The position numbers and the translations under genes are program-made. Under the pieces are notes generated by a model. That model saw only the letters and a list, made by a program, of their open reading frames with translations, did no database searches and was not told the origin of the DNA. This document shows positions 1 through 64,000 of a stretch of DNA of 64,000 bases, in pieces. How positions within the stretch are numbered: the stretch's first letter is position 1; every line of letters starts with the position of its first letter. The stretch lies in sequence record SRR20825006_868, one strand, 5' to 3'.

Positions 1-1
1 C

Positions 2-649
2 ATTGGCGGCCTGTTCATCGACGTGTTCGACGAGGAAGCCAAGAAGATCGGTGGCGCGGATTTCCTCGCGCAGGGCACGCTCTATCCGGACGTGATCGAA
101 AGCGTCTCGGCCATTGGCGGGCCGAGCGTGACGATCAAGAGCCACCACAATGTTGGCGGCCTTCCGGAACGCATGAACATGAAACTGGTCGAGCCGCTGC
201 GTGAGTTGTTCAAGGATGAAGTGCGCGCGCTGGGCCGTGAGTTGGGCTTGCCGGAGAGCTTTATCGGGCGGCACCCATTCCCCGGACCGGGTCTCGCGAT
301 CCGCATTCCCGGCGAGATCACGCGCGAGAAGGCCGACACGCTGCGCAAGGCGGACGCGATCTATATCGACGAAATCCGCAAGGCGGGACTGTACGACGAA
401 ATCTGGCAGGCTTTCAGCGTTTTGCTGCCGGTCAACACGGTCGGCGTGATGGGGGACGAACGCACCTATGAGGCCGTGCTGGCCCTGCGCGCGGTGACCT
501 CGACCGATGGTATGACGGCGGACTATTATCCGTACGAGCACGACTTCCTCGGCCGTGTCGCGACCCGCATCATCAATGAGGTAAAAGGCGTCAACCGCGT
601 CGTCTATGACGTGACCAGCAAGCCGCCCGGCACGATCGAGTGGGAATAG
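2..649 (+). CDS. guaA: GMP synthase (glutamine-hydrolysing), 5'-truncated by window
   Basis: [37 protein letters not shown] and C-terminal KPPGTIEWE; frame open to window start. Confidence 0.98.
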
Positions 650-748
650 TGACTTTGCCCTGGGTGACGGTTATTCTCGGCCTGTTGTCCTGAGAGTCCA
701 TTTCTCGCCGCTCTGTACACGCGGCCCAAACGCGGTAGAATCGCCCGT

Positions 749-1084
749 ATGACTGATCTGACCGACACGCTGAAACAGCTCTCCGCGCTTGGGCAGGAGA
801 CCCGGCTGCTGACGTTCCGGGCCCTCATGGAGGCGGGGCCGGAAGGTTTGCAGGCAGGCGCCATTGCCGAACATCTGGACGTCGCGCCTAACAAGCTGTC
901 GGGACATCTCAACATATTGGTGAATTCCGGGCTGGTCAGCGTCGCGCGTGACGGGCGCCGGATGATCTATACGGCCAGGATTGATGGCGTGAACCAGTTG
1001 CTCTCGGTGCTTGTCGACAATTGCTGTCACGGTCATCCGGAAGTGTGTGATCCGCTCGCCAGGAAATCGAAAATAAATTGTTAA
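749..1084 (+). CDS. ArsR/SmtB family transcriptional repressor, C-terminal CC-type
   Basis: ALGQETRL..FRAL, wHTH LSGHLNILVNSGLV..RDGRRMIY, C-terminal DNCCHGHPEVC. Confidence 0.92.
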   Translation: MTDLTDTLKQLSALGQETRLLTFRALMEAGPEGLQAGAIAEHLDVAPNKLSGHLNILVNSGLVSVARDGRRMIYTARIDGVNQLLSVLVDNCCHGHPEVCDPLARKSKINC

Positions 1085-1085
1085 A

Positions 1086-1107
1086 TCAATATTCGACAGA
1101 ATATTGA
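1086..1107. promoter_or_regulatory. Perfect AT-rich palindrome, probable ArsR operator
   Basis: TCAATATTC-gaca-GAATATTGA, 2 nt after the arsR stop and about 50 nt before the 1160 start. Confidence 0.6.
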
Positions 1108-1159
1108 AATAAAGTCTGTATCGCGCTAAGGTCTTTCCAGAGTCGCACGGGAGGATGAT

Positions 1160-1570
1160 ATGCGAACTGGACTGAGGACGTACGCTATAATCGCTTTGAC
1201 CGGTATAGGACTGGCGGCCTGCGCGGGCGCGCCGGACTCGGTCCAGGCACCGGCCGAAACTTCTGCCACAACCGGTGACCTGGAGCTGCGCGCAAGCGGC
1301 TCTGGAAACTGGGATATCGACTGTGTCGCGGTCACCGGACGGGGTGAGGCGGATGCCAGCGTGAAGGGGCGGGGCTCAACCAGCACGGACATGTTGTTTG
1401 TGCGCGATGTCTCAACCGCCGCCTGCACCTATCAGACCGGGGCCTCGCCGGTCACCTTGAAACTGATGGAGGAAGGCCTGACATGCCCGTTCGGCGCGTT
1501 TGAAAGCGGGATTTGCCAGACAATTCTTCCAGCTGAGACCAGTGGAACACTTCAATTCTCGGTCAAATAA
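1160..1570 (+). CDS. Hypothetical lipoprotein with four further Cys
   Basis: RBS GGAGGA, signal peptide with lipobox LAAC. Confidence 0.75.
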   Translation: MRTGLRTYAIIALTGIGLAACAGAPDSVQAPAETSATTGDLELRASGSGNWDIDCVAVTGRGEADASVKGRGSTSTDMLFVRDVSTAACTYQTGASPVTLKLMEEGLTCPFGAFESGICQTILPAETSGTLQFSVK

Positions 1571-1615
1571 TGTTTTAGAACCGCAACGTGACTCGGGCGC
1601 GAAGCGGGAGAGAAT

Positions 1616-3007
1616 ATGCGACGAATTTTGTGGGCCTTCGCGCTGATGGCGCACATATGCTCTGTTGCCGAGGCGGAGGAGGCTTTTCGGCTCAAGGATG
1701 CCGTAGACACTCCGGCCTGGCTGACGCTCAAGGGAGAGACCCGCGTCCGCTATGAGACGCTGCAGGGGCAGTTTCGGGCCGACGGTGAGGGCGGCGACCA
1801 ATTGCTCCTGTTCCGCAGCCTATTGCTGGCTGAAGCAGACACCGGGCCGATCTCTTTCGGGGTCGAGATACAGGACAGCCGGACCTATCTGGCCGATGCC
1901 GGCACGCCGCTCTCCAGCAGCATCGCCAATCCGCTGGACCTTCTCCAGTTCTATGCCCGCATCGACGAGTTGCCGGGCGTCTTCGGAGAGGGGTCGTCCA
2001 GCAAGCTGACCCTTGGGCGGCAAACGGTCTCCATCGGCTCGAAACGCCAGATCGAGCGCGTTGATTTTGCCAATGTCATCAAGAGCTATACCGGCGCGCA
2101 TTTCGTCTCCACGGCTGAGCGCGGGGACGAACTCCATCTGGTCTATGTCGTGCCGACCGCGCGCTATCCGGATGCGCGGCCTGCGCTGGATGACAATGAA
2201 CTGTCAGGGGATGAGGAACAGTGGGAGCGGCGCATCTGGGGCGTGCATTATCGCCGCGCGGATATCTTGCCGGCTTTGGCGCCGGGCCTCTGGGGCGAAG
2301 TGTTCGCGTACGGACTGGAAGAGCGGGATTCCGGCGACTTCCCGACGCCTGACAGGTCCTATTTCGCGCCGGGCTTTCGTCTCTACCGGAAGCCTGTTTC
2401 CGGACAGTGGGACATTGACCTAGAAGGCGCCCTGAGACGCGGCAGCCGCTACGCCTCAAACGATCCATCGGACACGCAAAGCCTTGAGGTGGAAGCGTCC
2501 ATGCTGTTTGCGGCGTTCGGGTATACATTCGATACGCCATGGCAGCCGCGCTTTGCGTTGGAATATTATCATGCCAGCGGCGACGAAGACCCGTTTGACC
2601 TCAATTACGACCAGCATGAGCGCCTGTTCGGGTCCCGGCGGACCGATCTCAACAATACCAGCATTCACGGGCCTCTGACTCCCGCCAATCTGAATGCGCC
2701 GGGCTTTCGGGTGGAAGTGAAACCGGGTGCCCGATGGGACGCCCGTTTCTACTATCATGCGGCGCATCTGGCGTCGAAGACTGACAGCTGGGTCATTGCC
2801 AAGCTGCGGGATCCGTCCGGCCAATCCGGCGATTTCATCGGACACACGCTGGACGGGCGGGCACGCTACTGGGTGCTGCCGGACAGTCTCCGCCTGGAAC
2901 TCGGTGCCTCCGCCCTGATCTATGGCGAATTTGCCAAAGACGTACCGGGTGGTCCAGATGGGGACGAGACACTGTTCGGATACGCACAACTTACCTTTAC
3001 CTTCTAG
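1616..3007 (+). CDS. Alginate-export (AlgE-like) family outer-membrane beta-barrel
   Basis: Signal peptide, GETRVRYE, LGRQ, ASGD motifs, terminal YAQLTFTF. Confidence 0.8.
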   Translation: MRRILWAFALMAHICSVAEAEEAFRLKDAVDTPAWLTLKGETRVRYETLQGQFRADGEGGDQLLLFRSLLLAEADTGPISFGVEIQDSRTYLADAGTPLSSSIANPLDLLQFYARIDELPGVFGEGSSSKLTLGRQTVSIGSKRQIERVDFANVIKSYTGAHFVSTAERGDELHLVYVVPTARYPDARPALDDNELSGDEEQWERRIWGVHYRRADILPALAPGLWGEVFAYGLEERDSGDFPTPDRSYFAPGFRLYRKPVSGQWDIDLEGALRRGSRYASNDPSDTQSLEVEASMLFAAFGYTFDTPWQPRFALEYYHASGDEDPFDLNYDQHERLFGSRRTDLNNTSIHGPLTPANLNAPGFRVEVKPGARWDARFYYHAAHLASKTDSWVIAKLRDPSGQSGDFIGHTLDGRARYWVLPDSLRLELGASALIYGEFAKDVPGGPDGDETLFGYAQLTFTF

Positions 3008-3286
3008 GGAGCCATCCTGGACAGATTTGAATGCTATCTCGTCGTCCGGGAAGCGCTCCCATCGGGTCAGCACGCATGTAAATGTCTTCGGTATGTTTTT
3101 ATTCTAGGACTTCAAGCTCGCGGGATGTTTGCGTCTGGCGGGTACCGAGTGTGCAGAAGTTGGTCGCAATACAGTCCTCGGTGTGGATTTGCGTCAATTT
3201 CGACGGCGGATCGACCCGGTTACGATTCAGACGATGGCGAATTCAAGCTATTGCGGGTCTCGAAATAGGAAATCGTCAGGATGCCA

Positions 3287-3322
3287 TCCAATGGAAGGGG
3301 GCAGGCGCCTCCTTCCATTGGA
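3287..3322. terminator. Strong hairpin, probable terminator of the DUF4198/EF-hand transcript
   Basis: TCCAATGGAAGG...CCTTCCATTGGA, 12-bp perfect inverted repeat downstream of the 3366 stop. Confidence 0.55.
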
Positions 3323-3365
3323 CTCCAGTAAGAGGATTGGTTGTTTTTGTTCAGCACTGTCTGGA

Positions 3366-3875
3366 CTAGTAATTATCTTTGTTGTCCAGATCGTTGACAG
3401 ATCCGTCCTTGTTCGTGTCGAGGGTCGAGAACATGCGCTTGCCGGAGGCGTGGAATTCGTCGAGCGAGAGATTTCCATCTTCGTCTGTGTCAAGCACGGT
3501 AAACCGGAAATCTGCCTGGTCGATTTGGCGTTTGCGCTGTGCCTCAAGTTGCTCGAGCAAGCGGGTTTCATATTCGGAAACATATTCTTCAGACTGGACA
3601 TTTCCGTCTCCGTTGGCATCGCGTCTGAGATAGCCGTTCGCACGCTCTGAAATGAATTCGGCTTCGGTGACTTGCCCATCTCCATCAAGGTCATACTTTT
3701 GGAAGAAAGCATCCTTGCTATGTCCGTCAGCTGAGCGACGTGGAGTTTCGGACTCAGGCGTGACTGCGGCCGCGCTTGCAGTCTCGGCTTCAGCCGACGC
3801 TTTGGTGTCATGGGTGGCACACGCGGCGAGAGGCGCGAGCGCCAGGGTCAACAAGACCGGATAAATGGATTTCAT
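3366..3875 (-). CDS. EF-hand calcium-binding lipoprotein
   Basis: Lipobox LAAC; loops DLDGDGQVTEAE, DANGDGNVQSEE, DTDEDGNLSLDE, DTNKDGSVNDLD. Confidence 0.85.
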   Translation of the reverse strand: MKSIYPVLLTLALAPLAACATHDTKASAEAETASAAAVTPESETPRRSADGHSKDAFFQKYDLDGDGQVTEAEFISERANGYLRRDANGDGNVQSEEYVSEYETRLLEQLEAQRKRQIDQADFRFTVLDTDEDGNLSLDEFHASGKRMFSTLDTNKDGSVNDLDNKDNY

Positions 3876-3905
3876 GTTTGGGTTTCCGTTCTGGTGGAAG
3901 GGTTT

Positions 3906-4703
3906 TTACCGAGCAACTTCGAAAGTCAGGGAGGTTGTGTAGCTGCGTTCATCAGTCTCTGCGCCTTCTGGCGCGTCCACCGTGTGACGGGTCATGAGGA
4001 GGTATTTGCCTGGCTTGTCGAAAGACAGGCTGACGGTTCCGGAGTCATCTGCCTCTACATGGCGTTCGTATTTCGGCGTTTCATAAGTTCCGCCCTGCCG
4101 TTTGATTTCCACAGATTGGCCAGCAAGCGGCTGGCCATCGAAGAGGAGCTTGAATTCAAATCCCTCTCCTAGGTAAATCTCGTTTGGGTGGGTGACGGGC
4201 GTGATAAGCAAGCGGCCGATTGGCAAGTTGACCGCCTCCCACGTGGAAGCTCCTTTCGTTACATAGACGTCAGCAACCGTTTCGGTCTGACTGGTGATGA
4301 CCTCGGTTGCATTTTGAGGAACTTCCACATCGGGTCCGAAAACCGCCTGCCATTCACCATCAACAAGGGCCTTCTTGCTTTTTCGACCCAAGCGGACACC
4401 GGTGGTAAATCGATAGGTTCCCTCGGTGTCCAGATCACTTTCAAGAACAACCACCTGGCGCAACTGGGTTAGGGTCTTGAAGTCTTCCCGCGAGCCATCC
4501 GGAAGAATGACATGATAGTCGTCCGAAAGAACGGCGATCTCTGGCACGAAGGGGTCTTCACTAAAGGATGCCTGCACAGTGACGTGATCGCCTTCCGTCG
4601 TGACGAATGCATTGGGATACATAAAAGATGTATGAGCGTAAGCGGCTGCGCAAAGCGTGGTAGCCGACAAGATTCCGGCTGCGCCAAATTTCAGAATTGT
4701 CAT
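3906..4703 (-). CDS. DUF4198 family periplasmic metal-uptake-associated protein
   Basis: Signal peptide ending AYA-H, ITPVTHPN, LLFDGQPL, C-terminal SYTTSLTFEV. Confidence 0.8.
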   Translation of the reverse strand: MTILKFGAAGILSATTLCAAAYAHTSFMYPNAFVTTEGDHVTVQASFSEDPFVPEIAVLSDDYHVILPDGSREDFKTLTQLRQVVVLESDLDTEGTYRFTTGVRLGRKSKKALVDGEWQAVFGPDVEVPQNATEVITSQTETVADVYVTKGASTWEAVNLPIGRLLITPVTHPNEIYLGEGFEFKLLFDGQPLAGQSVEIKRQGGTYETPKYERHVEADDSGTVSLSFDKPGKYLLMTRHTVDAPEGAETDERSYTTSLTFEVAR

Positions 4704-4723
4704 AAAGACCCCTCAGTCACGTT

Positions 4724-4774
4724 ATTGAGAATAATTATCACTTGCATGTACTGAGAATGCGATTTAGTTGCAAG
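4724..4774. promoter_or_regulatory. Two Fur-like boxes in the divergent DUF4198/apbE promoter
   Basis: attGAGAATAATTATCact (4724-4742) and aatGCGATTTAGTTGCaag (4756-4774), 19-bp imperfect palindromes. Confidence 0.6.
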
Positions 4775-4864
4775 TAGAGATTTTTGATTTTTACGGCGGC
4801 CGTCGTGCTCAGTGCCTTTTAAGTGCAGACAGCACGTCTGCACGCTCAATTCACGGAGATTTTG

Positions 4865-6349
4865 ATGCGAAAGACCTTGTCAGGCATGGCTTTGACTTCC
4901 GTTCTGCTGGCCATGTTACCCGGTGTCGCGACGGCGGATATGTTCAAACGACATCATGATCATGTTCTCGGAACGTCCCTGGATATTGTTGTGAATGCCC
5001 CCTCAGAGACAGATGCCGACAAGGCAGAGGAGGCGATTCTCAAGGAGATCGAACGTTTGCGCGGCGTGTTCAGCACATATGACAACTCCAGCGAGATATC
5101 ACGTCTAAATCGCTCCATCGACACGACAGTGTCTGACGATATGGTTCGTGTACTGGAGCGCTGTGAAGCCTATCGGATGCAAACGTCGAATGCGCTGAGC
5201 TGTCGTATTGGCAGCTTGATCGATACATGGGCCGTCGCCGAACGTGAGAACAAATTGCCAAACCGTCCCGCCATGCGAATAACTGCTGGAGAGATACGGC
5301 GCGCCAGTGTTGAAATTGATGCAGGGAAGGGAACCGTCAACCGACCGGATGAGGTGATTTTCGCTACCGATTCTTTGGCAAAGGGGTATATTCTGGACAC
5401 GGCCGTCGAGGCGGCCATTGGCGCGTCCCCAAAGGTCTCAGGACTGTTGATGAACATTGGGGGTGACATACGGACCTGGGGCGCAGGCCCTCAAGACGGA
5501 CAATGGGCCGTCGCGATCACCCGCGGCTCTGAGCTTGGAGAAGGCGGATCAGCGTTAGAAGGCCGTGTGCAGATAAATGAAGGGGCAGTCGCAACAAGCG
5601 GTTCGGGACCTCGTGATCGTTTGGTTGGGGGGCAGCCCTATAGCCATGTCATATCCCCCGCAGATGGCTGGCCAGTCTTTCACGCTCTCACGGCGACGGT
5701 CTATGCGTCAGATGCCATCACCGCAGACGCACTTGCAACGGCACTCCTGGTGATGGACCTCAAGAGAGGATTGAATCTCGTGGAGAGTCTGCCGGGCGTA
5801 GAAGCGGAGATCGTGACGGAGGATGAAAGACATCATCAGACTTCAGGTTGGGGTGGCTTGAAGCCTGAGGGGAAGGCGACCAGCGAGATAGAGGCAAGCT
5901 GGCCGACGGGCTATGAATTTTCCATTGAGTTCGAGATTCCCGATCAAGATATTACAGACTATGAGCGCCCCTATGTGGCGGTATGGATTGCAGACAAAGA
6001 CAGAAATTTGGTGCGGATTCTCATGCTTGCCGGTCAACAAGCGCGCTGGATGGAGGAGAACTATTACTGGCACCGACGATTTGGCCGAAAGGCCGGGAGC
6101 CTTGTCGATGCGATCTCAGGTCCAACCCGGCGCCCCGGACAATACAAACTTGTATGGGATGGCCGGACAGATGATGGCCACACAGTTGGTCCAGGCGAGT
6201 ACATCTTGCATCTTGAAGCTGCTCGCGAACATGGCGAGCATCAGCATGAGAGCGTTACTTTCACCCTTTCTGCTGATGCGTTCAATCACGAGATTGAGCC
6301 TGGGAATGAGCTTGGACACGTTTCGGTTCGGTTTGGCTCGACGGACTGA
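4865..6349 (+). CDS. apbE: FAD:protein FMN transferase (ApbE) fused to C-terminal DUF2271
   Basis: SLAKGYILD, NIGGDI, AVATSG, HVISPADGWP, ADALATA; then YERPYVAVWI...VDAISGPTRRPG...WDG...EAAREHG; RBS GGAG before ATG 4865. Confidence 0.88.
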   Translation: MRKTLSGMALTSVLLAMLPGVATADMFKRHHDHVLGTSLDIVVNAPSETDADKAEEAILKEIERLRGVFSTYDNSSEISRLNRSIDTTVSDDMVRVLERCEAYRMQTSNALSCRIGSLIDTWAVAERENKLPNRPAMRITAGEIRRASVEIDAGKGTVNRPDEVIFATDSLAKGYILDTAVEAAIGASPKVSGLLMNIGGDIRTWGAGPQDGQWAVAITRGSELGEGGSALEGRVQINEGAVATSGSGPRDRLVGGQPYSHVISPADGWPVFHALTATVYASDAITADALATALLVMDLKRGLNLVESLPGVEAEIVTEDERHHQTSGWGGLKPEGKATSEIEASWPTGYEFSIEFEIPDQDITDYERPYVAVWIADKDRNLVRILMLAGQQARWMEENYYWHRRFGRKAGSLVDAISGPTRRPGQYKLVWDGRTDDGHTVGPGEYILHLEAAREHGEHQHESVTFTLSADAFNHEIEPGNELGHVSVRFGSTD

Positions 6350-6376
6350 TTTTCAAGTTGTTCCCTCGGAATATCC

Positions 6377-7198
6377 TCAAGACCCCTCAATCTCGACAGT
6401 AAAGCTGTGGCTGATGCCAGTTGGCGGAGCGGGAAATGGCGATGCTTTCTTCACAAAGATCAAGGCCTGACGATCAAACCTGGATGAGCCAGAGCTTTGG
6501 GAGACTTCAATGTGTTTGATCGTACCACGAGGGGAAACCGTGAATCGAATATGAGCGGATCCGGGACCGGAAGCGCGCGGTCTACGCAGTTGGGACAAGT
6601 GTCTCATCACCTCTCCCGAATAGTTCGAATGCTCCGAATTTCCTGCTGCTGGGGACTTTGCGCTTGCAGCAGAGTCGCCGCCAGATTCCTTGGTAGCTGG
6701 ACTATTCGCATTGACAGACGTTTTGGCTTTTCGGTGTGAGTTGTTGCCAGCTGGCTTGTACTCGGCGGGTTCTGTCTGGGGTGCCGCTGAGGTCGCAGAG
6801 GAAACTGCCGTGGTTGGCGCTGTCTGAGCTGCCGGCTCGTTAGTGTTTTCTTCAGGCAAAAGCGGGTCAGCGTCTGCAACGAGAGTTTCGGATTTGGGCT
6901 CGTCCGGAGCTGTCTTCTCGACTTTGGGGGCTGCCTCCGGTGATTGAGGTGACGGTGAGGAGCGAGTGGCGGGCGGCTGTTCTGATTGTGCTGGGCTTGG
7001 TTCAGGTTCGTCCGATGGCGGGGCTTCGTGCTGGAAAGCATTTGTCGACGAGGCCATTGTTCCAAACTGCACGCCGAAGCTGTTTCCTGCCACCAATGCC
7101 GGCGGAGCGTGAGGGACTGTATACGCCAACACACTCAAGTGGGCCGCTGCCGCTGCTGACAGCGCAATCGAGAATTTGACCGCATTCGTTTTCGTCAT
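6377..7198 (-). CDS. tonB: TonB family energy transducer
   Basis: N-terminal TM with S..H, Pro/Ala-rich linker, SSGSSRFDRQAL...ASPFPAPP. Confidence 0.85.
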   Translation of the reverse strand: MTKTNAVKFSIALSAAAAAHLSVLAYTVPHAPPALVAGNSFGVQFGTMASSTNAFQHEAPPSDEPEPSPAQSEQPPATRSSPSPQSPEAAPKVEKTAPDEPKSETLVADADPLLPEENTNEPAAQTAPTTAVSSATSAAPQTEPAEYKPAGNNSHRKAKTSVNANSPATKESGGDSAASAKSPAAGNSEHSNYSGEVMRHLSQLRRPRASGPGSAHIRFTVSPRGTIKHIEVSQSSGSSRFDRQALIFVKKASPFPAPPTGISHSFTVEIEGS

Positions 7199-7575
7199 CC
7201 TGTGGTGTCCTCCGTCACGACAATGATGTTGGTCCTACCGCTCGCTCGAAGCTCTTTCACCAGCTTGAGGAGTTGCACTGCTGGCAGTTCGCGATCGGGG
7301 AGAAGGCGTAGGGAAGACGTATCTGCCGCCGGGCTGTCGAGAAGACTCTCCAGGCTGACCGGAGCGCCTCCCCGGCGTAGTTGACCGGTCTTGTCGATCG
7401 ACACCGCGTCTGGAGGGACGCAGCATTCGAGATCTTGGGTCTGAACAAATCTTACAGATGGATCAGGTGGGGAGGCGAGCGTTCCTGCAATCATGAAGAA
7501 GATCAGGATCAGGAATACGATGTTGATCAGTGAGATCACGGGATCGCGGCGGGTTTGCAGTTTGCAACGCTTCAT
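7195..7575 (-). CDS. exbD: ExbD/TolR family protein
   Basis: ISLINIVFLILIFFMI TM, PDRELP. Confidence 0.85.
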   Translation of the reverse strand: MKRCKLQTRRDPVISLINIVFLILIFFMIAGTLASPPDPSVRFVQTQDLECCVPPDAVSIDKTGQLRRGGAPVSLESLLDSPAADTSSLRLLPDRELPAVQLLKLVKELRASGRTNIIVVTEDTTG

Positions 7576-7961
7576 GTCGGCTCCACCACGAGCACCTCAA
7601 TCCAGGGCGTACGTTTCAGTTCAGCGAGGACGTCAATCAGTGTTTGCGTGGTAACATCGTCTGTTAACTTCACCGCCACTGTCGGTACGCTTTCATCATT
7701 TTCATGTATTTCGAGCTTGTAAGCGAGATGACTCAGCGGGACCGCCTTTCCGTCCAGCAGAAGGGTATCAGCTCCAATGGTTAGTATAAGGATGGGGTTG
7801 TCGGAGGTCTTACCGGCGGCTGCAGTGGTTGAGGCTATCTCGACCTCGGAAAACTTTGAGAAACTAGAAGCCAGCATAAAGAAAAGCAGCAGCAGAAAGA
7901 TTACGTCGATAAGGGACGTGATCGACGCGCGACGGCGTGGACGGGTGCGCTTAAGTGCCAT
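7572..7961 (-). CDS. exbD: ExbD/TolR family protein
   Basis: ITSLIDVIFLLLLFFML. Confidence 0.88.
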   Translation of the reverse strand: MALKRTRPRRRASITSLIDVIFLLLLFFMLASSFSKFSEVEIASTTAAAGKTSDNPILILTIGADTLLLDGKAVPLSHLAYKLEIHENDESVPTVAVKLTDDVTTQTLIDVLAELKRTPWIEVLVVEPT

Positions 7962-8601
7962 ATCCAGCAGCAACTATTTCTCTGGCTGACGTCTCGCGCG
8001 TCTCCGGTGTAACGAGGACTGTGAATGCATGCTCGGCGAAAGCGCGTTCGCGGTCAGTCTGAGCTTCAAACCAGGACAGCGCAATGGATGTAGGCATGGC
8101 GACGGAGAGGCCTGCGGCGGTGGTCAGCAGGGCGACCCAGATACCGCCAGCAAGGGCGGCCGGATCTACCTGTGATCCCGCAGATTGCAGGGCCTGGAAC
8201 GCCTCAATCATCCCCAGCACCGTTCCGAGAAGCCCTAGCAGGGGGGCCAATTGAGCAATCGTATCAAGGACGCGAAAGCCACCTTCATAGGGTTGCAACG
8301 CGAGGTCGGCTTCGGCTTCGAGTCGGGCAACAAGGCCTTCTCGCCCGCGTAGCGGCAAAGCGGACAGAAGAATGTTCGCCAGCCAATGTTTCGATGCGCG
8401 GAGCTGATCCGATGCACCTTGCTCATCGCCAGCGTCCAGAGCGCGGATGGCAGATTTGAGCGGCTTCAGGCGTCCGATCTGATCCGACCGAAATTGCCAG
8501 TATTTGAAGCCTGTCAGGGCGAGCGTGAAAATGGATGCAAGCAAAAGGATGGTAAGGATGGGACCGCCGACATCATATAAGTTTTGAAACATTGTGAGCA
8601 T
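7951..8601 (-). CDS. exbB: ExbB/TolQ/MotA proton channel protein
   Basis: APLLGLLGTVLGMI..F, LAGGIWVALLTTAAGL. Confidence 0.92.
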   Translation of the reverse strand: MLTMFQNLYDVGGPILTILLLASIFTLALTGFKYWQFRSDQIGRLKPLKSAIRALDAGDEQGASDQLRASKHWLANILLSALPLRGREGLVARLEAEADLALQPYEGGFRVLDTIAQLAPLLGLLGTVLGMIEAFQALQSAGSQVDPAALAGGIWVALLTTAAGLSVAMPTSIALSWFEAQTDRERAFAEHAFTVLVTPETRETSAREIVAAGYGT

Positions 8602-8666
8602 GCGCGTTTCCAATCAGATTTCGCTTTGAAACTCAGTTCGCTGCGGGAATGTTTGGCGAATTGTTA

Positions 8667-8706
8667 CGAGCACCATGCAGCTATTGGCAGCCGCGCATGG
8701 TGCTCG
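8667..8706. other. Intergenic stem-loop between TonB receptor and exbB
   Basis: CGAGCACCATGC...GCATGGTGCTCG, 12-bp inverted repeat, no U-tract. Confidence 0.55.
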
Positions 8707-8723
8707 CATCGGTGGGGTACTGT

Positions 8724-10718
8724 CTAAAAGGCTTTCGACACCGTGAACTTGATGTTCCGCCCAGCCGCCGGACGCGTAGAAAGGAGCGGCGTGTAATTAT
8801 GATCGAACAGGTTTTCAAACCCGAAGCGGAAGGATGTGTCCTTCAGGACACCTTCCTGCGGAGTGATCGTTGCGCGCAAATTGACAGTGGCAAAGCCTGG
8901 GGTCGTCGTGCCATTGCGGTCTGCTTCATCTGCCAGCACGAACTCGCTGGACAGATCGGCCAATCTCGATAAGCGCTTGCCGAGCGTGAGGCGCAGCGTG
9001 TTGGCTGGAGCATTCGTCCAATCCGCGACGGTGCTGTCTGCGCGGGTCTGTTCTGCATCAACGATATTGGCGTTGAGGTCAGCATAGTAGCCGTCGCGGC
9101 GGGCGTACGATCCTTCAAGCTCCAGCCCCTTGATTTCGATCGAGTCCACACCTGAGTAAGACGTGTTATCTTCCTGATCCGTGTGATAATAATTGGCCTT
9201 CATGGAAAGCGTATCATCCTGTCCAAGGACACCGATAAGGTCGTAGGATGCGCCGAACTCATAAGTCTTCCCGATCTCTGGCTGGCCCATATAGACCTCG
9301 TTCTCGAGGTCATCGAGAATGGGGAGGCTTTCCGTGTAAGCATAGCTTCCGAAGAGGGCGATGCCATTGTCAAACTGATAACGGAGCGATGCCCCGCCCA
9401 TGAGCGCGTCATTGTCATAACTCGCAGCGCTGCCATCATCGAGGGTCCCCTCGACTTCTGAGCTTTCAAATCGAAGGGCTGGTGCGAATGTCCATCCATC
9501 CAGAAAGTCGATCTGGTCGACTACGAACAGGGCGATGCGATTGTCTTCACCGCCTGGGGCCGAATTTGCATCAAGACGTTCTTTCTGGATGAACTCGATG
9601 CCCGTGCGCAAATCATGCACCAGAGCGCCTGTTTCAATATAGGCTGTGTTCTTCACGGTGAACTTCGTTGTCTCGTAGCGATGGTCGGCATCGACCGTGG
9701 CGAAGCATCCGAACGGGCCACTGCCGACAATACATTCCTGATCAATTTCCTGATTGGCGTAGGAATACACCGCATCAAGGTTCACCAAATCATTCGTGAT
9801 AGGATTGAAATTGTAGGCAAGCGATATCGTTTCGGACTTGGTGTCTCGATCCACATTTCCAAATGCGCCGCCGGTCGTACCGAAGGAGTCGTATGGTTTG
9901 TCCCGTTCGGTTGTCTCAGAATTGGTATAGCTGGCGCGCATGCTGTGGTCCCCGACCGTATAGCGGGCCTTCAGCAGATAGGAGGGCAGTTCAAATTCGC
10001 TGTTCTCAATGACATTGTCATTACCATCTTCCTGATTGTGTTGCTCGCGCCAGGAATAGTTCGCAAGGAGCTCAAGGTTTTCCGTGGGTTGGACTGCGAG
10101 CGTGCTGGAGGAGTTGAATCCGTCCATATTGGTTGCGCCGCCGAGGGTTTGACGGAAGGCGAGCCCCGTTTCGCCGCCCGTGAGGTCTGACGCATCGATC
10201 GTCTCAAGGCGCACAACCCCACCGATAATACCAGATCCGTACTCAAAGCTTCCGACAGTCCCGCGGATCACTTCGACGCTCTTGTAGAGATACGGATCGG
10301 TATAAAGCTGGGTGCCAATACGATAGAGTTCTTCCGAGCCCACGCTCGCGCCATCGACCTGAATTGCTACTTTCTGGTCAGTTCCGTAAGTGCCGTTGGC
10401 GCCAAAGCCACGAATATTGATCCCGGATCCGGTCGGGGTGGAGCCGTTTACGAGGGAGACGCCAGGAACGGAGTCAATCAGTTCCGCAACAGTGCCAGCT
10501 TGGCGGTCTTCTATTTCTTCTTGATCGACGACCGTGACTGGTGTGGCGGTGTCGGTCTGGACTTCCCTTTTACTCTCGCCGAGCGTCAGCGTGCCGAGGA
10601 ACTCCTCACTGTCAGTGTTCGCGTCTTCCTGCGCGGAGGCTGGTGCCTGAAGCATAATGATCGATACGATCGCTGTGGCCCCGAACAGGGCGGTTTTACG
10701 GTTTACGATGTGGTTCAT
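8724..10718 (-). CDS. TonB-dependent receptor (iron/heme-type)
   Basis: Signal peptide, plug SVPGV..INIRGFG..VEVIRG..GSGIIGGVV, C-terminal ENLFD..Y..GRNIKFTVSKAF. Confidence 0.92.
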   Translation of the reverse strand: MNHIVNRKTALFGATAIVSIIMLQAPASAQEDANTDSEEFLGTLTLGESKREVQTDTATPVTVVDQEEIEDRQAGTVAELIDSVPGVSLVNGSTPTGSGINIRGFGANGTYGTDQKVAIQVDGASVGSEELYRIGTQLYTDPYLYKSVEVIRGTVGSFEYGSGIIGGVVRLETIDASDLTGGETGLAFRQTLGGATNMDGFNSSSTLAVQPTENLELLANYSWREQHNQEDGNDNVIENSEFELPSYLLKARYTVGDHSMRASYTNSETTERDKPYDSFGTTGGAFGNVDRDTKSETISLAYNFNPITNDLVNLDAVYSYANQEIDQECIVGSGPFGCFATVDADHRYETTKFTVKNTAYIETGALVHDLRTGIEFIQKERLDANSAPGGEDNRIALFVVDQIDFLDGWTFAPALRFESSEVEGTLDDGSAASYDNDALMGGASLRYQFDNGIALFGSYAYTESLPILDDLENEVYMGQPEIGKTYEFGASYDLIGVLGQDDTLSMKANYYHTDQEDNTSYSGVDSIEIKGLELEGSYARRDGYYADLNANIVDAEQTRADSTVADWTNAPANTLRLTLGKRLSRLADLSSEFVLADEADRNGTTTPGFATVNLRATITPQEGVLKDTSFRFGFENLFDHNYTPLLSTRPAAGRNIKFTVSKAF

Positions 10719-10740
10719 GGACCCCTCCAGATAATACGTT

Positions 10741-10814
10741 AATGCAACTCAGTCGCAATGTGGGGTCGGGATAGCGCGTGGTAATCTGTTTTGCAAATGA
10801 AAATTATTCGCAAA
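10741..10814. promoter_or_regulatory. Two Fur-like boxes upstream of the TonB receptor
   Basis: aatGCAACTCAGTCGCaat (10741-10759) and aatGAAAATTATTCGCaaa (10796-10814). Confidence 0.6.
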
Positions 10815-10990
10815 ATGAGTCTTTTAGATCGTCACCTGCCAATTCGGGGTGTCGGCCTATCTGCCTGGAGGCAGATATTCACTCATATGCCGGCCATCTG
10901 GCGGCAACCCTGCCAGTCAATGAGGGATTGGGGCTGACATGTTGCGAATTGGAGTGGAGGGGAAACTTTCGAATACGTTATGCAAGTGGG

Positions 10991-13300
10991 CTAGCGCTTG
11001 AGAGATTTCAGCACGTCGAATGGGCTGCTCGTGGTCTCTTTAGCTGCCGGCTCGGGAGTTTTCCGAGGTGGCGCCTTGGGCGCCGGTTTGGGACGCGTGC
11101 CCGCTTGCGAGTCGGCGGACGACTTCATGCTCAGGCTGATCCGCTTTTGGTCTATATCCACTTCCAGCACGCGAACGCGCACAATGTCGCCAGCTTTGAC
11201 CACGTCGCGCGGTGACTCCACGAAGCGGTCTGCCAGTTGAGATATGTGAACGAGGCCATCCTGATGAACGCCAATATCTACAAAGGCGCCAAAGGCGGTG
11301 ACGTTTGTCACGACGCCTTCCAGATTCATACCGGGATTGAGGTCGCCGATTTCGTTGACGCCTTCCTGGAAGCTCGCGGTCTGGAAGTCAGGTCTTGGAT
11401 CGCGGCCTGGCTTTTCCAGTTCGGCGATAATGTCCCGGATTGTAGGAACGCCAAATGTCGCATCAGCGAAGTCAGCTGGGTTGAGTTGTGACAGGACTGC
11501 CTTGTTGCCGATCAGGGACTTCACCGATTGTTTCGTTGCCTTGGCGATGCGTTCGACAATTGGGTAGGACTCCGGGTGTACGGCGGATCCATCCAGCGGG
11601 TCTTTGCCTCCAACGATGCGCAGGAATCCAGCCGATTGCTCGAAACTCTTTGCGCCCATGCGCGGGACTTTCTTCAACTGTTTGCGTGTCAAGAACGGTC
11701 CATTCCGGTCGCGGAAAGCGACGATGTTGCTGGCCAGCGTCGTGTTAAGTCCGGAGACATGCGTGAGGAGGGGAGCGGAGGCTGTGTTGACGTCGACGCC
11801 AACCGCATTCACGCAATCCTCCACAACCGCGTCGAGCGAGCGGGCGAGTGCAGCCTGATCGACATCATGCTGGTACTGGCCGACGCCAATCGCTTTCGGT
11901 TCGATTTTGACCAGTTCGGCCAGCGGGTCCTGAAGGCGCCGTGCAATGGAAATTGCCCCACGCAAGCTGACATCCAGATTGGGAAACTCGTCAGCAGCTA
12001 GCTGTGAGGCCGAATAGACGGAGGCGCCAGCTTCCGACACCATGATGCTGGCCAGTTTCAGCTCCGGTGCTGCCTTACCCAACTCAGCAACCAGAGCGTC
12101 CGTTTCCCGGCCGGCTGTGCCATTGCCAACGCCGACAAGATCCACGCCGTGCTTGGAGGCAAGTCGCGTTATGATGGTCAGTGCGCCCGCGCGATCATTG
12201 CGCGGCGCATGAGGATAAATGGTGGCGGTATCGAGCAATTTGCCAGTCGCATCGACTACGGCAATCTTGCACCCGGTTCGGATGCCGGGATCAATGCCCA
12301 TGACCGTTTTCTTTCCGGCCGGCGCGGCGAGAAGCAAATCCTTGAGATTGTTGGAGAATACTTGGATCGCTTCTGCCTCGGCACGCTCCTTCAAACGGGC
12401 CAGCGAGTCAGAGGCACCGGATTTGGCAAGCTTGGTCGACCAAGCCTTTTCGGCGGTTTCCCGCATCCAGCGATCACCGATGCTACCCGATGCGTTAATG
12501 CCAAATTCCTGGCAGATTCGAGCGATTGCCTGACGCGGCGTATCAGCCTTGCGTGTCTGGATTCCGACCCCGACTTTCAGTACGCCTTCTTTCTCTCCGC
12601 GCAACATTGCGAGAGCGCGGTGGGACGGCATTTTCTCGAGCGGTTCAGCGAAGTCCGCATAATCCCGAAATTTGTCAGCCTGTTTGCCTTTGACCAGCCG
12701 TGAACTCAATTCACCCGCCTCCCAGACCTTTTCCCGGACGTGGCGGACGATGGATGGAGTTTCGACCATTCGTTCGATCAGAATGTCTCGGGCACCTTCG
12801 AGAGCTGCCGATACCGTTTCCACATCCTTGGTACTATCAACATAGGCAACAGCCAGTTTTTCAGGATCGCCTGCACATTTCAGGAGTGTTTCGGCCAAAG
12901 GCTCGAGCCCCTGTTCACGTGCAATTGTCGCCCGCGTTCGACGTCTCGGCTTGTATGGTCGGTACAGGTCTTCCAACTCGACCTTGGTTTCAGCATTCCA
13001 GATCGCACGCTCAAGCGGGCGCGTGAGTTTTTGCTGCTCACCAATGGACGACAGGATTGTTTCACGCCTTGCTTGTAGCTCTGTCAGATAGGTGTAGCGC
13101 TCTGCCAATTGCCGCAATTGAGTGTCGTCCAGGCCGCCCGTACGTTCCTTCCGATAGCGCGCGATGAAAGGTATGGTCGCGCCCTCTTCAATGAGCGCAA
13201 TCGCCGCCGCAACCTGCGCTTCGCGAACGCTGAGATCGCGGGCAATTATTTGAGCGATGGAAAAGGAAGCGGCGGATTCAGACAGCTTGACTGCAGGCAT
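10991..13300 (-). CDS. tex: Tex/YhgF family S1-domain RNA-binding protein
   Basis: ATIPFIARYRKE, GIDPGIRTGCK, SEAGASVYSAS, IGVGQYQHDV, S1 domain FGAFVDIGVHQDGLVHISQ. Confidence 0.96.
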   Translation of the reverse strand: MPAVKLSESAASFSIAQIIARDLSVREAQVAAAIALIEEGATIPFIARYRKERTGGLDDTQLRQLAERYTYLTELQARRETILSSIGEQQKLTRPLERAIWNAETKVELEDLYRPYKPRRRTRATIAREQGLEPLAETLLKCAGDPEKLAVAYVDSTKDVETVSAALEGARDILIERMVETPSIVRHVREKVWEAGELSSRLVKGKQADKFRDYADFAEPLEKMPSHRALAMLRGEKEGVLKVGVGIQTRKADTPRQAIARICQEFGINASGSIGDRWMRETAEKAWSTKLAKSGASDSLARLKERAEAEAIQVFSNNLKDLLLAAPAGKKTVMGIDPGIRTGCKIAVVDATGKLLDTATIYPHAPRNDRAGALTIITRLASKHGVDLVGVGNGTAGRETDALVAELGKAAPELKLASIMVSEAGASVYSASQLAADEFPNLDVSLRGAISIARRLQDPLAELVKIEPKAIGVGQYQHDVDQAALARSLDAVVEDCVNAVGVDVNTASAPLLTHVSGLNTTLASNIVAFRDRNGPFLTRKQLKKVPRMGAKSFEQSAGFLRIVGGKDPLDGSAVHPESYPIVERIAKATKQSVKSLIGNKAVLSQLNPADFADATFGVPTIRDIIAELEKPGRDPRPDFQTASFQEGVNEIGDLNPGMNLEGVVTNVTAFGAFVDIGVHQDGLVHISQLADRFVESPRDVVKAGDIVRVRVLEVDIDQKRISLSMKSSADSQAGTRPKPAPKAPPRKTPEPAAKETTSSPFDVLKSLKR

Positions 13301-13473
13301 GAACACTTGGGCCTTCGTAATTAAGACAGTTCCAGAAAAAGAGGTGGTAAGCCGAAGCGATACCGCTGCCTTGCATCTTGGAGATCAAGGTTAACCAAAT
13401 GTTGCGAAGAGCGGAATGGGATGTCATTCGCGCCATCTTTCGCAGCGCTGAAGTCTTGCTCTACAATTTGCCA

Positions 13474-13498
13474 AACCCGGCCTTGTTCAGGCCGGGTT
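13474..13498 (-). terminator. Probable terminator after ald
   Basis: AACCCGGCCT-tgttc-AGGCCGGGTT hairpin about 70 nt downstream of the ald stop. Confidence 0.5.
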
Positions 13499-13568
13499 CG
13501 TATGGGGGGCAAGTTCCGCGACGATGGTCGCCATAAGTGCCGTAAATCTCAGGATATCCGGCTTGACG

Positions 13569-14660
13569 TCATATGAGGCCAGCCATCGCCGCGACAATTT
13601 CGGGATGGACAATGTCACCATGGGCTACATTGATGCCGGCATGCAGATGTGGATCGGTCTTCACGGCTTGTTCGGTGCCCAAATCGGCCAGCGCCATCGC
13701 ATAGGGCAGGGTGGCGTTTGACAGGGCGATTGTGGATGTTCGGGCAACTGCTGCTGGCATATTGGTAACGCAATAGTGGCAGACACCATCAACATTGTAG
13801 ACGGGTTCGTCATGTGTGGTCGGACGGCTGGTTTCGAAACAGCCGCCTTGATCAATGGCGATATCCACAACCACTGATCCGGGCTTCATCATCGAGATTT
13901 GTTCGGCTGAAACGACCTTTGGCGCAGCCGACCCGGGAAGCAGGACAGCCCCGACCACCAAATCAGCGGTCAGAAGTGAAGCTTCGATCGCAGCCGACGT
14001 GGAGTAAAGACAGCGGGCGCGACCCGCGAAGAATGCGTCCAGTTCCCGAAGACGATCAAGTGAGCGGTCGAGGATGGTGACATTTGCTCCCAGCCCGACG
14101 GCCATTTCCGCCGCATTCCGTCCTGCGACGCCACCTCCGATGACGAGTACCTTGCCTGGAGCGACGCCGGTAACGCCACCCAATAGTGTTCCCGAGCCAC
14201 CTTGAGCTATTTCAAGATACTTGGCGCCAGCCTGAACTGACAAGCGTCCGGCCACTTCACTCATTGGGGTAAGCAAAGGCAAGCGTCCAAACCGGTCGGT
14301 TACTGTTTCATAGGCAATGCAGGTAGCGCCCGACTTCAAAAGTCCGCGGGTCTGTTCAGGGTCTGGTGCCAGATGAAGATAGGTGAACAGCGTGTGTCGT
14401 GGTTGCAGGCGCGCGATCTCAATTGGTTGAGGTTCTTTCACCTTGATGATCATATCGGAAGAGTCGAACAATTCGTCCGCGTTCGTGGAAATTGTGCAGC
14501 CTGCCGATTCATACAGTTCGTCAGAAAACCCAACCATTTCGCCCGCGCCGGTTTCGACGAATACGGAGTGACCCGACCGTACGAGTTCCTGGGCGCCTTG
14601 TGGCGTCAGGCCCACGCGATATTCACGGTTCTTGAGTTCTTTTGGGGTGCCAATACGCAA
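13569..14660 (-). CDS. ald: Alanine dehydrogenase
   Basis: [57 protein letters not shown]. Confidence 0.96.
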
Positions 14661-14704
14661 GTCAACAATCCTTTGAAATGTGGGTCCGATATTTGAAGTA
14701 GGTT

Positions 14705-16024
14705 CTAGAAGTTCGCGACCAGATTTACGCGAAGTCGCTGTTGCCAGTCGTCGGTGGCGAACGGGAGGAGGATTTCATCCTTGAGCCGATACGCATACAG
14801 GCTCGTATTCATCTGGAGGTGCTCGCTGAGTGCGTAGGAGAACGAGTATGCGTGCTGAAGATAGTTGCTGGCATATGGTATGTTATCTTGCGCAAAGGCC
14901 GCGAATACCGAGTCGGCTTCTGCGACATGATAGCCATATCCGAAACTATAGGTTCCTGGCGCGCTCGCCTGTCCAAGCGATGCGGAGACTGAATAGCCTG
15001 TATCATAGTCGTCCGCACCGAGATTGCGAACATATTCAGCCTTGATTTCCAGTGGCCAGCGATCTCCAAAGCCGGAAAAGGACGCTTCCGTCATGATATT
15101 GAGAAGATCAAAATCGGACAGATAAGTGCCTGAACCATCAAGCAAGTTGGTGCGTGTATCACCGGAGTCTGCTGTGCCAACCGCCTCGATTTCATAGTCG
15201 TAATATCCGGCTGCAAATCCGAACTCCCACGCTTCGCTGGCTTTTTGATCGAGGGTGAGCTGAAATCCGGATGCTGTGCTGTCTTGGGCGGCGGTCGAAC
15301 GCTCAATCGGGAAAAACAGCGCGCTACCCCCGATACGAGTCGAACCATTGTCGAGAGCCGCGTAGCGGGCTGCCAAGCCTTGCGGGTTCACATCGCCATC
15401 CCAGACGAGATCCGTGCGCCGGAATGGGTTCGCAAATTTTCCGCCCAGCACGGACAATTTGCCGAACGTCTTGATGCCGTAAACTTGGTCCAGGCTTACC
15501 TCAAGATCGTCATTGAAGTTGGAGAGCGAAACGTCGGTTGAATTTGGATCGTCAGGATCTCCAGTGACGAGCCTGGCACCAAGTTCGAGAGTAGGTGACG
15601 CGGCATATGTGGCCGCGATACGCCCACGCACGACGCCGCGCGCATCATCGCGTTCGTCGCCATCAGACGAGTTATGCTCATATCTGAGGCGCATATCGCC
15701 ACTTATGTTGAGATTCCCAGTCGGGGCGGCAGGACGCGTATCTGCGACCGTGGCTTCTGCCACGTCAACGGGGGACGTGTCCCGGTCGCTTGTTGCAAGC
15801 TTGGCTGGCACATTTGTCGCGTCTTTCAGCATCCGCTCAAGGCGCGCCAGTCGTTCGTCCTGTAAGCGTAGTTTTTCCTGCAGCTCGGCGATGAGAGCTG
15901 CTGGATTATCCGTTGCGGCGTCCTGGGCCAGTGCGGCCATTGGCACCGTCGCAGAAGCGATAGCCATGATAGCGCTGGCTTTCAGGAGGTGAAATTTTGT
16001 CGAAACCGTATTCGGGTAGAACAT
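14705..16024 (-). CDS. Putative outer-membrane porin (Porin_5-like) with N-terminal coiled coil
   Basis: Signal peptide, SGDMRLRYE, DLVWDGDVNPQG, terminal RVNLVANF; start overlaps gabD stop. Confidence 0.75.
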   Translation of the reverse strand: MFYPNTVSTKFHLLKASAIMAIASATVPMAALAQDAATDNPAALIAELQEKLRLQDERLARLERMLKDATNVPAKLATSDRDTSPVDVAEATVADTRPAAPTGNLNISGDMRLRYEHNSSDGDERDDARGVVRGRIAATYAASPTLELGARLVTGDPDDPNSTDVSLSNFNDDLEVSLDQVYGIKTFGKLSVLGGKFANPFRRTDLVWDGDVNPQGLAARYAALDNGSTRIGGSALFFPIERSTAAQDSTASGFQLTLDQKASEAWEFGFAAGYYDYEIEAVGTADSGDTRTNLLDGSGTYLSDFDLLNIMTEASFSGFGDRWPLEIKAEYVRNLGADDYDTGYSVSASLGQASAPGTYSFGYGYHVAEADSVFAAFAQDNIPYASNYLQHAYSFSYALSEHLQMNTSLYAYRLKDEILLPFATDDWQQRLRVNLVANF

Positions 16025-17496
16025 CAGATTCCCCCCATCGCGATATACTTCACATTCAGATAGTCATCGAGGCCGTAGCGAGACCCCTCGCGCCCGATGC
16101 CGGATTCCTTGACGCCTCCGAAAGGTGTTGCCTCTCCTGAGATCGCAATATCGTTCAATCCAACCATGCCGACTTCCAATTGCTCAGCGACACGCCAGGC
16201 GCGCGAAAGCTTTCGGGTCCAGAAATATGCGGCGAGCCCATAAGGCGTATCATTGGCCAATGCGATGGCGTCTTCGTCGTTTTCGAAAACGAGAACCGGC
16301 GCAACTGGGCCAAAAATCTCAGTGTGTGCGATGTCCATATCCGTTGTGACATCGCACAGGATGGTAGGCGGCATGAAATTTCCGACGTCTGAGGAGTGAC
16401 GAGACGTGGACACTGTCGCGCCCTTTTCGACAGCGTCTGCTATCAGAGCCTGAACCTTGTTCTTAGCGGCGGTGTTGATCATTGGACCCATGTCAGAAGA
16501 TGGATCGAGTCCGTCCCCAACATTCATGGCCTCTGCCGCTGCCACGAATTTATCAAGGAATGCGTCCTTGATGGACGTGTGTAATAAAATGCGATTGGCG
16601 CAGATGCATGTTTGTCCAGCATTGCGAAACTTTGCGACCAGCGCGCCTGCAACGGCTGCATCGATGTCTGCATCATCGAACACGATGAGGGGCGCGTTCC
16701 CACCCAGTTCGAGTGACATGCGTTTTACGCTGTCCGCGCTCTGTTGCATGAGCAGTTTCCCCACGCGCGTAGATCCGGTGAAGGAGATCTTGCGAACGAG
16801 TGGATGGCTGGTCAGTGTCTGGGCAACGGGCGCTGGATCTTTCGAAGTGATGACCTGGAAAACGCCGGCTGGGAAACCGGCATCCTCTGCCAGGCATTCC
16901 AGTGCCAGCGCTGACAAGGGCGTTTCATCGGATGGCTTCAGGATGATCACGCACCCGGCGGCCAGTGCAGGCGCAGCCTTGCGGGTTATCATGCCGCTCG
17001 GAAAGTTCCACGGCGTAATGGCGCCGACAATTCCCACGGGCTGCTTGATGACGAGCTGTCGCCGGGAGGACGCGCTGGTCGGTATCACATCACCGTAAGC
17101 GCGTTTGGCCTCTTCAGCGAACCATTCAATATAGCTGGCATTAAACGTCACTTCCCGGCGGGCTTCTGCCAAAGGCTTGCCCTGTTCGAGTGTCAGTATT
17201 TCGCCAAGTTCTTTTTCTGATGCGAGAATAAGGTCATGCCACCGCCGCAGTATCGCTCCGCGTTCTCCCGCCGTCAGCCCGGCCCATGCAACCTGTGCAT
17301 CATTTGCCAGCGCAATCGCTTTTTCCGTTTTCGGCGCGCCCAGATCCGGCACTTTTGCCACAATGGATCCGTCTGCGGGATTGGTCACGGTAAATGATTT
17401 TTCCACAGACGATGCGGCTATGCGCTCCTTCAATCGGTGCAGCAGAGCATTCGACGTCGCTACGGAGTCCGCAGTCGGGACTTGCATGACGGACAT
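16024..17496 (-). CDS. gabD: NAD(P)-dependent succinate/glutarate-semialdehyde dehydrogenase
   Basis: ITPWNFP, SFTGST, LELGGNAP, FRNAGQTCIC, EIFGP, PFGGVKESGIGREG. Confidence 0.92.
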   Translation of the reverse strand: MSVMQVPTADSVATSNALLHRLKERIAASSVEKSFTVTNPADGSIVAKVPDLGAPKTEKAIALANDAQVAWAGLTAGERGAILRRWHDLILASEKELGEILTLEQGKPLAEARREVTFNASYIEWFAEEAKRAYGDVIPTSASSRRQLVIKQPVGIVGAITPWNFPSGMITRKAAPALAAGCVIILKPSDETPLSALALECLAEDAGFPAGVFQVITSKDPAPVAQTLTSHPLVRKISFTGSTRVGKLLMQQSADSVKRMSLELGGNAPLIVFDDADIDAAVAGALVAKFRNAGQTCICANRILLHTSIKDAFLDKFVAAAEAMNVGDGLDPSSDMGPMINTAAKNKVQALIADAVEKGATVSTSRHSSDVGNFMPPTILCDVTTDMDIAHTEIFGPVAPVLVFENDEDAIALANDTPYGLAAYFWTRKLSRAWRVAEQLEVGMVGLNDIAISGEATPFGGVKESGIGREGSRYGLDDYLNVKYIAMGGI

Positions 17497-17497
17497 G

Positions 17498-18871
17498 TCA
17501 TGCGACTCCCAAGCGGGCAGCCGTTTCCGAAAGGCCGGCAGACGCGATGTCGATCAGTTCGTCTATTTCAGCATGCGTGATGGTAAGCGGAGGGCAGATC
17601 ACCATTGCCTGTCCGACGGCACGCATGATCAGGCCTTTATCGAGGCATATGTCACGACAGATATTCGCCGCATTGTCTTCAGCCGTGAAGTGTTCGCGTG
17701 CTTCCCGTGACTTGATGAGCTGAAGACCGGCAATCAGGCCAGCTCCGCGTACTTCACCAATGATTGCATGTTCATTAAATAGCTGCTGGAGCCGTGCGTG
17801 CAGATAGGGGCCTAAATCATTCTTTACGCGATCCACCAAGCCTTCGCGTTCGATAATGTTGATATTGGCATGCGCAACCGCGCAAGCGACGGGGTGTCCG
17901 GAATAAGTGTAGCCATGAGAGATGGGACCACCTTCATTGATGGTCTCAAATATCTCATCGCTGAAAGCCACCGCAGAAATCGGCAGATAGCCGGATGACA
18001 TGCCTTTGGCCATCGGCATGATGTCAGGCTGGACACCATAGTGCTGGCATCCAAACCATTCCCCCAGACGTCCAAAACCACAGATGACCTCGTCTGATAC
18101 CAGAAGGATATCATGCTTGCGGCAGATCTTCTGAATCTCGGGCCAGTAATTGGGAGGTGGGTCGATGACGCCACCAGCGCCCTGAATTGGTTCGCCGATG
18201 AATGCGGCGATATTGTCTGCTCCAACTTCGAGAATTTTTTCTTCCAATGCATGCGCTGCCCGGAGACCAAACTCCTCGGGGCTCATATTCCCTCCGTGAG
18301 CGTACCAGTGGGGTTCCATGATGTGCTCGAAGCCAGGAAGCATGGATGATCCCATATCATGCATGTGCTTCATGCCGCCGAGGCTGGTCGCGGCAAGCGT
18401 GCTGCCATGATATCCGAGATGACGGCCAATGAATTTGTGTTTCTTTGGCTTGCCGCGGACGTGCCAATAGTGGCGTGCCATGCGGATTACGGTGTCATTC
18501 GCCTCGGATCCGGAATTGGCGAAAAAGAAATGGTTGAGGTTCCCCGGTGCGATCTCTGACAGTTTTTGCGCAAGTTCGATCTGGCTAGGCGTCGAGCTTT
18601 GAAAGAACGAATTGTAGAATGGCAATTGCTCCATCTGCGCGGTCGCAACATCAACCAATTCCTGGCGACCATACCCGACATTCACACACCAAAGGCCAGC
18701 CATCCCATCTAGGATCTTGTTGTTGTCGCTGTCATAAACATAACAGCCGTCTGCGCTCGTTATGACGCGCACGCCACGTTCTGCGAGTGTTTTTGGATCG
18801 CAGAACGGGTGTATGTGGTGAGAGGCGTCCATGGCCTGCCACTGGGCTGTATTCCGATGCGCGATCGCCAT
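17498..18871 (-). CDS. Class III omega-amine/diamine:pyruvate aminotransferase (SpuC-like)
   Basis: LDGMAGLWCVNVGYG, NSGSEAND, YHGST, GEPIQGAGG, DEVICGFGR, PLP lysine in MAKGMSSGY, HGYTYSGHP. Confidence 0.92.
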   Translation of the reverse strand: MAIAHRNTAQWQAMDASHHIHPFCDPKTLAERGVRVITSADGCYVYDSDNNKILDGMAGLWCVNVGYGRQELVDVATAQMEQLPFYNSFFQSSTPSQIELAQKLSEIAPGNLNHFFFANSGSEANDTVIRMARHYWHVRGKPKKHKFIGRHLGYHGSTLAATSLGGMKHMHDMGSSMLPGFEHIMEPHWYAHGGNMSPEEFGLRAAHALEEKILEVGADNIAAFIGEPIQGAGGVIDPPPNYWPEIQKICRKHDILLVSDEVICGFGRLGEWFGCQHYGVQPDIMPMAKGMSSGYLPISAVAFSDEIFETINEGGPISHGYTYSGHPVACAVAHANINIIEREGLVDRVKNDLGPYLHARLQQLFNEHAIIGEVRGAGLIAGLQLIKSREAREHFTAEDNAANICRDICLDKGLIMRAVGQAMVICPPLTITHAEIDELIDIASAGLSETAARLGVA

Positions 18872-18949
18872 TGTGCGTCCCTTTCAATTGTTTGAACCCA
18901 TGTTGGGCTCAGGCGGTGGAAGGGAGAAGATGACTAAACCGATTGGAGT

Positions 18950-18966
18950 GGTGCGGTTTCAGCACC
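18950..18966. promoter_or_regulatory. LysR-type box 1 (GGTGC-N7-GCACC)
   Basis: ggtgcggtttcagcacc; GATGA half-site at 18929 (-21). Confidence 0.8.
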
Positions 18967-18992
18967 GATGGTGCATGACCAATGCGATGTGA

Positions 18993-19637
18993 CTATTTTG
19001 GCCAAAGACTGCGCATGTGCCGCGCGATTTCTTGATCCTGAACGTTGCTGTGAGTTTCGAGGGCGTCGACAACCCGCTTCTGATCCGCAAGCGGATGGGT
19101 CTGACTCAACTTTGTCACCGCATCGATATTTGAAATGGTGATCCGGAAGGAGCGGATACGGGGAACCAGGCTGTCGACTTTGCCATTGGGTGCGTGCTCC
19201 ATACGCCACGCGGATTGGGACGCCGCTTCGCTCTGGGCAATCGTGGTCCGCATGATCTCCAGTTGAGCCTCGGCATCATCAATCGGATGAAGCGTCCCTC
19301 GTACTTGCGCAGCAATGTAGTTCCAGGTCGGAACGGTTGGCTGGTCCTTGTACCAGCTTGCCGAGATATACGCGTTCGGGCCATGAAAGGTCGCAAGCGC
19401 TTTTTGGCCGGCGGCCAGGGTGGTGGCGTGTGGATTGTTCCGTGCCATGTGCCCGACCAGCTCAGTGTGACCAGTTGATGTTGTCACCACGTACATGGGG
19501 ACCGAGGTCGCATAGGGCAGGTCGCCGCAGCTGGTGATTATCTGGCCAAAGGGGTAGGCGGCTATGATCGAGAGCGGGTCAGACGCCCGATAAGGTTTCG
19601 GCACATACATGTGCCACGTCTCATTTGCATCGGTCAT
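18993..19637 (-). CDS. PaiB family split-barrel FMN/heme-binding protein
   Basis: MYVPKPY, GHMARNNPH, GPNAYISASWY, VPTWNY, KLSQ; RBS AAGGGA before ATG 19637. Confidence 0.88.
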   Translation of the reverse strand: MTDANETWHMYVPKPYRASDPLSIIAAYPFGQIITSCGDLPYATSVPMYVVTTSTGHTELVGHMARNNPHATTLAAGQKALATFHGPNAYISASWYKDQPTVPTWNYIAAQVRGTLHPIDDAEAQLEIMRTTIAQSEAASQSAWRMEHAPNGKVDSLVPRIRSFRITISNIDAVTKLSQTHPLADQKRVVDALETHSNVQDQEIARHMRSLWPK

Positions 19638-19714
19638 ACTATATCCCTTGTATTTTCTGGGGTCAGTCTTCGCGTCGACAGACAGAAATGTGAGGCGCGA
19701 AATGTATAACAGCT

Positions 19715-19731
19715 GGTGCGGCAGGGGCACC
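19715..19731. promoter_or_regulatory. LysR-type box 2, divergent paiB / serine hydrolase promoter
   Basis: ggtgcggcaggggcacc; GGCGC at -21 (19694) and GCACC at +21 (19748). Confidence 0.8.
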
Positions 19732-19837
19732 AGAATACCTTTGCTTGGCACCTGAGTCTGCCGGTATCGAAATGTATTGTCACCACAAAGCGCGCGCCAC
19801 CTCCTGATTGTCGCTGCGCTAACCTAGGAGACTATTC

Positions 19838-20986
19838 GTGACAGCATTCTCTCAGCGCGAACCGCAGTTCGGTGACATCGTGACGGCTTATGCTGGCAAA
19901 TTGATGCCAGATGTTCAGATGCATACGTTCAGCCATACACACGAGATTTTCCCCACTCGCACCATCAAGGCTGGTGACACGGTGTCTGCCTTGCCATATG
20001 CGGCGACGCCGCTGAGCGATATGCCTATTCAGGCGAATGGTAAATCCTACGATCTGTTCGACTACGTATCCCAGAACCGCCTCGTCGGACTGTTGGCGAT
20101 CAAAGATGGGCATATCGTTCACGAATACTATGATCAGGGCATCGGGCCGGATACGCGATGGATGTCGATGTCCATGGCCAAGTCAGTATCGACAACGCTG
20201 GTTGGTACGGCGATCAAGGATGGCTTCATCGACAGCGTTGATGATCAACTCGTGAAGTACCTGCCCGAACTGTCCGGTAGTGGCTACGATGGGGTCTCCA
20301 TCAAGCATTTGCTCCAGATGACGTCAGGTGTGAAGTGGGACGACACGCACACGGTGGCGGAGTCTGAGCGCCGCACCATGCTGGATCTCCAGGTTGGGCA
20401 AAAACCGGGTGAAATCATGAAATTCATGGCCTCTTTGCCCCGCATTGCCGAGCCGGGAACGGTCTGGAACTATAGCACGGGCGAGACCCATGTTGTGGGT
20501 GCACTGGTCAAAGCGGCAACCGGGAAGTGGCTGTCTGACTATTGTTCCGAAACCATGTGGTCGCGTCTTGGCATGCAGGCAGACGCCGCATGGTGGCTGG
20601 AGTCACCGGACGGGCTTGAGGTTGCCGGCAGTGGTATCTGCGCGAACTTGCATGACTATGCCCGGTTAGGACTCTTCGCGCTGAATGGCGGGGTGATCGA
20701 CGGGGAATCGGTCGTACCGGAAGGTTGGTTCACGGAAGCTACTGAGCCACGTATGGCGGGATCCGACCCATTGAACTACGGGTATATGTGGTGGCCCGTG
20801 CCTGACCGCGACGGTGATTTTAAGGAAGGCGCATTCAGCGCACGGGGAATCTTCGGGCAATATATCTACGTCAATCCCAGTCGTGGAATTGTGCTGACCG
20901 TTCTGAGTTGCCGGTCGAAGCCAAAATTCTCGGAAGCGATCCTGGATAATGATTTCTTCAATGCCGCTGTGGACGCGCTGAGCTAG
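19838..20986 (+). CDS. Serine hydrolase, beta-lactamase class C fold, NylB (6-aminohexanoate-dimer hydrolase)-like
   Basis: SxxK in SMAKS, WNYST, YGYMWW, ARGIFGQ; no signal peptide; RBS AGGAGA. Confidence 0.88.
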   Translation: MTAFSQREPQFGDIVTAYAGKLMPDVQMHTFSHTHEIFPTRTIKAGDTVSALPYAATPLSDMPIQANGKSYDLFDYVSQNRLVGLLAIKDGHIVHEYYDQGIGPDTRWMSMSMAKSVSTTLVGTAIKDGFIDSVDDQLVKYLPELSGSGYDGVSIKHLLQMTSGVKWDDTHTVAESERRTMLDLQVGQKPGEIMKFMASLPRIAEPGTVWNYSTGETHVVGALVKAATGKWLSDYCSETMWSRLGMQADAAWWLESPDGLEVAGSGICANLHDYARLGLFALNGGVIDGESVVPEGWFTEATEPRMAGSDPLNYGYMWWPVPDRDGDFKEGAFSARGIFGQYIYVNPSRGIVLTVLSCRSKPKFSEAILDNDFFNAAVDALS

Positions 20987-21969
20987 CTGCCTGGCTTGAA
21001 CTGAGGCGTGTCCTTGGCGATCGTGTTGGTCAGCCATTGACGGAATTTTCGCAAGCTTGGTTCGTTCCAACGATCGTGACGGGCGATCAAAACATAGTCG
21101 CCCCGCCTTGCTGGAAAAGCCGGATTATCCTTGCCGATCCAGACCAGGTCGCCTCTTGTAAGGTGCTTTTCGGCGAGCAAGGGGTTGGTCAGGGCAATGC
21201 CCCGTCCGTGGCGGGACGCATCGCTCGTCAAGTTGCCCTGCCACAGGCGAGGACCTTTGAGCCCATCGGCACAATCGACGCCAAGAGAGTTCAGCCAGAT
21301 TTCCCAAGTTTCGGTTGTATTCTCATGAAGCAACTGATGATTGAGCAGGTCTTCAGGTTTGTGGATTTCAGGGGCGCTCTCGAGATAGTCCGGGCTTGCT
21401 ACCGGAATGATAGGAGATTGTGCGATCACCTGGCTTCTCAGGTGGGACGGAAGCTCATCAAGATCTTCGTAGGATGCCCAGTAGCGAATATCAGCAGTGG
21501 CCTCATGGGAGAGAAAGTCCGGAGCACTGACGGACGGCTTGAGCTCGATTTCCACACCTTGGTTTGCGCGCTCAAGCGATGCCAAACGGCGCGACAGCCA
21601 TTGCTGTGCAAATCCGGGTGTACTCCATATCAGAAGCTGGTGATGGATGCCCTGATTGAGCAGGTCCAGTGTGGCGTGCGCCACCATATCAAGGGCTTGA
21701 GCAATTGAGCGATGATAGTCCTTGCCAGCTTCGGTCAGGATCAGGCCCGTCGGAACGCGTTCCACGAGGGTTATTCCGACCCATTCCTCAAGAGCCCGCA
21801 AATGTCGGCTTAGAACTGCATGGTCCCGGTCCAGCCATTTTGCCGCTTTTCGAACGCCGCCGAGCCGGGCGATGGCGTCGAACGCCCGCAATCCTTCAAA
21901 TGGTGGAAGCGCTTTTCTGAGTGGGGGCTGTTGCCCGGTCTTGATCAGGTCGTCCTTACGGTCGGCCAT
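20983..21969 (-). CDS. LysR family transcriptional regulator (GcvA/AmpR-like)
   Basis: LPPFEGLRAFDAIARLG..AA..L...VLSRHLRALEEWVG..L..R...LTEAG; substrate-binding domain; start could extend to 22092. Confidence 0.92.
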   Translation of the reverse strand: MADRKDDLIKTGQQPPLRKALPPFEGLRAFDAIARLGGVRKAAKWLDRDHAVLSRHLRALEEWVGITLVERVPTGLILTEAGKDYHRSIAQALDMVAHATLDLLNQGIHHQLLIWSTPGFAQQWLSRRLASLERANQGVEIELKPSVSAPDFLSHEATADIRYWASYEDLDELPSHLRSQVIAQSPIIPVASPDYLESAPEIHKPEDLLNHQLLHENTTETWEIWLNSLGVDCADGLKGPRLWQGNLTSDASRHGRGIALTNPLLAEKHLTRGDLVWIGKDNPAFPARRGDYVLIARHDRWNEPSLRKFRQWLTNTIAKDTPQFKPGS

Positions 21970-22092
21970 TCTGGTTTCCCTATCATGGTGTGTTTGTCGC
22001 GGGATTGACCTTCCGGCGGGTTCGTAAGTCAAGCTTTGCGCTGATTCCAGTGGGACCATGTGTTTGTCGCGCCTGATTTCTTGGCGTGTCAC

Positions 22093-23175
22093 TTATTCAC
22101 CACCGGGTGACGATTTCGTTGCGCCTTGCCCGCGACGACGGGCTAACCAAAGTTGTACGCCCAAAGCGATCATGAACAACAACCAGATGCCGGCGGCGGC
22201 ATTTATGAGTCGCCCGAACAGTCCACCTATCTGTCCGGTGTGGAGTGGGTAAAGAGATTCAATTACACGCTCTTCCGGAGCGCTGTTGGCAGCATCATGG
22301 TCCAGCAGAACCGTGCCGTCCAATCCGACGAATACGCGGGTTGCGCCATAGAGGCGCGGCATCTCTCCGGGTGCCTTCAGGCGAAACTTGTACCATTGCC
22401 GGTTTTCGGTGGGCAAATTGATCGCGACGAGAGAGGATCCGGGATACTCGCCGAGTGCAACATCCATCGCAGCGCCTAAGTCCACGATGTGCGTTGGAGC
22501 GGGCTTCTGACTTTCAGGGGTTTTCTGTTCCACGCTCAGCCCATTTGCCAGCTGATCAGACTGGGTGAGGGCAGTGCCCGCCAATATGACGCAGAGCGCT
22601 GGAATTGCCCCCCAAAATCCCACGCGCCAATGCCAGCCTGACAATGCCGCAGCTGCCGGGACGGAGGAGGCTTTTGTAAACGCTCTAAGGCGTTTGCGTT
22701 GAGACCATCCAGCCACCAGCCCAAGGCTGATATTTGATATCAGAAGGAGACCGGAGATTGTGAGGAAGAGGTATCCCGTTGAGCCCAACATCAGCGATTT
22801 GTGAAATTGCGTCAGGGTTTCGAAGATAGCGCCGTCTGAAAACCGATTGGCGTCGGACCGATCACGGATGTGTGCACCGGTACCGTCAATTCGCACTGTG
22901 CGGCTTTCACCATCGCGGTCCAAATAGACATCATATTGACCGTCCCGACCACCGGATATCCAGATTGACGAGATTTCGTCGCCTTCCGATTGAAGCGTCT
23001 CGATCGTTTTGGCCAGGGCGGCAGTTTCGGTTTGAACGCTCTTCTGCCCGAGGAAGAAATCATCGATATCGGCTCGGAAACTAATCGCCAGGCCAGATGC
23101 GGCCTGGAGTGCCCACAAAGCGAGGAAGCTGAGGCTGACATATTTGTGGATGGACCGGACTCTCGGAAAACGCAT
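22093..23175 (-). CDS. PepSY-associated TM-helix protein (FoxB/PiuB-like)
   Basis: Four His next to TM helices: RSIHKY, QFHKSL, GWHWRVG, YPLHTG. Confidence 0.85.
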   Translation of the reverse strand: MRFPRVRSIHKYVSLSFLALWALQAASGLAISFRADIDDFFLGQKSVQTETAALAKTIETLQSEGDEISSIWISGGRDGQYDVYLDRDGESRTVRIDGTGAHIRDRSDANRFSDGAIFETLTQFHKSLMLGSTGYLFLTISGLLLISNISLGLVAGWSQRKRLRAFTKASSVPAAAALSGWHWRVGFWGAIPALCVILAGTALTQSDQLANGLSVEQKTPESQKPAPTHIVDLGAAMDVALGEYPGSSLVAINLPTENRQWYKFRLKAPGEMPRLYGATRVFVGLDGTVLLDHDAANSAPEERVIESLYPLHTGQIGGLFGRLINAAAGIWLLFMIALGVQLWLARRRGQGATKSSPGGE

Positions 23176-23266
23176 GAAACCTCCAGTACCAAAGAGCGAA
23201 AAATTGCCAGTCTCATGTATCGCAAAGAATTCGGAGCACGTGACAGATGCGAAGTGCGCGACCAGT

Positions 23267-23283
23267 GGTGCGCTTGGCGCACC
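23267..23283. promoter_or_regulatory. LysR-type box 3, divergent pepSY / amidohydrolase promoter
   Basis: ggtgcgcttggcgcacc; GATGC at 23246 (-21). Confidence 0.8.
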
Positions 23284-23421
23284 TCTTCATGCGTCGTAGG
23301 CCCCTTCGCCGATGCGGTCGCGACATGGTCAAGTCGAAGCTGCAGGAAAGCCTACCCGCCGGACCGGCGAACGCGCATTCTACGGGCTTGAGCGCTGCAA
23401 CACAGAGGGGAGAAGGCATTC

Positions 23422-26400
23422 ATGAGAGTGACGACTATAGCTGCCGGACTGTTGGGCCTGGCTTTGTCAACTGGATGTACATCCAACGCGCAGGAATGGG
23501 ATATTACCCAAACTGGGCAGCCTTATCAGGAGGTCGAACTCTCCCTGACAGAAGGAACCTGGATAAGTGTTGCTGTCAGTCCGGTTGGCGACACGATCGT
23601 GTTCGACGTGTTGGGAGACATTTACTCAATGCCAGCAACGGGCGGTGCCGCTGAATTGGTGCATGGCGGGCCTGCCATTCAGCATTCGCCGGTATTCAGT
23701 CCGGATGGCGCACGCATTGCGTACATCAGTGATGTCGACGGGTCCGATAATATCTGGACGTCGGACCCAGACGGCAGCAACCCCGTTCAGGTCTCGTCCG
23801 AGAGCACGCTTGCATTGGTCGATCCATCCTGGAGTGCGGATGGCCGAACCATTGTTGCGGCCCGCATGTTCGATACGGCGAACCGGCTCCATTCCTCTGA
23901 ATTGGTAACCTATCCTGCTAGTGGGGGTGATGCAGAACAGATCGTCCCGATGCCAGAGAATGGCGAAAACGTGCATGATGCCGTCTATTCACCTGATGGT
24001 CAGTTCCTGTACTTCGTCGAGAAAATGACCCCGCCGCATGCGTCCACTGTATATGTGGATGCCAACCACAAGAATTTTGCCATTCGTCGGAAAAGTCTTG
24101 AAACCGGCGAGATCAAAACTGTGGTGGGCGGTTTTGGTGGCGCCATGACTCCGTCCATGTCGCCTGACGGCAGTAAAATGGCCTTTGTCCGCCGGGTCAA
24201 AGATCAAACAATGCTGTTCACGTACGATTTTGCGACACGCGCCCAGATACCGGTGTTTGATGGATTGGACCGGGATGGGCAGGCTGATTTTCTGGGGCAG
24301 GGCACATATTACCCCCGATTTTCCTGGTTTCCCGACGGCAAGGCAATCGCGATATGGGCAGGCGGAAAAATCATGCGCGTCGATATGGACAGTGGGCGCG
24401 CGAATGAGATTCCATTCTCCCTGACGGCTAGGCATCGTTTGACCGAGCCGGCGCGATTCACACAAGACCTCGATCCGGATACGTTACGTGTAAAGGCGAT
24501 TTCGCGACTGGCCCTTTCGCCGGACGAGCAGATGCTTGCGTTCAGCGCGCTCGGACGCATATGGCGACAGGATATTTCCAACAACACGCCGGAACACTTA
24601 TCGACGACGGAAGCTTCGCAATCGGAACCAGCCTTTTCACCCGATGGTCGAACCATCGCGTTCATCGAGTGGGATGACGTATTGGGCGGGACCCTGAAGG
24701 TGAAATCCGACAATGGAAAAGTGTCCACACTGTTCAAGTCTACCGGCATTGTGCGTGAACCTTCATTTTCGCCGGACGGATCGGTGATCATGTTCCAGAT
24801 TGCATCGGGCGACGATTGTCTCGGCGGTCACTTGGCGGACCCTGGGATTTACTGGATTCCTGCCGAGGGAGGCGAAGCAACCCCATTGGGCGTCGTCGGT
24901 GGCAATCCGAGATTCTCTCCCGATGGAGAGCGCGTGTACTTCACGACAGAGGCTTATATCGACGAGACGCTCGTTACGACACTCGAAAGCGTGTCGATCA
25001 ATGGGGATGACCATGAAGTGCACGTGCGAACAAAGGATTCAGACACGAGTGAGTTGAAGCTTAGCCCGGATCTGAACTGGATCGCTTATCGGCACTATCA
25101 AACGTATTACGTGGCATCCTTTGACCCCGCCGTAGAGGGCGGTGTGTTCGATGCTGATAGCGGCACGCGACTGACAGATGCGGGAGGGTATGAGCTGATC
25201 TGGGCTCGGGACTCAGAAAGCGTATTTTGGGCGTTTGGTCCTGATGTGTACCGAGCCTCGGTGAACGCGGATGGCGCCGATCCCACTCTGTTTGCCAGGG
25301 TGGATTTGCGCGTTCCTGTGGACCGCCCCATCGGCAAGACCGCTTTCGTGGGTGGTCGGATTATTACCCTGGATCAGGGCGGCATCATCGAACACGGCAC
25401 ACTTGTTGTGGATGGAAATCGGATCGTTGCGGTCGGACCTACCGCCGACGTCGGTGTTCCCAACGATGCACATGTGATTGATGCGACCGGAAAAACCTTG
25501 ATGCCCGGCCTTGTGGACATGCATGGACATCTGGATGGATGTTACTATGCGTCGGCAGGGCTGTTGCCGCAGCAGCAAGCATCTCGCTACGCAGCACTCT
25601 CTTTCGGGATTACCACGAACTACGATCCCTATACATCGGAGCTTCCGACCTACGGAGTTACCGAGATGACCCAGACTGGTGCGATGGTGGGCCCCCGCAC
25701 CATTGCGGTCGGGAATGTTATTTTCGGCCGCAAGCGTAAATATGACCCGGTCTATGTTCCGATCGAGACCTATGCAGATGCCGTAGCGGTGATGGACCGT
25801 AAGAACGCATTGGGGGGGACAATAATCAAGAGCTACCGACAGATCCAGCGCAAGCAACGACAAATGCTGGTAAAGGCAGGACGCGAAAAAGGCATCATGG
25901 TGGACGTTGAGGGAGAGAGCCACTTTTTCAATGGCGTTACGGCCATTCTGGACGGCAATCTGAACCTTCAACACAATGTCCCGGTTGAGACGCTCTATGA
26001 TGATTTCATCCAGTTGATGGCGAAATCTGATGTGGCGCACACACCCACTCTGATCGTGCTCTTCGGGGAGTTGATGGGAGAAAACTATCTCTACAATTCG
26101 TCTCGGCTTTGGGAAGACCCGCGGGTGGATGCCTATGTTCAGACGACGACGAGTTCTTACAGCCCATTGGCAGTCCCCGTCGGGGCGCCACCGTATGTTC
26201 GCGGCATGACAAATATACAGGCAGCGGACGAGATTTGGGACTTGGGGTTCCGCGCGGCTGCGCGTTCCATGAAGGCGTTGAACGATGCCGGTGGCCGGGT
26301 GAATGCCGGATCGCATGGCCAAGTCTACGGGCTAGCCATGCATTGGGAACTTCAATTGCTTTCAGAGGGCGGGATGAGCAATCTTGATGTTCTCAAGGCT

Positions 26401-26676
26401 GCTACGATCAACGGCGCCACGACGTTGGGACTTGAGGAGCAAATCGGTTCAATCAAGGCCGGAAAGCTCGCCGACATTATCGTTCTTGATGAAAATCCGC
26501 TGACGGATATCCGGAATACCGAAACGGTCTCGCGAACAATGGTGAATGGTCGTCTCTATGATTCTGTGACCATGAACGAAATTGGAAATCATGATCGTCC
26601 ACGGCGACCGTTCTACTGGGAAGTCAATGATGTGCCCAAACATATCAACTGGAAGCCCGCCTGGGGCGAGCACTGA
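23422..26676 (+). CDS. Exported amidohydrolase with N-terminal PD40/TolB-like propellers (copy 1)
   Basis: Signal/lipobox LSTGC, repeated P.FSPDG, MPGLVDMHGH, IKSY, AGSHGQ, GSIKAGKLADI. Confidence 0.9.
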   Translation: MRVTTIAAGLLGLALSTGCTSNAQEWDITQTGQPYQEVELSLTEGTWISVAVSPVGDTIVFDVLGDIYSMPATGGAAELVHGGPAIQHSPVFSPDGARIAYISDVDGSDNIWTSDPDGSNPVQVSSESTLALVDPSWSADGRTIVAARMFDTANRLHSSELVTYPASGGDAEQIVPMPENGENVHDAVYSPDGQFLYFVEKMTPPHASTVYVDANHKNFAIRRKSLETGEIKTVVGGFGGAMTPSMSPDGSKMAFVRRVKDQTMLFTYDFATRAQIPVFDGLDRDGQADFLGQGTYYPRFSWFPDGKAIAIWAGGKIMRVDMDSGRANEIPFSLTARHRLTEPARFTQDLDPDTLRVKAISRLALSPDEQMLAFSALGRIWRQDISNNTPEHLSTTEASQSEPAFSPDGRTIAFIEWDDVLGGTLKVKSDNGKVSTLFKSTGIVREPSFSPDGSVIMFQIASGDDCLGGHLADPGIYWIPAEGGEATPLGVVGGNPRFSPDGERVYFTTEAYIDETLVTTLESVSINGDDHEVHVRTKDSDTSELKLSPDLNWIAYRHYQTYYVASFDPAVEGGVFDADSGTRLTDAGGYELIWARDSESVFWAFGPDVYRASVNADGADPTLFARVDLRVPVDRPIGKTAFVGGRIITLDQGGIIEHGTLVVDGNRIVAVGPTADVGVPNDAHVIDATGKTLMPGLVDMHGHLDGCYYASAGLLPQQQASRYAALSFGITTNYDPYTSELPTYGVTEMTQTGAMVGPRTIAVGNVIFGRKRKYDPVYVPIETYADAVAVMDRKNALGGTIIKSYRQIQRKQRQMLVKAGREKGIMVDVEGESHFFNGVTAILDGNLNLQHNVPVETLYDDFIQLMAKSDVAHTPTLIVLFGELMGENYLYNSSRLWEDPRVDAYVQTTTSSYSPLAVPVGAPPYVRGMTNIQAADEIWDLGFRAAARSMKALNDAGGRVNAGSHGQVYGLAMHWELQLLSEGGMSNLDVLKAATINGATTLGLEEQIGSIKAGKLADIIVLDENPLTDIRNTETVSRTMVNGRLYDSVTMNEIGNHDRPRRPFYWEVNDVPKHINWKPAWGEH

Positions 26677-26710
26677 GCGCTTTGTCACAGTTATCCAATG
26701 AAAGACCATT

Positions 26711-28150
26711 TTGATGAGTGATCTACCAAAAACCTCCGGAGCTTCGGATGTGGCGGACGTGAATGCCACAGGCGCAGACGATGCGGTGTTCTTCGGTCAC
26801 CCCAGGGGGCTGGCCTATATCGTGTTCACTGAGGCGTGGGAGCGGTTTTCCTTCTATGGCATGCAGGCATTGTTGATCCTGTATATGGCGACATACCTGT
26901 TCCTGCCGGAGAATTCCGGGAATGTCGCGGCATTCGAGCCCTTTCGGAGCTTGTTTGAGGCGGTATTTGGGCCACTGAGCATACAAGCATTGGCATCCCA
27001 GGTATTTGGGGCTTATGTAGGCCTCGTCTATTTTGCACCTGTTCTTGGCGGGCTGATTGGAGACCGGCTTCTGGGCCGGACAAAGGCCGTTCTTGCCGGG
27101 GCCTTGTTCATGGCGGTTGGCCATTTCCTCATGGCGTTTGAGGCAAGTTTTCTCTTGGCATTGGCCGCCCTGATACTCGGATCGGGGCTCCTGAAGGGAA
27201 ATCTCGCGGCTCAGGTTGGCGGTCTCTACAAGAAGTCTGACCAGAGAAGGGATTCCGGCTATTCAATCTATGTTTTCAGCATAAATGTCGGTGCCTTTAT
27301 CGCACCCTTGATATGCGGCACGCTGGGCGAGGTGTATGGATGGCATTATGGTTTCGGCGCCGCCGGAATAGGCATGTTGATTGGCCTCGCTGTTTACCTG
27401 TCCGGCCGAAACTATCTGCCGTTGGATACGGTTGTGGAGAGTAAGGATCGTCCGAAGCTGGAAAAGGGCGACGGCGTTGTTATTCTGGCAATCCTTGTGA
27501 TGCTGGGCCTCACTTCCTTGTATTGGACGGCGCAATCGCAAGTTTGGAACGCCTATCCATTATGGTTGAGATCAGATGTGGATCGTACCGTCTTCGGAAT
27601 GGAGGTTCCGGTGACATGGTTCCAGTCTCTCGACTCGTTGGCGGTTCTCCTGCTTGCGCCTCTGGTGCTGTGGTATTGGCGCCACCAGTCTCGTCGGAAT
27701 GCAGAGCCAGGAGATCTGATCAAACTTGCCCTTGGCTGCGCTGTGTTCGCAATTGCGTTCGCACTGCTCGGGTTGGGAGGCGTGTTATCTGCCGGGGGTT
27801 CCGTCGCTTTAATCTGGCCCATTATCTTCCATTTTGTCTGCGCCGTCGGGTTTTTGTATGTTGGACCAATTGCGCTGGCGCTGACGTCTCGCGCTGCTCC
27901 GGATTCGGTGAACTCCATGATGGTGGGATCCTACTATCTGGCCATATTTGTCGGTGGACTGTTCAGCGGTTGGCTCGCCCGCTTTTATGAAGTGATGTCG
28001 GCCTCCGAATTTTGGCTGATGCATGCCGCGATCGTAGGGTCGGCGGCAGTACTCCTGGTTGTGTTGAGACCCGTCCTCAGTCGATTGATGCGTCTTGACA
28101 GGGATTTGTCCGCCAGTCCCAAGGCACCTTTCCAGCAGGAGGCACTCTAA
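26711..28150 (+). CDS. POT/PTR family proton-coupled oligopeptide transporter
   Basis: FFGHPRGL, EAWERFSFYGM (ExxERFxYY-like), multiple TM helices. Confidence 0.93.
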   Translation: MMSDLPKTSGASDVADVNATGADDAVFFGHPRGLAYIVFTEAWERFSFYGMQALLILYMATYLFLPENSGNVAAFEPFRSLFEAVFGPLSIQALASQVFGAYVGLVYFAPVLGGLIGDRLLGRTKAVLAGALFMAVGHFLMAFEASFLLALAALILGSGLLKGNLAAQVGGLYKKSDQRRDSGYSIYVFSINVGAFIAPLICGTLGEVYGWHYGFGAAGIGMLIGLAVYLSGRNYLPLDTVVESKDRPKLEKGDGVVILAILVMLGLTSLYWTAQSQVWNAYPLWLRSDVDRTVFGMEVPVTWFQSLDSLAVLLLAPLVLWYWRHQSRRNAEPGDLIKLALGCAVFAIAFALLGLGGVLSAGGSVALIWPIIFHFVCAVGFLYVGPIALALTSRAAPDSVNSMMVGSYYLAIFVGGLFSGWLARFYEVMSASEFWLMHAAIVGSAAVLLVVLRPVLSRLMRLDRDLSASPKAPFQQEAL

Positions 28151-29073
28151 TGCTCGCTCGACTTCTTAAGACTGTTTCGTTTCCGGCTGTGCTTGCGGTG
28201 GTCGCCTGCGCGACGACTGGCCAGTTCAAGGATGACGACACCACTGCGGTACAAGTCTGTTCACAGAGGGGTCCTGTCGATAGTTGCGATTATTTCGGAT
28301 TGGTTGGGCTGCAGGAGGCCATTGATCAATCCACCTCAGATCGTCGAATTCTGATTAAGACCGGGACATACACGCCGACATCCTACCGGGATGTTCCGTT
28401 TCAGGATCTCCATGTACGCGGAGCGGTGGTCGTTCGGGATCGAAAGCTGAGCATTGAGGCGGAGCAAGGGGCAAGGCTCGTTGGCAGCGCAGGTTTTCCC
28501 TTGAGCGCGATCGTAATTGAGGACTCAACTGTTCAGATCTCAGGCCTGACCATTTCTGGATTCCACTATGCAGTCGCTGAAGATGATATATATGATGGGC
28601 ATGGTATTTTCACCATCAACAGTGATGTGAGCTTGGACGGGGTTGTAATCGAAGGCGTTGCCAAGATGGCGCTGACGGGTCGCGAAGCAGGTCGGATTGT
28701 TGCGCGCAATTTGACTATCAACAACTCCCATCTCGGCGTCTGGCTTGAGGAGACTGCAGCGATAGACCTGATAGACAGCGAAATTATCGCCAGCGAATCT
28801 GCAGCGGTGGCTGCTTATGGCGCGTCGTCTGCAAGAGTAGAAAACAGCTTGATCAAGCGTAATCAGGATGATGGCCTCTACACTGAGGACACGGCCAGGA
28901 TCATAAGCCGCGAGACCACCTTGCAGGACAATTCACCCTTTGGTGCCCGTGCATCTGGCGAAAGCGTTATCCTGATCTGTGGCGGCGAAGTGTCCGGCAA
29001 TGCTGAAGATTACGGAGAAGAAGACGCGGGTCGCGTATATCGCAATGAGGTTGATATGTGTTTGCCGGGCTGA
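28150..29073 (+). CDS. Right-handed parallel beta-helix lipoprotein
   Basis: Lipobox VVAC, LQEAID..ILIKTGTY, repeating beta-helix pattern. Confidence 0.75.
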   Translation: MLARLLKTVSFPAVLAVVACATTGQFKDDDTTAVQVCSQRGPVDSCDYFGLVGLQEAIDQSTSDRRILIKTGTYTPTSYRDVPFQDLHVRGAVVVRDRKLSIEAEQGARLVGSAGFPLSAIVIEDSTVQISGLTISGFHYAVAEDDIYDGHGIFTINSDVSLDGVVIEGVAKMALTGREAGRIVARNLTINNSHLGVWLEETAAIDLIDSEIIASESAAVAAYGASSARVENSLIKRNQDDGLYTEDTARIISRETTLQDNSPFGARASGESVILICGGEVSGNAEDYGEEDAGRVYRNEVDMCLPG

Positions 29074-29113
29074 GGCCTGCGAAAGACTCCTCTACACCCC
29101 TATTCGCCAGAAT

Positions 29114-29147
29114 TGTGTGCCGGCAATCCGTCGGCACACATTTTTTT
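29114..29147 (+). terminator. Rho-independent terminator
   Basis: TGTGTGCCG...CGGCACACA followed by T7. Confidence 0.8.
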
Positions 29148-29178
29148 GTAACTTGGTCGCATTCCTTCATGCGCAATC

Positions 29179-29210
29179 AAAAAGGCCCGACCTCCATAGG
29201 AGATCGGGCC
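29179..29210 (-). terminator. Rho-independent terminator of the TonB receptor
   Basis: GGCCCGA-CCTCC/GGAG-ATCGGGCC preceded by A5 on the + strand. Confidence 0.75.
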
Positions 29211-29279
29211 AGTTACGGGGTGGAGGTGAGATGATCGGGAGTCTACCAGAGTTTCCAGATCATCTCATTCCCATTGCCT

Positions 29280-31415
29280 CTAGAAATTATAAGCAGCGCT
29301 GACGCCGACAACACGGGGACGCGTGCGGTTTGCGTTAGCCCAGCCCTGGTAGGGGTCAATGGATTTGTTTTCGTCGGTGAGATTTGTGGCAAAAATCTCG
29401 AGATCGAAGTTGCCGACGACGACACCTGCGCGCGCGTTTAGCAGGTTCAGGGCGTCTGAACTTTGCGGAAGCGCGGAGTCCACGAAGCTTGACCGGTCGA
29501 TATAGGTGACTTTGTCCCTATGGTTGAAATCGACCCTGACGAATGCCGGATTGTCAGGCGTCAGGTCGAAGTCATAATTGACGCCCAGTGTATAGCTCAA
29601 TTCCGGAGTGTAGTCGGTTGGATCACCAACCTGGTTCACCTGGTCGGTATCCGCTGTTTCCACGATCTCGCTGTCGAGATATGAGGCGTTGGCCGAAAGG
29701 GTGAGACCGGACATGGGTTGATATGCAAGGCCGGCCTCGATGCCTTTAACTTCCACCTTGCCGATATTGCTGGATTCTCCGAGGAACGCTCCATTCACCT
29801 CGGTCAATCGACGGCGAACCATATCCTTGTACTCGGTGAAGAAGGCCGCAATATCATACTGGAAGTTGCGAGTATTTCCTTTCGTGCCGATTTCATATGT
29901 AAGAATGTTTTCTGGCTCATACGGATCGAATGGCGCGGAGTTGAAGCCGCCGCTTCTGAATCCCGATCCTGCACTCGCATAGATCGTCGCGTCTTCATCA
30001 TACTGGTAGGTCATGTAGGCACGTGGGTCCAACGACTGGAATGTATCTGCCAGTTCCGTGCCCGTGCCGGGCGCATATTCAATCAGGCTGGTCTGCTCAT
30101 CGTGGAAATAGCGCATGCCGGCGCCGAGGGTCAGCTTTTCCGTTACATCGAATGAGCCGTCCGCAAACAGAGAGTATGATTCGGACGACGAAGCGGAGTA
30201 GTAGAACAGATCGTCATACAGAACGCCGCCACCTTGATACAGGTCGCCGCCAGGTGCGTATGCGTATTCATAGTCCGCAGTCAGGGAGCGTTCGCCGTCG
30301 CTATAGTATGCGCCGACCGTCCAGGCGTAGTGGTCTGATGCATCCGAAAGCCGAACTTCCTGAGAAAACTGTTCAGCTTCTACAAAGCGATCATCATTCC
30401 CTTCAACAAATCCGTACGAGTAATTTCCTTCGCGCGCGATATAGGAGAACGGGTACTGGTGGTCATGGTCGATCTGCGTAGTTGAGGAGGTCAGTTCCGC
30501 AAAGCCGAAATCATAGGACAGTTCCAGATTGTAAATGTTGAAGTCGAATTTCTTCGGAATCATCACCTTGCTGCGGTCAGGGCCCACATCGACCGTACGA
30601 TCAGCTTCTTCATACCCCATGCCGAGTTCAGTTTCTGCGCGCTGGATCTGGACCATCGCCTTGGCCGAAAAGTTTTCCGTAGGCACCCAGAGGATTTTAC
30701 CGCGAGCGTTCAGGAGTTCGGTGCCATTGCCATCCTCAATGCCTGCCTCTGGTTGGTCGATCCAGCCACCGCCATTTTCGACCCCTACTGCCAGACGGAC
30801 AGCGAGTTTGTCTTCGATGATCGGTGTGTTGAAGATGAATTCGCCCTTTTGGCCGATCTCACCTTCAGAGACGGTGTAGAGTTCACCTTTGACGTTGCCT
30901 TCGACCTGATCGAGCACAGGATCGGCCGTGATGTAGCGAATGACACCCCCAGCGGCCCCTTGGCCGTAGAGTGTGCCTTGAGGCCCCTTGAGGACTTCCA
31001 CACGTTCAAGATCCAGGGCTACAGGGCTGAGTTGGTCATAGCCACTGAGTGAAAGAGGTGCCTCGTCCATGTACATGCCGACGAGAGCGCCAGATCCTGA
31101 CTGGTTCGCCAGTCCACGGATGAATATTGTGTAGCTGCCCGGACCATCTTCCCGCATGGTCAATCCAGGTACGCTAAAGGACAAGTCCTGCACGCTTGCT
31201 ACGCCCAATTTTGCCAGTTCATCCCCAGAGACGGACTCGATGGCCATTGGAACGTCGATCAGACGTTGTTCCCGTTTCTGGGCTGTTACCATAATGGCAG
31301 ACTGCACCAGTTCTGCATCATCGGCCGGAGCGTCAGCTGTTTGAGCATGCGCGCTCGCCGCATGAATCAGCGCAATAATAGCGCTCCCCGATGTCCAAAG
31401 ATATTTACGTTTCAT
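29280..31415 (-). CDS. TonB-dependent receptor
   Basis: IMVTAQKRE, VPGL, IFIRG, VEVLKGPQGTLYG, NLTDE, terminal AYNF. Confidence 0.95.
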   Translation of the reverse strand: MKRKYLWTSGSAIIALIHAASAHAQTADAPADDAELVQSAIMVTAQKREQRLIDVPMAIESVSGDELAKLGVASVQDLSFSVPGLTMREDGPGSYTIFIRGLANQSGSGALVGMYMDEAPLSLSGYDQLSPVALDLERVEVLKGPQGTLYGQGAAGGVIRYITADPVLDQVEGNVKGELYTVSEGEIGQKGEFIFNTPIIEDKLAVRLAVGVENGGGWIDQPEAGIEDGNGTELLNARGKILWVPTENFSAKAMVQIQRAETELGMGYEEADRTVDVGPDRSKVMIPKKFDFNIYNLELSYDFGFAELTSSTTQIDHDHQYPFSYIAREGNYSYGFVEGNDDRFVEAEQFSQEVRLSDASDHYAWTVGAYYSDGERSLTADYEYAYAPGGDLYQGGGVLYDDLFYYSASSSESYSLFADGSFDVTEKLTLGAGMRYFHDEQTSLIEYAPGTGTELADTFQSLDPRAYMTYQYDEDATIYASAGSGFRSGGFNSAPFDPYEPENILTYEIGTKGNTRNFQYDIAAFFTEYKDMVRRRLTEVNGAFLGESSNIGKVEVKGIEAGLAYQPMSGLTLSANASYLDSEIVETADTDQVNQVGDPTDYTPELSYTLGVNYDFDLTPDNPAFVRVDFNHRDKVTYIDRSSFVDSALPQSSDALNLLNARAGVVVGNFDLEIFATNLTDENKSIDPYQGWANANRTRPRVVGVSAAYNF

Positions 31416-31500
31416 GTGTTCTCCCGCTCGCTTTTGCTACATTGCCTTCGAGTAAGACGGACAAACAAAAATTTGTGCAGATGCTAAAAGTGAATTGCAT

Positions 31501-31517
31501 GGTGCGGAATACGCACC
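31501..31517. promoter_or_regulatory. LysR-type box 4
   Basis: ggtgcggaatacgcacc; GATGC at 31480 (-21). Confidence 0.8.
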
Positions 31518-31607
31518 TCTGGTGGCTTGGCTGGGACAGAGACCAGTTTTGAATGCTCGGAGGCGTTGCAAAACTGAGATCGCCTCAAACGAGTATTGCT
31601 TCGCCTG

Positions 31608-32858
31608 TCAGCGGGGTGTGACAACCGCCGTTCGAGCACCGACCTGGCCTTCCGAACGCAGTCGTTCAACTGTATCCGGAGAATAACCAAGCACAGTGGT
31701 CAACACGTTGAGCGTGTCTTGTCCAAGGGTCGGTGCAGCAGATCTATATGTTACGGGTGTGTGGCTGAGCCGGATTGGGCAAGCGATTCCGGGCACGGTT
31801 CCGAGGGTAGGGTGTGGCAGGGTGATGCGTGAGCCCCGCGCCCGAACTTGAGCGTTTTCAAACACATCAGACATTCTGTTGACAGGTCCTGCTGGAACTT
31901 TGCTGTTCTGTAGCAGGTTCATCCAGTGTTCGGTTGACCGCGTTCGCAACTTTTCAGTCAATAGGGAGGTCAGGGATATCCGGTTGGCCACGCGTGCACC
32001 ATTGGTTGCGAATCGATGGTCGCGGAGCAATTCGGCACATCCAATTCGTTCGCAAAGGTCGATAAACTGAACATCGTTTCCGACCGCCAGGACAATGTGT
32101 CCGTCGAGGGTACTGAACACGTCATAGGGTACAATACTTGGATGAGCATTACCCATCCGTTCCGGATTTTCTCCTGTTGAGAGAAACCCCTGTGACTGAT
32201 TGGCCATTGCGGCGACGAGGCAATCAAGCAGCGAGATATCGATAATCTGCCCTTGGCCAGTCCCCTCCCGATGCAGAAGTGCCGCCTGAATGGCATTGGC
32301 TGCATAAAGACCAGTCACGATATCGACCAATGCGACACCGACCTTCAGCGGTCCGCCTCCCGGCTCATCATCTGGAACGCCCGTGACGCTCATCAGACCG
32401 CCCATTGCCTGAATCAACAGGTCGTATCCTGGCTGGTCGGCATAGGGGCCCGTGTGGCCAAAGCCTGTTATGGAACAATAGATAAGACGGGGGTTGATAA
32501 GTCTGAGAGAGGCGGCATCCAATCCGTACTTTTCCAACGTACCCGTCTTGAAGTTTTCGACGAGGACGTCGCTTGAAGCCGACAGCTCACGAATTACACT
32601 CTGGCCGGCCTCCGTCGAAATGTCGACACAGACCGATTTCTTGTTGCGATTGGCACTTAAAAAGTATGAGGCTTCACGGGTATCGCTATCCTCACCGAAT
32701 TGAAAAGGCGGCCCCCAGCTTCGTGTGTCATCCCCACGGACTGGATGCTCGATCTTGATGATTTCAGCTCCCAGGTCTCCCAGGAGCTGGGTCGCCCATG
32801 GCCCGGCAAGAACTCTGCTCAGGTCCAGAACTCGCAAACCGTCAAGTGCGTACGCCAT
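31608..32858 (-). CDS. CaiB/BaiF class III CoA-transferase (probable succinyl-CoA:glutarate CoA-transferase)
   Basis: LDLSRVLAGP, GDDTR, NRNKKS, VENFK, GYDLLIQ; coupled to gcdH. Confidence 0.9.
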   Translation of the reverse strand: MAYALDGLRVLDLSRVLAGPWATQLLGDLGAEIIKIEHPVRGDDTRSWGPPFQFGEDSDTREASYFLSANRNKKSVCVDISTEAGQSVIRELSASSDVLVENFKTGTLEKYGLDAASLRLINPRLIYCSITGFGHTGPYADQPGYDLLIQAMGGLMSVTGVPDDEPGGGPLKVGVALVDIVTGLYAANAIQAALLHREGTGQGQIIDISLLDCLVAAMANQSQGFLSTGENPERMGNAHPSIVPYDVFSTLDGHIVLAVGNDVQFIDLCERIGCAELLRDHRFATNGARVANRISLTSLLTEKLRTRSTEHWMNLLQNSKVPAGPVNRMSDVFENAQVRARGSRITLPHPTLGTVPGIACPIRLSHTPVTYRSAAPTLGQDTLNVLTTVLGYSPDTVERLRSEGQVGARTAVVTPR

Positions 32859-32859
32859 A

Positions 32860-34038
32860 TCAATTGAACGCCGCAATTCCGGTTTGTGCCCGGCCAAGGA
32901 TCAATGCATGAACGTCGTGGGTGCCCTCGTACGTGTTGACCGCTTCGAGGTTGCACATGTGGCGCATCACATGGAATTCGTCCGATACGCCGTTGCCACC
33001 ATGCATGTCGCGTGCTGCCCGCGCGATATCAAGGGCTTTTCCGGTACTGTTTCGTTTGATCAAGGAAATCATTTCGGGCTTGGCAGAGTTGGTTTCGAAC
33101 AGTCGCCCGACCTTTAGGCATGCTTGGAGTCCTATCGAGATTTCCGTTTGCATCTCGGCCAGTTTCTTTTGAATGAGCTGGTTCGCCGCAAGTGGTCGCC
33201 CGAACTGGTTCCGATCCATTGTGTATGAGCGCGAAGACATCCAGCAGCTACGCGCGGCGCCAAGTGCTCCCCAAGCAATTCCGAACCGGGCCTTGTTGAG
33301 ACATCCGAATGGACCAGACAAACCTTGTGCATTGGGGAGCAAATGGTCATGCGGCACGAACACGTCGTCCATGACGATTTCGCCCGTGATTGATGCGCGC
33401 AGGGCGAGCTTTCCCTGGATCTCCGGAGTGGAAAGGCCCTCCATACCACGCTCGAGCACAAAACCGCGGATCGTGCCATCCAGCTTCGCCCATACGACGA
33501 GCACGTCAGCAATAGGGCTGTTCGTGATCCACATCTTCGCACCGTTCAGGCGATACCCACCCTCTACAGCAACGGCGCGAGATGACATATTGCCAGGGTC
33601 GGAACCGTGGTCGGGTTCTGTGAGCCCAAAACACCCGACCAATTCGCCCGACACAAGCCCCGGCAACCAGCGCTGGCGTTGTTCTTCGGTCCCATAAGCG
33701 TGAATGGGATGTATCACCAAAGACGACTGTACGCTGAGAGCGGACCGATAGCCGGAGTCTACGGCCTCTACTTCGTGAGAAACCAATCCGTAGGCGACGT
33801 GACTTACTCCGGCTCCACCATACTCTTCAGGCAATGTCGGACCGAGCAGGCCCAGAGACCCCATGTCCCTCAGGATTTCTCGGTCGAATTGTGCGTTGCG
33901 ATTGGCCTCGACAATACCCGGCAGGAGGCGCTTCTCAGCGAAGTCGTGCGCGGTTCGTTGCACCGAGCGTTCATCCTCGGTCAGATCGGAGGCGAGCGAA
34001 AGGGCGTCGGCCCAGTCAAAGGCAGAATACTTGGTCAT
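32860..34038 (-). CDS. gcdH: Glutaryl-CoA dehydrogenase
   Basis: [56 protein letters not shown]. Confidence 0.94.
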
Positions 34039-34070
34039 CTGAATTCCTGATAGATAGAATGAAGTTGGGC

Positions 34071-35507
34071 CTACTCGTGTCTGACACGGTGTCCGATCTG
34101 TTGCCATCGCCCGGGGTTCACGATCACGGTGTCGCCGGTGAATTTGACGCTGAATGGGTAGCGGCCGCGGTCTACAGTGAAAACATCCTGCATTGCAGCT
34201 AGCAGTCTTCGTGGTCCGGCTTTGGTAATCTGAAACACGTCGCGCTCTCCGCTAGCCTCCGCCACCAGGTTTCCGTCTTCCAAACGTACTGTGAGCGATG
34301 CGAAATCGCTGAATTTGTATGTACCGACATATTCCCGGAGTGTCGAAGATGGAATGACCAGGTAGGGGTCAGCCTTGGGCTGAGTGACCTGTTGGGGTGG
34401 AACAGCAGCCAGAATGGCATCCCACATAAGTTCAGATGCGGCCACGCCGATTTCCATGCTGGGCAGGTTCACGCCCGGCCCAGCTTCAACTTCATTGGTT
34501 GAAACAGCGTACAGGACATCGCCATCGAATTCACTTGCAAAGGGTTGAATGCCACGCGCCATGGATGTGTGAACTTGAACAGCGAGGCGTTGAAGCTCTG
34601 CAGGGGACATCGTGCGATTGGTGACCACGACACTGATCGTCGTGTTCTTCCGCTCAAATTCCTGAGTGTCCTTATCGCCATTCCAGTCCGGCTGCAGACT
34701 GGCAGGTGCGGCCCCCATGAGGTCGGAAGCTTTCAGGGTTTCGGGCCAGTTTGTCCCTTTATGGCAGGCGACGACATTGCCATCCCGGTCGGTAACGGCA
34801 CCCAAAGCGTTGACGACGGTGAAGACGGCAATCTTTACGTCGCCGACCTGCCGAAAGGCGCTGCCTTGTCCGGATCGTGCGTTGCACCCGAATATCCCGC
34901 CATTCATTGCCGAACGCCCTGCGCCAAACGCGCCGTTCGGAAACACCCCCGGCTTTGCAGCGCGCAAGGCAAGTTGCGCGAGGCGTTTGTCCGGATAGAT
35001 TTCGTTTAAGCGGCGCCCTCCAAAATCATAAATGATTGATCCAACAACAAGGCCGACATTGTTCCAATGGCCGCCCCGATAGCCATCATCCAATAGTGCG
35101 GTGTTTACTGCCGTGGCGGCCTCCAAACCGTACCAAGAACCACCGGACAGAACGATCGCATCCAGTTCAGGCTGCGTATAGCCAAGTTTGAGATACTCTG
35201 CGTTCACAGTGCCCGGACCACCTCCGCGCGCATCCACGGCGGCGTTTACCTTCTTGCCAAATTTCAGAACGGTCAGGCCCGTCGGCCCATCTTCATACTG
35301 CCCAGTACCGATCTCCAGCATAGGCCAATCAAACTTCAGAGCACTCTCTCCCTCGAAGCCATCATTGATCAAGGCTGGAAGGGTACTTTGGCCGTCAGGT
35401 TCTGCGGAAGCGTTTAGCGCACTCGTGGCGCAGGCCGCCAAGGTGAGAACGGAGATTGCAGCACCAATCGCGCGCAGGCCACGGAAATTGTCTCTCTTGA
35501 TGCGCAT
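34071..35507 (-). CDS. Exported Ntn-hydrolase, DmpA/P1 (S58) family, NylC-like, with extra C-terminal domain
   Basis: Lipobox [39 protein letters not shown] autocleavage site, RGIQPF..DGD. Confidence 0.88.
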
Positions 35508-35586
35508 GGTGATCCTCGATTGCTGGCTTTGAAAATAGATTACTTATGCAACTGAATGGCGGACAGATGCGATTTGGGAAGAGTGT

Positions 35587-35603
35587 GGTGCGAAAACCGC
35601 ACC
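35587..35603. promoter_or_regulatory. LysR-type box 5
   Basis: ggtgcgaaaaccgcacc; GATGC at 35566 (-21). Confidence 0.8.
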
Positions 35604-35605
35604 TG

Positions 35606-36466
35606 CTAGCTGGCTTGGTCAACATCCTGTGCAACGCGAAATCCGACTGTGAAATAGCCTTGCGATTTTGGACCTGGTAGTCGGTAGCGCGGGGACAAGT
35701 AGTCGCCAGCATCACCATAAGAGCCGCCGCGTATTACGTGTTTTCCGGGCGTTGTGCATATCGTGCGCGCAGAGCCATCCAGCGGCGCACCGTCATAGGT
35801 TTCCTGATGGCAGTCTGCTTGCCACTCCCACACATTGCCACGCATGTCGTGGATGCCGAACCGGTCTGCCGGGAAGCTGGCGACGGGCGCGGTTTCCATC
35901 CACTGATCGCGTCCTTCCACGACGCCGCCACAGCAATCGACAAGGCCAATATTGGCTTCGTCATGACCGACATGTCCATCATCACCTTCGATGCCGCCGG
36001 TTGAAGCCACGTATTCCCATTCGGCCTCCGAAGGCAGCCGAAAGGCCTCACCCGTCTTTTCGCTCAGCCAAGCTGTGTAAGCTTGCGTGTCGTCCCAACT
36101 GACGCAGACCACGGGGTGATCGTCGTCTTGCGCAAATCCGGGGTGTTCCCAATTCCTATCAGGCGCAATGTGCCAGGACTGGTTGTCTGTATAGATATTG
36201 CAGATGCCTTCCGACACGTAGCCGGAATCCTCAACGAATGATCGAAAGTCGCCAACGGTCACTTCGGTGACAGAGAAAGCAAACGGACTCTCAATGCTGA
36301 CTTCATGACGTGGGCCGTCGATCTCTCCATACCCATAATCAACCGTTTCGCCCATGAAGAAGCTGGCTGCTTGAACTGTTGCCATGTCCGGTCTGACGCT
36401 TGTTTCGGTATTATTGGAGCATGCCATAAGTGCGAGACTTGCTACGATCAGCGCTGAATACTTCAT
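35606..36466 (-). CDS. FGE-sulfatase/SUMF1/PvdO family lipoprotein
   Basis: Lipobox LMAC, HPVVCVSW, RLPSEAEWEY, DMRGNVWEW, RGGS, GFRV. Confidence 0.9.
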   Translation of the reverse strand: MKYSALIVASLALMACSNNTETSVRPDMATVQAASFFMGETVDYGYGEIDGPRHEVSIESPFAFSVTEVTVGDFRSFVEDSGYVSEGICNIYTDNQSWHIAPDRNWEHPGFAQDDDHPVVCVSWDDTQAYTAWLSEKTGEAFRLPSEAEWEYVASTGGIEGDDGHVGHDEANIGLVDCCGGVVEGRDQWMETAPVASFPADRFGIHDMRGNVWEWQADCHQETYDGAPLDGSARTICTTPGKHVIRGGSYGDAGDYLSPRYRLPGPKSQGYFTVGFRVAQDVDQAS

Positions 36467-36468
36467 GT

Positions 36469-39400
36469 CTAGTCTCCTGACCATGTCCATTTCCAGTCGA
36501 TTCCGTTTGTGGGTTGAGTCTCCCAGTAGAATTCCTTCCGAGGACGGTCATAGTTGCCGATCTCATTCATTGTGTGCGCATCATAAAGGCGCCCATTGAC
36601 CATCGTGTAGCGGACGCTGTTCGCATTGCGGATGTCGACGGTAGGATCCTTGTCCAGGATGATGATGTCGGCCAGTTTACCAGCTTTGATGGAGCCGAGC
36701 TGGTGATCAAGTCCATAGGTCTTCGCGCCGTTTAATGTTGCAGCACGCAATATATCCAGCGGGGCCATGCCGCTTTCAGCAAACAGCAACATTTCCCAAT
36801 GCATGGCGATGCCCGATGCTTGCCCGTGCGAACCGACATTTACAGTAGCGCCAGCTTCGGCAAGTTTGGTGAGTGATCTGCCGACGGACCGGAAGCCGAT
36901 ATCATAGATTTCATCGGAAACGTGAATCGAATGCATGCAGCGCACGTGCAATGGGGCGCCACCTGGGCCTGCAATCGGATTATATGCATTGTTCACATCC
37001 GGAATGAAAGTCCTGACCTTGTCCTCCTTCCAGGGATCTTCATTCTCGTAGATGAAATTCTCGCCAAACAACTCCCCGAAAGTCACGATCAAGGTTGGTG
37101 TCATCGACACATCAGAAGCGGCAATGAGCTTTTGAAGATCCTCGTAATAAGTGGCCACGGGGAGGTTGTGTTCGAGATTTGTGTGCCCGTCGATAATCAT
37201 ACCAATATTGGTATAGAACTGACCGGCACCCTCCCCATCAACCATGTATCCGTATTCACGAGCGGCTTGAAGCAACCGCTGACGTTGCGCCCGAGTTGAT
37301 AGTTTGTAGCTTTTGAGGATCGATGGCCCAAGCGCGGTACGTCGTTGGAGGACATTGCGTGCATCCTCGATCGAAGCAAGCGGATGATAAACTCCGTCCG
37401 TACGACCTTCGAGGCCATGCACTACCTGGCCCGACTTCAACCAGCGCGGCCCTACGAGGTCACCCGTAAGCGTCATCTCACCACTCTCATATGACATGAG
37501 ATCATTGGAGTAGGGGTCAAAATTCGTAGTAATGCCATAAGCAAGCGCTGCGAGCCGAGTAGGGTGCTGTTGCGGCATGGTGCCAGAGCGGAAACAGCAT
37601 TCAATATGGCCGTGGGCATCAAACAGGCCCGGCATCAGTGTCTTGCCCTTGATGTCTATCCGGGTCGCGTTCCGGGGTATCTTGACCTTGCTACGCGGGC
37701 CAACGGCCGTAATGCGATTGCCTTCAACAATGACGATGCCGTTCTCGATGACTTCGCCCTCAATCGGAATGATCTTGCCACCTACAAAGGCAATAATGCC
37801 TTCAGGTATGTCGGTCTGCATCTCCATTTGTATGGGTGTAGACTGGATCGCAGCTGACTGGGTGGCAGGCTCAACCGACAGGATTTCCGCTCCCATGGTC
37901 CAATAAAGTCTGGATGCGTCCGCAGACCAGCTCATCTCATATCCACCAGTCTCGCTGAGGAGACGGGCTGAGGAGTTGTCTTCCATCGACAGAACAATGG
38001 GCTCGTCGCGGATGTCGAACGGCATGACGTAGGGGCGATTGTGATACTTGAAGCCCAGCCAGGCCTGATCGGGGCTGAGGCTGAGATTGCGTATGTCCGC
38101 GGTCTCAGCGATGGCGTGCTCTTGGGGATTGCCGCCGTCCAGATTGACGCTCATCAGAACGGAGGCTCGTCGGTCGTAGAAGGCGGGTTCGGCGAACAGG
38201 AACAAGCGGCTGTCATCGGCAGAGAAGCCGACCAAGCTGGAAGACGGTGAAAGGAACCTGGAAGTTCCTCCGGACGCATCTACGATATAGATGCCTGTTT
38301 CCGGACCGGCCGCATTGAACGACGGATCCGGCTCCATGATGCGATACGCGATCAAGTCTCCAGAGTTGGAAAACCGTGGTTCTCGGATCACGCCTCGACT
38401 TTCAACGATAGTCCTTTCCTCTCCCGTAGCCGCATTGCGGATGACCAACCGACTGCCGGTCTGATCCGTCCAATTCGTATAGACAATCTTCTGTCCGTCC
38501 GGAGACCAGGCAGGGTCGGATTCGGCTGCATCGGAGGTGGTGAGGCGCGCCGGTCTGGCTGGCGCGTCCATCTTGATTTTCCATAGCTTGCCGACCGCGC
38601 GGAACAGCATGGTCTGTCCGTTCGGCTGAGGCGCCAGCTGCCGCAGCGTGCGGATGGTGACTTGTTCAGGCGCAAGGTCCTGTTTCACGCGAATGGCTGG
38701 CTGAAGCTCGTGCCGCGAGGTCAGGCTGAAAGGAATTTCTTCTGCAGAGGCAGAGTGCGTATCAATGCGAACAATCTTTCCCTTTGCCCAGATAGCAATT
38801 GTTCGGTTGTCCGGAAACCAGTCGAAAGATGGATAGTAGTGTTCCTGTGGCAGGTAATCTCCGTGCAGGTCTCGCCCGAGCTCGTCATAGATTGGCTGTT
38901 CGTACCCGGTTTCCAGGTCTTTGACGAACAGCACGGTCTTTGCGCCCAGACGGCGAATGAAAGCCACTGAATTGCCATCGGGAGAGACTTGCGGAGTCGA
39001 TGCACCACCGAAGCCGGAAATGGCACGACGCTTTTTCCCCGTCTCCAGATCCAGCTTGTTGATGGCGAAGTTCTTCAGGCCGGTATTCATGTAGACATAG
39101 TGATCACCGCCAATACGTTCCGTATAATAAAGATACCGGCCATCGGGCGAAAAACGTGGCTCCTGAACATCCTTGCCACTCTGCGGGGGAGAAACGATGA
39201 TCTCATCGGACGTGCCATCGAGGCTGTAGAGGTGTATTTCAGAATTTCGGACACGAAAGATGTCCGAATAGGTTTTCACTGCTGCAATGGATTTCCCGTC
39301 AGCGGCCCAAGCCGGACCAGCTATCATGGCGTGCGATTCCTGCGTGACCTGGCGGGCTTCACTGCCATCGACACGCGATACCCAGACATTGTCGGCACCA

Positions 39401-39708
39401 CTTTCGTCGCTCAGATAAGTCAGAAACTGACCATCTGCACTGAACTGCGGACTACGTTGCGCCACAGAGCCTTGATGGATCGCGACAGCCTTACCTCCCG
39501 AAGCTGGCATAACGTAAATATCGTTCAGGAGGTCGAATGAAATGAACTTCCCGTCTGGACTGACGTCCAGGCTCATCCATGTTCCTTCCGACAGGTCCAG
39601 ATTGACGGTTTTAACGCCAGTATGACTGCTGAGGCTGTCTCCGGAGGCGGGAGCCGGGTGCGCCGCAGCGTAAGCAAGAACGAATAAAATCAGTAAGCGG
39701 ATGTGCAT
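36469..39708 (-). CDS. Exported amidohydrolase with N-terminal PD40/TolB-like propellers (copy 2)
   Basis: Signal peptide, EGTWMSLDVSPDG, MPGLFDAHGH, LKSY, VGSHGQ, GSIKAGKLADI. Confidence 0.9.
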   Translation of the reverse strand: MHIRLLILFVLAYAAAHPAPASGDSLSSHTGVKTVNLDLSEGTWMSLDVSPDGKFISFDLLNDIYVMPASGGKAVAIHQGSVAQRSPQFSADGQFLTYLSDESGADNVWVSRVDGSEARQVTQESHAMIAGPAWAADGKSIAAVKTYSDIFRVRNSEIHLYSLDGTSDEIIVSPPQSGKDVQEPRFSPDGRYLYYTERIGGDHYVYMNTGLKNFAINKLDLETGKKRRAISGFGGASTPQVSPDGNSVAFIRRLGAKTVLFVKDLETGYEQPIYDELGRDLHGDYLPQEHYYPSFDWFPDNRTIAIWAKGKIVRIDTHSASAEEIPFSLTSRHELQPAIRVKQDLAPEQVTIRTLRQLAPQPNGQTMLFRAVGKLWKIKMDAPARPARLTTSDAAESDPAWSPDGQKIVYTNWTDQTGSRLVIRNAATGEERTIVESRGVIREPRFSNSGDLIAYRIMEPDPSFNAAGPETGIYIVDASGGTSRFLSPSSSLVGFSADDSRLFLFAEPAFYDRRASVLMSVNLDGGNPQEHAIAETADIRNLSLSPDQAWLGFKYHNRPYVMPFDIRDEPIVLSMEDNSSARLLSETGGYEMSWSADASRLYWTMGAEILSVEPATQSAAIQSTPIQMEMQTDIPEGIIAFVGGKIIPIEGEVIENGIVIVEGNRITAVGPRSKVKIPRNATRIDIKGKTLMPGLFDAHGHIECCFRSGTMPQQHPTRLAALAYGITTNFDPYSNDLMSYESGEMTLTGDLVGPRWLKSGQVVHGLEGRTDGVYHPLASIEDARNVLQRRTALGPSILKSYKLSTRAQRQRLLQAAREYGYMVDGEGAGQFYTNIGMIIDGHTNLEHNLPVATYYEDLQKLIAASDVSMTPTLIVTFGELFGENFIYENEDPWKEDKVRTFIPDVNNAYNPIAGPGGAPLHVRCMHSIHVSDEIYDIGFRSVGRSLTKLAEAGATVNVGSHGQASGIAMHWEMLLFAESGMAPLDILRAATLNGAKTYGLDHQLGSIKAGKLADIIILDKDPTVDIRNANSVRYTMVNGRLYDAHTMNEIGNYDRPRKEFYWETQPTNGIDWKWTWSGD

Positions 39709-39779
39709 TTTTGTCTCTCCTACTGACGTCAGGTTAGCATCTCCGTCAGTTCAGGGGTGATGCAATCTGTCGGTGACCT

Positions 39780-39796
39780 GGTGCTCATGATGCACC
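39780..39796. promoter_or_regulatory. LysR-type box 6
   Basis: ggtgctcatgatgcacc; GATGC at 39759 (-21). Confidence 0.8.
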
Positions 39797-39870
39797 GATC
39801 CTAGCGCAATACGCAGTGCCTGTGCGCTTTGGTTGCAGATACATTCCGTGCTTCACCTCAGGAGATTTTC

Positions 39871-40353
39871 ATGAACCAAACAGTCAATACGGTGTGCGGC
39901 GTTGCCATGTTCGGCCTTGCCATCGGCACAACAGGGTGCACCAGCCTGCCGACGTCGGACGTGCACGCAACAGCCCCGCAAATCGAGGCAGAATTGATGG
40001 CAGTTGATCGCGCTTATGAAGCCTACAATCTCGCGCATGGCTATGAAGCAGCGTCTCTGAAGTTTGTGGATTTTGAAAAAGGTTTCATGATCGAAGCAGG
40101 TGAGGGGTTTCTGACAGGCCAGGCGGCTATCATGGCCGAGCGACAGTTGGACATGGTTCCGTCGCCCGTTCATTGGCAGCCTGAAGGCGCTATGGGTGCG
40201 GCGAGTGGTAATTTGGGAATCACTTGGGGAAGTTTCGTCGTCGATGGCGATCCCGATACGACGGGTGATTATGTAACCGTCTGGCGGAAAGTGAACGGCG
40301 AGTGGAAGATCGTAACTGATACGGCAGTCGACGATCCTGACCCAGCTGATTAA
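39871..40353 (+). CDS. NTF2/DUF4440-like lipoprotein
   Basis: RBS AGGAG, lipobox TTGC, SGNLGITWG, GDYVTVWRK..GEWKIV.D. Confidence 0.75.
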   Translation: MNQTVNTVCGVAMFGLAIGTTGCTSLPTSDVHATAPQIEAELMAVDRAYEAYNLAHGYEAASLKFVDFEKGFMIEAGEGFLTGQAAIMAERQLDMVPSPVHWQPEGAMGAASGNLGITWGSFVVDGDPDTTGDYVTVWRKVNGEWKIVTDTAVDDPDPAD

Positions 40354-40469
40354 CCGGGAAAGTCGGGCGCAACGCCAATTCATCCTGCTTTTCGTGAATG
40401 AACTTCATGACATGAGGCGTGGGGTGAGTTGATGTTGTGCCAATCAGCTTATAACTCATCATGTTGCGG

Positions 40470-41093
40470 CTAGCCTTGATTTGCTGGCCAGTCTTGCAGC
40501 ATCGCTTCCATGGTTGGTTCGCCAATTTGGCGATTGTAAACGCCTGAATAAATACGCGTTATCCAAGTCCGCATCACGTCCTTGCTGATTGATGTGTCCA
40601 TTCCGTTCGGATGGTACATCAGATCAAGTGCGGGCGGTGACTCGGAGTTTAGTTGAGGCATCTTGTAGGAAACAGATTCGACCGTAAGGCACCCGAGTCT
40701 CTCATAGTAGCGTTTCCGCCTGCGTTGCAGTCCGCGTTCCGCCTCTGGGCCACATTCGGCCTCGACTTCGATCAACAAGGTGCGACCATGCGATAATTCC
40801 AGAGCATGTTCGAACAGCGCTTGTCCGATGCCCTGTCCTCGGCACCCTTGTCGTGTCGCGAGATATTCGAGAAGCGAAAAGGTGTTCTGATCAGGGAGAA
40901 AGATTACCGAAAAGCCGACCACCTGCTTGCCTCGCCTAGCCGCGATCACTGCGTAGTCATTTCGCTCCAACAGTGTGGCAAGCTCGGCCCTGGTTTTGCG
41001 CTCAGCTGCGGGAAGGGCGCTTTCATAGATCGCGAAGACTGCATCGAAATCGTCCGGGGCTGCCAGGGCCCCAGATATACGTGAAAGCTGCAT
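40470..41093 (-). CDS. GNAT family N-acetyltransferase
   Basis: LEYLAT..CRGQGIG motif A, RRKRYYERLG; RBS AGGAG before ATG 41093. Confidence 0.82.
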   Translation of the reverse strand: MQLSRISGALAAPDDFDAVFAIYESALPAAERKTRAELATLLERNDYAVIAARRGKQVVGFSVIFLPDQNTFSLLEYLATRQGCRGQGIGQALFEHALELSHGRTLLIEVEAECGPEAERGLQRRRKRYYERLGCLTVESVSYKMPQLNSESPPALDLMYHPNGMDTSISKDVMRTWITRIYSGVYNRQIGEPTMEAMLQDWPANQG

Positions 41094-41261
41094 GTATCGC
41101 TCCTGACAGGTGCAAAATGGACGTTTCCGATGATGCGCACACGATAGTCTGGTACCATGGCATGGCAGTAATTTGTAATCGGCGTGCAAGCATGAAATCG
41201 CGTTCCCGCCCTGGTTCATTCAAATGGCACGTCATGCGAGCGAAGCACTGAAGCACTCCGG

Positions 41262-41442
41262 TTCGTTAATCGGGGCCGATCAGTGTCGAGGCGACGCCCG
41301 TCGCATGATCTACACTGCGGAGATTGAAAGTGTAAATCAGCTGCTCTCTGTACTCGTGGACGATTGTTGCCATGGTCACCCGGAAGTTTGCTTGGCTTTG
41401 GCAAGCAAACAGTCAGCGCGTGACTGTCTTAATGTTCGATAA
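41262..41442 (+). pseudogene. Degenerate 3' half of an arsR gene homologous to 749..1084
   Basis: DARRMIYTAEIESVNQLLSVLVDDCCHGHPEVCLALASK vs DGRRMIYTARIDGVNQLLSVLVDNCCHGHPEVCDPLARK (31/39 identical); two apparent 1-nt deletions upstream; no N-terminal half. Confidence 0.9.
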
Positions 41443-41532
41443 GGGGTGATAATTAGTGACGCCAATTTTTTGAATGCTGAGGGTGATGGCAGGTGTTCCA
41501 GGCCTTTGGCGATGCTGTCGGTTCCCGCCTGT

Positions 41533-41558
41533 GCAACCAATATGATTGATATGAGTTG
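41533..41558 (+). promoter_or_regulatory. EcfG/SigT-like promoter
   Basis: GCAAC-N16-AGTTG, then RBS GAGGAG and ATG 41581. Confidence 0.5.
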
Positions 41559-41580
41559 ATTGTCTTTGAGGAGACAATTG

Positions 41581-41832
41581 ATGACACGCAAGACTTTAGA
41601 TCATCTGGGCTATCCGCGATCCACCGCCAAAGAAGCTGGCGAGATTCAGCAAGCTGCCGAGAGACGGCGCGAGCAGATGCTGCCCGGGAACGGCCCGTTC
41701 GAGCCAATACAGGAAGCGCCGGTGAGTCACTTCAAGGGTGAGGACGATTCAGTTGAACTGGGCCCCGAACCGGAAATCGGTCCCGTCGTTACTGAAAATA
41801 CATTGGTTGATGAAGAGTCCCGGGACTCGTGA
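41581..41832 (+). CDS. Small hypothetical protein with acidic C-terminus
   Basis: Strong RBS GAGGAG; 83-aa ORF MTRKTLDHLGYPR... Confidence 0.6.
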   Translation: MTRKTLDHLGYPRSTAKEAGEIQQAAERRREQMLPGNGPFEPIQEAPVSHFKGEDDSVELGPEPEIGPVVTENTLVDEESRDS

Positions 41833-41839
41833 TGACGCA

Positions 41840-43249
41840 TTAACCGCGCAACATTGTCTCCAGGTCCGCAATGGACCTGCTCCTTTTCCTGCGGGAACTT
41901 GCATTTTTGTCTAGCCGATTCAGGAAGGTTTCAGTCCACCAATAGACGTCGTGCAGAGAAATTTCATCCCACATGGCCTGATGGCGTTCAATTCGTTCGG
42001 TCAGGGGCATGGCGACGGCTTTGCGTATCGCGCCAGCAATAGAAGACGGATCGAAGGGATTGACCGTCAGGGCGCCAATGCCCAGCTGCTCTGCCGCCCC
42101 CGCAGATTCCGAGAGTATCAGTACACCGGGATCACTGGAATCCTGCGCAGTCACGTATTCTTTCGCCACCAGATTCATTCCATCGATCAGTGGTGTGACG
42201 AGACCAATCGCAGCCCGTCGATAGAGGCCTGCCAGATAGTCGCGGGGCACAGCGCGATGGATGTACTGGACAGGCATGTATCCAAGCTCGGCAAACTCTC
42301 CATTGACCTCACCGGATAACTGCTCAAGCTGGCGCCGGATATCCTGGTATGCTTCCACATTTTCGCGCGTCGGCGATGCGATTTGCAACAGTGTAAGGCG
42401 CTCACTTTCGGAATCCTGATCTTCCAGAAAGCGCTGAAATCCACGGAACTTGTGAGGCAGTCCTTTTGAATAATCCAATCGGTCCACGCCGATCAAAAGT
42501 TTCTGGCCAGGGTCGATCCGGGGTGACGTCATTTCCTGCGTCTCGGCTGTCTGCCGGAACGTCTTTGCATCTATCCCAATTGGAAAGCTGGCCGCCCAGA
42601 TATCCTGACCTTTGCAGCGGATTCTCCCGTCTGACAACAACTGTCCGCCGAAAGTGGCGCGGCAAACCTCGATCAGTGCAGAGACATCGCGTTGGGTTTG
42701 CAATCCCACGAGATCGTACGCAGCCAACCAATCCAGCAAGAATTCTTTGTGAGACATCGCGCGTACATTGTTCGAGGATGGGAATGGCGTGTGCAGAAAG
42801 AAACCGATCGGATTGTTGACGCCCAATTTGCGCAGTTCCGCAGCGAGAGGAATGAAGTGATAATCATGGATCCAGATCACATCGCCCTCCTGGATCAGGT
42901 TGACAGATGCTTCCGCCATCTTCCTGTTGACGCTGCTATAAGCTGCGAGTTGTCCTTCTTCGACATCCAGAAGGTCTGTGCGACCATGGAAAAGCGGCCA
43001 CAGGACGGAGTTCGAATATCCCAGGTAATAGTCGTTGTATTCGCCTTCCGGCAGATGAAGCGCGTGCCGGTCAAAGCTGGCTCCTTCATATGACTGGAGC
43101 GTATGCTGGCCTGTTCCGCTTTTCCCGGGCGTGGCGCCAATCCACACTCCCCCTCGCTGCTCCATCGTTCTTCCCAAGGCAACGACCAGTCCCCCAGACG
43201 GCGATGATCCCAATGGCAATCGGTTCGAAAAAACTACGAGTCTGGACAC
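41840..43249 (-). CDS. otsA: Trehalose-6-phosphate synthase (GT20)
   Basis: SRLVVFSNR, GGL, WIHDYH, GFFLHTPFP, GVDRLDYSKG, DGMNLVAKEY; GTG start with RBS GAGGA. Confidence 0.9.
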   Translation of the reverse strand: MSRLVVFSNRLPLGSSPSGGLVVALGRTMEQRGGVWIGATPGKSGTGQHTLQSYEGASFDRHALHLPEGEYNDYYLGYSNSVLWPLFHGRTDLLDVEEGQLAAYSSVNRKMAEASVNLIQEGDVIWIHDYHFIPLAAELRKLGVNNPIGFFLHTPFPSSNNVRAMSHKEFLLDWLAAYDLVGLQTQRDVSALIEVCRATFGGQLLSDGRIRCKGQDIWAASFPIGIDAKTFRQTAETQEMTSPRIDPGQKLLIGVDRLDYSKGLPHKFRGFQRFLEDQDSESERLTLLQIASPTRENVEAYQDIRRQLEQLSGEVNGEFAELGYMPVQYIHRAVPRDYLAGLYRRAAIGLVTPLIDGMNLVAKEYVTAQDSSDPGVLILSESAGAAEQLGIGALTVNPFDPSSIAGAIRKAVAMPLTERIERHQAMWDEISLHDVYWWTETFLNRLDKNASSRRKRSRSIADLETMLRG

Positions 43250-43300
43250 AGCATCCTCATCTTCTGGTTGATCAACGGCATTCCGGCCACAATGATCAAC

Positions 43301-43326
43301 CAACTCGCTAGAGCTGAAAAAGTTGC
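43301..43326 (-). promoter_or_regulatory. EcfG/SigT-like promoter of otsA
   Basis: Minus strand GCAAC-tttttcagctctagcg-AGTTG (N16). Confidence 0.5.
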
Positions 43327-43437
43327 GCCAAAATGAAGCAAACTGGCAGCTGGTTATTGGCGCGAGGAATTGGAGGAAATCTGTATAGTGAGCGTTTTGG
43401 CGAGCGCTGTACTTGCTGAACTATGAGTGCGCAAACT

Positions 43438-44328
43438 CTAGTGTTCTGCGTCACCTCCCAACAGGATCGCGCCGATCAGACCGGCATCATCTCCCAAGGC
43501 CGGAGTGCAAATGAGGTCTTCGGCAATCGGGTAATCCATTCCGAGATAGCCGTTCATCTGACGAACGAATTCGACGTGTATGCGGCTCAGCAGGTGCGGC
43601 GCCAACATAAGCCCCCCGCCCAGAATGATTCGGTTCAGGCGGGCTGTCAGGAACAAGCTGCGGCACGCCTGAGCCAGGTAATCAGCCGTGACGTCCCAAA
43701 CAGGATGATCTTGTGGAAGTTCACTAGGGTCCCCGGCCCGGGCGTGCACGGCCGTGGCGGAGGCAAGACCTTCCAGACAATCTTCATGATATGAGCAAAC
43801 GCTATTGAAGCTTGAGTCCAAGGGATGACGGTTCACAGGTATGTGGCCAAACTCCGGATGGTGGGGGTGTGCCAAGAGCTGATTATTGGCAAAAACACCT
43901 GCGCCAATACCGGTGCCAATAGTGACATAGGCAGCGGAGTCCACATGCTTCGCTGCTCCGTATGCCATCTCTGCCCTTAGAGCGCCGTTCACATCCGTGT
44001 CCAAGCGAACAGGTACTCCCATAGCAGAGCCGAACGCGGTCTTGAGGTCGGTTAGGGACCAACCGGGCTTTGGTGTTTGTAAAATGGTGCCATAAGTTGA
44101 AGACCGCGGATCGATATCGATCGGCCCGAAGCTGGCGATTCCGAACGAAGACAGGCGGTCGGTTTCGAAAACGGGCCGAAAAAAATTGATGCAGCTGGAA
44201 ATAGTTTCGTCTGGTGTCGAGACTTTGACGCGAAACTTCTGAACGATGTTACCTTTATCGTCCATGATGCCACATTTGAACGTGGTGCCGCCAGCATCGA
44301 TTCCGCCGCGAAAGTTTCTGGTCGACAT
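43438..44328 (-). CDS. ROK family fructokinase
   Basis: GIDAGGT, GIASFGP, TPKPGW, DTDVNGA, GTGIG, HPEFGH, C.YH.DCLEGLAS. Confidence 0.9.
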   Translation of the reverse strand: MSTRNFRGGIDAGGTTFKCGIMDDKGNIVQKFRVKVSTPDETISSCINFFRPVFETDRLSSFGIASFGPIDIDPRSSTYGTILQTPKPGWSLTDLKTAFGSAMGVPVRLDTDVNGALRAEMAYGAAKHVDSAAYVTIGTGIGAGVFANNQLLAHPHHPEFGHIPVNRHPLDSSFNSVCSYHEDCLEGLASATAVHARAGDPSELPQDHPVWDVTADYLAQACRSLFLTARLNRIILGGGLMLAPHLLSRIHVEFVRQMNGYLGMDYPIAEDLICTPALGDDAGLIGAILLGGDAEH

Positions 44329-44368
44329 AACCCGTTCCCCGATCATTTCAGAACTTCGAATATTCATT

Positions 44369-44382
44369 TGCAATCGATTGTA
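44369..44382. promoter_or_regulatory. LacI-family operator
   Basis: TGCAATCGATTGTA in the divergent kinase/MFS promoter. Confidence 0.8.
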
Positions 44383-44416
44383 TTTTTGTTATCACAATCG
44401 CGGAGGAGACAACAAG

Positions 44417-45667
44417 ATGACAAGAACACAAGTAGGGTCTGGCAAAAAGGGCGTCTCTGTAGCGCTCGTTTCCGCACTCACTTACGCGATGTTCTTTATG
44501 TTCGCCATGACGACCGATGCGGTCGGCGAGATCATCAAGATCGCGCGTGTGGACATGAATCTTTCCAATACTGAGGCGAGCGCGTTTCATTGGGCAACAA
44601 TGATTGCGATTGCCATGAGCGGGATCGGTCTGGGCTTTCTCGCGGATCGCTTCGGACGCAAGAAGACGATCATAGGTGGTTTGGCAATGTATGGCGTCGC
44701 CAGCGCACTTTTCATGACAGGCCAGTCCTTTCAGCTCTACTTTACACTGCTCTTCATTTCTGGCCTCGCCATCGGTGTGTTCAAGACCTCCGCATTGGCG
44801 TTGGTTGGAGACCTCGCGAATTCCACGGATGATCACACGTCACGCATGAACGCCGTTGAAGGCTTCTTCGGCGTCGGGGCCATCATCGGCCCATTGCTGG
44901 TAGTGTGGCTGACGGGACAGGGCTTGTCCTGGACCTGGCTGTACATGATAGCCGCATGTTTGTGCGCGCTGATGATCATCGCTGCGCTGGTGACAGAGTA
45001 TCCACCCATTACCGGTGAGAAGGAGACGCCAGCGTCGGTACGACACACGCTGTCACTTTTGGGTAATGCGCACGCGCTTGGTTTTTCCATGGCCATCGCC
45101 CTCTATGTCGCCTGCGAAGTCGCTATCTTTGTTTGGCTGCCAACCTTTCTCGAAGGGTTCACCGGAACCAACACCGCCATGATGTTTGCGGCATATGCGG
45201 TGATGATTTTCTTTGTATTGCGTGCTGTCGGACGGTTTCTTGGGGCTTGGATTCTCCGCATCGTTGACTGGAAGTTGGTAATGATGGCGTTCACTGCGAT
45301 CATTTTTGGCTGTTTTCTCGCAAGTGCGCTGATCGGTAAAACTGCGGCGGTTTTCCTGCTGCCGCTATCGGGCCTGTTCATGTCGATGATCTATCCGACT
45401 CTGAACTCCAAGGGCATCAGCTGTTTTCCAAAGAGCGATCATGGCGCAGTCGCAGGACTGATCCTGTTTTTTACCGCCGCGTCGGCGGCTTTTGCGCCTC
45501 TGTTGATGGCGGTGGCCAGTGATAGGTTTGGCGGAGGCGACATGCGGATTGGCTTCGTCCTCGCGACAGGCTTTGCAGGCTTATTGTTCGTGATGGGGCT
45601 TGTGAACTGGATTGCAAACCCTGCAGCGGCCGCTCTCAAGGCTGCAGACCAGTCGGAATATTCCTGA
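44417..45667 (+). CDS. MFS sugar transporter (FucP/GluP-like)
   Basis: GFLADRFGRKK, multiple TM helices, YVACEV, MSMIYPT; RBS GGAGGA. Confidence 0.9.
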   Translation: MTRTQVGSGKKGVSVALVSALTYAMFFMFAMTTDAVGEIIKIARVDMNLSNTEASAFHWATMIAIAMSGIGLGFLADRFGRKKTIIGGLAMYGVASALFMTGQSFQLYFTLLFISGLAIGVFKTSALALVGDLANSTDDHTSRMNAVEGFFGVGAIIGPLLVVWLTGQGLSWTWLYMIAACLCALMIIAALVTEYPPITGEKETPASVRHTLSLLGNAHALGFSMAIALYVACEVAIFVWLPTFLEGFTGTNTAMMFAAYAVMIFFVLRAVGRFLGAWILRIVDWKLVMMAFTAIIFGCFLASALIGKTAAVFLLPLSGLFMSMIYPTLNSKGISCFPKSDHGAVAGLILFFTAASAAFAPLLMAVASDRFGGGDMRIGFVLATGFAGLLFVMGLVNWIANPAAAALKAADQSEYS

Positions 45668-45676
45668 GGATAGTTT

Positions 45677-46774
45677 ATGAGTCGCCGTACAGCGCCGATC
45701 CCTGATCCATGCGATCTATCCTTTTCGGGAGACATTCGTCATCCAGATCTTTGGTTGTGGGACTCTTGGACGATTCAGTCGGGGAAAGGGCACTTGCATC
45801 TATACTGTCTGGCGCTCAGTCGGACGGACTTCGATGGATCACCAATCCTGCCGCCGCAGCGCAACGACCATTCCTTTCATATTCGGCATTTCCGTTCAGC
45901 CGACAATGGTCTCTCGTGGCGCGATCAAGGTGTGGCGATCCAGCCCGGCGGCGCGTCCGATGGCGCAGATGCGTTCAACGTGTGGAGTGGTTCTGTCATC
46001 ATGGGAAAAACGGGCCAAACCCTCTTCGGATATACCGGGGTCCGTAACATCTCCCCGGCGCGAACTTTCCTGCAGACTATTTGTGTAGGGGCAGGCCCAA
46101 CACCGGATGCCATGACCACTGTGCCTGCTGCCGCGATCAGTTGTCCCCTGCGCGACTATGACCAGATCACTCGCCTGGGGTTTTATCTGGGGCCACTGGA
46201 TAGACTGGGTGACCGGGCTGGAGAAGAGGGCGGTCCCATAATGGCTTGGCGCGATCCGTTCCTGGTGCGGGATCACAATGACGAACTCAATGCCTTCTGG
46301 TCTGCCAAGATCGGACCAACGAGGCCTGCCATAGCGCGCGCGCGACTCACGGAAGGGCCGGCTGGCGTCTCGATGACGGAGTTGCTGCCTCCGATCGAAC
46401 TGCCCGACGCAGCCGAATATACTCAGTCTGAAGTCCCGAAACTCTATCACGACAAAGCATCGGATCTCTGGCTACTCCTCGTATCAGCCTGTAATCGCCA
46501 ATATGAAGGCCAGCCTGATAGCGAAGTGGAGTTTCAGCAAAGACTGTACACATCAGCATCATTGGATGGGCAATGGGAGTCAGCGCTGGTGTCTGGCAGC
46601 GTGCTGACAGGCCTTGATGGCATGTTCGGATGTAGTCTTGTGGACCATGATCTTGTGGCGGGTACGTTGAGCGTACTCGGTCCGTTTACTGAGCAAGCGG
46701 GCCCGGAGAAGCAGCTGAGTTTTCCGCCAGTGCGAAATATTTCTCTGACTTCGGTGTCTGGTCCAGCAGCGTAG
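45677..46774 (+). CDS. Clan GH-J (GH68-like) beta-fructosidase, no signal peptide
   Basis: WLWDSW, WSGS, WRDPF, QSEVP catalytic motifs. Confidence 0.78.
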   Translation: MSRRTAPIPDPCDLSFSGDIRHPDLWLWDSWTIQSGKGHLHLYCLALSRTDFDGSPILPPQRNDHSFHIRHFRSADNGLSWRDQGVAIQPGGASDGADAFNVWSGSVIMGKTGQTLFGYTGVRNISPARTFLQTICVGAGPTPDAMTTVPAAAISCPLRDYDQITRLGFYLGPLDRLGDRAGEEGGPIMAWRDPFLVRDHNDELNAFWSAKIGPTRPAIARARLTEGPAGVSMTELLPPIELPDAAEYTQSEVPKLYHDKASDLWLLLVSACNRQYEGQPDSEVEFQQRLYTSASLDGQWESALVSGSVLTGLDGMFGCSLVDHDLVAGTLSVLGPFTEQAGPEKQLSFPPVRNISLTSVSGPAA

Positions 46775-46775
46775 C

Positions 46776-47813
46776 CTAGCGCGATCCACCGCTTGATTCA
46801 CGAATGATCAGCTGCGTGGGCGTCAACTCCGACTTGGCAGTCTCACCGGCCAGTTGAGCGAGTAGTTTTTCCACCATCAGTTCGCCGCCACGGGCTATGT
46901 TCTGGTCAATTGTCGTGAGTGACGGGGTTGCCATACCAGCTTGTGCAATATTGTCGTAACCGACCACAGCTACATCATCTGGCACAGAAATGCCGCGTGC
47001 GTTGAGCGCCAGCAAAGCGGACATTGCCAAAACATCAGAGGCGGCAAAGATGGCATCAAATTTCTTGCCCGAATCCAAAAATTGAAGAACTTCCTCGAAC
47101 GCATTTTTCGCGCCGAATTCAATGTCCAGAGTCAACGTATCGTCCCAGCGTACGCCACGTTCGTCATGTGCCTTGAGAAATCCATTGTATCGCAGCTGGA
47201 CCTCAGGAAGGCGACCCGGCCCCAGGAACAATATACGTTTTCGAGCAATCGAAAGAAGATGGTCACCCGCAAGTCGACCGCCTTCGACATTGTCACTTCC
47301 GACAAGTGTGTAGTTTAGGTGACCAGCGTTGCCACCCCAGACGACGACTTTGCGACCCAGGGGTCCGAGTTCTTCAAGCCGTTGCGACATGCCTGCCTGA
47401 CCGATCACGATCAGGCCGTCGGCTTTGCCCGTCTGCAGAAGGCGGCGTTCCGCGATCGTTTCGTCTTCACGTGGAATACTCACGATCAGGTCATAGCCAT
47501 TTCTTGAGGCGGCCTGACTGACCGCTCCAACCATTTCCAGATAGAAGGGGTCTGAGATAGTCTGGCCAGATTCCGGTCGTAGCGGGATGACTATTCCGAT
47601 TGCCTCGGACGATTGGCGCCTAAGATTTCGCGCGGAGGCATTGACTGCATAGCCGGTCTCGGCCGCGATATCGAGGATCAGACGCTTGGTCTTTTCCTTC
47701 ACCAACGGACTATCGTTCAGAGCGCGCGAAACCGTCGAGACATCAACCTCGGCCAACTTGGCAAGCTCTGCCATAGTCATCTTTCGGTGCGACTTGCTTG
47801 CGTGCTCGCTCAT
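46776..47813 (-). CDS. LacI family transcriptional regulator
   Basis: MTMAELAKLAEVDVSTVSRALN, ARNL, VVGYDN, PSLTTIDQ. Confidence 0.95.
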   Translation of the reverse strand: MSEHASKSHRKMTMAELAKLAEVDVSTVSRALNDSPLVKEKTKRLILDIAAETGYAVNASARNLRRQSSEAIGIVIPLRPESGQTISDPFYLEMVGAVSQAASRNGYDLIVSIPREDETIAERRLLQTGKADGLIVIGQAGMSQRLEELGPLGRKVVVWGGNAGHLNYTLVGSDNVEGGRLAGDHLLSIARKRILFLGPGRLPEVQLRYNGFLKAHDERGVRWDDTLTLDIEFGAKNAFEEVLQFLDSGKKFDAIFAASDVLAMSALLALNARGISVPDDVAVVGYDNIAQAGMATPSLTTIDQNIARGGELMVEKLLAQLAGETAKSELTPTQLIIRESSGGSR

Positions 47814-48023
47814 GTCGCCTGAATTCCTCTCGTCATGACGTCTTGTTGTCTGCGGCCTGAATTGCCGATTAAACGGGCATATAAGGACCGATGTGTCCCG
47901 CACACAGGGCGAATTATCCATTATAAATCAAGCTGAGTCACAAAGGGAATAGCGAGACCTCGAAATTGTGTGATCTTGCAGATGTAACTGTGGGCGTGGC
48001 TAGCACTTCGTCCTGAAAAGATG

Positions 48024-48052
48024 GGAGCCTGCCAGTGTGAATGGCAGGCTCC
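48024..48052 (-). terminator. Terminator hairpin after the sugar TonB receptor
   Basis: GGAGCCTGCCA...TGGCAGGCTCC, 11-bp stem. Confidence 0.65.
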
Positions 48053-48091
48053 GAAAAGGACTGGCTTTCTCAGCTACAATGCAGGAGGCAA

Positions 48092-50566
48092 TCAGAAGCG
48101 GTATCTGAGAGTTGCGGTCGCGGAGGTGCCGTTGATCGAGCGGGCAACGATGACATCTGCAGCACCATCGCCATCGGTGTCGAACACACGGCCGTTCTCG
48201 GCTTCTGTGAACAGGACTTCGTCGAACACGTTGTTCACGCCAACTGACAAGGTAGCCTGTTCGGTGATGTCCCAATCAGCGAAGAAATTTGTAATCGTTG
48301 CGCCGGGCATCACATAGACGTTGTCATCATCGACATATGTGTCCGTGGTGCCGGTAAAGTTCACTCCGATGCGCCCCAGGCCGTCGATCGTGTAAGTTGG
48401 TGTAAGGGACCAGATCCAATCTGCCTGACGGCGCGGCGTGTTTCCGATATTGGCAGGCGCGGTATCGCTATCGTCTATTTCGGCATCAGTGAAGGTCACC
48501 GATCCTGACAGGTCCAGGCCGCCATAACCATATTTGAATTCAGTTTCGATACCCTGCGAGACATAGGTATTGCCCAGCGCCGTCATGGTCGTGATTTCGT
48601 AATTATCCTCTTTTGTCTCTGCATTGAAATAGGTGACATAGAGGTCAAGCTGTCCCGGAATGGCGTCACTGGATTCTTGCCATTTCACACCTGCTTCGAA
48701 TTGTTCCGTCTCATCGACATATGTCTCTTCACCACCAGGGACGAGTCCGCCACCTGCATTTAGCGAATTGAACAATTGCCGCTCGCCATTGAAGGCCGCA
48801 CCGTCGCTGTAGCGTCCGAATACGGAGAGTGTATCCGAAACCAGATAGTTCGCGCCGAGAGTGAAGGAGGTGTGGTCTACCTCGAAGTTGGCGATGCCAC
48901 CTTGGCCAGTATTGAGCGATACCATCATTTCCGGGGCGTCAATAATGTCGTCGCCATCTACATCAAATGCGCCGCCAGCGCCTTCGGTGCGTGTCCCGGT
49001 TTGCTCTATCGTGTCGAAGCGTACTGAACCGTCAATCGTCAGACCGTTATCAAGTGCCCAACTTCCTGCCACAAAAGGTGCGCGGGCCTGATATTCGAGG
49101 TCATAATTGCGGTTGGTGCCCGTCCAACCGAAAGCTTGGTTGTAGCCAAGAATTCCATTGTCGGTGAAGCCATTCACGTCGATCAAAGCCGCATTGGTGT
49201 CAGTTGATGTCAGGAACCGATTCCAGTGCCAATCCTGAACGAATTTCTGATTCATGAAGAAGTACCCGGCCGTCAGGTCCAATGAAGAGCTTTCAAAGGC
49301 CAGCGATTTGGAGGCGCGCAACTCGCTCGCAAAATTGCTCATATCGTCGAGGTCGGTGTTGAAGTAGGCAACTTCCGAAACGTAGGGGTTGCCCGTTGCG
49401 GCCGCCAGCGATGCGGAGGTCACCGGATTGCCCGCGCCGGGACCGTTGAAGAAGCGCCCTGACGCGCCGCCATAAGTGGATGCCAGAACAGTATCGGCAT
49501 CGCCCACTAAGTGCGTGAAAGGAGCGTTGAAATAGCCTGAGATGTCTTGGTAACGGGCCTTGGCGTCCAGATTTATTCCTGCACCAATATCGAAGTTTGC
49601 CTCAACACCTAGAGACTTGATTTGTGTGCGGATGCCATCTGCAAGGTCGTAATTGTTGACGGTATTGTTGCCATCAACATCGCGTCCATTCCGAATGTAG
49701 GGGCTGTGCAGGCTGTCATTCGTCGCTGAGAAGCCAGCGATGCTGTCGGTGACTTCATCACCAGACAGACCAGCAGCTTGTGGCATGTATGTCGCGTCGG
49801 CTTTGTCCAGCCACTTCGAGTTCACGCGTATGAAGCCGTTCTCGAATTCCTTGGTGAGGCTGGCGCGAATTTGACCGCCACTGACCGCATCAAAGCCAAG
49901 ATCACGATAGTCTCCACCTTGTTGCCAATGGCCTCCAACATGGAAGTAGACAGTGTCAGTCAGCGCGCCCCCATACTCGAATTCTGACCGGTAATCATCA
50001 TGATCAAGTCCGGTGCTGAGTGCGATCGAGCCACCTTCTGTGCTTCCAGTTTTGGAAATGAAGTTGATGATGCCGCCAGGGCCGTTTGTGGTCAGCGTGG
50101 AGGCCGTACCGCCCCGAACTGACTCAACGCGGTCAAGTGTACCGTCCACTTTGTAGAAGCCATCGGCAGGCGCGAAGTCGAAATCTCCGAACAACAGTAT
50201 CGGCAGCCCGTCTTCCTGAAGGCTCACATACTTTGCCCCACCTGTGGATAGCGGCATTCCTCGGACCGCTATATTGGAGTTACCGCCGCCGGCGGAACTT
50301 TCGGCACGAATGCCGGGCAGGGCGCGAAAGATTTCTGCGGTGCTGCGCGGGGCAGTCTTCATCAGCTCGTCTTGATTTAGACTGCTGACAGATATGGAAC
50401 TGTCGAGTCGGTTTTGACCGCCTGCCTTTACGATGCCGGTCACGATGATGGTTTGTTGTCGAGCCTCTGCCTCAGTTGCACTCAAAGTTTCTTGCGTGAA
50501 CGCGGTGCCATTCGCCAGGGCAAATGCGCCAGCACTAAGCAAAAGTGTATTGCGAACAATCGACAT
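48092..50566 (-). CDS. TonB-dependent receptor (sugar, SuxA-like context)
   Basis: TIIVTG, LPGIRAE, VRGMP, QEDGLP, VESVRGG, NNVFDE, terminal LRYRF. Confidence 0.93.
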   Translation of the reverse strand: MSIVRNTLLLSAGAFALANGTAFTQETLSATEAEARQQTIIVTGIVKAGGQNRLDSSISVSSLNQDELMKTAPRSTAEIFRALPGIRAESSAGGGNSNIAVRGMPLSTGGAKYVSLQEDGLPILLFGDFDFAPADGFYKVDGTLDRVESVRGGTASTLTTNGPGGIINFISKTGSTEGGSIALSTGLDHDDYRSEFEYGGALTDTVYFHVGGHWQQGGDYRDLGFDAVSGGQIRASLTKEFENGFIRVNSKWLDKADATYMPQAAGLSGDEVTDSIAGFSATNDSLHSPYIRNGRDVDGNNTVNNYDLADGIRTQIKSLGVEANFDIGAGINLDAKARYQDISGYFNAPFTHLVGDADTVLASTYGGASGRFFNGPGAGNPVTSASLAAATGNPYVSEVAYFNTDLDDMSNFASELRASKSLAFESSSLDLTAGYFFMNQKFVQDWHWNRFLTSTDTNAALIDVNGFTDNGILGYNQAFGWTGTNRNYDLEYQARAPFVAGSWALDNGLTIDGSVRFDTIEQTGTRTEGAGGAFDVDGDDIIDAPEMMVSLNTGQGGIANFEVDHTSFTLGANYLVSDTLSVFGRYSDGAAFNGERQLFNSLNAGGGLVPGGEETYVDETEQFEAGVKWQESSDAIPGQLDLYVTYFNAETKEDNYEITTMTALGNTYVSQGIETEFKYGYGGLDLSGSVTFTDAEIDDSDTAPANIGNTPRRQADWIWSLTPTYTIDGLGRIGVNFTGTTDTYVDDDNVYVMPGATITNFFADWDITEQATLSVGVNNVFDEVLFTEAENGRVFDTDGDGAADVIVARSINGTSATATLRYRF

Positions 50567-50653
50567 GACTTTTTTCCTCCCTATCACTGCTGGTGTGTGC
50601 ACCAGTCGATTTCTAGACCGGCACGTCCCGGTTGGCTCTTCATAATATCAAAA

Positions 50654-50690
50654 TGCAATCGATTGCAATATATAAATACAATCGATTGCA
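50654..50690. promoter_or_regulatory. Two LacI-family operators
   Basis: TGCAATCGATTGCA (50654-50667) and TACAATCGATTGCA (50677-50690). Confidence 0.85.
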
Positions 50691-50814
50691 ATGGGTTCAC
50701 CAAGGGAAGAGTGCGAATGAGACGATAGTTGAAGAGAAACGGCGCACTTCTTGCTCTTTTCAGTTTACAGCAGAATTTCGCATCGGTGCAATTGCCCATC
50801 CTTGGAAGTTATTC

Positions 50815-51894
50815 ATGACAACACGCAAACTCCTGGAGTCCAAACCAAAGATCATGGCACGACTTCCATGGTCCGCGAAACATCGCGAACGCCTTCAAGA
50901 GATCTTTGCGCCTGCTGAACTGGTTTTCGTCGAGCGAGAGGATCAAGTCGCCATCGACACAGCTCTCCAGACTTGCGAAGTCGCCCTGATTGATGGCGTG
51001 ATGGATGATCGCTATCTTGCTGCGCCCAAGCTGAAATGGGTGCATTGCGACCAGTCTGGCCTCGATGGTTATGCACCACAGAGGCTGAGTGACAGCGATC
51101 TTGTTGTGACTTCTTCGAAGGGCCGGTCTGGTCCGGTGCTCGCCGAACACGCTGTCTTCTTCATGCTCTCGCTGGTGTACAGGGCATCGACCCTTGCGCG
51201 CGCCCAGCGGCGCCGCGTCTGGGGCATCCGGGATCAGGATACCTTACGCGGGCTAAATGGCCGGAACATATCCATCATAGGCTATGGGGCGACAGGAGAG
51301 TGCCTTGCCCGTCAGTGCCAGAGCTTTGAAATGAATATCAGGGCATATCGGCGGAAAGATATTCCGGCCAAAGTCCCCGGTGTGCAAATGTATAGCGCTA
51401 CGCGCGGGGATAGCTTGTTGGATGCTGTGCGGGATTCGGATTTCGTGGTGATGTGTGCGTCGCTCAATGACCACAGTTATCGAATGCTGGGGGCGCGTGA
51501 AATTGCTGCGATGACGCCGGGAAGCTATTTGATCAATGTTGCGCGTGCACAGCTTGTCGATGAGGGGGCAATGATCTCGGCATTGGAGTCCGGACACCTG
51601 GCAGGCGCGGGACTGGACGTAACAGACCCCTATGAGCCGCTTCCTCCGTGGCATCGGCTTTGGTCAGCGCCAAACATAATGATCACGCCGCATTTCACAC
51701 CGCAAATGCCTGACCGAACTTCCCGCACGCTGGATATGGTCGAGGAAAACTACGCCCGGTACTTGAAGGGAGAAGACCTGCTTCACAGCTTCTCGAAAGA
51801 AGACGTGTTCTCGCTAACCCCTGAGTTAAAGCGGTTTCGCGGTCGCCACCGTCTGTTGTCAGCCTGGAACAGAATCGGGCGTTGGATTGGCTAA
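50815..51894 (+). CDS. D-2-hydroxyacid dehydrogenase family protein
   Basis: LKWVH, LAEHA, IIGYGATG, LINVAR, GAGLDV..EPLP, ITPH; start uncertain. Confidence 0.88.
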   Translation: MTTRKLLESKPKIMARLPWSAKHRERLQEIFAPAELVFVEREDQVAIDTALQTCEVALIDGVMDDRYLAAPKLKWVHCDQSGLDGYAPQRLSDSDLVVTSSKGRSGPVLAEHAVFFMLSLVYRASTLARAQRRRVWGIRDQDTLRGLNGRNISIIGYGATGECLARQCQSFEMNIRAYRRKDIPAKVPGVQMYSATRGDSLLDAVRDSDFVVMCASLNDHSYRMLGAREIAAMTPGSYLINVARAQLVDEGAMISALESGHLAGAGLDVTDPYEPLPPWHRLWSAPNIMITPHFTPQMPDRTSRTLDMVEENYARYLKGEDLLHSFSKEDVFSLTPELKRFRGRHRLLSAWNRIGRWIG

Positions 51895-52905
51895 TTGGGG
51901 TAGAGGCACAGATGGTGACTGATCCGGTTTGATAAGGCGCCGAGACGCCCAGGCAGAAACAGCCTCACAGACCAAAGCGGTTGCCGTTACGGTTATTCGC
52001 CATCCGGCCAGTCTTTGAAGTTTTTTGAACGGGAAAGCGTGACGCTTGTGATCGCGCAAAAAATTCTCTTGCCGCTCGAAGTCATGCGACAGCCCCCATT
52101 TATCGTAGAAATATCTCTCGGCGCGCATAACGCGCGCACGACTCCAGCGAACGCAAAAATAGGGTCGATCTCGCCAAGTCAGCTTTTTGCCGACTGCGTA
52201 GGCCACGACCGACTCCGGTTCGTAAAAGATCTTCCAGCCTTTTTTGCGCGCCATCAGCGCCATGTCTATTTCATCGGTGAACCCAACAAGGTTCGGATCA
52301 AAAGGCCCTATTTCCCGGATCATTTCCGTGCGGGCCAGGACAACATGAAATTCGGTGCAACCTGTTTCCTGCCGAACGAGGTCGTTCTTGGTGGACAGAT
52401 AAGGTTGGTGTTCGAAACCATGACGACGGTGGATGGTTTTGCCATTCTCACCCTCGTCAATATCGAGAATGCCGCCCGCATGATGAATGCTGAGGTCCGG
52501 CATTCTGGCCGCTGGTCCAACCAGAATAGTGGGGGTTACCAGTCCTGCGCCGGTTTCATCTGCACATTGGATCAGAGCGTCCAGCCACCCAGGCTGAAAA
52601 ACAACATCATTGTCGATGAATGCTATGTACTCGGTGTTAATTAATGGCAGCGCGGTGTTGCGAGCGTCATTGGGCGTCAGGAACCCGTCCCGCCGGATGT
52701 AAGTGTGTCCCCGCGTTTCCACTTCAGTCTTCAGAACATGTGCGATGTCTCGCGGCGAACCACCGTCAATATAGACCATTTGGAATGGCGTATCGGTCAT
52801 GTCAAAGCAGGAACTCAATGACATCTCAGCCTGTTCGAAACGCTCTCTCGGTGAAACGACAATCGTTACACGGGCAATTTGTGGGGGCGTGATTTCGTTG
52901 TTCAT
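51859..52905 (-). CDS. Glycosyltransferase family 2
   Basis: YIDGGS, ARN, FIDNDV, GPFDP..DEID. Confidence 0.82.
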   Translation of the reverse strand: MNNEITPPQIARVTIVVSPRERFEQAEMSLSSCFDMTDTPFQMVYIDGGSPRDIAHVLKTEVETRGHTYIRRDGFLTPNDARNTALPLINTEYIAFIDNDVVFQPGWLDALIQCADETGAGLVTPTILVGPAARMPDLSIHHAGGILDIDEGENGKTIHRRHGFEHQPYLSTKNDLVRQETGCTEFHVVLARTEMIREIGPFDPNLVGFTDEIDMALMARKKGWKIFYEPESVVAYAVGKKLTWRDRPYFCVRWSRARVMRAERYFYDKWGLSHDFERQENFLRDHKRHAFPFKKLQRLAGWRITVTATALVCEAVSAWASRRLIKPDQSPSVPLPQLANPTPDSVPG

Positions 52906-53098
52906 TTGTACGAATTTGCTTTCTTTTCGAGAAAAACGAAGTTCAAATACGTTGAGTCATGGGGAAGTGACTGGAAAAACAATAGCATCCCATGCGATTT
53001 TCATACCGAAATCTGGAAGAACATCAATTTCTTTGGCTCGAATATTGCGCTGTCCCTATTATCTTCCTCTTGCATGCCATTGAGTTCCAAGCATCCAC

Positions 53099-54286
53099 AT
53101 GACGTCTGTTGCCCCGCCATCCGTAACCGTAATCCTTCCGACCTTTAATCGGGCTCATCTGATTGCGGAAAGTATCGATAGTTTGTTGGCGCAGACTTGG
53201 CCCATTGAAGAAATCATTGTCGTTGACGACGGTTCTACCGACCACACGGATCGTGTGGTGGCAGCGTATGAGCGGCAAGTCAGGTATTTGAAGAAGGCGA
53301 ATGGCGGGAAACTTTCAGCTCTGAACGTCGGACTCACCTGCGCAAGCGGCGACCTCATCTGGATCATGGATGATGACGATATCGCACCAGCGGATGCGCT
53401 AGAGAACCTGATCACACCATTTCTGGAGTGTTCGGACACAAACATCTCGTATGGTGCGTTGCAGAAATTCTCCGTGGACGCGAGCACCGGTCGGACCGAG
53501 TATGTAAAGACGTTCCCCTATCCGCCAGAAGATGGACGATCATTCTTTCTACATGTGCTCGAGGATTGTTTCATCACCGGCCAACCATGCTTGCTCGTAA
53601 GGAAATCTTGCTACGACGCTATCGGTCCGTTGCCTGAGCATATAACGGTGTCGGAGGATTATGCGGTGCTGATAGAACTCGCGCGCCGTTATGAAGCCCG
53701 TCGTGTCGACGCGGTGACTCTGTTCCAGCGGCAACATGAGGGCCCACGCGGCCCGAGCGATATCCGCTATGCCGCCGATACACGATATGCCCGTTGGTGT
53801 GCCGCGGACACTGGCTTAATGGAGCGAATATTGCCCACACTTTCGCTAGATGAACTGAGTGGTGGCCAGGGTGATCCATTCAGTGCCCGCCGGGCGCTGT
53901 TTCAGAAGGCGGTAATCGCGGCGCGCAAGAAGCTGTGGCCCAGTGCGATAGAGGCACTCCACGGAGCCGTGAAGGCCGACCGAATTACTCCGCTCAATCC
54001 ATTGGAAGGCCATATCCTGAGCGGCATGCTTGGATGCCGTTATGGTCTTGATGAACTGGTAGAGCATCCGGAATGGATGGACCGGGTCAGGGATGTCTTG
54101 GCTCCATTGGAAGACCGAAATGAAGCCTTGTCACGGATTGCGGGGTTGCTCACCTATCGAATTCGCATCCAACTTTCGGAACGTGATTTCAAGCGCGCCC
54201 GAGCGTATTGGGGGCTTTTTTGGCGCCTGACAGGTGTGCGATTGGGGGTCCGAACCGGAGTCTCTCGACTAGCCAGCGCAATCTGA
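53099..54286 (+). CDS. Glycosyltransferase family 2
   Basis: VILPTFNR, VVDDGSTD, NGGKLSALNVG, MDDDD, SEDY. Confidence 0.9.
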   Translation: MTSVAPPSVTVILPTFNRAHLIAESIDSLLAQTWPIEEIIVVDDGSTDHTDRVVAAYERQVRYLKKANGGKLSALNVGLTCASGDLIWIMDDDDIAPADALENLITPFLECSDTNISYGALQKFSVDASTGRTEYVKTFPYPPEDGRSFFLHVLEDCFITGQPCLLVRKSCYDAIGPLPEHITVSEDYAVLIELARRYEARRVDAVTLFQRQHEGPRGPSDIRYAADTRYARWCAADTGLMERILPTLSLDELSGGQGDPFSARRALFQKAVIAARKKLWPSAIEALHGAVKADRITPLNPLEGHILSGMLGCRYGLDELVEHPEWMDRVRDVLAPLEDRNEALSRIAGLLTYRIRIQLSERDFKRARAYWGLFWRLTGVRLGVRTGVSRLASAI

Positions 54287-54431
54287 AAAACGGCAGATCC
54301 TCGTACCGGTTATTTATGCGTGGAAACAACGCTGATCCGGCTTGTCTGTCCTAACGACACCCCGTCTAATTGCCTTGGAAGCATCTGCGGCTCGCCAATC
54401 GCAGCAAGACTAAATTTGGAGGATGCGCAAC

Positions 54432-55598
54432 ATGCCAGGCACCAACCTTCTGTCGGACATCAAGATTGCGGACATGACCACAGTCATTTTCGGTCCTTAT
54501 TGCACGCAGACCTTGGCCGACATGGGCGCGGATGTCGTAAAGGTAGAGCCAAAGGGAGGGGATGATTTTCGCAATGTTGGCAAGCCTGCGAACAATCGTA
54601 GCATGGGACCATGCCATTTGACGATTAATCGAGGTAAGCGCTCCGTCGTCTGGGACTTGAAATCTGAACCCGGTAAGGCGGCCATAAGGAAGCTGATCCA
54701 GCAGAGCGATGTCTTCATCCACAATATTCGCCCAGATGCGGTTACGCGCCTCGGCCTGACGTTCGAAGAGGTCCGTGCAATCAAGCCCGACATTGTCTAT
54801 GTCCATTGCCTGGGCTTCGGATCGGATGGTCCCTATGCAGGTCGCCCTGCCTATGATGACCTGATTCAGGGCCTGTCCGGCGCAACCATGCTCTTGCCAA
54901 AGGTCGACGGAAACGAGCGACCGCGCTTTATTCCCACCGCCTTCGCCGACAAGGTTTCCGGAATGCATGCAATGTATGCAACGCTTGCGGCACTTCACCA
55001 TCGCGACCGCACGGGCGAGGCAGTTCATGTCGAAGTTCCCATGTTCGAATGCGTGACGCACTTCCTCTTGGAGGAGCATTTCTACGAGGCTGAGTTCGAT
55101 CCACCGGTCGGACCATTCCTGTATCAGCGTCAGGTCGACCCTTCACGCCAGCCGCTCAAGACGTCGAATGGCTGGATCGTGATTGCACCTTATGTTGACG
55201 CGCGCTGGATCAAACTGTTCGACGTCATGGGTGCCCCGGAAGAATTGCAGGACGAACGCATCGCCGATCGCAAGGGGCGGTTTTTCAATCAGGACTACAT
55301 GATGTCGCGCGTGCAGGAATATTTCGGCAAGCAGACGACGGAGTATTGGATTGACGCGTTGGGAAAAGCAGATATTCCGGCGGCCCGTGTGAACGATTTC
55401 CCGGATCTGCAATCAGACCCGCATCTTGTGGCGACAGGCTTCTTTCAACGACGCGAGCACCCGACGGAAGGTCATTATTGGGAAACGCAGCCACCCGTCA
55501 CTTTTCGAGGCACGCAGCAGCGAGAAATCGCTCCGGCGCCAAGAATTGGCGAACATACGGAACTCGTATTGTCCGAGTTGGGATTGGGGATCGACTAG
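54432..55598 (+). CDS. CaiB/BaiF class III CoA-transferase
   Basis: DMTTVIFGP, LADMGADVVKVE, NRGKRS, PAYDDLIQ, APRIGEHT. Confidence 0.9.
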   Translation: MPGTNLLSDIKIADMTTVIFGPYCTQTLADMGADVVKVEPKGGDDFRNVGKPANNRSMGPCHLTINRGKRSVVWDLKSEPGKAAIRKLIQQSDVFIHNIRPDAVTRLGLTFEEVRAIKPDIVYVHCLGFGSDGPYAGRPAYDDLIQGLSGATMLLPKVDGNERPRFIPTAFADKVSGMHAMYATLAALHHRDRTGEAVHVEVPMFECVTHFLLEEHFYEAEFDPPVGPFLYQRQVDPSRQPLKTSNGWIVIAPYVDARWIKLFDVMGAPEELQDERIADRKGRFFNQDYMMSRVQEYFGKQTTEYWIDALGKADIPAARVNDFPDLQSDPHLVATGFFQRREHPTEGHYWETQPPVTFRGTQQREIAPAPRIGEHTELVLSELGLGID

Positions 55599-56335
55599 GT
55601 CCCGCCATCTACCGAAATCACGGATCCGGTGGAGAAACTGGCCGCGTCGCTCAATAGATAAAGGGCAGCCGATACGATTTCTTCGGGGCGTCCGGGGCGA
55701 CGGAGGGCGTTATCCGCTGTTTGGCGGGCTTCGTCGGTCCATGCGTCCGCAATATCGGTCAGGAAAGGGCCTGCGCAGATACAGTTTACACGAACGTGCG
55801 GCGCATACTCCTTGGCCATGCCAATCGTCATCGCGTTGAGACCAGCCTTGGCCGCGCTGTAAGGAACGACTTGGGCCAGTGGCTGGAGGGAGGCAATCGA
55901 AGAGATGTTGAGAATGCTGCCAGAGCCCTGCGCTTTCATCTTTTGGCCGATGATGCTCGCCAGACGATAGGGTCCTTTCAGGTTCAAGTTCAGCACACTG
56001 TCATACAGACTTTCGGGCACCTCATGGCTCGGCATACGCGGCCCCATGCCGGCATTGTTTATCAAAATGTCGACGTGCCCGAATTCGGCGTATGCCGCTT
56101 TGATCAGCTTATCGATCTCGTCCCATTTCCCGCAATGCGCACCTACGGCGAGAGCACGCTGTCCCATTGCCCGAACCTCTTCAGCCACCGCTTCACAGGT
56201 ATCCACTTTGCGGCTGGCTATGATGATATCTGCGCCGCGTGCAGCAAGCGCTTTTGCCATCTGGTATCCCAGTCCGCGACTGCCGCCGGTAATCAGGGCC
56301 ACCTTGCCTTCGAAATTCAGTAGTGGATCGTTCAT
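55595..56335 (-). CDS. SDR family oxidoreductase
   Basis: ITGGSRGLG, NNAG, YSAAK, VDGG. Confidence 0.93.
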   Translation of the reverse strand: MNDPLLNFEGKVALITGGSRGLGYQMAKALAARGADIIIASRKVDTCEAVAEEVRAMGQRALAVGAHCGKWDEIDKLIKAAYAEFGHVDILINNAGMGPRMPSHEVPESLYDSVLNLNLKGPYRLASIIGQKMKAQGSGSILNISSIASLQPLAQVVPYSAAKAGLNAMTIGMAKEYAPHVRVNCICAGPFLTDIADAWTDEARQTADNALRRPGRPEEIVSAALYLLSDAASFSTGSVISVDGGT

Positions 56336-56410
56336 GGCTATCCCTCCAGTATTTTTGGAGAGCTTAGTGCGGTTGCGCCTGCGCGCCAGCACTGTCCTCG
56401 GGGCAGGCGA

Positions 56411-57277
56411 TCAGAGAAACGCCTTCAAGTCGCCCATGAATTGTTCGAACTTGTCATGGTGCAACCAATGACCGGCATCCTTGTAGAGTTTGACGGTCGC
56501 CGTGTTGAACTTCTCGATCCGGCCATCCTCTGCGGGGTTCGAAGCCCAGCTTTTTTCTCCATAGAGCAGCAAGGTCGGACAAGTGATCTCTCCCCACAAC
56601 TGCTCCACATCTTCCTGCGCCATGTCGTAGGGCGGGAACGTGCGAAAATAGTTGTCGAATTTCCACGACCATGTGCCATCTTCATTCTGGCTGATCCCGT
56701 GCAGGGTCAGGTGTCGCGCCTGCTCGTCATTGAGATAGCTGTTTTCATCCTTCATGCGCGTGTATGCTTCTTCGAGGCTGCCATACTTTTTCGGCGTCCG
56801 CCCGGCCATGCCGCGCTTGGAATCGATCCACTCGCGCATGCGCTCGCCGATCGGGCGTCCAAACCGCTCTTTCAGCATTTTGGGGGAGGGGCCCAGACCC
56901 TCAATGGCCACCAATTTGCGTACATTGTCTGGATAGATCCCGGAATACCGCAACGCGATGTTGCCGCCGTAGGAGTGGGCAACAATCGTAACCGGTGCGA
57001 GTTTTTTCTGATGGATGAGTTGAGCAAAATCGTACAGGCAGGCCCTCGCAGAATACTCGCCATCGGCCGACCAAGCGCTATCACCATGCCCTCGCAAATC
57101 GGGGGCGATGACATGCCAATCCTTGCGAAGTTCCTGGGCAACCCAGTCCCAGCTACGGCAGTGGTCTCGTCCGCCATGCAAGAGAATCAAAGGCGGAGCG
57201 GTTTCATTGCCCCAATCCACATAGTGAAGACGAAGGCGTTGCGAAATATAGGTTTGGGAGGTTGGTCCATGTATCAT
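56411..57277 (-). CDS. Alpha/beta hydrolase
   Basis: LLHG, DLRGHGDS, AHSYGG nucleophile elbow, GHWLH. Confidence 0.92.
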   Translation of the reverse strand: MIHGPTSQTYISQRLRLHYVDWGNETAPPLILLHGGRDHCRSWDWVAQELRKDWHVIAPDLRGHGDSAWSADGEYSARACLYDFAQLIHQKKLAPVTIVAHSYGGNIALRYSGIYPDNVRKLVAIEGLGPSPKMLKERFGRPIGERMREWIDSKRGMAGRTPKKYGSLEEAYTRMKDENSYLNDEQARHLTLHGISQNEDGTWSWKFDNYFRTFPPYDMAQEDVEQLWGEITCPTLLLYGEKSWASNPAEDGRIEKFNTATVKLYKDAGHWLHHDKFEQFMGDLKAFL

Positions 57278-57552
57278 CTGGCTATAGTTTCGGGCCTCGC
57301 CAAGCTTGTCCAGTCTCTCCGTAGCGGCATGCGCCTCTGGCGACGGCTAAACGAGTGAAACAGCTTTTTCGCCAAGCAAGGACAGATGTGGTGACAGCAA
57401 TGCATGGGTGATACACAGGCAAAGCTCGAGAATATTTTTCGCCTAAAGGGAGAATGGTAAGAGCATATTAAAGCTTCCACCATATATTTTTTTGGCGTGA
57501 TTATGGTCAGAATGGATGATCGGAATCTGGGGAGCGCACTGGGAGGGGCAGC

Positions 57553-57738
57553 GTGAAAGCGGTCGCTAAGCATCTAAGAGAACACGATGTCGCACGCATC
57601 AAGCGTGCCGCCAAACTTGGAGCGGCATTGCGCGAAGCCTATGCGGAAGTTCTCGCGGAGCCGTGCCCACAGTCCATGTTGGATCTTTTGGATGAGCTGC
57701 GTGCTCAGGAATCAAAACAGACTAAGCGCAAGGACTGA
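57553..57738 (+). CDS. NepR-like anti-sigma factor domain protein
   Basis: LGAALREAYAEVLAEPCPQSMLDLLDEL resembles the NepR core as recalled; RBS GGAGG. Confidence 0.65.
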   Translation: MKAVAKHLREHDVARIKRAAKLGAALREAYAEVLAEPCPQSMLDLLDELRAQESKQTKRKD

Positions 57739-57750
57739 AGACGCTTGGCC

Positions 57751-57945
57751 TCAGCCAAATTGTTGAGGGATATCTTCCTCGAAAATCAGCCTGTCAGCAC
57801 GATCCAAACGCTGCTTGGCCAAGCACTTGACCGCTTCATAGCGCTTTTGGATATCGTCCGTCGCCAACATTTGTGTTGATGACTGTTCACTCGATTTTTG
57901 CAGCGACTTCAAGGTCCTGTTTAAGAGAGGTAGTCTCCAGACCAT
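57751..57945 (-). CDS. Small hypothetical protein
   Basis: Strong RBS AGGAGG; no recognisable motif. Confidence 0.4.
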   Translation of the reverse strand: MVWRLPLLNRTLKSLQKSSEQSSTQMLATDDIQKRYEAVKCLAKQRLDRADRLIFEEDIPQQFG

Positions 57946-58185
57946 CACCATCCTCCTGCTTCAAGGTTGTTCGTTCGGAACCGAAATTCCACACAACTAC
58001 ACACCTTTTCCGCCTGAGGCTGGAACGTCTATCGCGTCGCCTTTCGCCAAATCGTGACGGAATAAGCCAAGACTACCCCGAAATCCGCCAAGAGGCGAGT
58101 TACTTTTCTATAATTCACTCCACGCGAGATAGAGCGGTCCCTATATGGGCTGCATCTTTTGCTATGGAGCCAAGAGGCCAGTACC

Positions 58186-58662
58186 CTAACGACGACCGGT
58201 CGGATTGTCCGGCGTGGCTTCATTGGTGCGTGGCAGCTGAACCGCCCCGATCGTACCGAAGATCTGCTCCCAGAAGCCAAGCTCTCGGCCGCGAGTTGGC
58301 GTTTCACGCGACGCATAATTCACGATCTGGCCAGCATCCTGATCATATTCGACGACTTCTTCTACTTTGTCGTCTTCACCAAAGCGTATGGCGACAACGC
58401 TGCGAGTTTTCACCTTCGGGTTCAGATACGCAATGCGCTCCTGAAGTTCGGACATGTAGATCCAGGTGTTCTCGTCAAAGATGCTGGTGGTGGAGGGCGA
58501 CCCAAGTTGGGCCAACACGCTGGAGCGAGTATCTTCGCCTGGCTTCATTTCGCGAGGCTGAGCTTCGTCCGCCACATAGCCGTGATAATCGCGCGATGGC
58601 GTCAAGCAAGCTGTAAGGGGCAGAGCCAGTAGTGACAGTGCCAGTATCGCACATCGCGACAT
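58186..58662 (-). CDS. bamE: Outer membrane assembly lipoprotein BamE (OmlA/SmpA)
   Basis: Lipobox LTAC, V...LGSPS, WIY, TPTRGRELGFWEQIFG; divergent from cbp3-plsX. Confidence 0.9.
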   Translation of the reverse strand: MSRCAILALSLLALPLTACLTPSRDYHGYVADEAQPREMKPGEDTRSSVLAQLGSPSTTSIFDENTWIYMSELQERIAYLNPKVKTRSVVAIRFGEDDKVEEVVEYDQDAGQIVNYASRETPTRGRELGFWEQIFGTIGAVQLPRTNEATPDNPTGRR

Positions 58663-58701
58663 AGGACTACTCCTGTTAATTCGTTCTGAAAGACCTAGCT
58701 G

Positions 58702-59289
58702 TTGGTGGCCGGTCTTGGCAAGCGAAGGAGTGCAGGTGTGGTCGGGTTTCGCAATCTCTGGAGTGGGCGGGGGGGCACGGTCCAGGCCTCAGCCCACATG
58801 CTGTACACAGACCTCGCCGCCGCCGCGCTGCAGCCGGTCTTGTACGAGCAAGGTGCGGCGCGGGACACATTCGGGGGCCGTGCTGCGATGATTACGGCAA
58901 ACGCCACATTGGTCATACGGCGTTTGAAGCACATCGACTCGGCCCGCGCACGAAAGATCGCCGAACATGTGAATCGTTTGGCGCTGGATGGATTTGACGC
59001 AGCGTTCCGCGAATTGGGGGTCGGTGATTCGTCTATTGCTCGCAAAGTGCGAAAACTGGCGGAGCTGCACTATGGTCTCGGCAAGGCCTTGATGGAGGCC
59101 TTGAGCGTTCCTCATTCAGAGATCCATCAAACCGTGTCTGAATGTGCCAAACGAAACGGGATAAGCGAACCGGGCCGGGAACCCCTGCTTGCGGCCTTTT
59201 TGTTACACAACGCGACGTGCTTTGCCGCTGCAGCGGACGACGATGTGCTCGCCGGCAAATTGTCCTGGCAGCTGCCGGGTCAAGATTAG
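58702..59289 (+). CDS. Ubiquinol-cytochrome c chaperone (Cbp3 family)
   Basis: DTFGGR, DAAFRELGVGDSSIARKVRKLAE..YG; position between bamE and plsX; start uncertain. Confidence 0.82.
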   Translation: MVAGLGKRRSAGVVGFRNLWSGRGGTVQASAHMLYTDLAAAALQPVLYEQGAARDTFGGRAAMITANATLVIRRLKHIDSARARKIAEHVNRLALDGFDAAFRELGVGDSSIARKVRKLAELHYGLGKALMEALSVPHSEIHQTVSECAKRNGISEPGREPLLAAFLLHNATCFAAAADDDVLAGKLSWQLPGQD

Positions 59290-59381
59290 CCATCGTTCAC
59301 ATCCCCGGCGTTGCCAATGACAGAGGCGCGCCGTAAACACCGAAAAGTATCCCGAACGAACTGGTGGAGCACGGAAGCCCA

Positions 59382-60407
59382 ATGGCCCAAGGCCTAATAC
59401 TGGCAATTGACGCAATGGGGGGCGACCAGGCCCCCGATGTGACGGTCGCGGGCGCAGAGCTCTTTCTTGCAGCGCGTCCGGATGCCTCCGTGCGTCTGCA
59501 TGGTGACGAAGCTCAGCTGAAGCCGCTCCTGTCCAAACCGTCGGAGCGTATCGAAATCGTTCACACCGATCTTCATGTGACCAGCGACATGAAGCCCAGC
59601 CAGGCCCTTCGGCGCGGCAAGGGATCCTCGATGTGGAATGCTATTCATGACGTTAAAGATGGCCACGCGAGCGCTGCAGTTTCGGCGGGCAATACGGGTG
59701 CCTTGATGGCGATCTCCATGCTGGTCCTGCGCAAGATGGATGGCGTGCACCGTCCGGCAATGACAGCGGCGTGGCCGACTCTTCGGGGGCGGAGCGTCGT
59801 GTTGGATGTCGGCGCGAACCTTGAAGCAGACGCGGCACAACTCGTTACCTTCGCGATTATGGGCGAAGCTTATGCACGCGCCATTCTTGGCATCGAGAAG
59901 CCGACCATAGGTATCCTCAATATCGGCTCCGAGGAGATGAAGGGGCATGACGAGATCCGTGAGGCGCACGAATGGTTGCGCAATTCCGGGCTCGACCTTG
60001 CCTACCATGGCTTTATCGAAGGCGATGACATTTCATCGGGTACTGTCGACGTCATCGTGACTGATGGTTTTACCGGAAATGTCGCGCTCAAGGCTGGCGA
60101 AGGCGTTGCCCGAATGTTGGGAACACGCGTGCGTGAAGCGCTGACAAGCAGCGTCCTGTCCAAGATCGGCGCATTGCTCGCCATGGGTGGTTTGAAAGGT
60201 CTGCGAGAGCAGATGAACCCAAGCAATGTAAATGGCGGTGTGCTATTGGGCTTGGGCGGCGTATCAGTCAAAAGTCATGGCGGCACAGACAGTCGAGGCT
60301 TTGCCAGGGCTTGCGAGTTGGCAGCAGATCTCGCGGCAAGTCACTTCAGGGATGAGGTTGCGGCCAATCTCGAGAAAATCAGAACGAAAGGTATGGCGGC
60401 CGAATAG
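59382..60407 (+). CDS. plsX: Phosphate acyltransferase PlsX
   Basis: [43 protein letters not shown]. Confidence 0.97.
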
Positions 60408-60430
60408 GCCGTCCTATTGATAGGCAAGAC

Positions 60431-61402
60431 ATGGCGCGGCGCAGTTTTATCCGTGGAACCGGCAGCTATCTGCCAGAGAAGGTCCTGACAAATGAGGACC
60501 TGTCGAAAATGGTCGAGACGACCGACGACTGGATCGTGGAGCGCACCGGAATTCGACGTCGACATATTGCGGCTGACGGCGAAGTCACGTCCGACATCGC
60601 GGCCGCAGCGGCGAAACGTGCCCTAGAGGCTGCAGGCCTTCAAGCGAGCGATATAGACCTGATCGTGTTGGCCACCACCACGCCCGATCAGACATTCCCC
60701 GCGACTGCCACCGCTGTTCAGGCCAAGCTCGGCATGGATCATGGCGCAGCTTTTGACGTTCAGGCGGTCTGCTCAGGTTTCCTGTTCGCGCTCGCGACCG
60801 CCGATTCCATGCTTAAGCAGGGCCTGTTCAATTCCGCGCTCGTGATTGGAGCTGAAACCTTCACGCGCATTCTGGATTGGTCAGATCGGGGAACTTGCGT
60901 TCTTTTCGGCGACGGCGGCGGTGCGGTCGTGCTGCAAGCTGAGGAGTGGACTGGCGCTGATGATGCCGGGATAATCACACATCATATACGGACCGATGGT
61001 ACGAAATCTGATCTGCTCTATGTAGATGGTGGTGTAAGCTCGACGGGAACGATCGGTCACGTGCGTATGGAAGGAAACAGGGTATTCCGCCATGCTGTCG
61101 CCAACATCTCCTCGGCGATCCAGGCCGTGCTGGATGAAACTGGTCTGAGCTCTGAGCAGATTGACTGGTTTGTTCCTCATCAAGCCAATAAGCGCATTCT
61201 CGACGCCGTGGCGAAACGGATGAAGATTGATGACGAAAAGGTCATCATCACGGTCGACCAGCACGCCAACACATCTGCAGCGTCCATTCCGCTCGCGCTG
61301 GATCATGCCGTTCGCACGGGCCGCGCTAAACCGGGCGACTTGATTCTTTCGGAAGCAATGGGCGGTGGATTTTCCTGGGGTGCGAGCCTTTTCCGCCTCT
61401 AG
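60431..61402 (+). CDS. fabH: Beta-ketoacyl-ACP synthase III
   Basis: [30 protein letters not shown]. Confidence 0.97.
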
Positions 61403-61505
61403 CCTGATCCTCAAAAATCAGCATTATCAAAGAACTGACGCAACGGTTTCGCTAGGGATCCGTTAACGAAACGCGTTTAACCATTAACCAGAGCGGGAGA
61501 ATCCC

Positions 61506-61799
61506 ATGAGCAATCAGACCGTCACCAGGGCAGAAGTCACGGATGCCATCGTCCGCGAAGTCGGTGTGACTCGCCAAGAGTCTTCGGACTTGTTGGACAG
61601 AACGCTGGAATTGATCGGGTCGGCTCTGGAAACTCAGGATGAGGTCAAGCTCTCTCGCTTCGGTAATTTTGTGGTGCGATCAAAAGCGCCACGGGAAGGC
61701 CGCAACCCGAAAACCGGGCAGGAAGCTGTCATCGCCGCGCGCCGCGTCGTCACCTTCCGCCCTTCACCAATGTTGAAATCATTGGTGGACCACAAATAG
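61506..61799 (+). CDS. ihfA: Integration host factor alpha
   Basis: VKLSRFGNF, GRNPKTG, RRVVTFRPS; after fabH. Confidence 0.95.
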   Translation: MSNQTVTRAEVTDAIVREVGVTRQESSDLLDRTLELIGSALETQDEVKLSRFGNFVVRSKAPREGRNPKTGQEAVIAARRVVTFRPSPMLKSLVDHK

Positions 61800-61815
61800 T
61801 CAGGAAGGATCCCTC

Positions 61816-62280
61816 ATGTCGGCAAACCGAGCCCGCGTCACCAAATCAGCTCAGGCATTCCGTTCGATTGGCGAGGCTGCAGGCGAACTTGGGCTCGAGA
61901 CACATGTGATACGATATTGGGAAACCAAATTCACCAAGGATGTCCGTCCGATCAAGCGCGCCGATGGTCGCCGCATGTTCCGTCCGCAGGACCTGGATGC
62001 GCTTCGGGCCATCCAGACTCTCGTGCACGAAAAAGGAATGACGCTCAAAGGTGCCAAGGCATTGCTTGCCGAGCAGGGTGTCCCAGCGGTCCTTTCCGGA
62101 GCAGCAACGCTCGGCACGAGCCCGGCGCGCGAGCTTCAGAAAAGCGTGGCAGACGCGTTCGAAGCTGATGTGGCAGCTGAAGTATCAGGCGATCCCAGAG
62201 AACGCCTTCAGGATACATTGGTCGAACTGAAAGATCTGAAAGCCCGGCTCGACGCGGTTCGCCAGACTCGCGCAGCCTGA
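61816..62280 (+). CDS. MerR family regulator
   Basis: FRSIGEAA..L...HVIRYWE..F; position after ihfA. Confidence 0.9.
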   Translation: MSANRARVTKSAQAFRSIGEAAGELGLETHVIRYWETKFTKDVRPIKRADGRRMFRPQDLDALRAIQTLVHEKGMTLKGAKALLAEQGVPAVLSGAATLGTSPARELQKSVADAFEADVAAEVSGDPRERLQDTLVELKDLKARLDAVRQTRAA

Positions 62281-62333
62281 ACCCACATAAGACATTGCGG
62301 AATATTGGCGGCTTGGGTACAAGCCGCCGGTGT

Positions 62334-62410
62334 CGGAGCGTGGCGCAGCCCGGTAGCGCACTCGCCTGGGGGGCGAGGGGTCGTAGGTTCGAATCCTATC
62401 GCTCCGACCA
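62334..62410 (+). tRNA. tRNA-Pro(GGG)
   Basis: CGGAGCG acceptor stem, anticodon arm CTCGC-CTGGGGG-GCGAG, GTTCGAATC T-loop, encoded CCA. Confidence 0.97.
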
Positions 62411-62415
62411 TTCAC

Positions 62416-62447
62416 CGCCCAATCCAATCCGGAGATTGAATTGGGCG
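62416..62447. terminator. Hairpin between convergent tRNA and ptrB
   Basis: CGCCCAATCCAATC-cgga-GATTGAATTGGGCG. Confidence 0.55.
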
Positions 62448-62471
62448 TGAAGTGGCGGCATCCGGGCCGGA

Positions 62472-64000
62472 CTATTCTTCTTTAAAATCCACACCATCAA
62501 CTTTGCCCATGGCCGCAAGAGCGAAGGCATAATCGAGCGCGATATCCTTCAGGCCTTCGAAGCGACCGGATGCACCGCCATGGCCGCCTTCCATCTCGAT
62601 GCGCAGAAAGTAAGGGCCAGCATCGGGCGCATCGTGGCGCAGGCGTGCAGCCCATTTTGTGGGCTCCCAATAGGTGACACGCGGGTCCGACAGGCCGCCA
62701 GTGATGAGCATGGGCGGATATGGCTTGTCAGCTACATTGTCATATGGGCTATAGGCCATGATCGTGTCGTAATCTTCGGCGGACGTAAGTGGGTTGCCCC
62801 ATTCCGGCCATTCCGGCGGCGTCAGCGGCAGGCTTTCGTCAGACATGGTATTCACAACATCGACAAATGGTACGGCTGCGATAATGCCGCCAAACAGTTC
62901 CGGGTCCATGTTTGCGACCGCGCCCATGAGAAGTCCTCCGGCAGATCCGCCATAGGCAACGATGTTGCCTTCAGACGTGTAGTTTTGATCGACGAGATAA
63001 TGTCCGGCCGCGATGAAATCCTTGAACGTGTTTGATTTCTTTTCGAGCTTGCCGTCGAGATACCATTGATACCCCTTGGACATGCTGCCGCGAGGATGCA
63101 CAATCGCATAGATCACGCCGCGGTCGACAAGGCTGAGTCGGCTGGTGCGGAAATCAGCTGGGTAGGTGATTCCGTATGATCCATATCCATACAGCAACAT
63201 GGGCGCCGAGCCATCAACGGGAGTTGATTTGTGGCGCAGTAGCGTGATCGGCACCTCCACTCCGTCCCATGACGGCGCCATCAATCGCTCGGCAACATAA
63301 TCATCTGGTTTGTGGCCCGATGGCACTTCCTGCGTCTTGCGAAGCGTGCGTTCGTGTGTGTTCAGATCATAGTCGAATACCTGGTCCGGAGTCGTTGGAG
63401 ACGAATATTCAAATCGCAGGATTGGCGTCGCAAAATCATATCCGCTATCGAGGCCCAGCGAATATGCCGCTTCCTCGAAATTGATCCTGTGGCTGGAGCC
63501 GTCCTCACGCGCCCGAATGACAATCTGTGGCAGGCTGTTCTCCCGCTCCATGATGGCGAGAAAGTCCTTTTGGGGTTGTATTCCCAAGATCAAGGTGCCC
63601 GGACGGTGCGGAATTACTTCTTCCCATGCATCGCGACTGGTCGACTCCATCGGGGCACGCATCAATTTGAAGTCCACGGCGCCGTCGAGATTGGTATAGA
63701 TGTAGAACTGACCGTCCCAGTGGACGACATTGTACTCATTGTCGGTTTGGCGCGGCGCGATAATTCGGGGCGCCGGATCTGCCTCGTCGGCGGGGAACCA
63801 GTAAACCTCCGATGTCGTGTGACTGGACGCTCCAATGAAAATAACTTCTTCGCTCGCACTCTTGTTGATGCTGAGAAAGACTCCCGGATCGCTTTCCTCG
63901 TAGACCAGAGTGTCTTCGCCAGTTTTGAGATCTCTCTGCCAAACTGAATCCGGTCTCGCGTTTTCGTCGCGATGGATCCAGTAAATCCGCTTGCCATCGG
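62472..64000 (-). CDS. ptrB: Oligopeptidase B (S9A), 5'-truncated by window
   Basis: YGYGSYG, GGSAGG, DPRV.YWEP.KW, GGHGGASGR; frame stays open from 63677 to window end. Confidence 0.94.
   Translation of the reverse strand, partial: DGKRIYWIHRDENARPDSVWQRDLKTGEDTLVYEESDPGVFLSINKSASEEVIFIGASSHTTSEVYWFPADEADPAPRIIAPRQTDNEYNVVHWDGQFYIYTNLDGAVDFKLMRAPMESTSRDAWEEVIPHRPGTLILGIQPQKDFLAIMERENSLPQIVIRAREDGSSHRINFEEAAYSLGLDSGYDFATPILRFEYSSPTTPDQVFDYDLNTHERTLRKTQEVPSGHKPDDYVAERLMAPSWDGVEVPITLLRHKSTPVDGSAPMLLYGYGSYGITYPADFRTSRLSLVDRGVIYAIVHPRGSMSKGYQWYLDGKLEKKSNTFKDFIAAGHYLVDQNYTSEGNIVAYGGSAGGLLMGAVANMDPELFGGIIAAVPFVDVVNTMSDESLPLTPPEWPEWGNPLTSAEDYDTIMAYSPYDNVADKPYPPMLITGGLSDPRVTYWEPTKWAARLRHDAPDAGPYFLRIEMEGGHGGASGRFEGLKDIALDYAFALAAMGKVDGVDFKEE

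Follow-up and report, generated by a model that had tools for sequence, protein, structure and literature searches.

Niveispirillum (Azospirillum) irakense DSM 11586 reportedly cleaves the amide bonds of desferrioxamine (Winkelmann 1999, as cited in passages of PMC6270104 and PMC12364333); for Microbulbifer sp. CNSA002, the relevant extract of PMC11800396 states that desferrioxamine B is not degraded. A second point of reference is the PF04299 (‘PaiB’) family of haem-dependent N-hydroxylamine dehydratases / piperazate synthases, in which all of the assayed members (PipS, KtzT, LnzB, SbPZS and NohD) activate an N-hydroxylamine on haem, NohD converting N5-OH-ornithine to yield ammonia; a Thr/Lys pair is kept in most of the family, and the PaiB protein of Geobacillus binds haem with no known activity (extracts of PMC12576811 and PMC13274692).

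Here, we describe a 27-kb gene block (13569-40353; Table 1) in a 64-kb stretch of DNA from a marine Hyphomonas (the whole stretch being ‘the window’), for whose genes we found no published description in the literature. Pfam, NCBIfam and PDB sequence searches recovered, each in its expected place, all 13 of the gene families named in a first-pass annotation, to which we add three members absent from its list: a GcvA-like LysR regulator, an FGE-sulfatase / PvdO-like lipoprotein and a β-helix lipoprotein. The block is a real unit; its palindromes are concentrated in the cluster in two related genomes, and its partner genes recur around the NylC-like gene in a survey of 80 loci. We give roughly even odds (about 0.5) to the reading, made from sequence, that it forms one substrate-induced regulon importing and digesting a natural aliphatic oligoamide, with desferrioxamines, bisucaberin and putrebactin the likeliest, if still hypothetical, substrates.

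Table 1. Genes and palindrome copies of the block, in order of position in the window
Feature	Coordinates	Strand	Basis or placement
Alanine dehydrogenase (Ald)	13569..14660	-	TIGR00518, 480 bits (cut-off 392)
Porin_5 outer-membrane porin	14705..16024	-	PF16930, 3.9e-20
GabD/DavD-type succinate- or glutarate-semialdehyde dehydrogenase	16024..17496	-	TIGR01780, 643.8 bits (cut-off 646.35)
SpuC-class pyruvate-dependent omega-transaminase	17498..18871	-	PRK07480, 739 bits (cut-off 510)
Palindrome 1 (GGTGCGGTTTCAGCACC)	18950..18966	.	79 nt upstream of transaminase start
PF04299 (‘PaiB’) protein	18993..19610	-	PF04299, 9.8e-46
Palindrome 2	19715..19731	.	Between PF04299 (105 nt to M48) and S12 hydrolase (107 nt)
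S12 serine hydrolase, NylB/PIB-1 type, cytoplasmic	19838..20986	+	PF00144, 2.2e-39
GcvA-like LysR-type regulator	20983..22092	-	PF00126 + PF03466
PepSY_TM membrane protein	22093..23175	-	PF03929, 5e-36
Palindrome 3	23267..23283	.	Between PepSY_TM-LysR and amidohydrolase-POT-β-helix operon
PD40 β-propeller + amidohydrolase 1, exported, 1084 aa	23422..26676	+	PF07676, PF01979, PF07969
POT/PTR2 proton-coupled importer	26711..28150	+	PF00854, 6.6e-44; TIGR00924, 243 bits (cut-off 130)
Seventh palindrome copy	27290..27306	.	Inside POT coding sequence
Right-handed β-helix lipoprotein	28150..29073	+	PF13229, 5e-11; lipobox VVAC
TonB-dependent outer-membrane receptor	29280..31415	-	Plug + barrel
Palindrome 4	31501..31517	.	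86 nt upstream of receptor start
Family-III CoA-transferase, succinate-glutarate type	31608..32897	-	PF02515, 3.9e-131
Glutaryl-CoA dehydrogenase (GcdH)	32860..34107	-	Solved GcdHs, 1e-171 to 1e-164
NylC-type N-terminal-nucleophile amidase (S58), exported lipoprotein	34071..35507	-	PF03576, 1e-24
Palindrome 5	35587..35603	.	80 nt upstream of S58 start
FGE-sulfatase / PvdO-like lipoprotein	35606..36490	-	PF03781, 2e-47
PD40 + amidohydrolase 2, exported, 1079 aa	36469..39708	-	Profile matches
Palindrome 6	39780..39796	.	72 nt upstream of second amidohydrolase
DUF4440-like lipoprotein	39829..40353	+	PF14534, 1.3e-4, under cut-off

That six promoters share one palindrome, as had been proposed, proved correct: GGTGC-N7-GCACC occurs as seven exact copies in the 64 kb, all inside the block (18950-39796), where 0.10 would be expected, and in none of 100 shuffles were seven or more obtained. 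Six copies occupy six promoter regions, five of which also hold a CATCT-like second element, spaced 17 nt away from the palindrome towards the gene; the seventh is without this element, is present in one of the related genomes (G001) and missing from the other (G034), and is probably no promoter site. Palindrome 2 is kept in both genomes. Genome-wide, 7 of 11 sites in G001 and 6 of 8 in G034 fall inside the cluster, the backwards-read pattern giving, as a control, 5 and 6 per genome. The box contains the T-N11-A of a LysR box, and the GcvA-like regulator (189 bits against PRK11139, under the cut-off of 288) is its probable binder; the true start of this protein probably lies downstream of 22092, because its HTH begins at residue 66. 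No Fur-box-like match was found at the six promoters (best 9-11 of 19).

Conservation was surveyed at 80 loci holding a homologue of the NylC-like (S58) gene in Alpha- and Gammaproteobacteria (named records spanning at least 14 alphaproteobacterial and at least 7 gammaproteobacterial genera), with partners sought within 10 kb. The first-pass annotation had named a complete lack of co-occurrence in other genomes as grounds for giving up its reading; the reverse is seen, at least three of seven core partners being present in 51 of the 80 loci. By partner, the counts are: TonB receptor 62, POT 47, LysR 44, S12 hydrolase 42, transaminase 40, PF04299 29, aldehyde dehydrogenase 25 and amidohydrolase 24; the β-helix lipoprotein is found near S58 in 23, the FGE-like lipoprotein in 11, the CoA-transferase in 10, the DUF4440-like lipoprotein—peripheral to the set, and seen in Hyphomonadaceae alone—in four, and Porin_5 and Ald in just two each, both being syntenic in G034. 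Where S12, POT and transaminase occur together (26 loci), the receptor is always present, LysR in 21 and PF04299 in 19. Of the 80 loci, 50 contain the palindrome, with 96 copies in total, as against 2 to 20 hits for five control patterns; it is found in 37 of 44 loci having a LysR homologue versus 13 of 36 without, and in 1 of 15 where S58 stands alone. In 19 loci of distant taxa it is kept ahead of the S58 gene (no more than 400 nt upstream of, or 60 nt past, the start of the S58 match). Placement at six promoters, genome-wide concentration in the cluster and retention 5' of S58 together bear out the suggested co-regulation, and the gene set is conserved across many soil and sea bacteria.

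The predicted compartments match an order of import, periplasmic cut, POT import and cytoplasmic cut: on reading the N-termini, we see lipoprotein-type signals on the S58 protein, first amidohydrolase, FGE-like protein and β-helix protein, a signal peptide on the second amidohydrolase, and no signal on the S12 hydrolase or PF04299 protein. The S58 amidase (lipobox LAAC) matches NylC (5xyt, 6.6e-57) and Nyl12 (9.5e-52), keeps an autocleavage motif, N288-T289-T290, that is invariant across 15 sequences, and carries an additional C-terminal, DUF3471-like domain. The FGE-like lipoprotein scores 152 bits against the PvdO model, under the cut-off of 500; in one protein (P0089) FGE-like and S58 domains are fused. 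The S12 hydrolase keeps S112-x-x-K115 and Y212 and matches NylB-named chains at 2.5e-27 (best) to 2e-24; its nearest solved relative, however, is PIB-1 (8rlj, 9.7e-90), a described carbapenem-hydrolysing β-lactamase, and this counts against a hydroxamate substrate. So, too, do the amidohydrolases, whose closest characterised relatives are peptidases and xenobiotic hydrolases: the first weakly resembles phenylurea and molinate hydrolases, prolidases and the Arg carboxypeptidase Cc2672, and the second shares 43-44% identity with the G034 orthologue of the first (cross-matches). To our knowledge, no enzyme of the block hydrolyses the hydroxamate bond, nor do we know of any genes for desferrioxamine breakdown.

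For the receptor, the best NCBIfam match (TIGR01783, 147 bits) falls under the siderophore-receptor cut-off of 223.5, and the best PDB match is FyuA (1.4e-24) rather than FoxA (1.7e-9); we therefore reject it as a FoxA orthologue, and these scores count against a siderophore. The ‘FoxB-type’ link drawn earlier for the PepSY protein is weak by sequence, the match to FoxB (7abw, 9.7e-6) being confined to the last helix. With a His (H10, H125, H182, H312) ahead of each of its four hydrophobic segments, the protein is a candidate periplasm-facing ferric reductase; the weak likeness to FoxB counts against a siderophore, as does the fact that only 14 of the 80 loci have this gene close to S58.

The PF04299 protein probably starts at M48 of a 252-aa ORF extending to 19751, the point at which alignments to solved members begin; it is about equally distant from all of these (piperazate synthase SbPZS 9qlk, 5e-30; NohD 9oqs, 2e-24; PipS 9ebk, 4.5e-22). 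Four key residues are kept—His and Asn (GHMARNNPH), Thr (PTWNY) and Lys (KLSQ)—whereas two positions occupied by Asn and Ala in piperazate synthases are Ala and Val here. It is thus a candidate haem-dependent N-hydroxylamine dehydratase, and its membership would favour a hydroxamate substrate; since the Thr/Lys pair is shared by most of the family and the Geobacillus protein binds haem without known activity, membership is no proof of an N-hydroxylamine substrate.

The transaminase, whose operon ends with Ald, matches ‘putrescine aminotransferase’ (6gwi, 2.3e-181) and ‘polyamine:pyruvate transaminase’ (9j4z, 4e-170), and the GabD-type dehydrogenase matches E. coli GabD (3jz4, 4.3e-165); the CoA-transferase has NF052585 as its best NCBIfam match (488 bits, under the cut-off of 750). 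The proposed GcdH is genuine (3gnc, 3eom and 3d6b, 1e-168; human GCDH, 1e-163 to 9e-164) and, among 37 genomes of the genus, was found in just two, which are also the two with an S58 orthologue; a C5 end route therefore travels with the island. Counted against the overall reading is that only 15 of the 80 loci have GcdH within 10 kb of S58.

The desferrioxamine degrader N. irakense DSM 11586 holds the core genes as an S58-S12-POT-transaminase-receptor array, with LysR, MFS, aldehyde dehydrogenase and PF04299 genes together on a separate contig, and this favours the hydroxamate idea. Its receptor (154 bits) is likewise under the siderophore-receptor cut-off, and no exact palindrome copy was found in the stretches examined. 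The core is also present in other Microbulbifer species (L058, L067) which, beside the non-degrading CNSA002, may count against that idea. A search of G001, G034 and G062 gave no IucA/IucC siderophore synthetase, as fits consumers rather than producers. Every computationally testable part of the first-pass interpretation held, and is to that extent supported.

On the oligoamide reading, the GcvA-like LysR would bind the box ahead of six operons, and the substrate, a natural aliphatic oligoamide exceeding porin size—most likely a hydroxamate siderophore built from N-hydroxy-diamine and succinate—would be taken down to central metabolism. It would enter the periplasm via the TonB-dependent receptor, where Fe(III) may be stripped reductively by the PepSY_TM protein and plain amide bonds cut by the NylC-type lipoprotein, the two PD40-amidohydrolases assisting. 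Zwitterionic fragments, e.g. N-hydroxy-N-succinyl-cadaverine, could then be imported by POT, the cytoplasmic S12 hydrolase releasing succinate and N-hydroxycadaverine; dehydration of the N-hydroxylamine to an imine by the PF04299 haem protein would give 5-aminopentanal and ammonia. The aldehyde dehydrogenase and SpuC-type transaminase might next lead through 5-aminovalerate to glutarate, with Ald regenerating pyruvate for the transaminase, and the CoA-transferase and GcdH would continue through glutaryl-CoA to crotonyl-CoA. Such a regulon would supply carbon and nitrogen, instead of or besides iron; nylon-like amides of natural origin, for example the iron carrier desferrioxamine, are most likely what the gene set takes up and breaks down completely.

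By sequence, the window is that of a Hyphomonas, with 98% identity between its NylC-like protein and the one in Hyphomonas sp. L-53-1-40. Reading along the block we see twenty genes; domain searches, together with sequence searches against solved structures, return every gene family named in the first-pass annotation, which had proposed a co-regulated pathway for uptake and breakdown of diamine/dicarboxylate oligoamides. From their N-termini, the NylC-like amidase (‘S58’), the two amidohydrolases, and the FGE-like and beta-helix proteins are predicted to lie outside the cytoplasm; the NylB/PIB-1-type hydrolase (‘S12’) and the PF04299 protein within it. Two related genomes served for genome-wide comparisons: G001, the nearest, and G034, whose S58 protein is 81% identical and which retains the whole block with gene order unchanged and palindromes at the corresponding intergenic sites.

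Features of the block and its surroundings, with their positions in the window
Feature	Position	Strand	Remark
DUF4198 gene	3906-4703	minus	
Fur-box-like match	4721-4739		15/19 to E. coli-type consensus
ApbE + DUF2271 fusion gene	4823-6349	plus	
TonB-C-domain protein	6377-7198		
Whole block	13569-40353		
Ald, Porin_5, GabD-type aldehyde dehydrogenase, SpuC-class transaminase, PF04299 ‘PaiB’	13569-19751	minus	
PF04299 gene, start redrawn	18993-19610	minus	from M48 of the PaiB ORF
Exact palindromes (seven)	18950-39796		
S12 hydrolase	19838-20986	plus	PIB-1 1e-89; best NylB-named chain 2.5e-27
PepSY_TM	22093-23175	minus	
GcvA-like LysR regulator		minus	follows PepSY_TM
PD40 + amidohydrolase (1084 aa)		plus	
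POT carrier	26711-28150	plus	
Seventh exact palindrome	27290-27306		within POT coding sequence
Beta-helix lipoprotein		plus	
Second PD40 + amidohydrolase, FGE/PvdO-like lipoprotein, S58, GcdH, family-III CoA-transferase, TonB-dependent receptor	39708 down to 29280	minus	in order of transcription
FGE/PvdO-like lipoprotein	35606-36490	minus	
S58 (NylC-like lipoprotein)	34071-35507	minus	
DUF4440-like lipoprotein	39829-40353	plus	last of the block
GNAT acetyltransferase	40470-41219	minus	adjoins the block

The adjoining GNAT acetyltransferase gene carries no palindrome and is syntenic only in four Hyphomonadaceae loci and G034, with 47–49% identity beyond the nearest strain; it may have a pathway role, for example in diamine acetylation. 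Contigs at least 95% alike from four marine RNA libraries (three studies) cover 26–29 of the 30 bins of 19801-39800, which is compatible with, but no proof of, transcription in the sea; such contigs carry neither level, strand nor induction, and may stem from DNA carry-over, and the coverage is given no weight here.

Relatives of S58 number 1910 proteins at E<=1e-20 among 8000 scored candidates, a family of exported proteins of 450–490 amino acids. A scan of one genome per species gave 287 relatives; the best 80 of the 287 loci, flanked by at most 10 kb on either side, were retained and searched for partners with the window proteins (tblastn, E<=1e-10, at least half of the query aligned). Since the full flank is not reached in 20 of the 80 loci, the partner counts are lower bounds. 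The TonB receptor is found near S58 in at least 62 of the 80, POT in at least 47, the LysR regulator in at least 44, the S12 hydrolase in at least 42 and the transaminase in at least 40; then come PF04299 (at least 29), the aldehyde dehydrogenase (at least 25), the PD40-amidohydrolase (at least 24), the beta-helix protein (at least 23), GcdH (at least 15), PepSY_TM (at least 14), the FGE-like protein (at least 11), the CoA-transferase (at least 10), and Ald and the porin (at least two each); the flanking-gene control, Tex, appears in none. Homologues thus do co-occur in other genomes, as the proposed pathway would have it, with three or more of seven core partners present in 51/80 loci. S58 stands alone in 15/80, including Mycobacterium sp. 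KBS0706 and each of the seven records that bear the name Inquilinus.

On the alphaproteobacterial side, hosts include Hyphomonadaceae, Sphingomonadales, Niveispirillum, Kordiimonas, Asticcacaulis and Parvibaculum, and on the gammaproteobacterial side Steroidobacteraceae, Microbulbifer, Parahaliea, Pseudoxanthomonas and Dasania; partner identities across these two classes are 45–69%. When all ORFs of the 80 loci, crudely called, are clustered, the most widespread families are precisely those of the window. Pfam was scanned with ten representatives of families that the window lacks, and none changed our reading of the cluster: six gave no Pfam match, being probably antisense ORFs of G+C-rich DNA, and the others were a pyridine-nucleotide disulphide oxidoreductase (7 loci), two porins and an AS-family amidase (4 loci).

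A palindrome shared between promoters had also been claimed, and the claim holds. We find seven exact copies of GGTGC-N7-GCACC in the 64 kb, against an expected 0.10, and 0/100 shuffles reached seven; with one mismatch allowed the excess is gone (7 found vs 2.85 expected), the sites therefore being exact. Six precede operons, lying 72–139 nt before nine neighbouring start codons (72–92 nt in 6/9), and one of the six also lies 33 nt before the DUF4440 ORF. Read in the sense of the minus-strand genes, 5/6 promoter sites have a CATCT-like element after the palindrome, at a distance of exactly 17 nt. The palindrome core, TGCG-N5-CGCA, makes up a T-N11-A box of the form that LysR proteins usually recognise; and with a protein of HTH_1 and LysR_substrate domains encoded in the block, and the box at a fixed distance before the cluster genes, the arrangement has the form predicted of a LysR regulon. 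The regulator is GcvA-like, scoring below every NCBIfam cut-off.

Genome-wide, G001 holds 11 palindromes, 7 of them in the cluster, and G034 holds 8, with 6 in the cluster; the backwards pattern occurs 5 and 6 times, respectively. Across the 80 S58 loci there are 96 copies, spread over 50 loci, where five control patterns give 2–20 hits. They occur in 37/44 loci with a LysR homologue, in 13/36 without one and in 1/15 where S58 is alone; at 19 loci a copy lies no more than 400 nt upstream of (or 60 nt past) the start of the S58 match, often with the CATCT element. From these patterns we judge the shared palindrome to be real and regulatory in form. The seventh exact copy, inside the POT coding sequence, has no CATCT element, is retained in G001 and is absent from G034; it may be a chance occurrence or an internal site. 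Taking linkage and palindrome together, we think it very probable that the block is a real, conserved and co-regulated system of uptake and catabolism.

Turning to the enzymes, S58 (PF03576, 1e-24) is nearest in sequence to NylC (6.6e-57), followed by Nyl12 (9.5e-52) and L-aminopeptidase/D-esterase (1.7e-19), and not to DmpA/BapA; no chain with either of those names is found among its structure matches at E<=1e-3. Enzymes of the NylC type cleave themselves at an Asn-Thr site, the Thr becoming the new N-terminal nucleophile; N288-T289-T290 of S58 aligns with this site in NylC (GNTT) and is invariant in 15/15 aligned homologues. There is also a C-terminal domain of ~105 aa (residues about 370–478; weak DUF3471 match) that is missing from the 355-aa NylC and is conserved, with invariant residues, in 15 distant homologues. 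In one S58 homologue from an assembled public run (P0089, 754 aa), an FGE-sulfatase/PvdO-like domain is fused to the NylC-like domain, which suggests that the two corresponding window lipoproteins act together.

The S12 hydrolase (PF00144) retains the SxxK motif and catalytic Tyr of its family (S112-M-A-K115 and Y212). NylB, considered as its nearest characterised relative, gives about 1e-27 vs 9.7e-90 for PIB-1 (8rlj) and is rejected; the protein would be NylB-like in the proposed scheme, yet by sequence it belongs to the PIB-1 subgroup. Alkaline D-peptidase (4y7p) matches at 7.5e-8, and D- and beta-aminopeptidases occur in both families, S58 and S12. The nearest characterised relatives of the two amidohydrolases are peptidases and xenobiotic hydrolases, including Xaa-Pro dipeptidase- and Arg/Lys carboxypeptidase-like enzymes. 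No known hydroxamate hydrolase was found among the genes of the block.

The label ‘FMN-binding / PaiB regulator’ is obsolete for the PF04299 protein. Alignments to solved homologues begin at M48 of the ORF, so the gene is shorter than first drawn and the palindrome at 19715 is intergenic. Wherever an activity has been assayed in the family, the member is a haem enzyme and binds an N-hydroxylamine via its nitrogen (PMC12576811, PMC13274692). Piperazate synthases form an N-N bond from N5-OH-ornithine and dehydrate other hydroxylamines too, and NohD dehydrates N5-OH-ornithine with release of ammonia; the authors of the NohD work state that the native function of PF04299 ‘remains obscure’ (PMC12576811). 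Our protein matches solved members at 5e-30 to 4.5e-22, its GHMARNNPH, PTWNY and KLSQ segments aligning with His-61 (the haem ligand), Asn-66, Thr-102 as well as Lys-173 of SbPZS, and with T98 and K167 of NohD, such that all four key residues named for these enzymes are retained, as they are in most of the family, members of obscure function included (PMC12576811, PMC13274692). It has Ala (GHMA; HP2) and Val (VPTW; AS2), the sites that discriminate dehydratases from N-N-forming enzymes, where piperazate synthases have Asn and Ala; since Ala/Val is common to most of PF04299 (PMC12576811), a piperazate synthase is excluded and a dehydratase unproven. The comparisons run place the protein in neither the NohD nor the PipS subgroup. 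It shares fold family and His/Asn/Thr/Lys with KtzT, PipS, LnzB, SbPZS and NohD; its own context is catabolic rather than biosynthetic, with N-hydroxycadaverine or N-hydroxyputrescine as candidate substrate.

For the end route, the aldehyde dehydrogenase matches E. coli GabD at 4e-165, and the transaminase scores above the PRK07480 cut-off with SpuC-class enzymes (putrescine/polyamine:pyruvate transaminases) as its top similarity (6gwi, 2.3e-181; 9j4z, 4e-170); the adjacent Ald suggests pyruvate as amino acceptor. GcdH, too, is what the first-pass annotation took it for, matching bacterial and human GcdH at 1e-171 to 1e-164 with the next class, ACX4, at 3e-69. The S58 orthologue is present in 2/37 same-genus genomes, making the cluster accessory, and GcdH (E<=1e-100) was found only in the same two; outside the genus it occurs in 17/24 genomes of the order. 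In G001 and G034 the cluster copy is the only GcdH-level match, and with its confinement within the genus to S58-bearing genomes this makes the C5 route part of the island rather than housekeeping. GcdH, as assigned by sequence, fixes the substrate unit as C5.

The receptor was considered as a FoxA-type protein and rejected as such (FoxA model, 41 bits vs 1300; FoxA structure, 1.7e-9). Its best siderophore-receptor model, TIGR01783, gives 147 bits, below the cut-off of 223.5, and none of the receptors of the window, Niveispirillum irakense and a Steroidobacter reaches a siderophore-receptor cut-off; the receptor therefore neither supports nor excludes a siderophore. PepSY_TM has four hydrophobic segments, each with a His before it, of which only the last helix aligns to FoxB (7abw, 9.7e-6); this layout would suit a two-haem reductase, and an iron-free form of the substrate could be made in the periplasm. 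Set beside FoxA/FoxB of Pseudomonas aeruginosa (6z8a, 7abw), the pairing of TonB receptor and PepSY_TM is alike, and the four segments with their preceding His may be so too, whereas the receptor, with 56-bit-class matches that fall far short of the cut-off, is no FoxA orthologue, PepSY_TM resembles FoxB at 1e-5 and over a single helix, and regulation is predicted to be by LysR; no Fur-box-like match of >=13/19 was found in the six cluster promoters (19-nt E. coli-type consensus; that of Hyphomonadaceae may differ). As a separate matter, the window's top Fur-box-like match lies between the DUF4198 gene and the ApbE + DUF2271 fusion gene, with the TonB-C-domain protein following the latter; this region may be an iron-regulated uptake module, distinct from the cluster.

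Azospirillum (Niveispirillum) irakense is reported to cleave desferrioxamines at their amide bonds (PMC6270104, PMC12364333, PMC11800396), yielding linear bisucaberin B (PMC6270104), a product that fits endo-cleavage at plain amide bonds. The same activity is cited for a soil isolate of Castignetti and co-workers (PMC11800396, PMC12364333, PMC6270104), and papers of the 1990s on bacterial desferrioxamine breakdown are listed in PMC11800396; the accessible portions of the 2025 literature (PMC12364333, PMC11800396) give the activity only, with no gene, enzyme sequence or regulon. N. irakense DSM 11586 is among the best 80 of the 287 loci, with S58, S12, POT, transaminase and receptor in one array, and carries GabT / LysR - MFS - aldehyde dehydrogenase - PF04299 on another contig. 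That second, smaller module (loci L096, 14933-19299, and L097, 911-1522; contig 7 of the DSM 11586 genome, G062) combines PF04299 and the aldehyde dehydrogenase with LysR, an MFS symporter resembling ProP and, in divergent orientation, a 2-oxoglutarate transaminase of GabT type, and could serve import and use of free monomers. We infer the tie between activity and cluster from the core genes of this strain, which we regard as a second, independent pointer to a hydroxamate substrate. No IucA/IucC synthetase was found in G001, G034 or G062, which fits consumers; the want of a Fur-box-like match in the six promoters agrees, weakly, with the same reading, as does the His-and-helix layout of PepSY_TM. 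Microbulbifer sp. CNSA002 degrades amphibactins and not desferrioxamine B (PMC11800396); two other Microbulbifer species carry the core genes.

With aliphatic amidases, an omega-transaminase and a C5 route for neighbours, a conserved enzyme of N-hydroxylamine type argues for a desferrioxamine-type hydroxamate as substrate, one containing N-hydroxy-cadaverine or N-hydroxy-putrescine. A hydroxamate of the desferrioxamine class is our best single reading of these sequences, at a probability of roughly 0.5. Such a molecule, exceeding porin size, would cross the outer membrane through the receptor and undergo endo-cleavage in the periplasm, its zwitterionic fragments then being imported by POT and cleaved in the cytoplasm; amino groups would be removed with pyruvate, Ald closing the cycle, and oxidation to the diacid, activation by CoA-transfer and GcdH would follow. 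Dehydration by PF04299 would give an amino-aldehyde directly, to be accepted by the neighbouring dehydrogenase. Weighing against this reading are the low FoxA and FoxB scores of receptor and PepSY_TM, the spread of the PF04299 residues over most of that family, the nearness of S12 to PIB-1, the peptidase and xenobiotic-hydrolase kin of the amidohydrolases, the want of a known hydroxamate hydrolase in the block and the failure of Microbulbifer sp. CNSA002 to degrade desferrioxamine B.

The same regulon and logic would also serve an omega-amino acid or diamine oligoamide without hydroxylation (natural nylon-like oligomers, 5-aminovalerate/GABA oligomers, epsilon-poly-lysine-type isopeptides or acyl-polyamines), in which case PF04299 and PepSY_TM would be accessory or unrelated. 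NylC- and NylB-type hydrolases are known solely from omega-amino-acid oligomers, polyamide-4 hydrolases have the S12 fold too (PMC13269358), the transaminase, aldehyde dehydrogenase, CoA-transferase and GcdH would be enough for 5-aminovalerate or cadaverine, and PepSY_TM lies near S58 in only 14 of the loci. We nonetheless consider such a substrate unlikely: PF04299, whose sole known chemistry is on N-hydroxylamines, is a core member of the cluster (19/26 full-core loci) and would be left unexplained along with PepSY_TM; the cluster is found in a documented desferrioxamine degrader; and lysine-based polymers need lysine-to-5-aminovalerate enzymes, none of which domain searches found in the block. 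Nor is any such oligomer, natural, abundant and in need of a TonB receptor, known to us.

A peptidic substrate is improbable as well, whether an N5-acyl-N5-hydroxy-ornithine siderophore (amphibactin, marinobactin or ferrichrome type) or an unusual D-, beta- or Lys/Arg-rich peptide, for which S58, S12 and the PD40-amidohydrolases would be peptidases and POT an importer of di-/tripeptides. POT carriers are indeed peptide importers, the amidohydrolases resemble dipeptidases and carboxypeptidases, and the S58 and S12 families have their D-/beta-aminopeptidases; N5-OH-ornithine was the assay substrate for NohD and piperazate synthases alike (PMC12576811), and some Microbulbifer strains, a genus in which two species have the core, degrade amphibactins by a secreted enzyme of >10 kDa (PMC11800396). 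However, S58 is far nearer NylC than L-aminopeptidase/D-esterase, and is NylC-like rather than DmpA-like; the SpuC-type transaminase, GabD-type dehydrogenase, GcdH and glutarate-type CoA-transferase are unneeded for products of ornithine or ordinary peptides; GcdH accompanies the island within the genus; and the authors of the amphibactin study report finding no candidate protease that matches the pattern of degraders (PMC11800396). That the genes are accidental neighbours or a loose genomic island, with the palindrome a repeat of no regulatory meaning, might be argued from the accessory distribution, the one copy within coding sequence and the loci with S58 alone, but is excluded in practice by the enrichment and spacing of the palindrome, its second fixed element, its conservation before S58 in distant taxa and its tracking of the LysR gene, together with linkage across two proteobacterial classes and the P0089 fusion.

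Of known systems, the nylon-oligomer pathway of Arthrobacter/Paenarthrobacter KI72 comprises the NylC endo-hydrolase, NylB dimer hydrolase, NylD transaminase and NylE dehydrogenase. The cluster follows the same order of chemistry (NylC-fold endo-amidase, S12 dimer-type hydrolase, omega-transaminase, semialdehyde dehydrogenase), with the N-T-T autocleavage site and SxxK/Tyr retained; it differs in that its NylC-type enzyme is a predicted exported lipoprotein with the extra C-terminal domain, its S12 enzyme is nearer PIB-1 than NylB, it adds the TonB receptor, POT, PD40-amidohydrolases, PF04299, PepSY_TM, GcdH and a LysR regulon of its own, and it is spread over marine and soil Proteobacteria. 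Pseudomonas has a gcdR-gcdHG glutarate operon and a cadaverine / 5-aminovalerate route with SpuC, DavT/DavD, GcdG and GcdH. Shared with these are a LysR-type regulator, family-III CoA-transferase, GcdH, SpuC-class transaminase and GabD/DavD-type dehydrogenase; here, in contrast, the end-route genes are embedded in an uptake-and-hydrolysis regulon, GcdH and CoA-transferase lying in the operon of the NylC-type gene, and the regulator is GcvA-like. The envelope part parallels TonB-linked nutrient loci. A literature search, with most subscription journals outside its reach, found no published description of this gene assembly; we see the cluster as a substrate-induced, TonB-linked catabolic regulon of known folds and undescribed composition, the pathway probably undescribed too.

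Tentatively, and at slightly less than even odds, we propose that the cluster supplies the genes hitherto missing for the breakdown of desferrioxamine-class siderophores by bacteria, with native roles for NylC/NylB and PF04299 following from it. Hydroxamate siderophores of the ferrioxamine group occur widely in soil and sea (PMC5812494, PMC11800396), so that their destroyers affect the availability of iron; a conserved and recognisable gene set would allow siderophore consumers to be spotted in genomes and metatranscriptomes. The cluster also supplies new, predicted exported amidases, possibly useful on polyamides. If the proposal is true, a natural role would be at hand for three families known mainly from unnatural or obscure substrates, namely NylC/NylB, the PIB-1 subgroup of S12 and PF04299: dehydratases of the last such as NohD would natively remove the N-hydroxy nitrogen from siderophore-derived N-hydroxy-diamines, whilst the native job of the ‘nylonase’ folds NylC/NylB would be to cut natural, nylon-5,4-like hydroxamate oligoamides, thus explaining the origin of the nylon-oligomer hydrolases.
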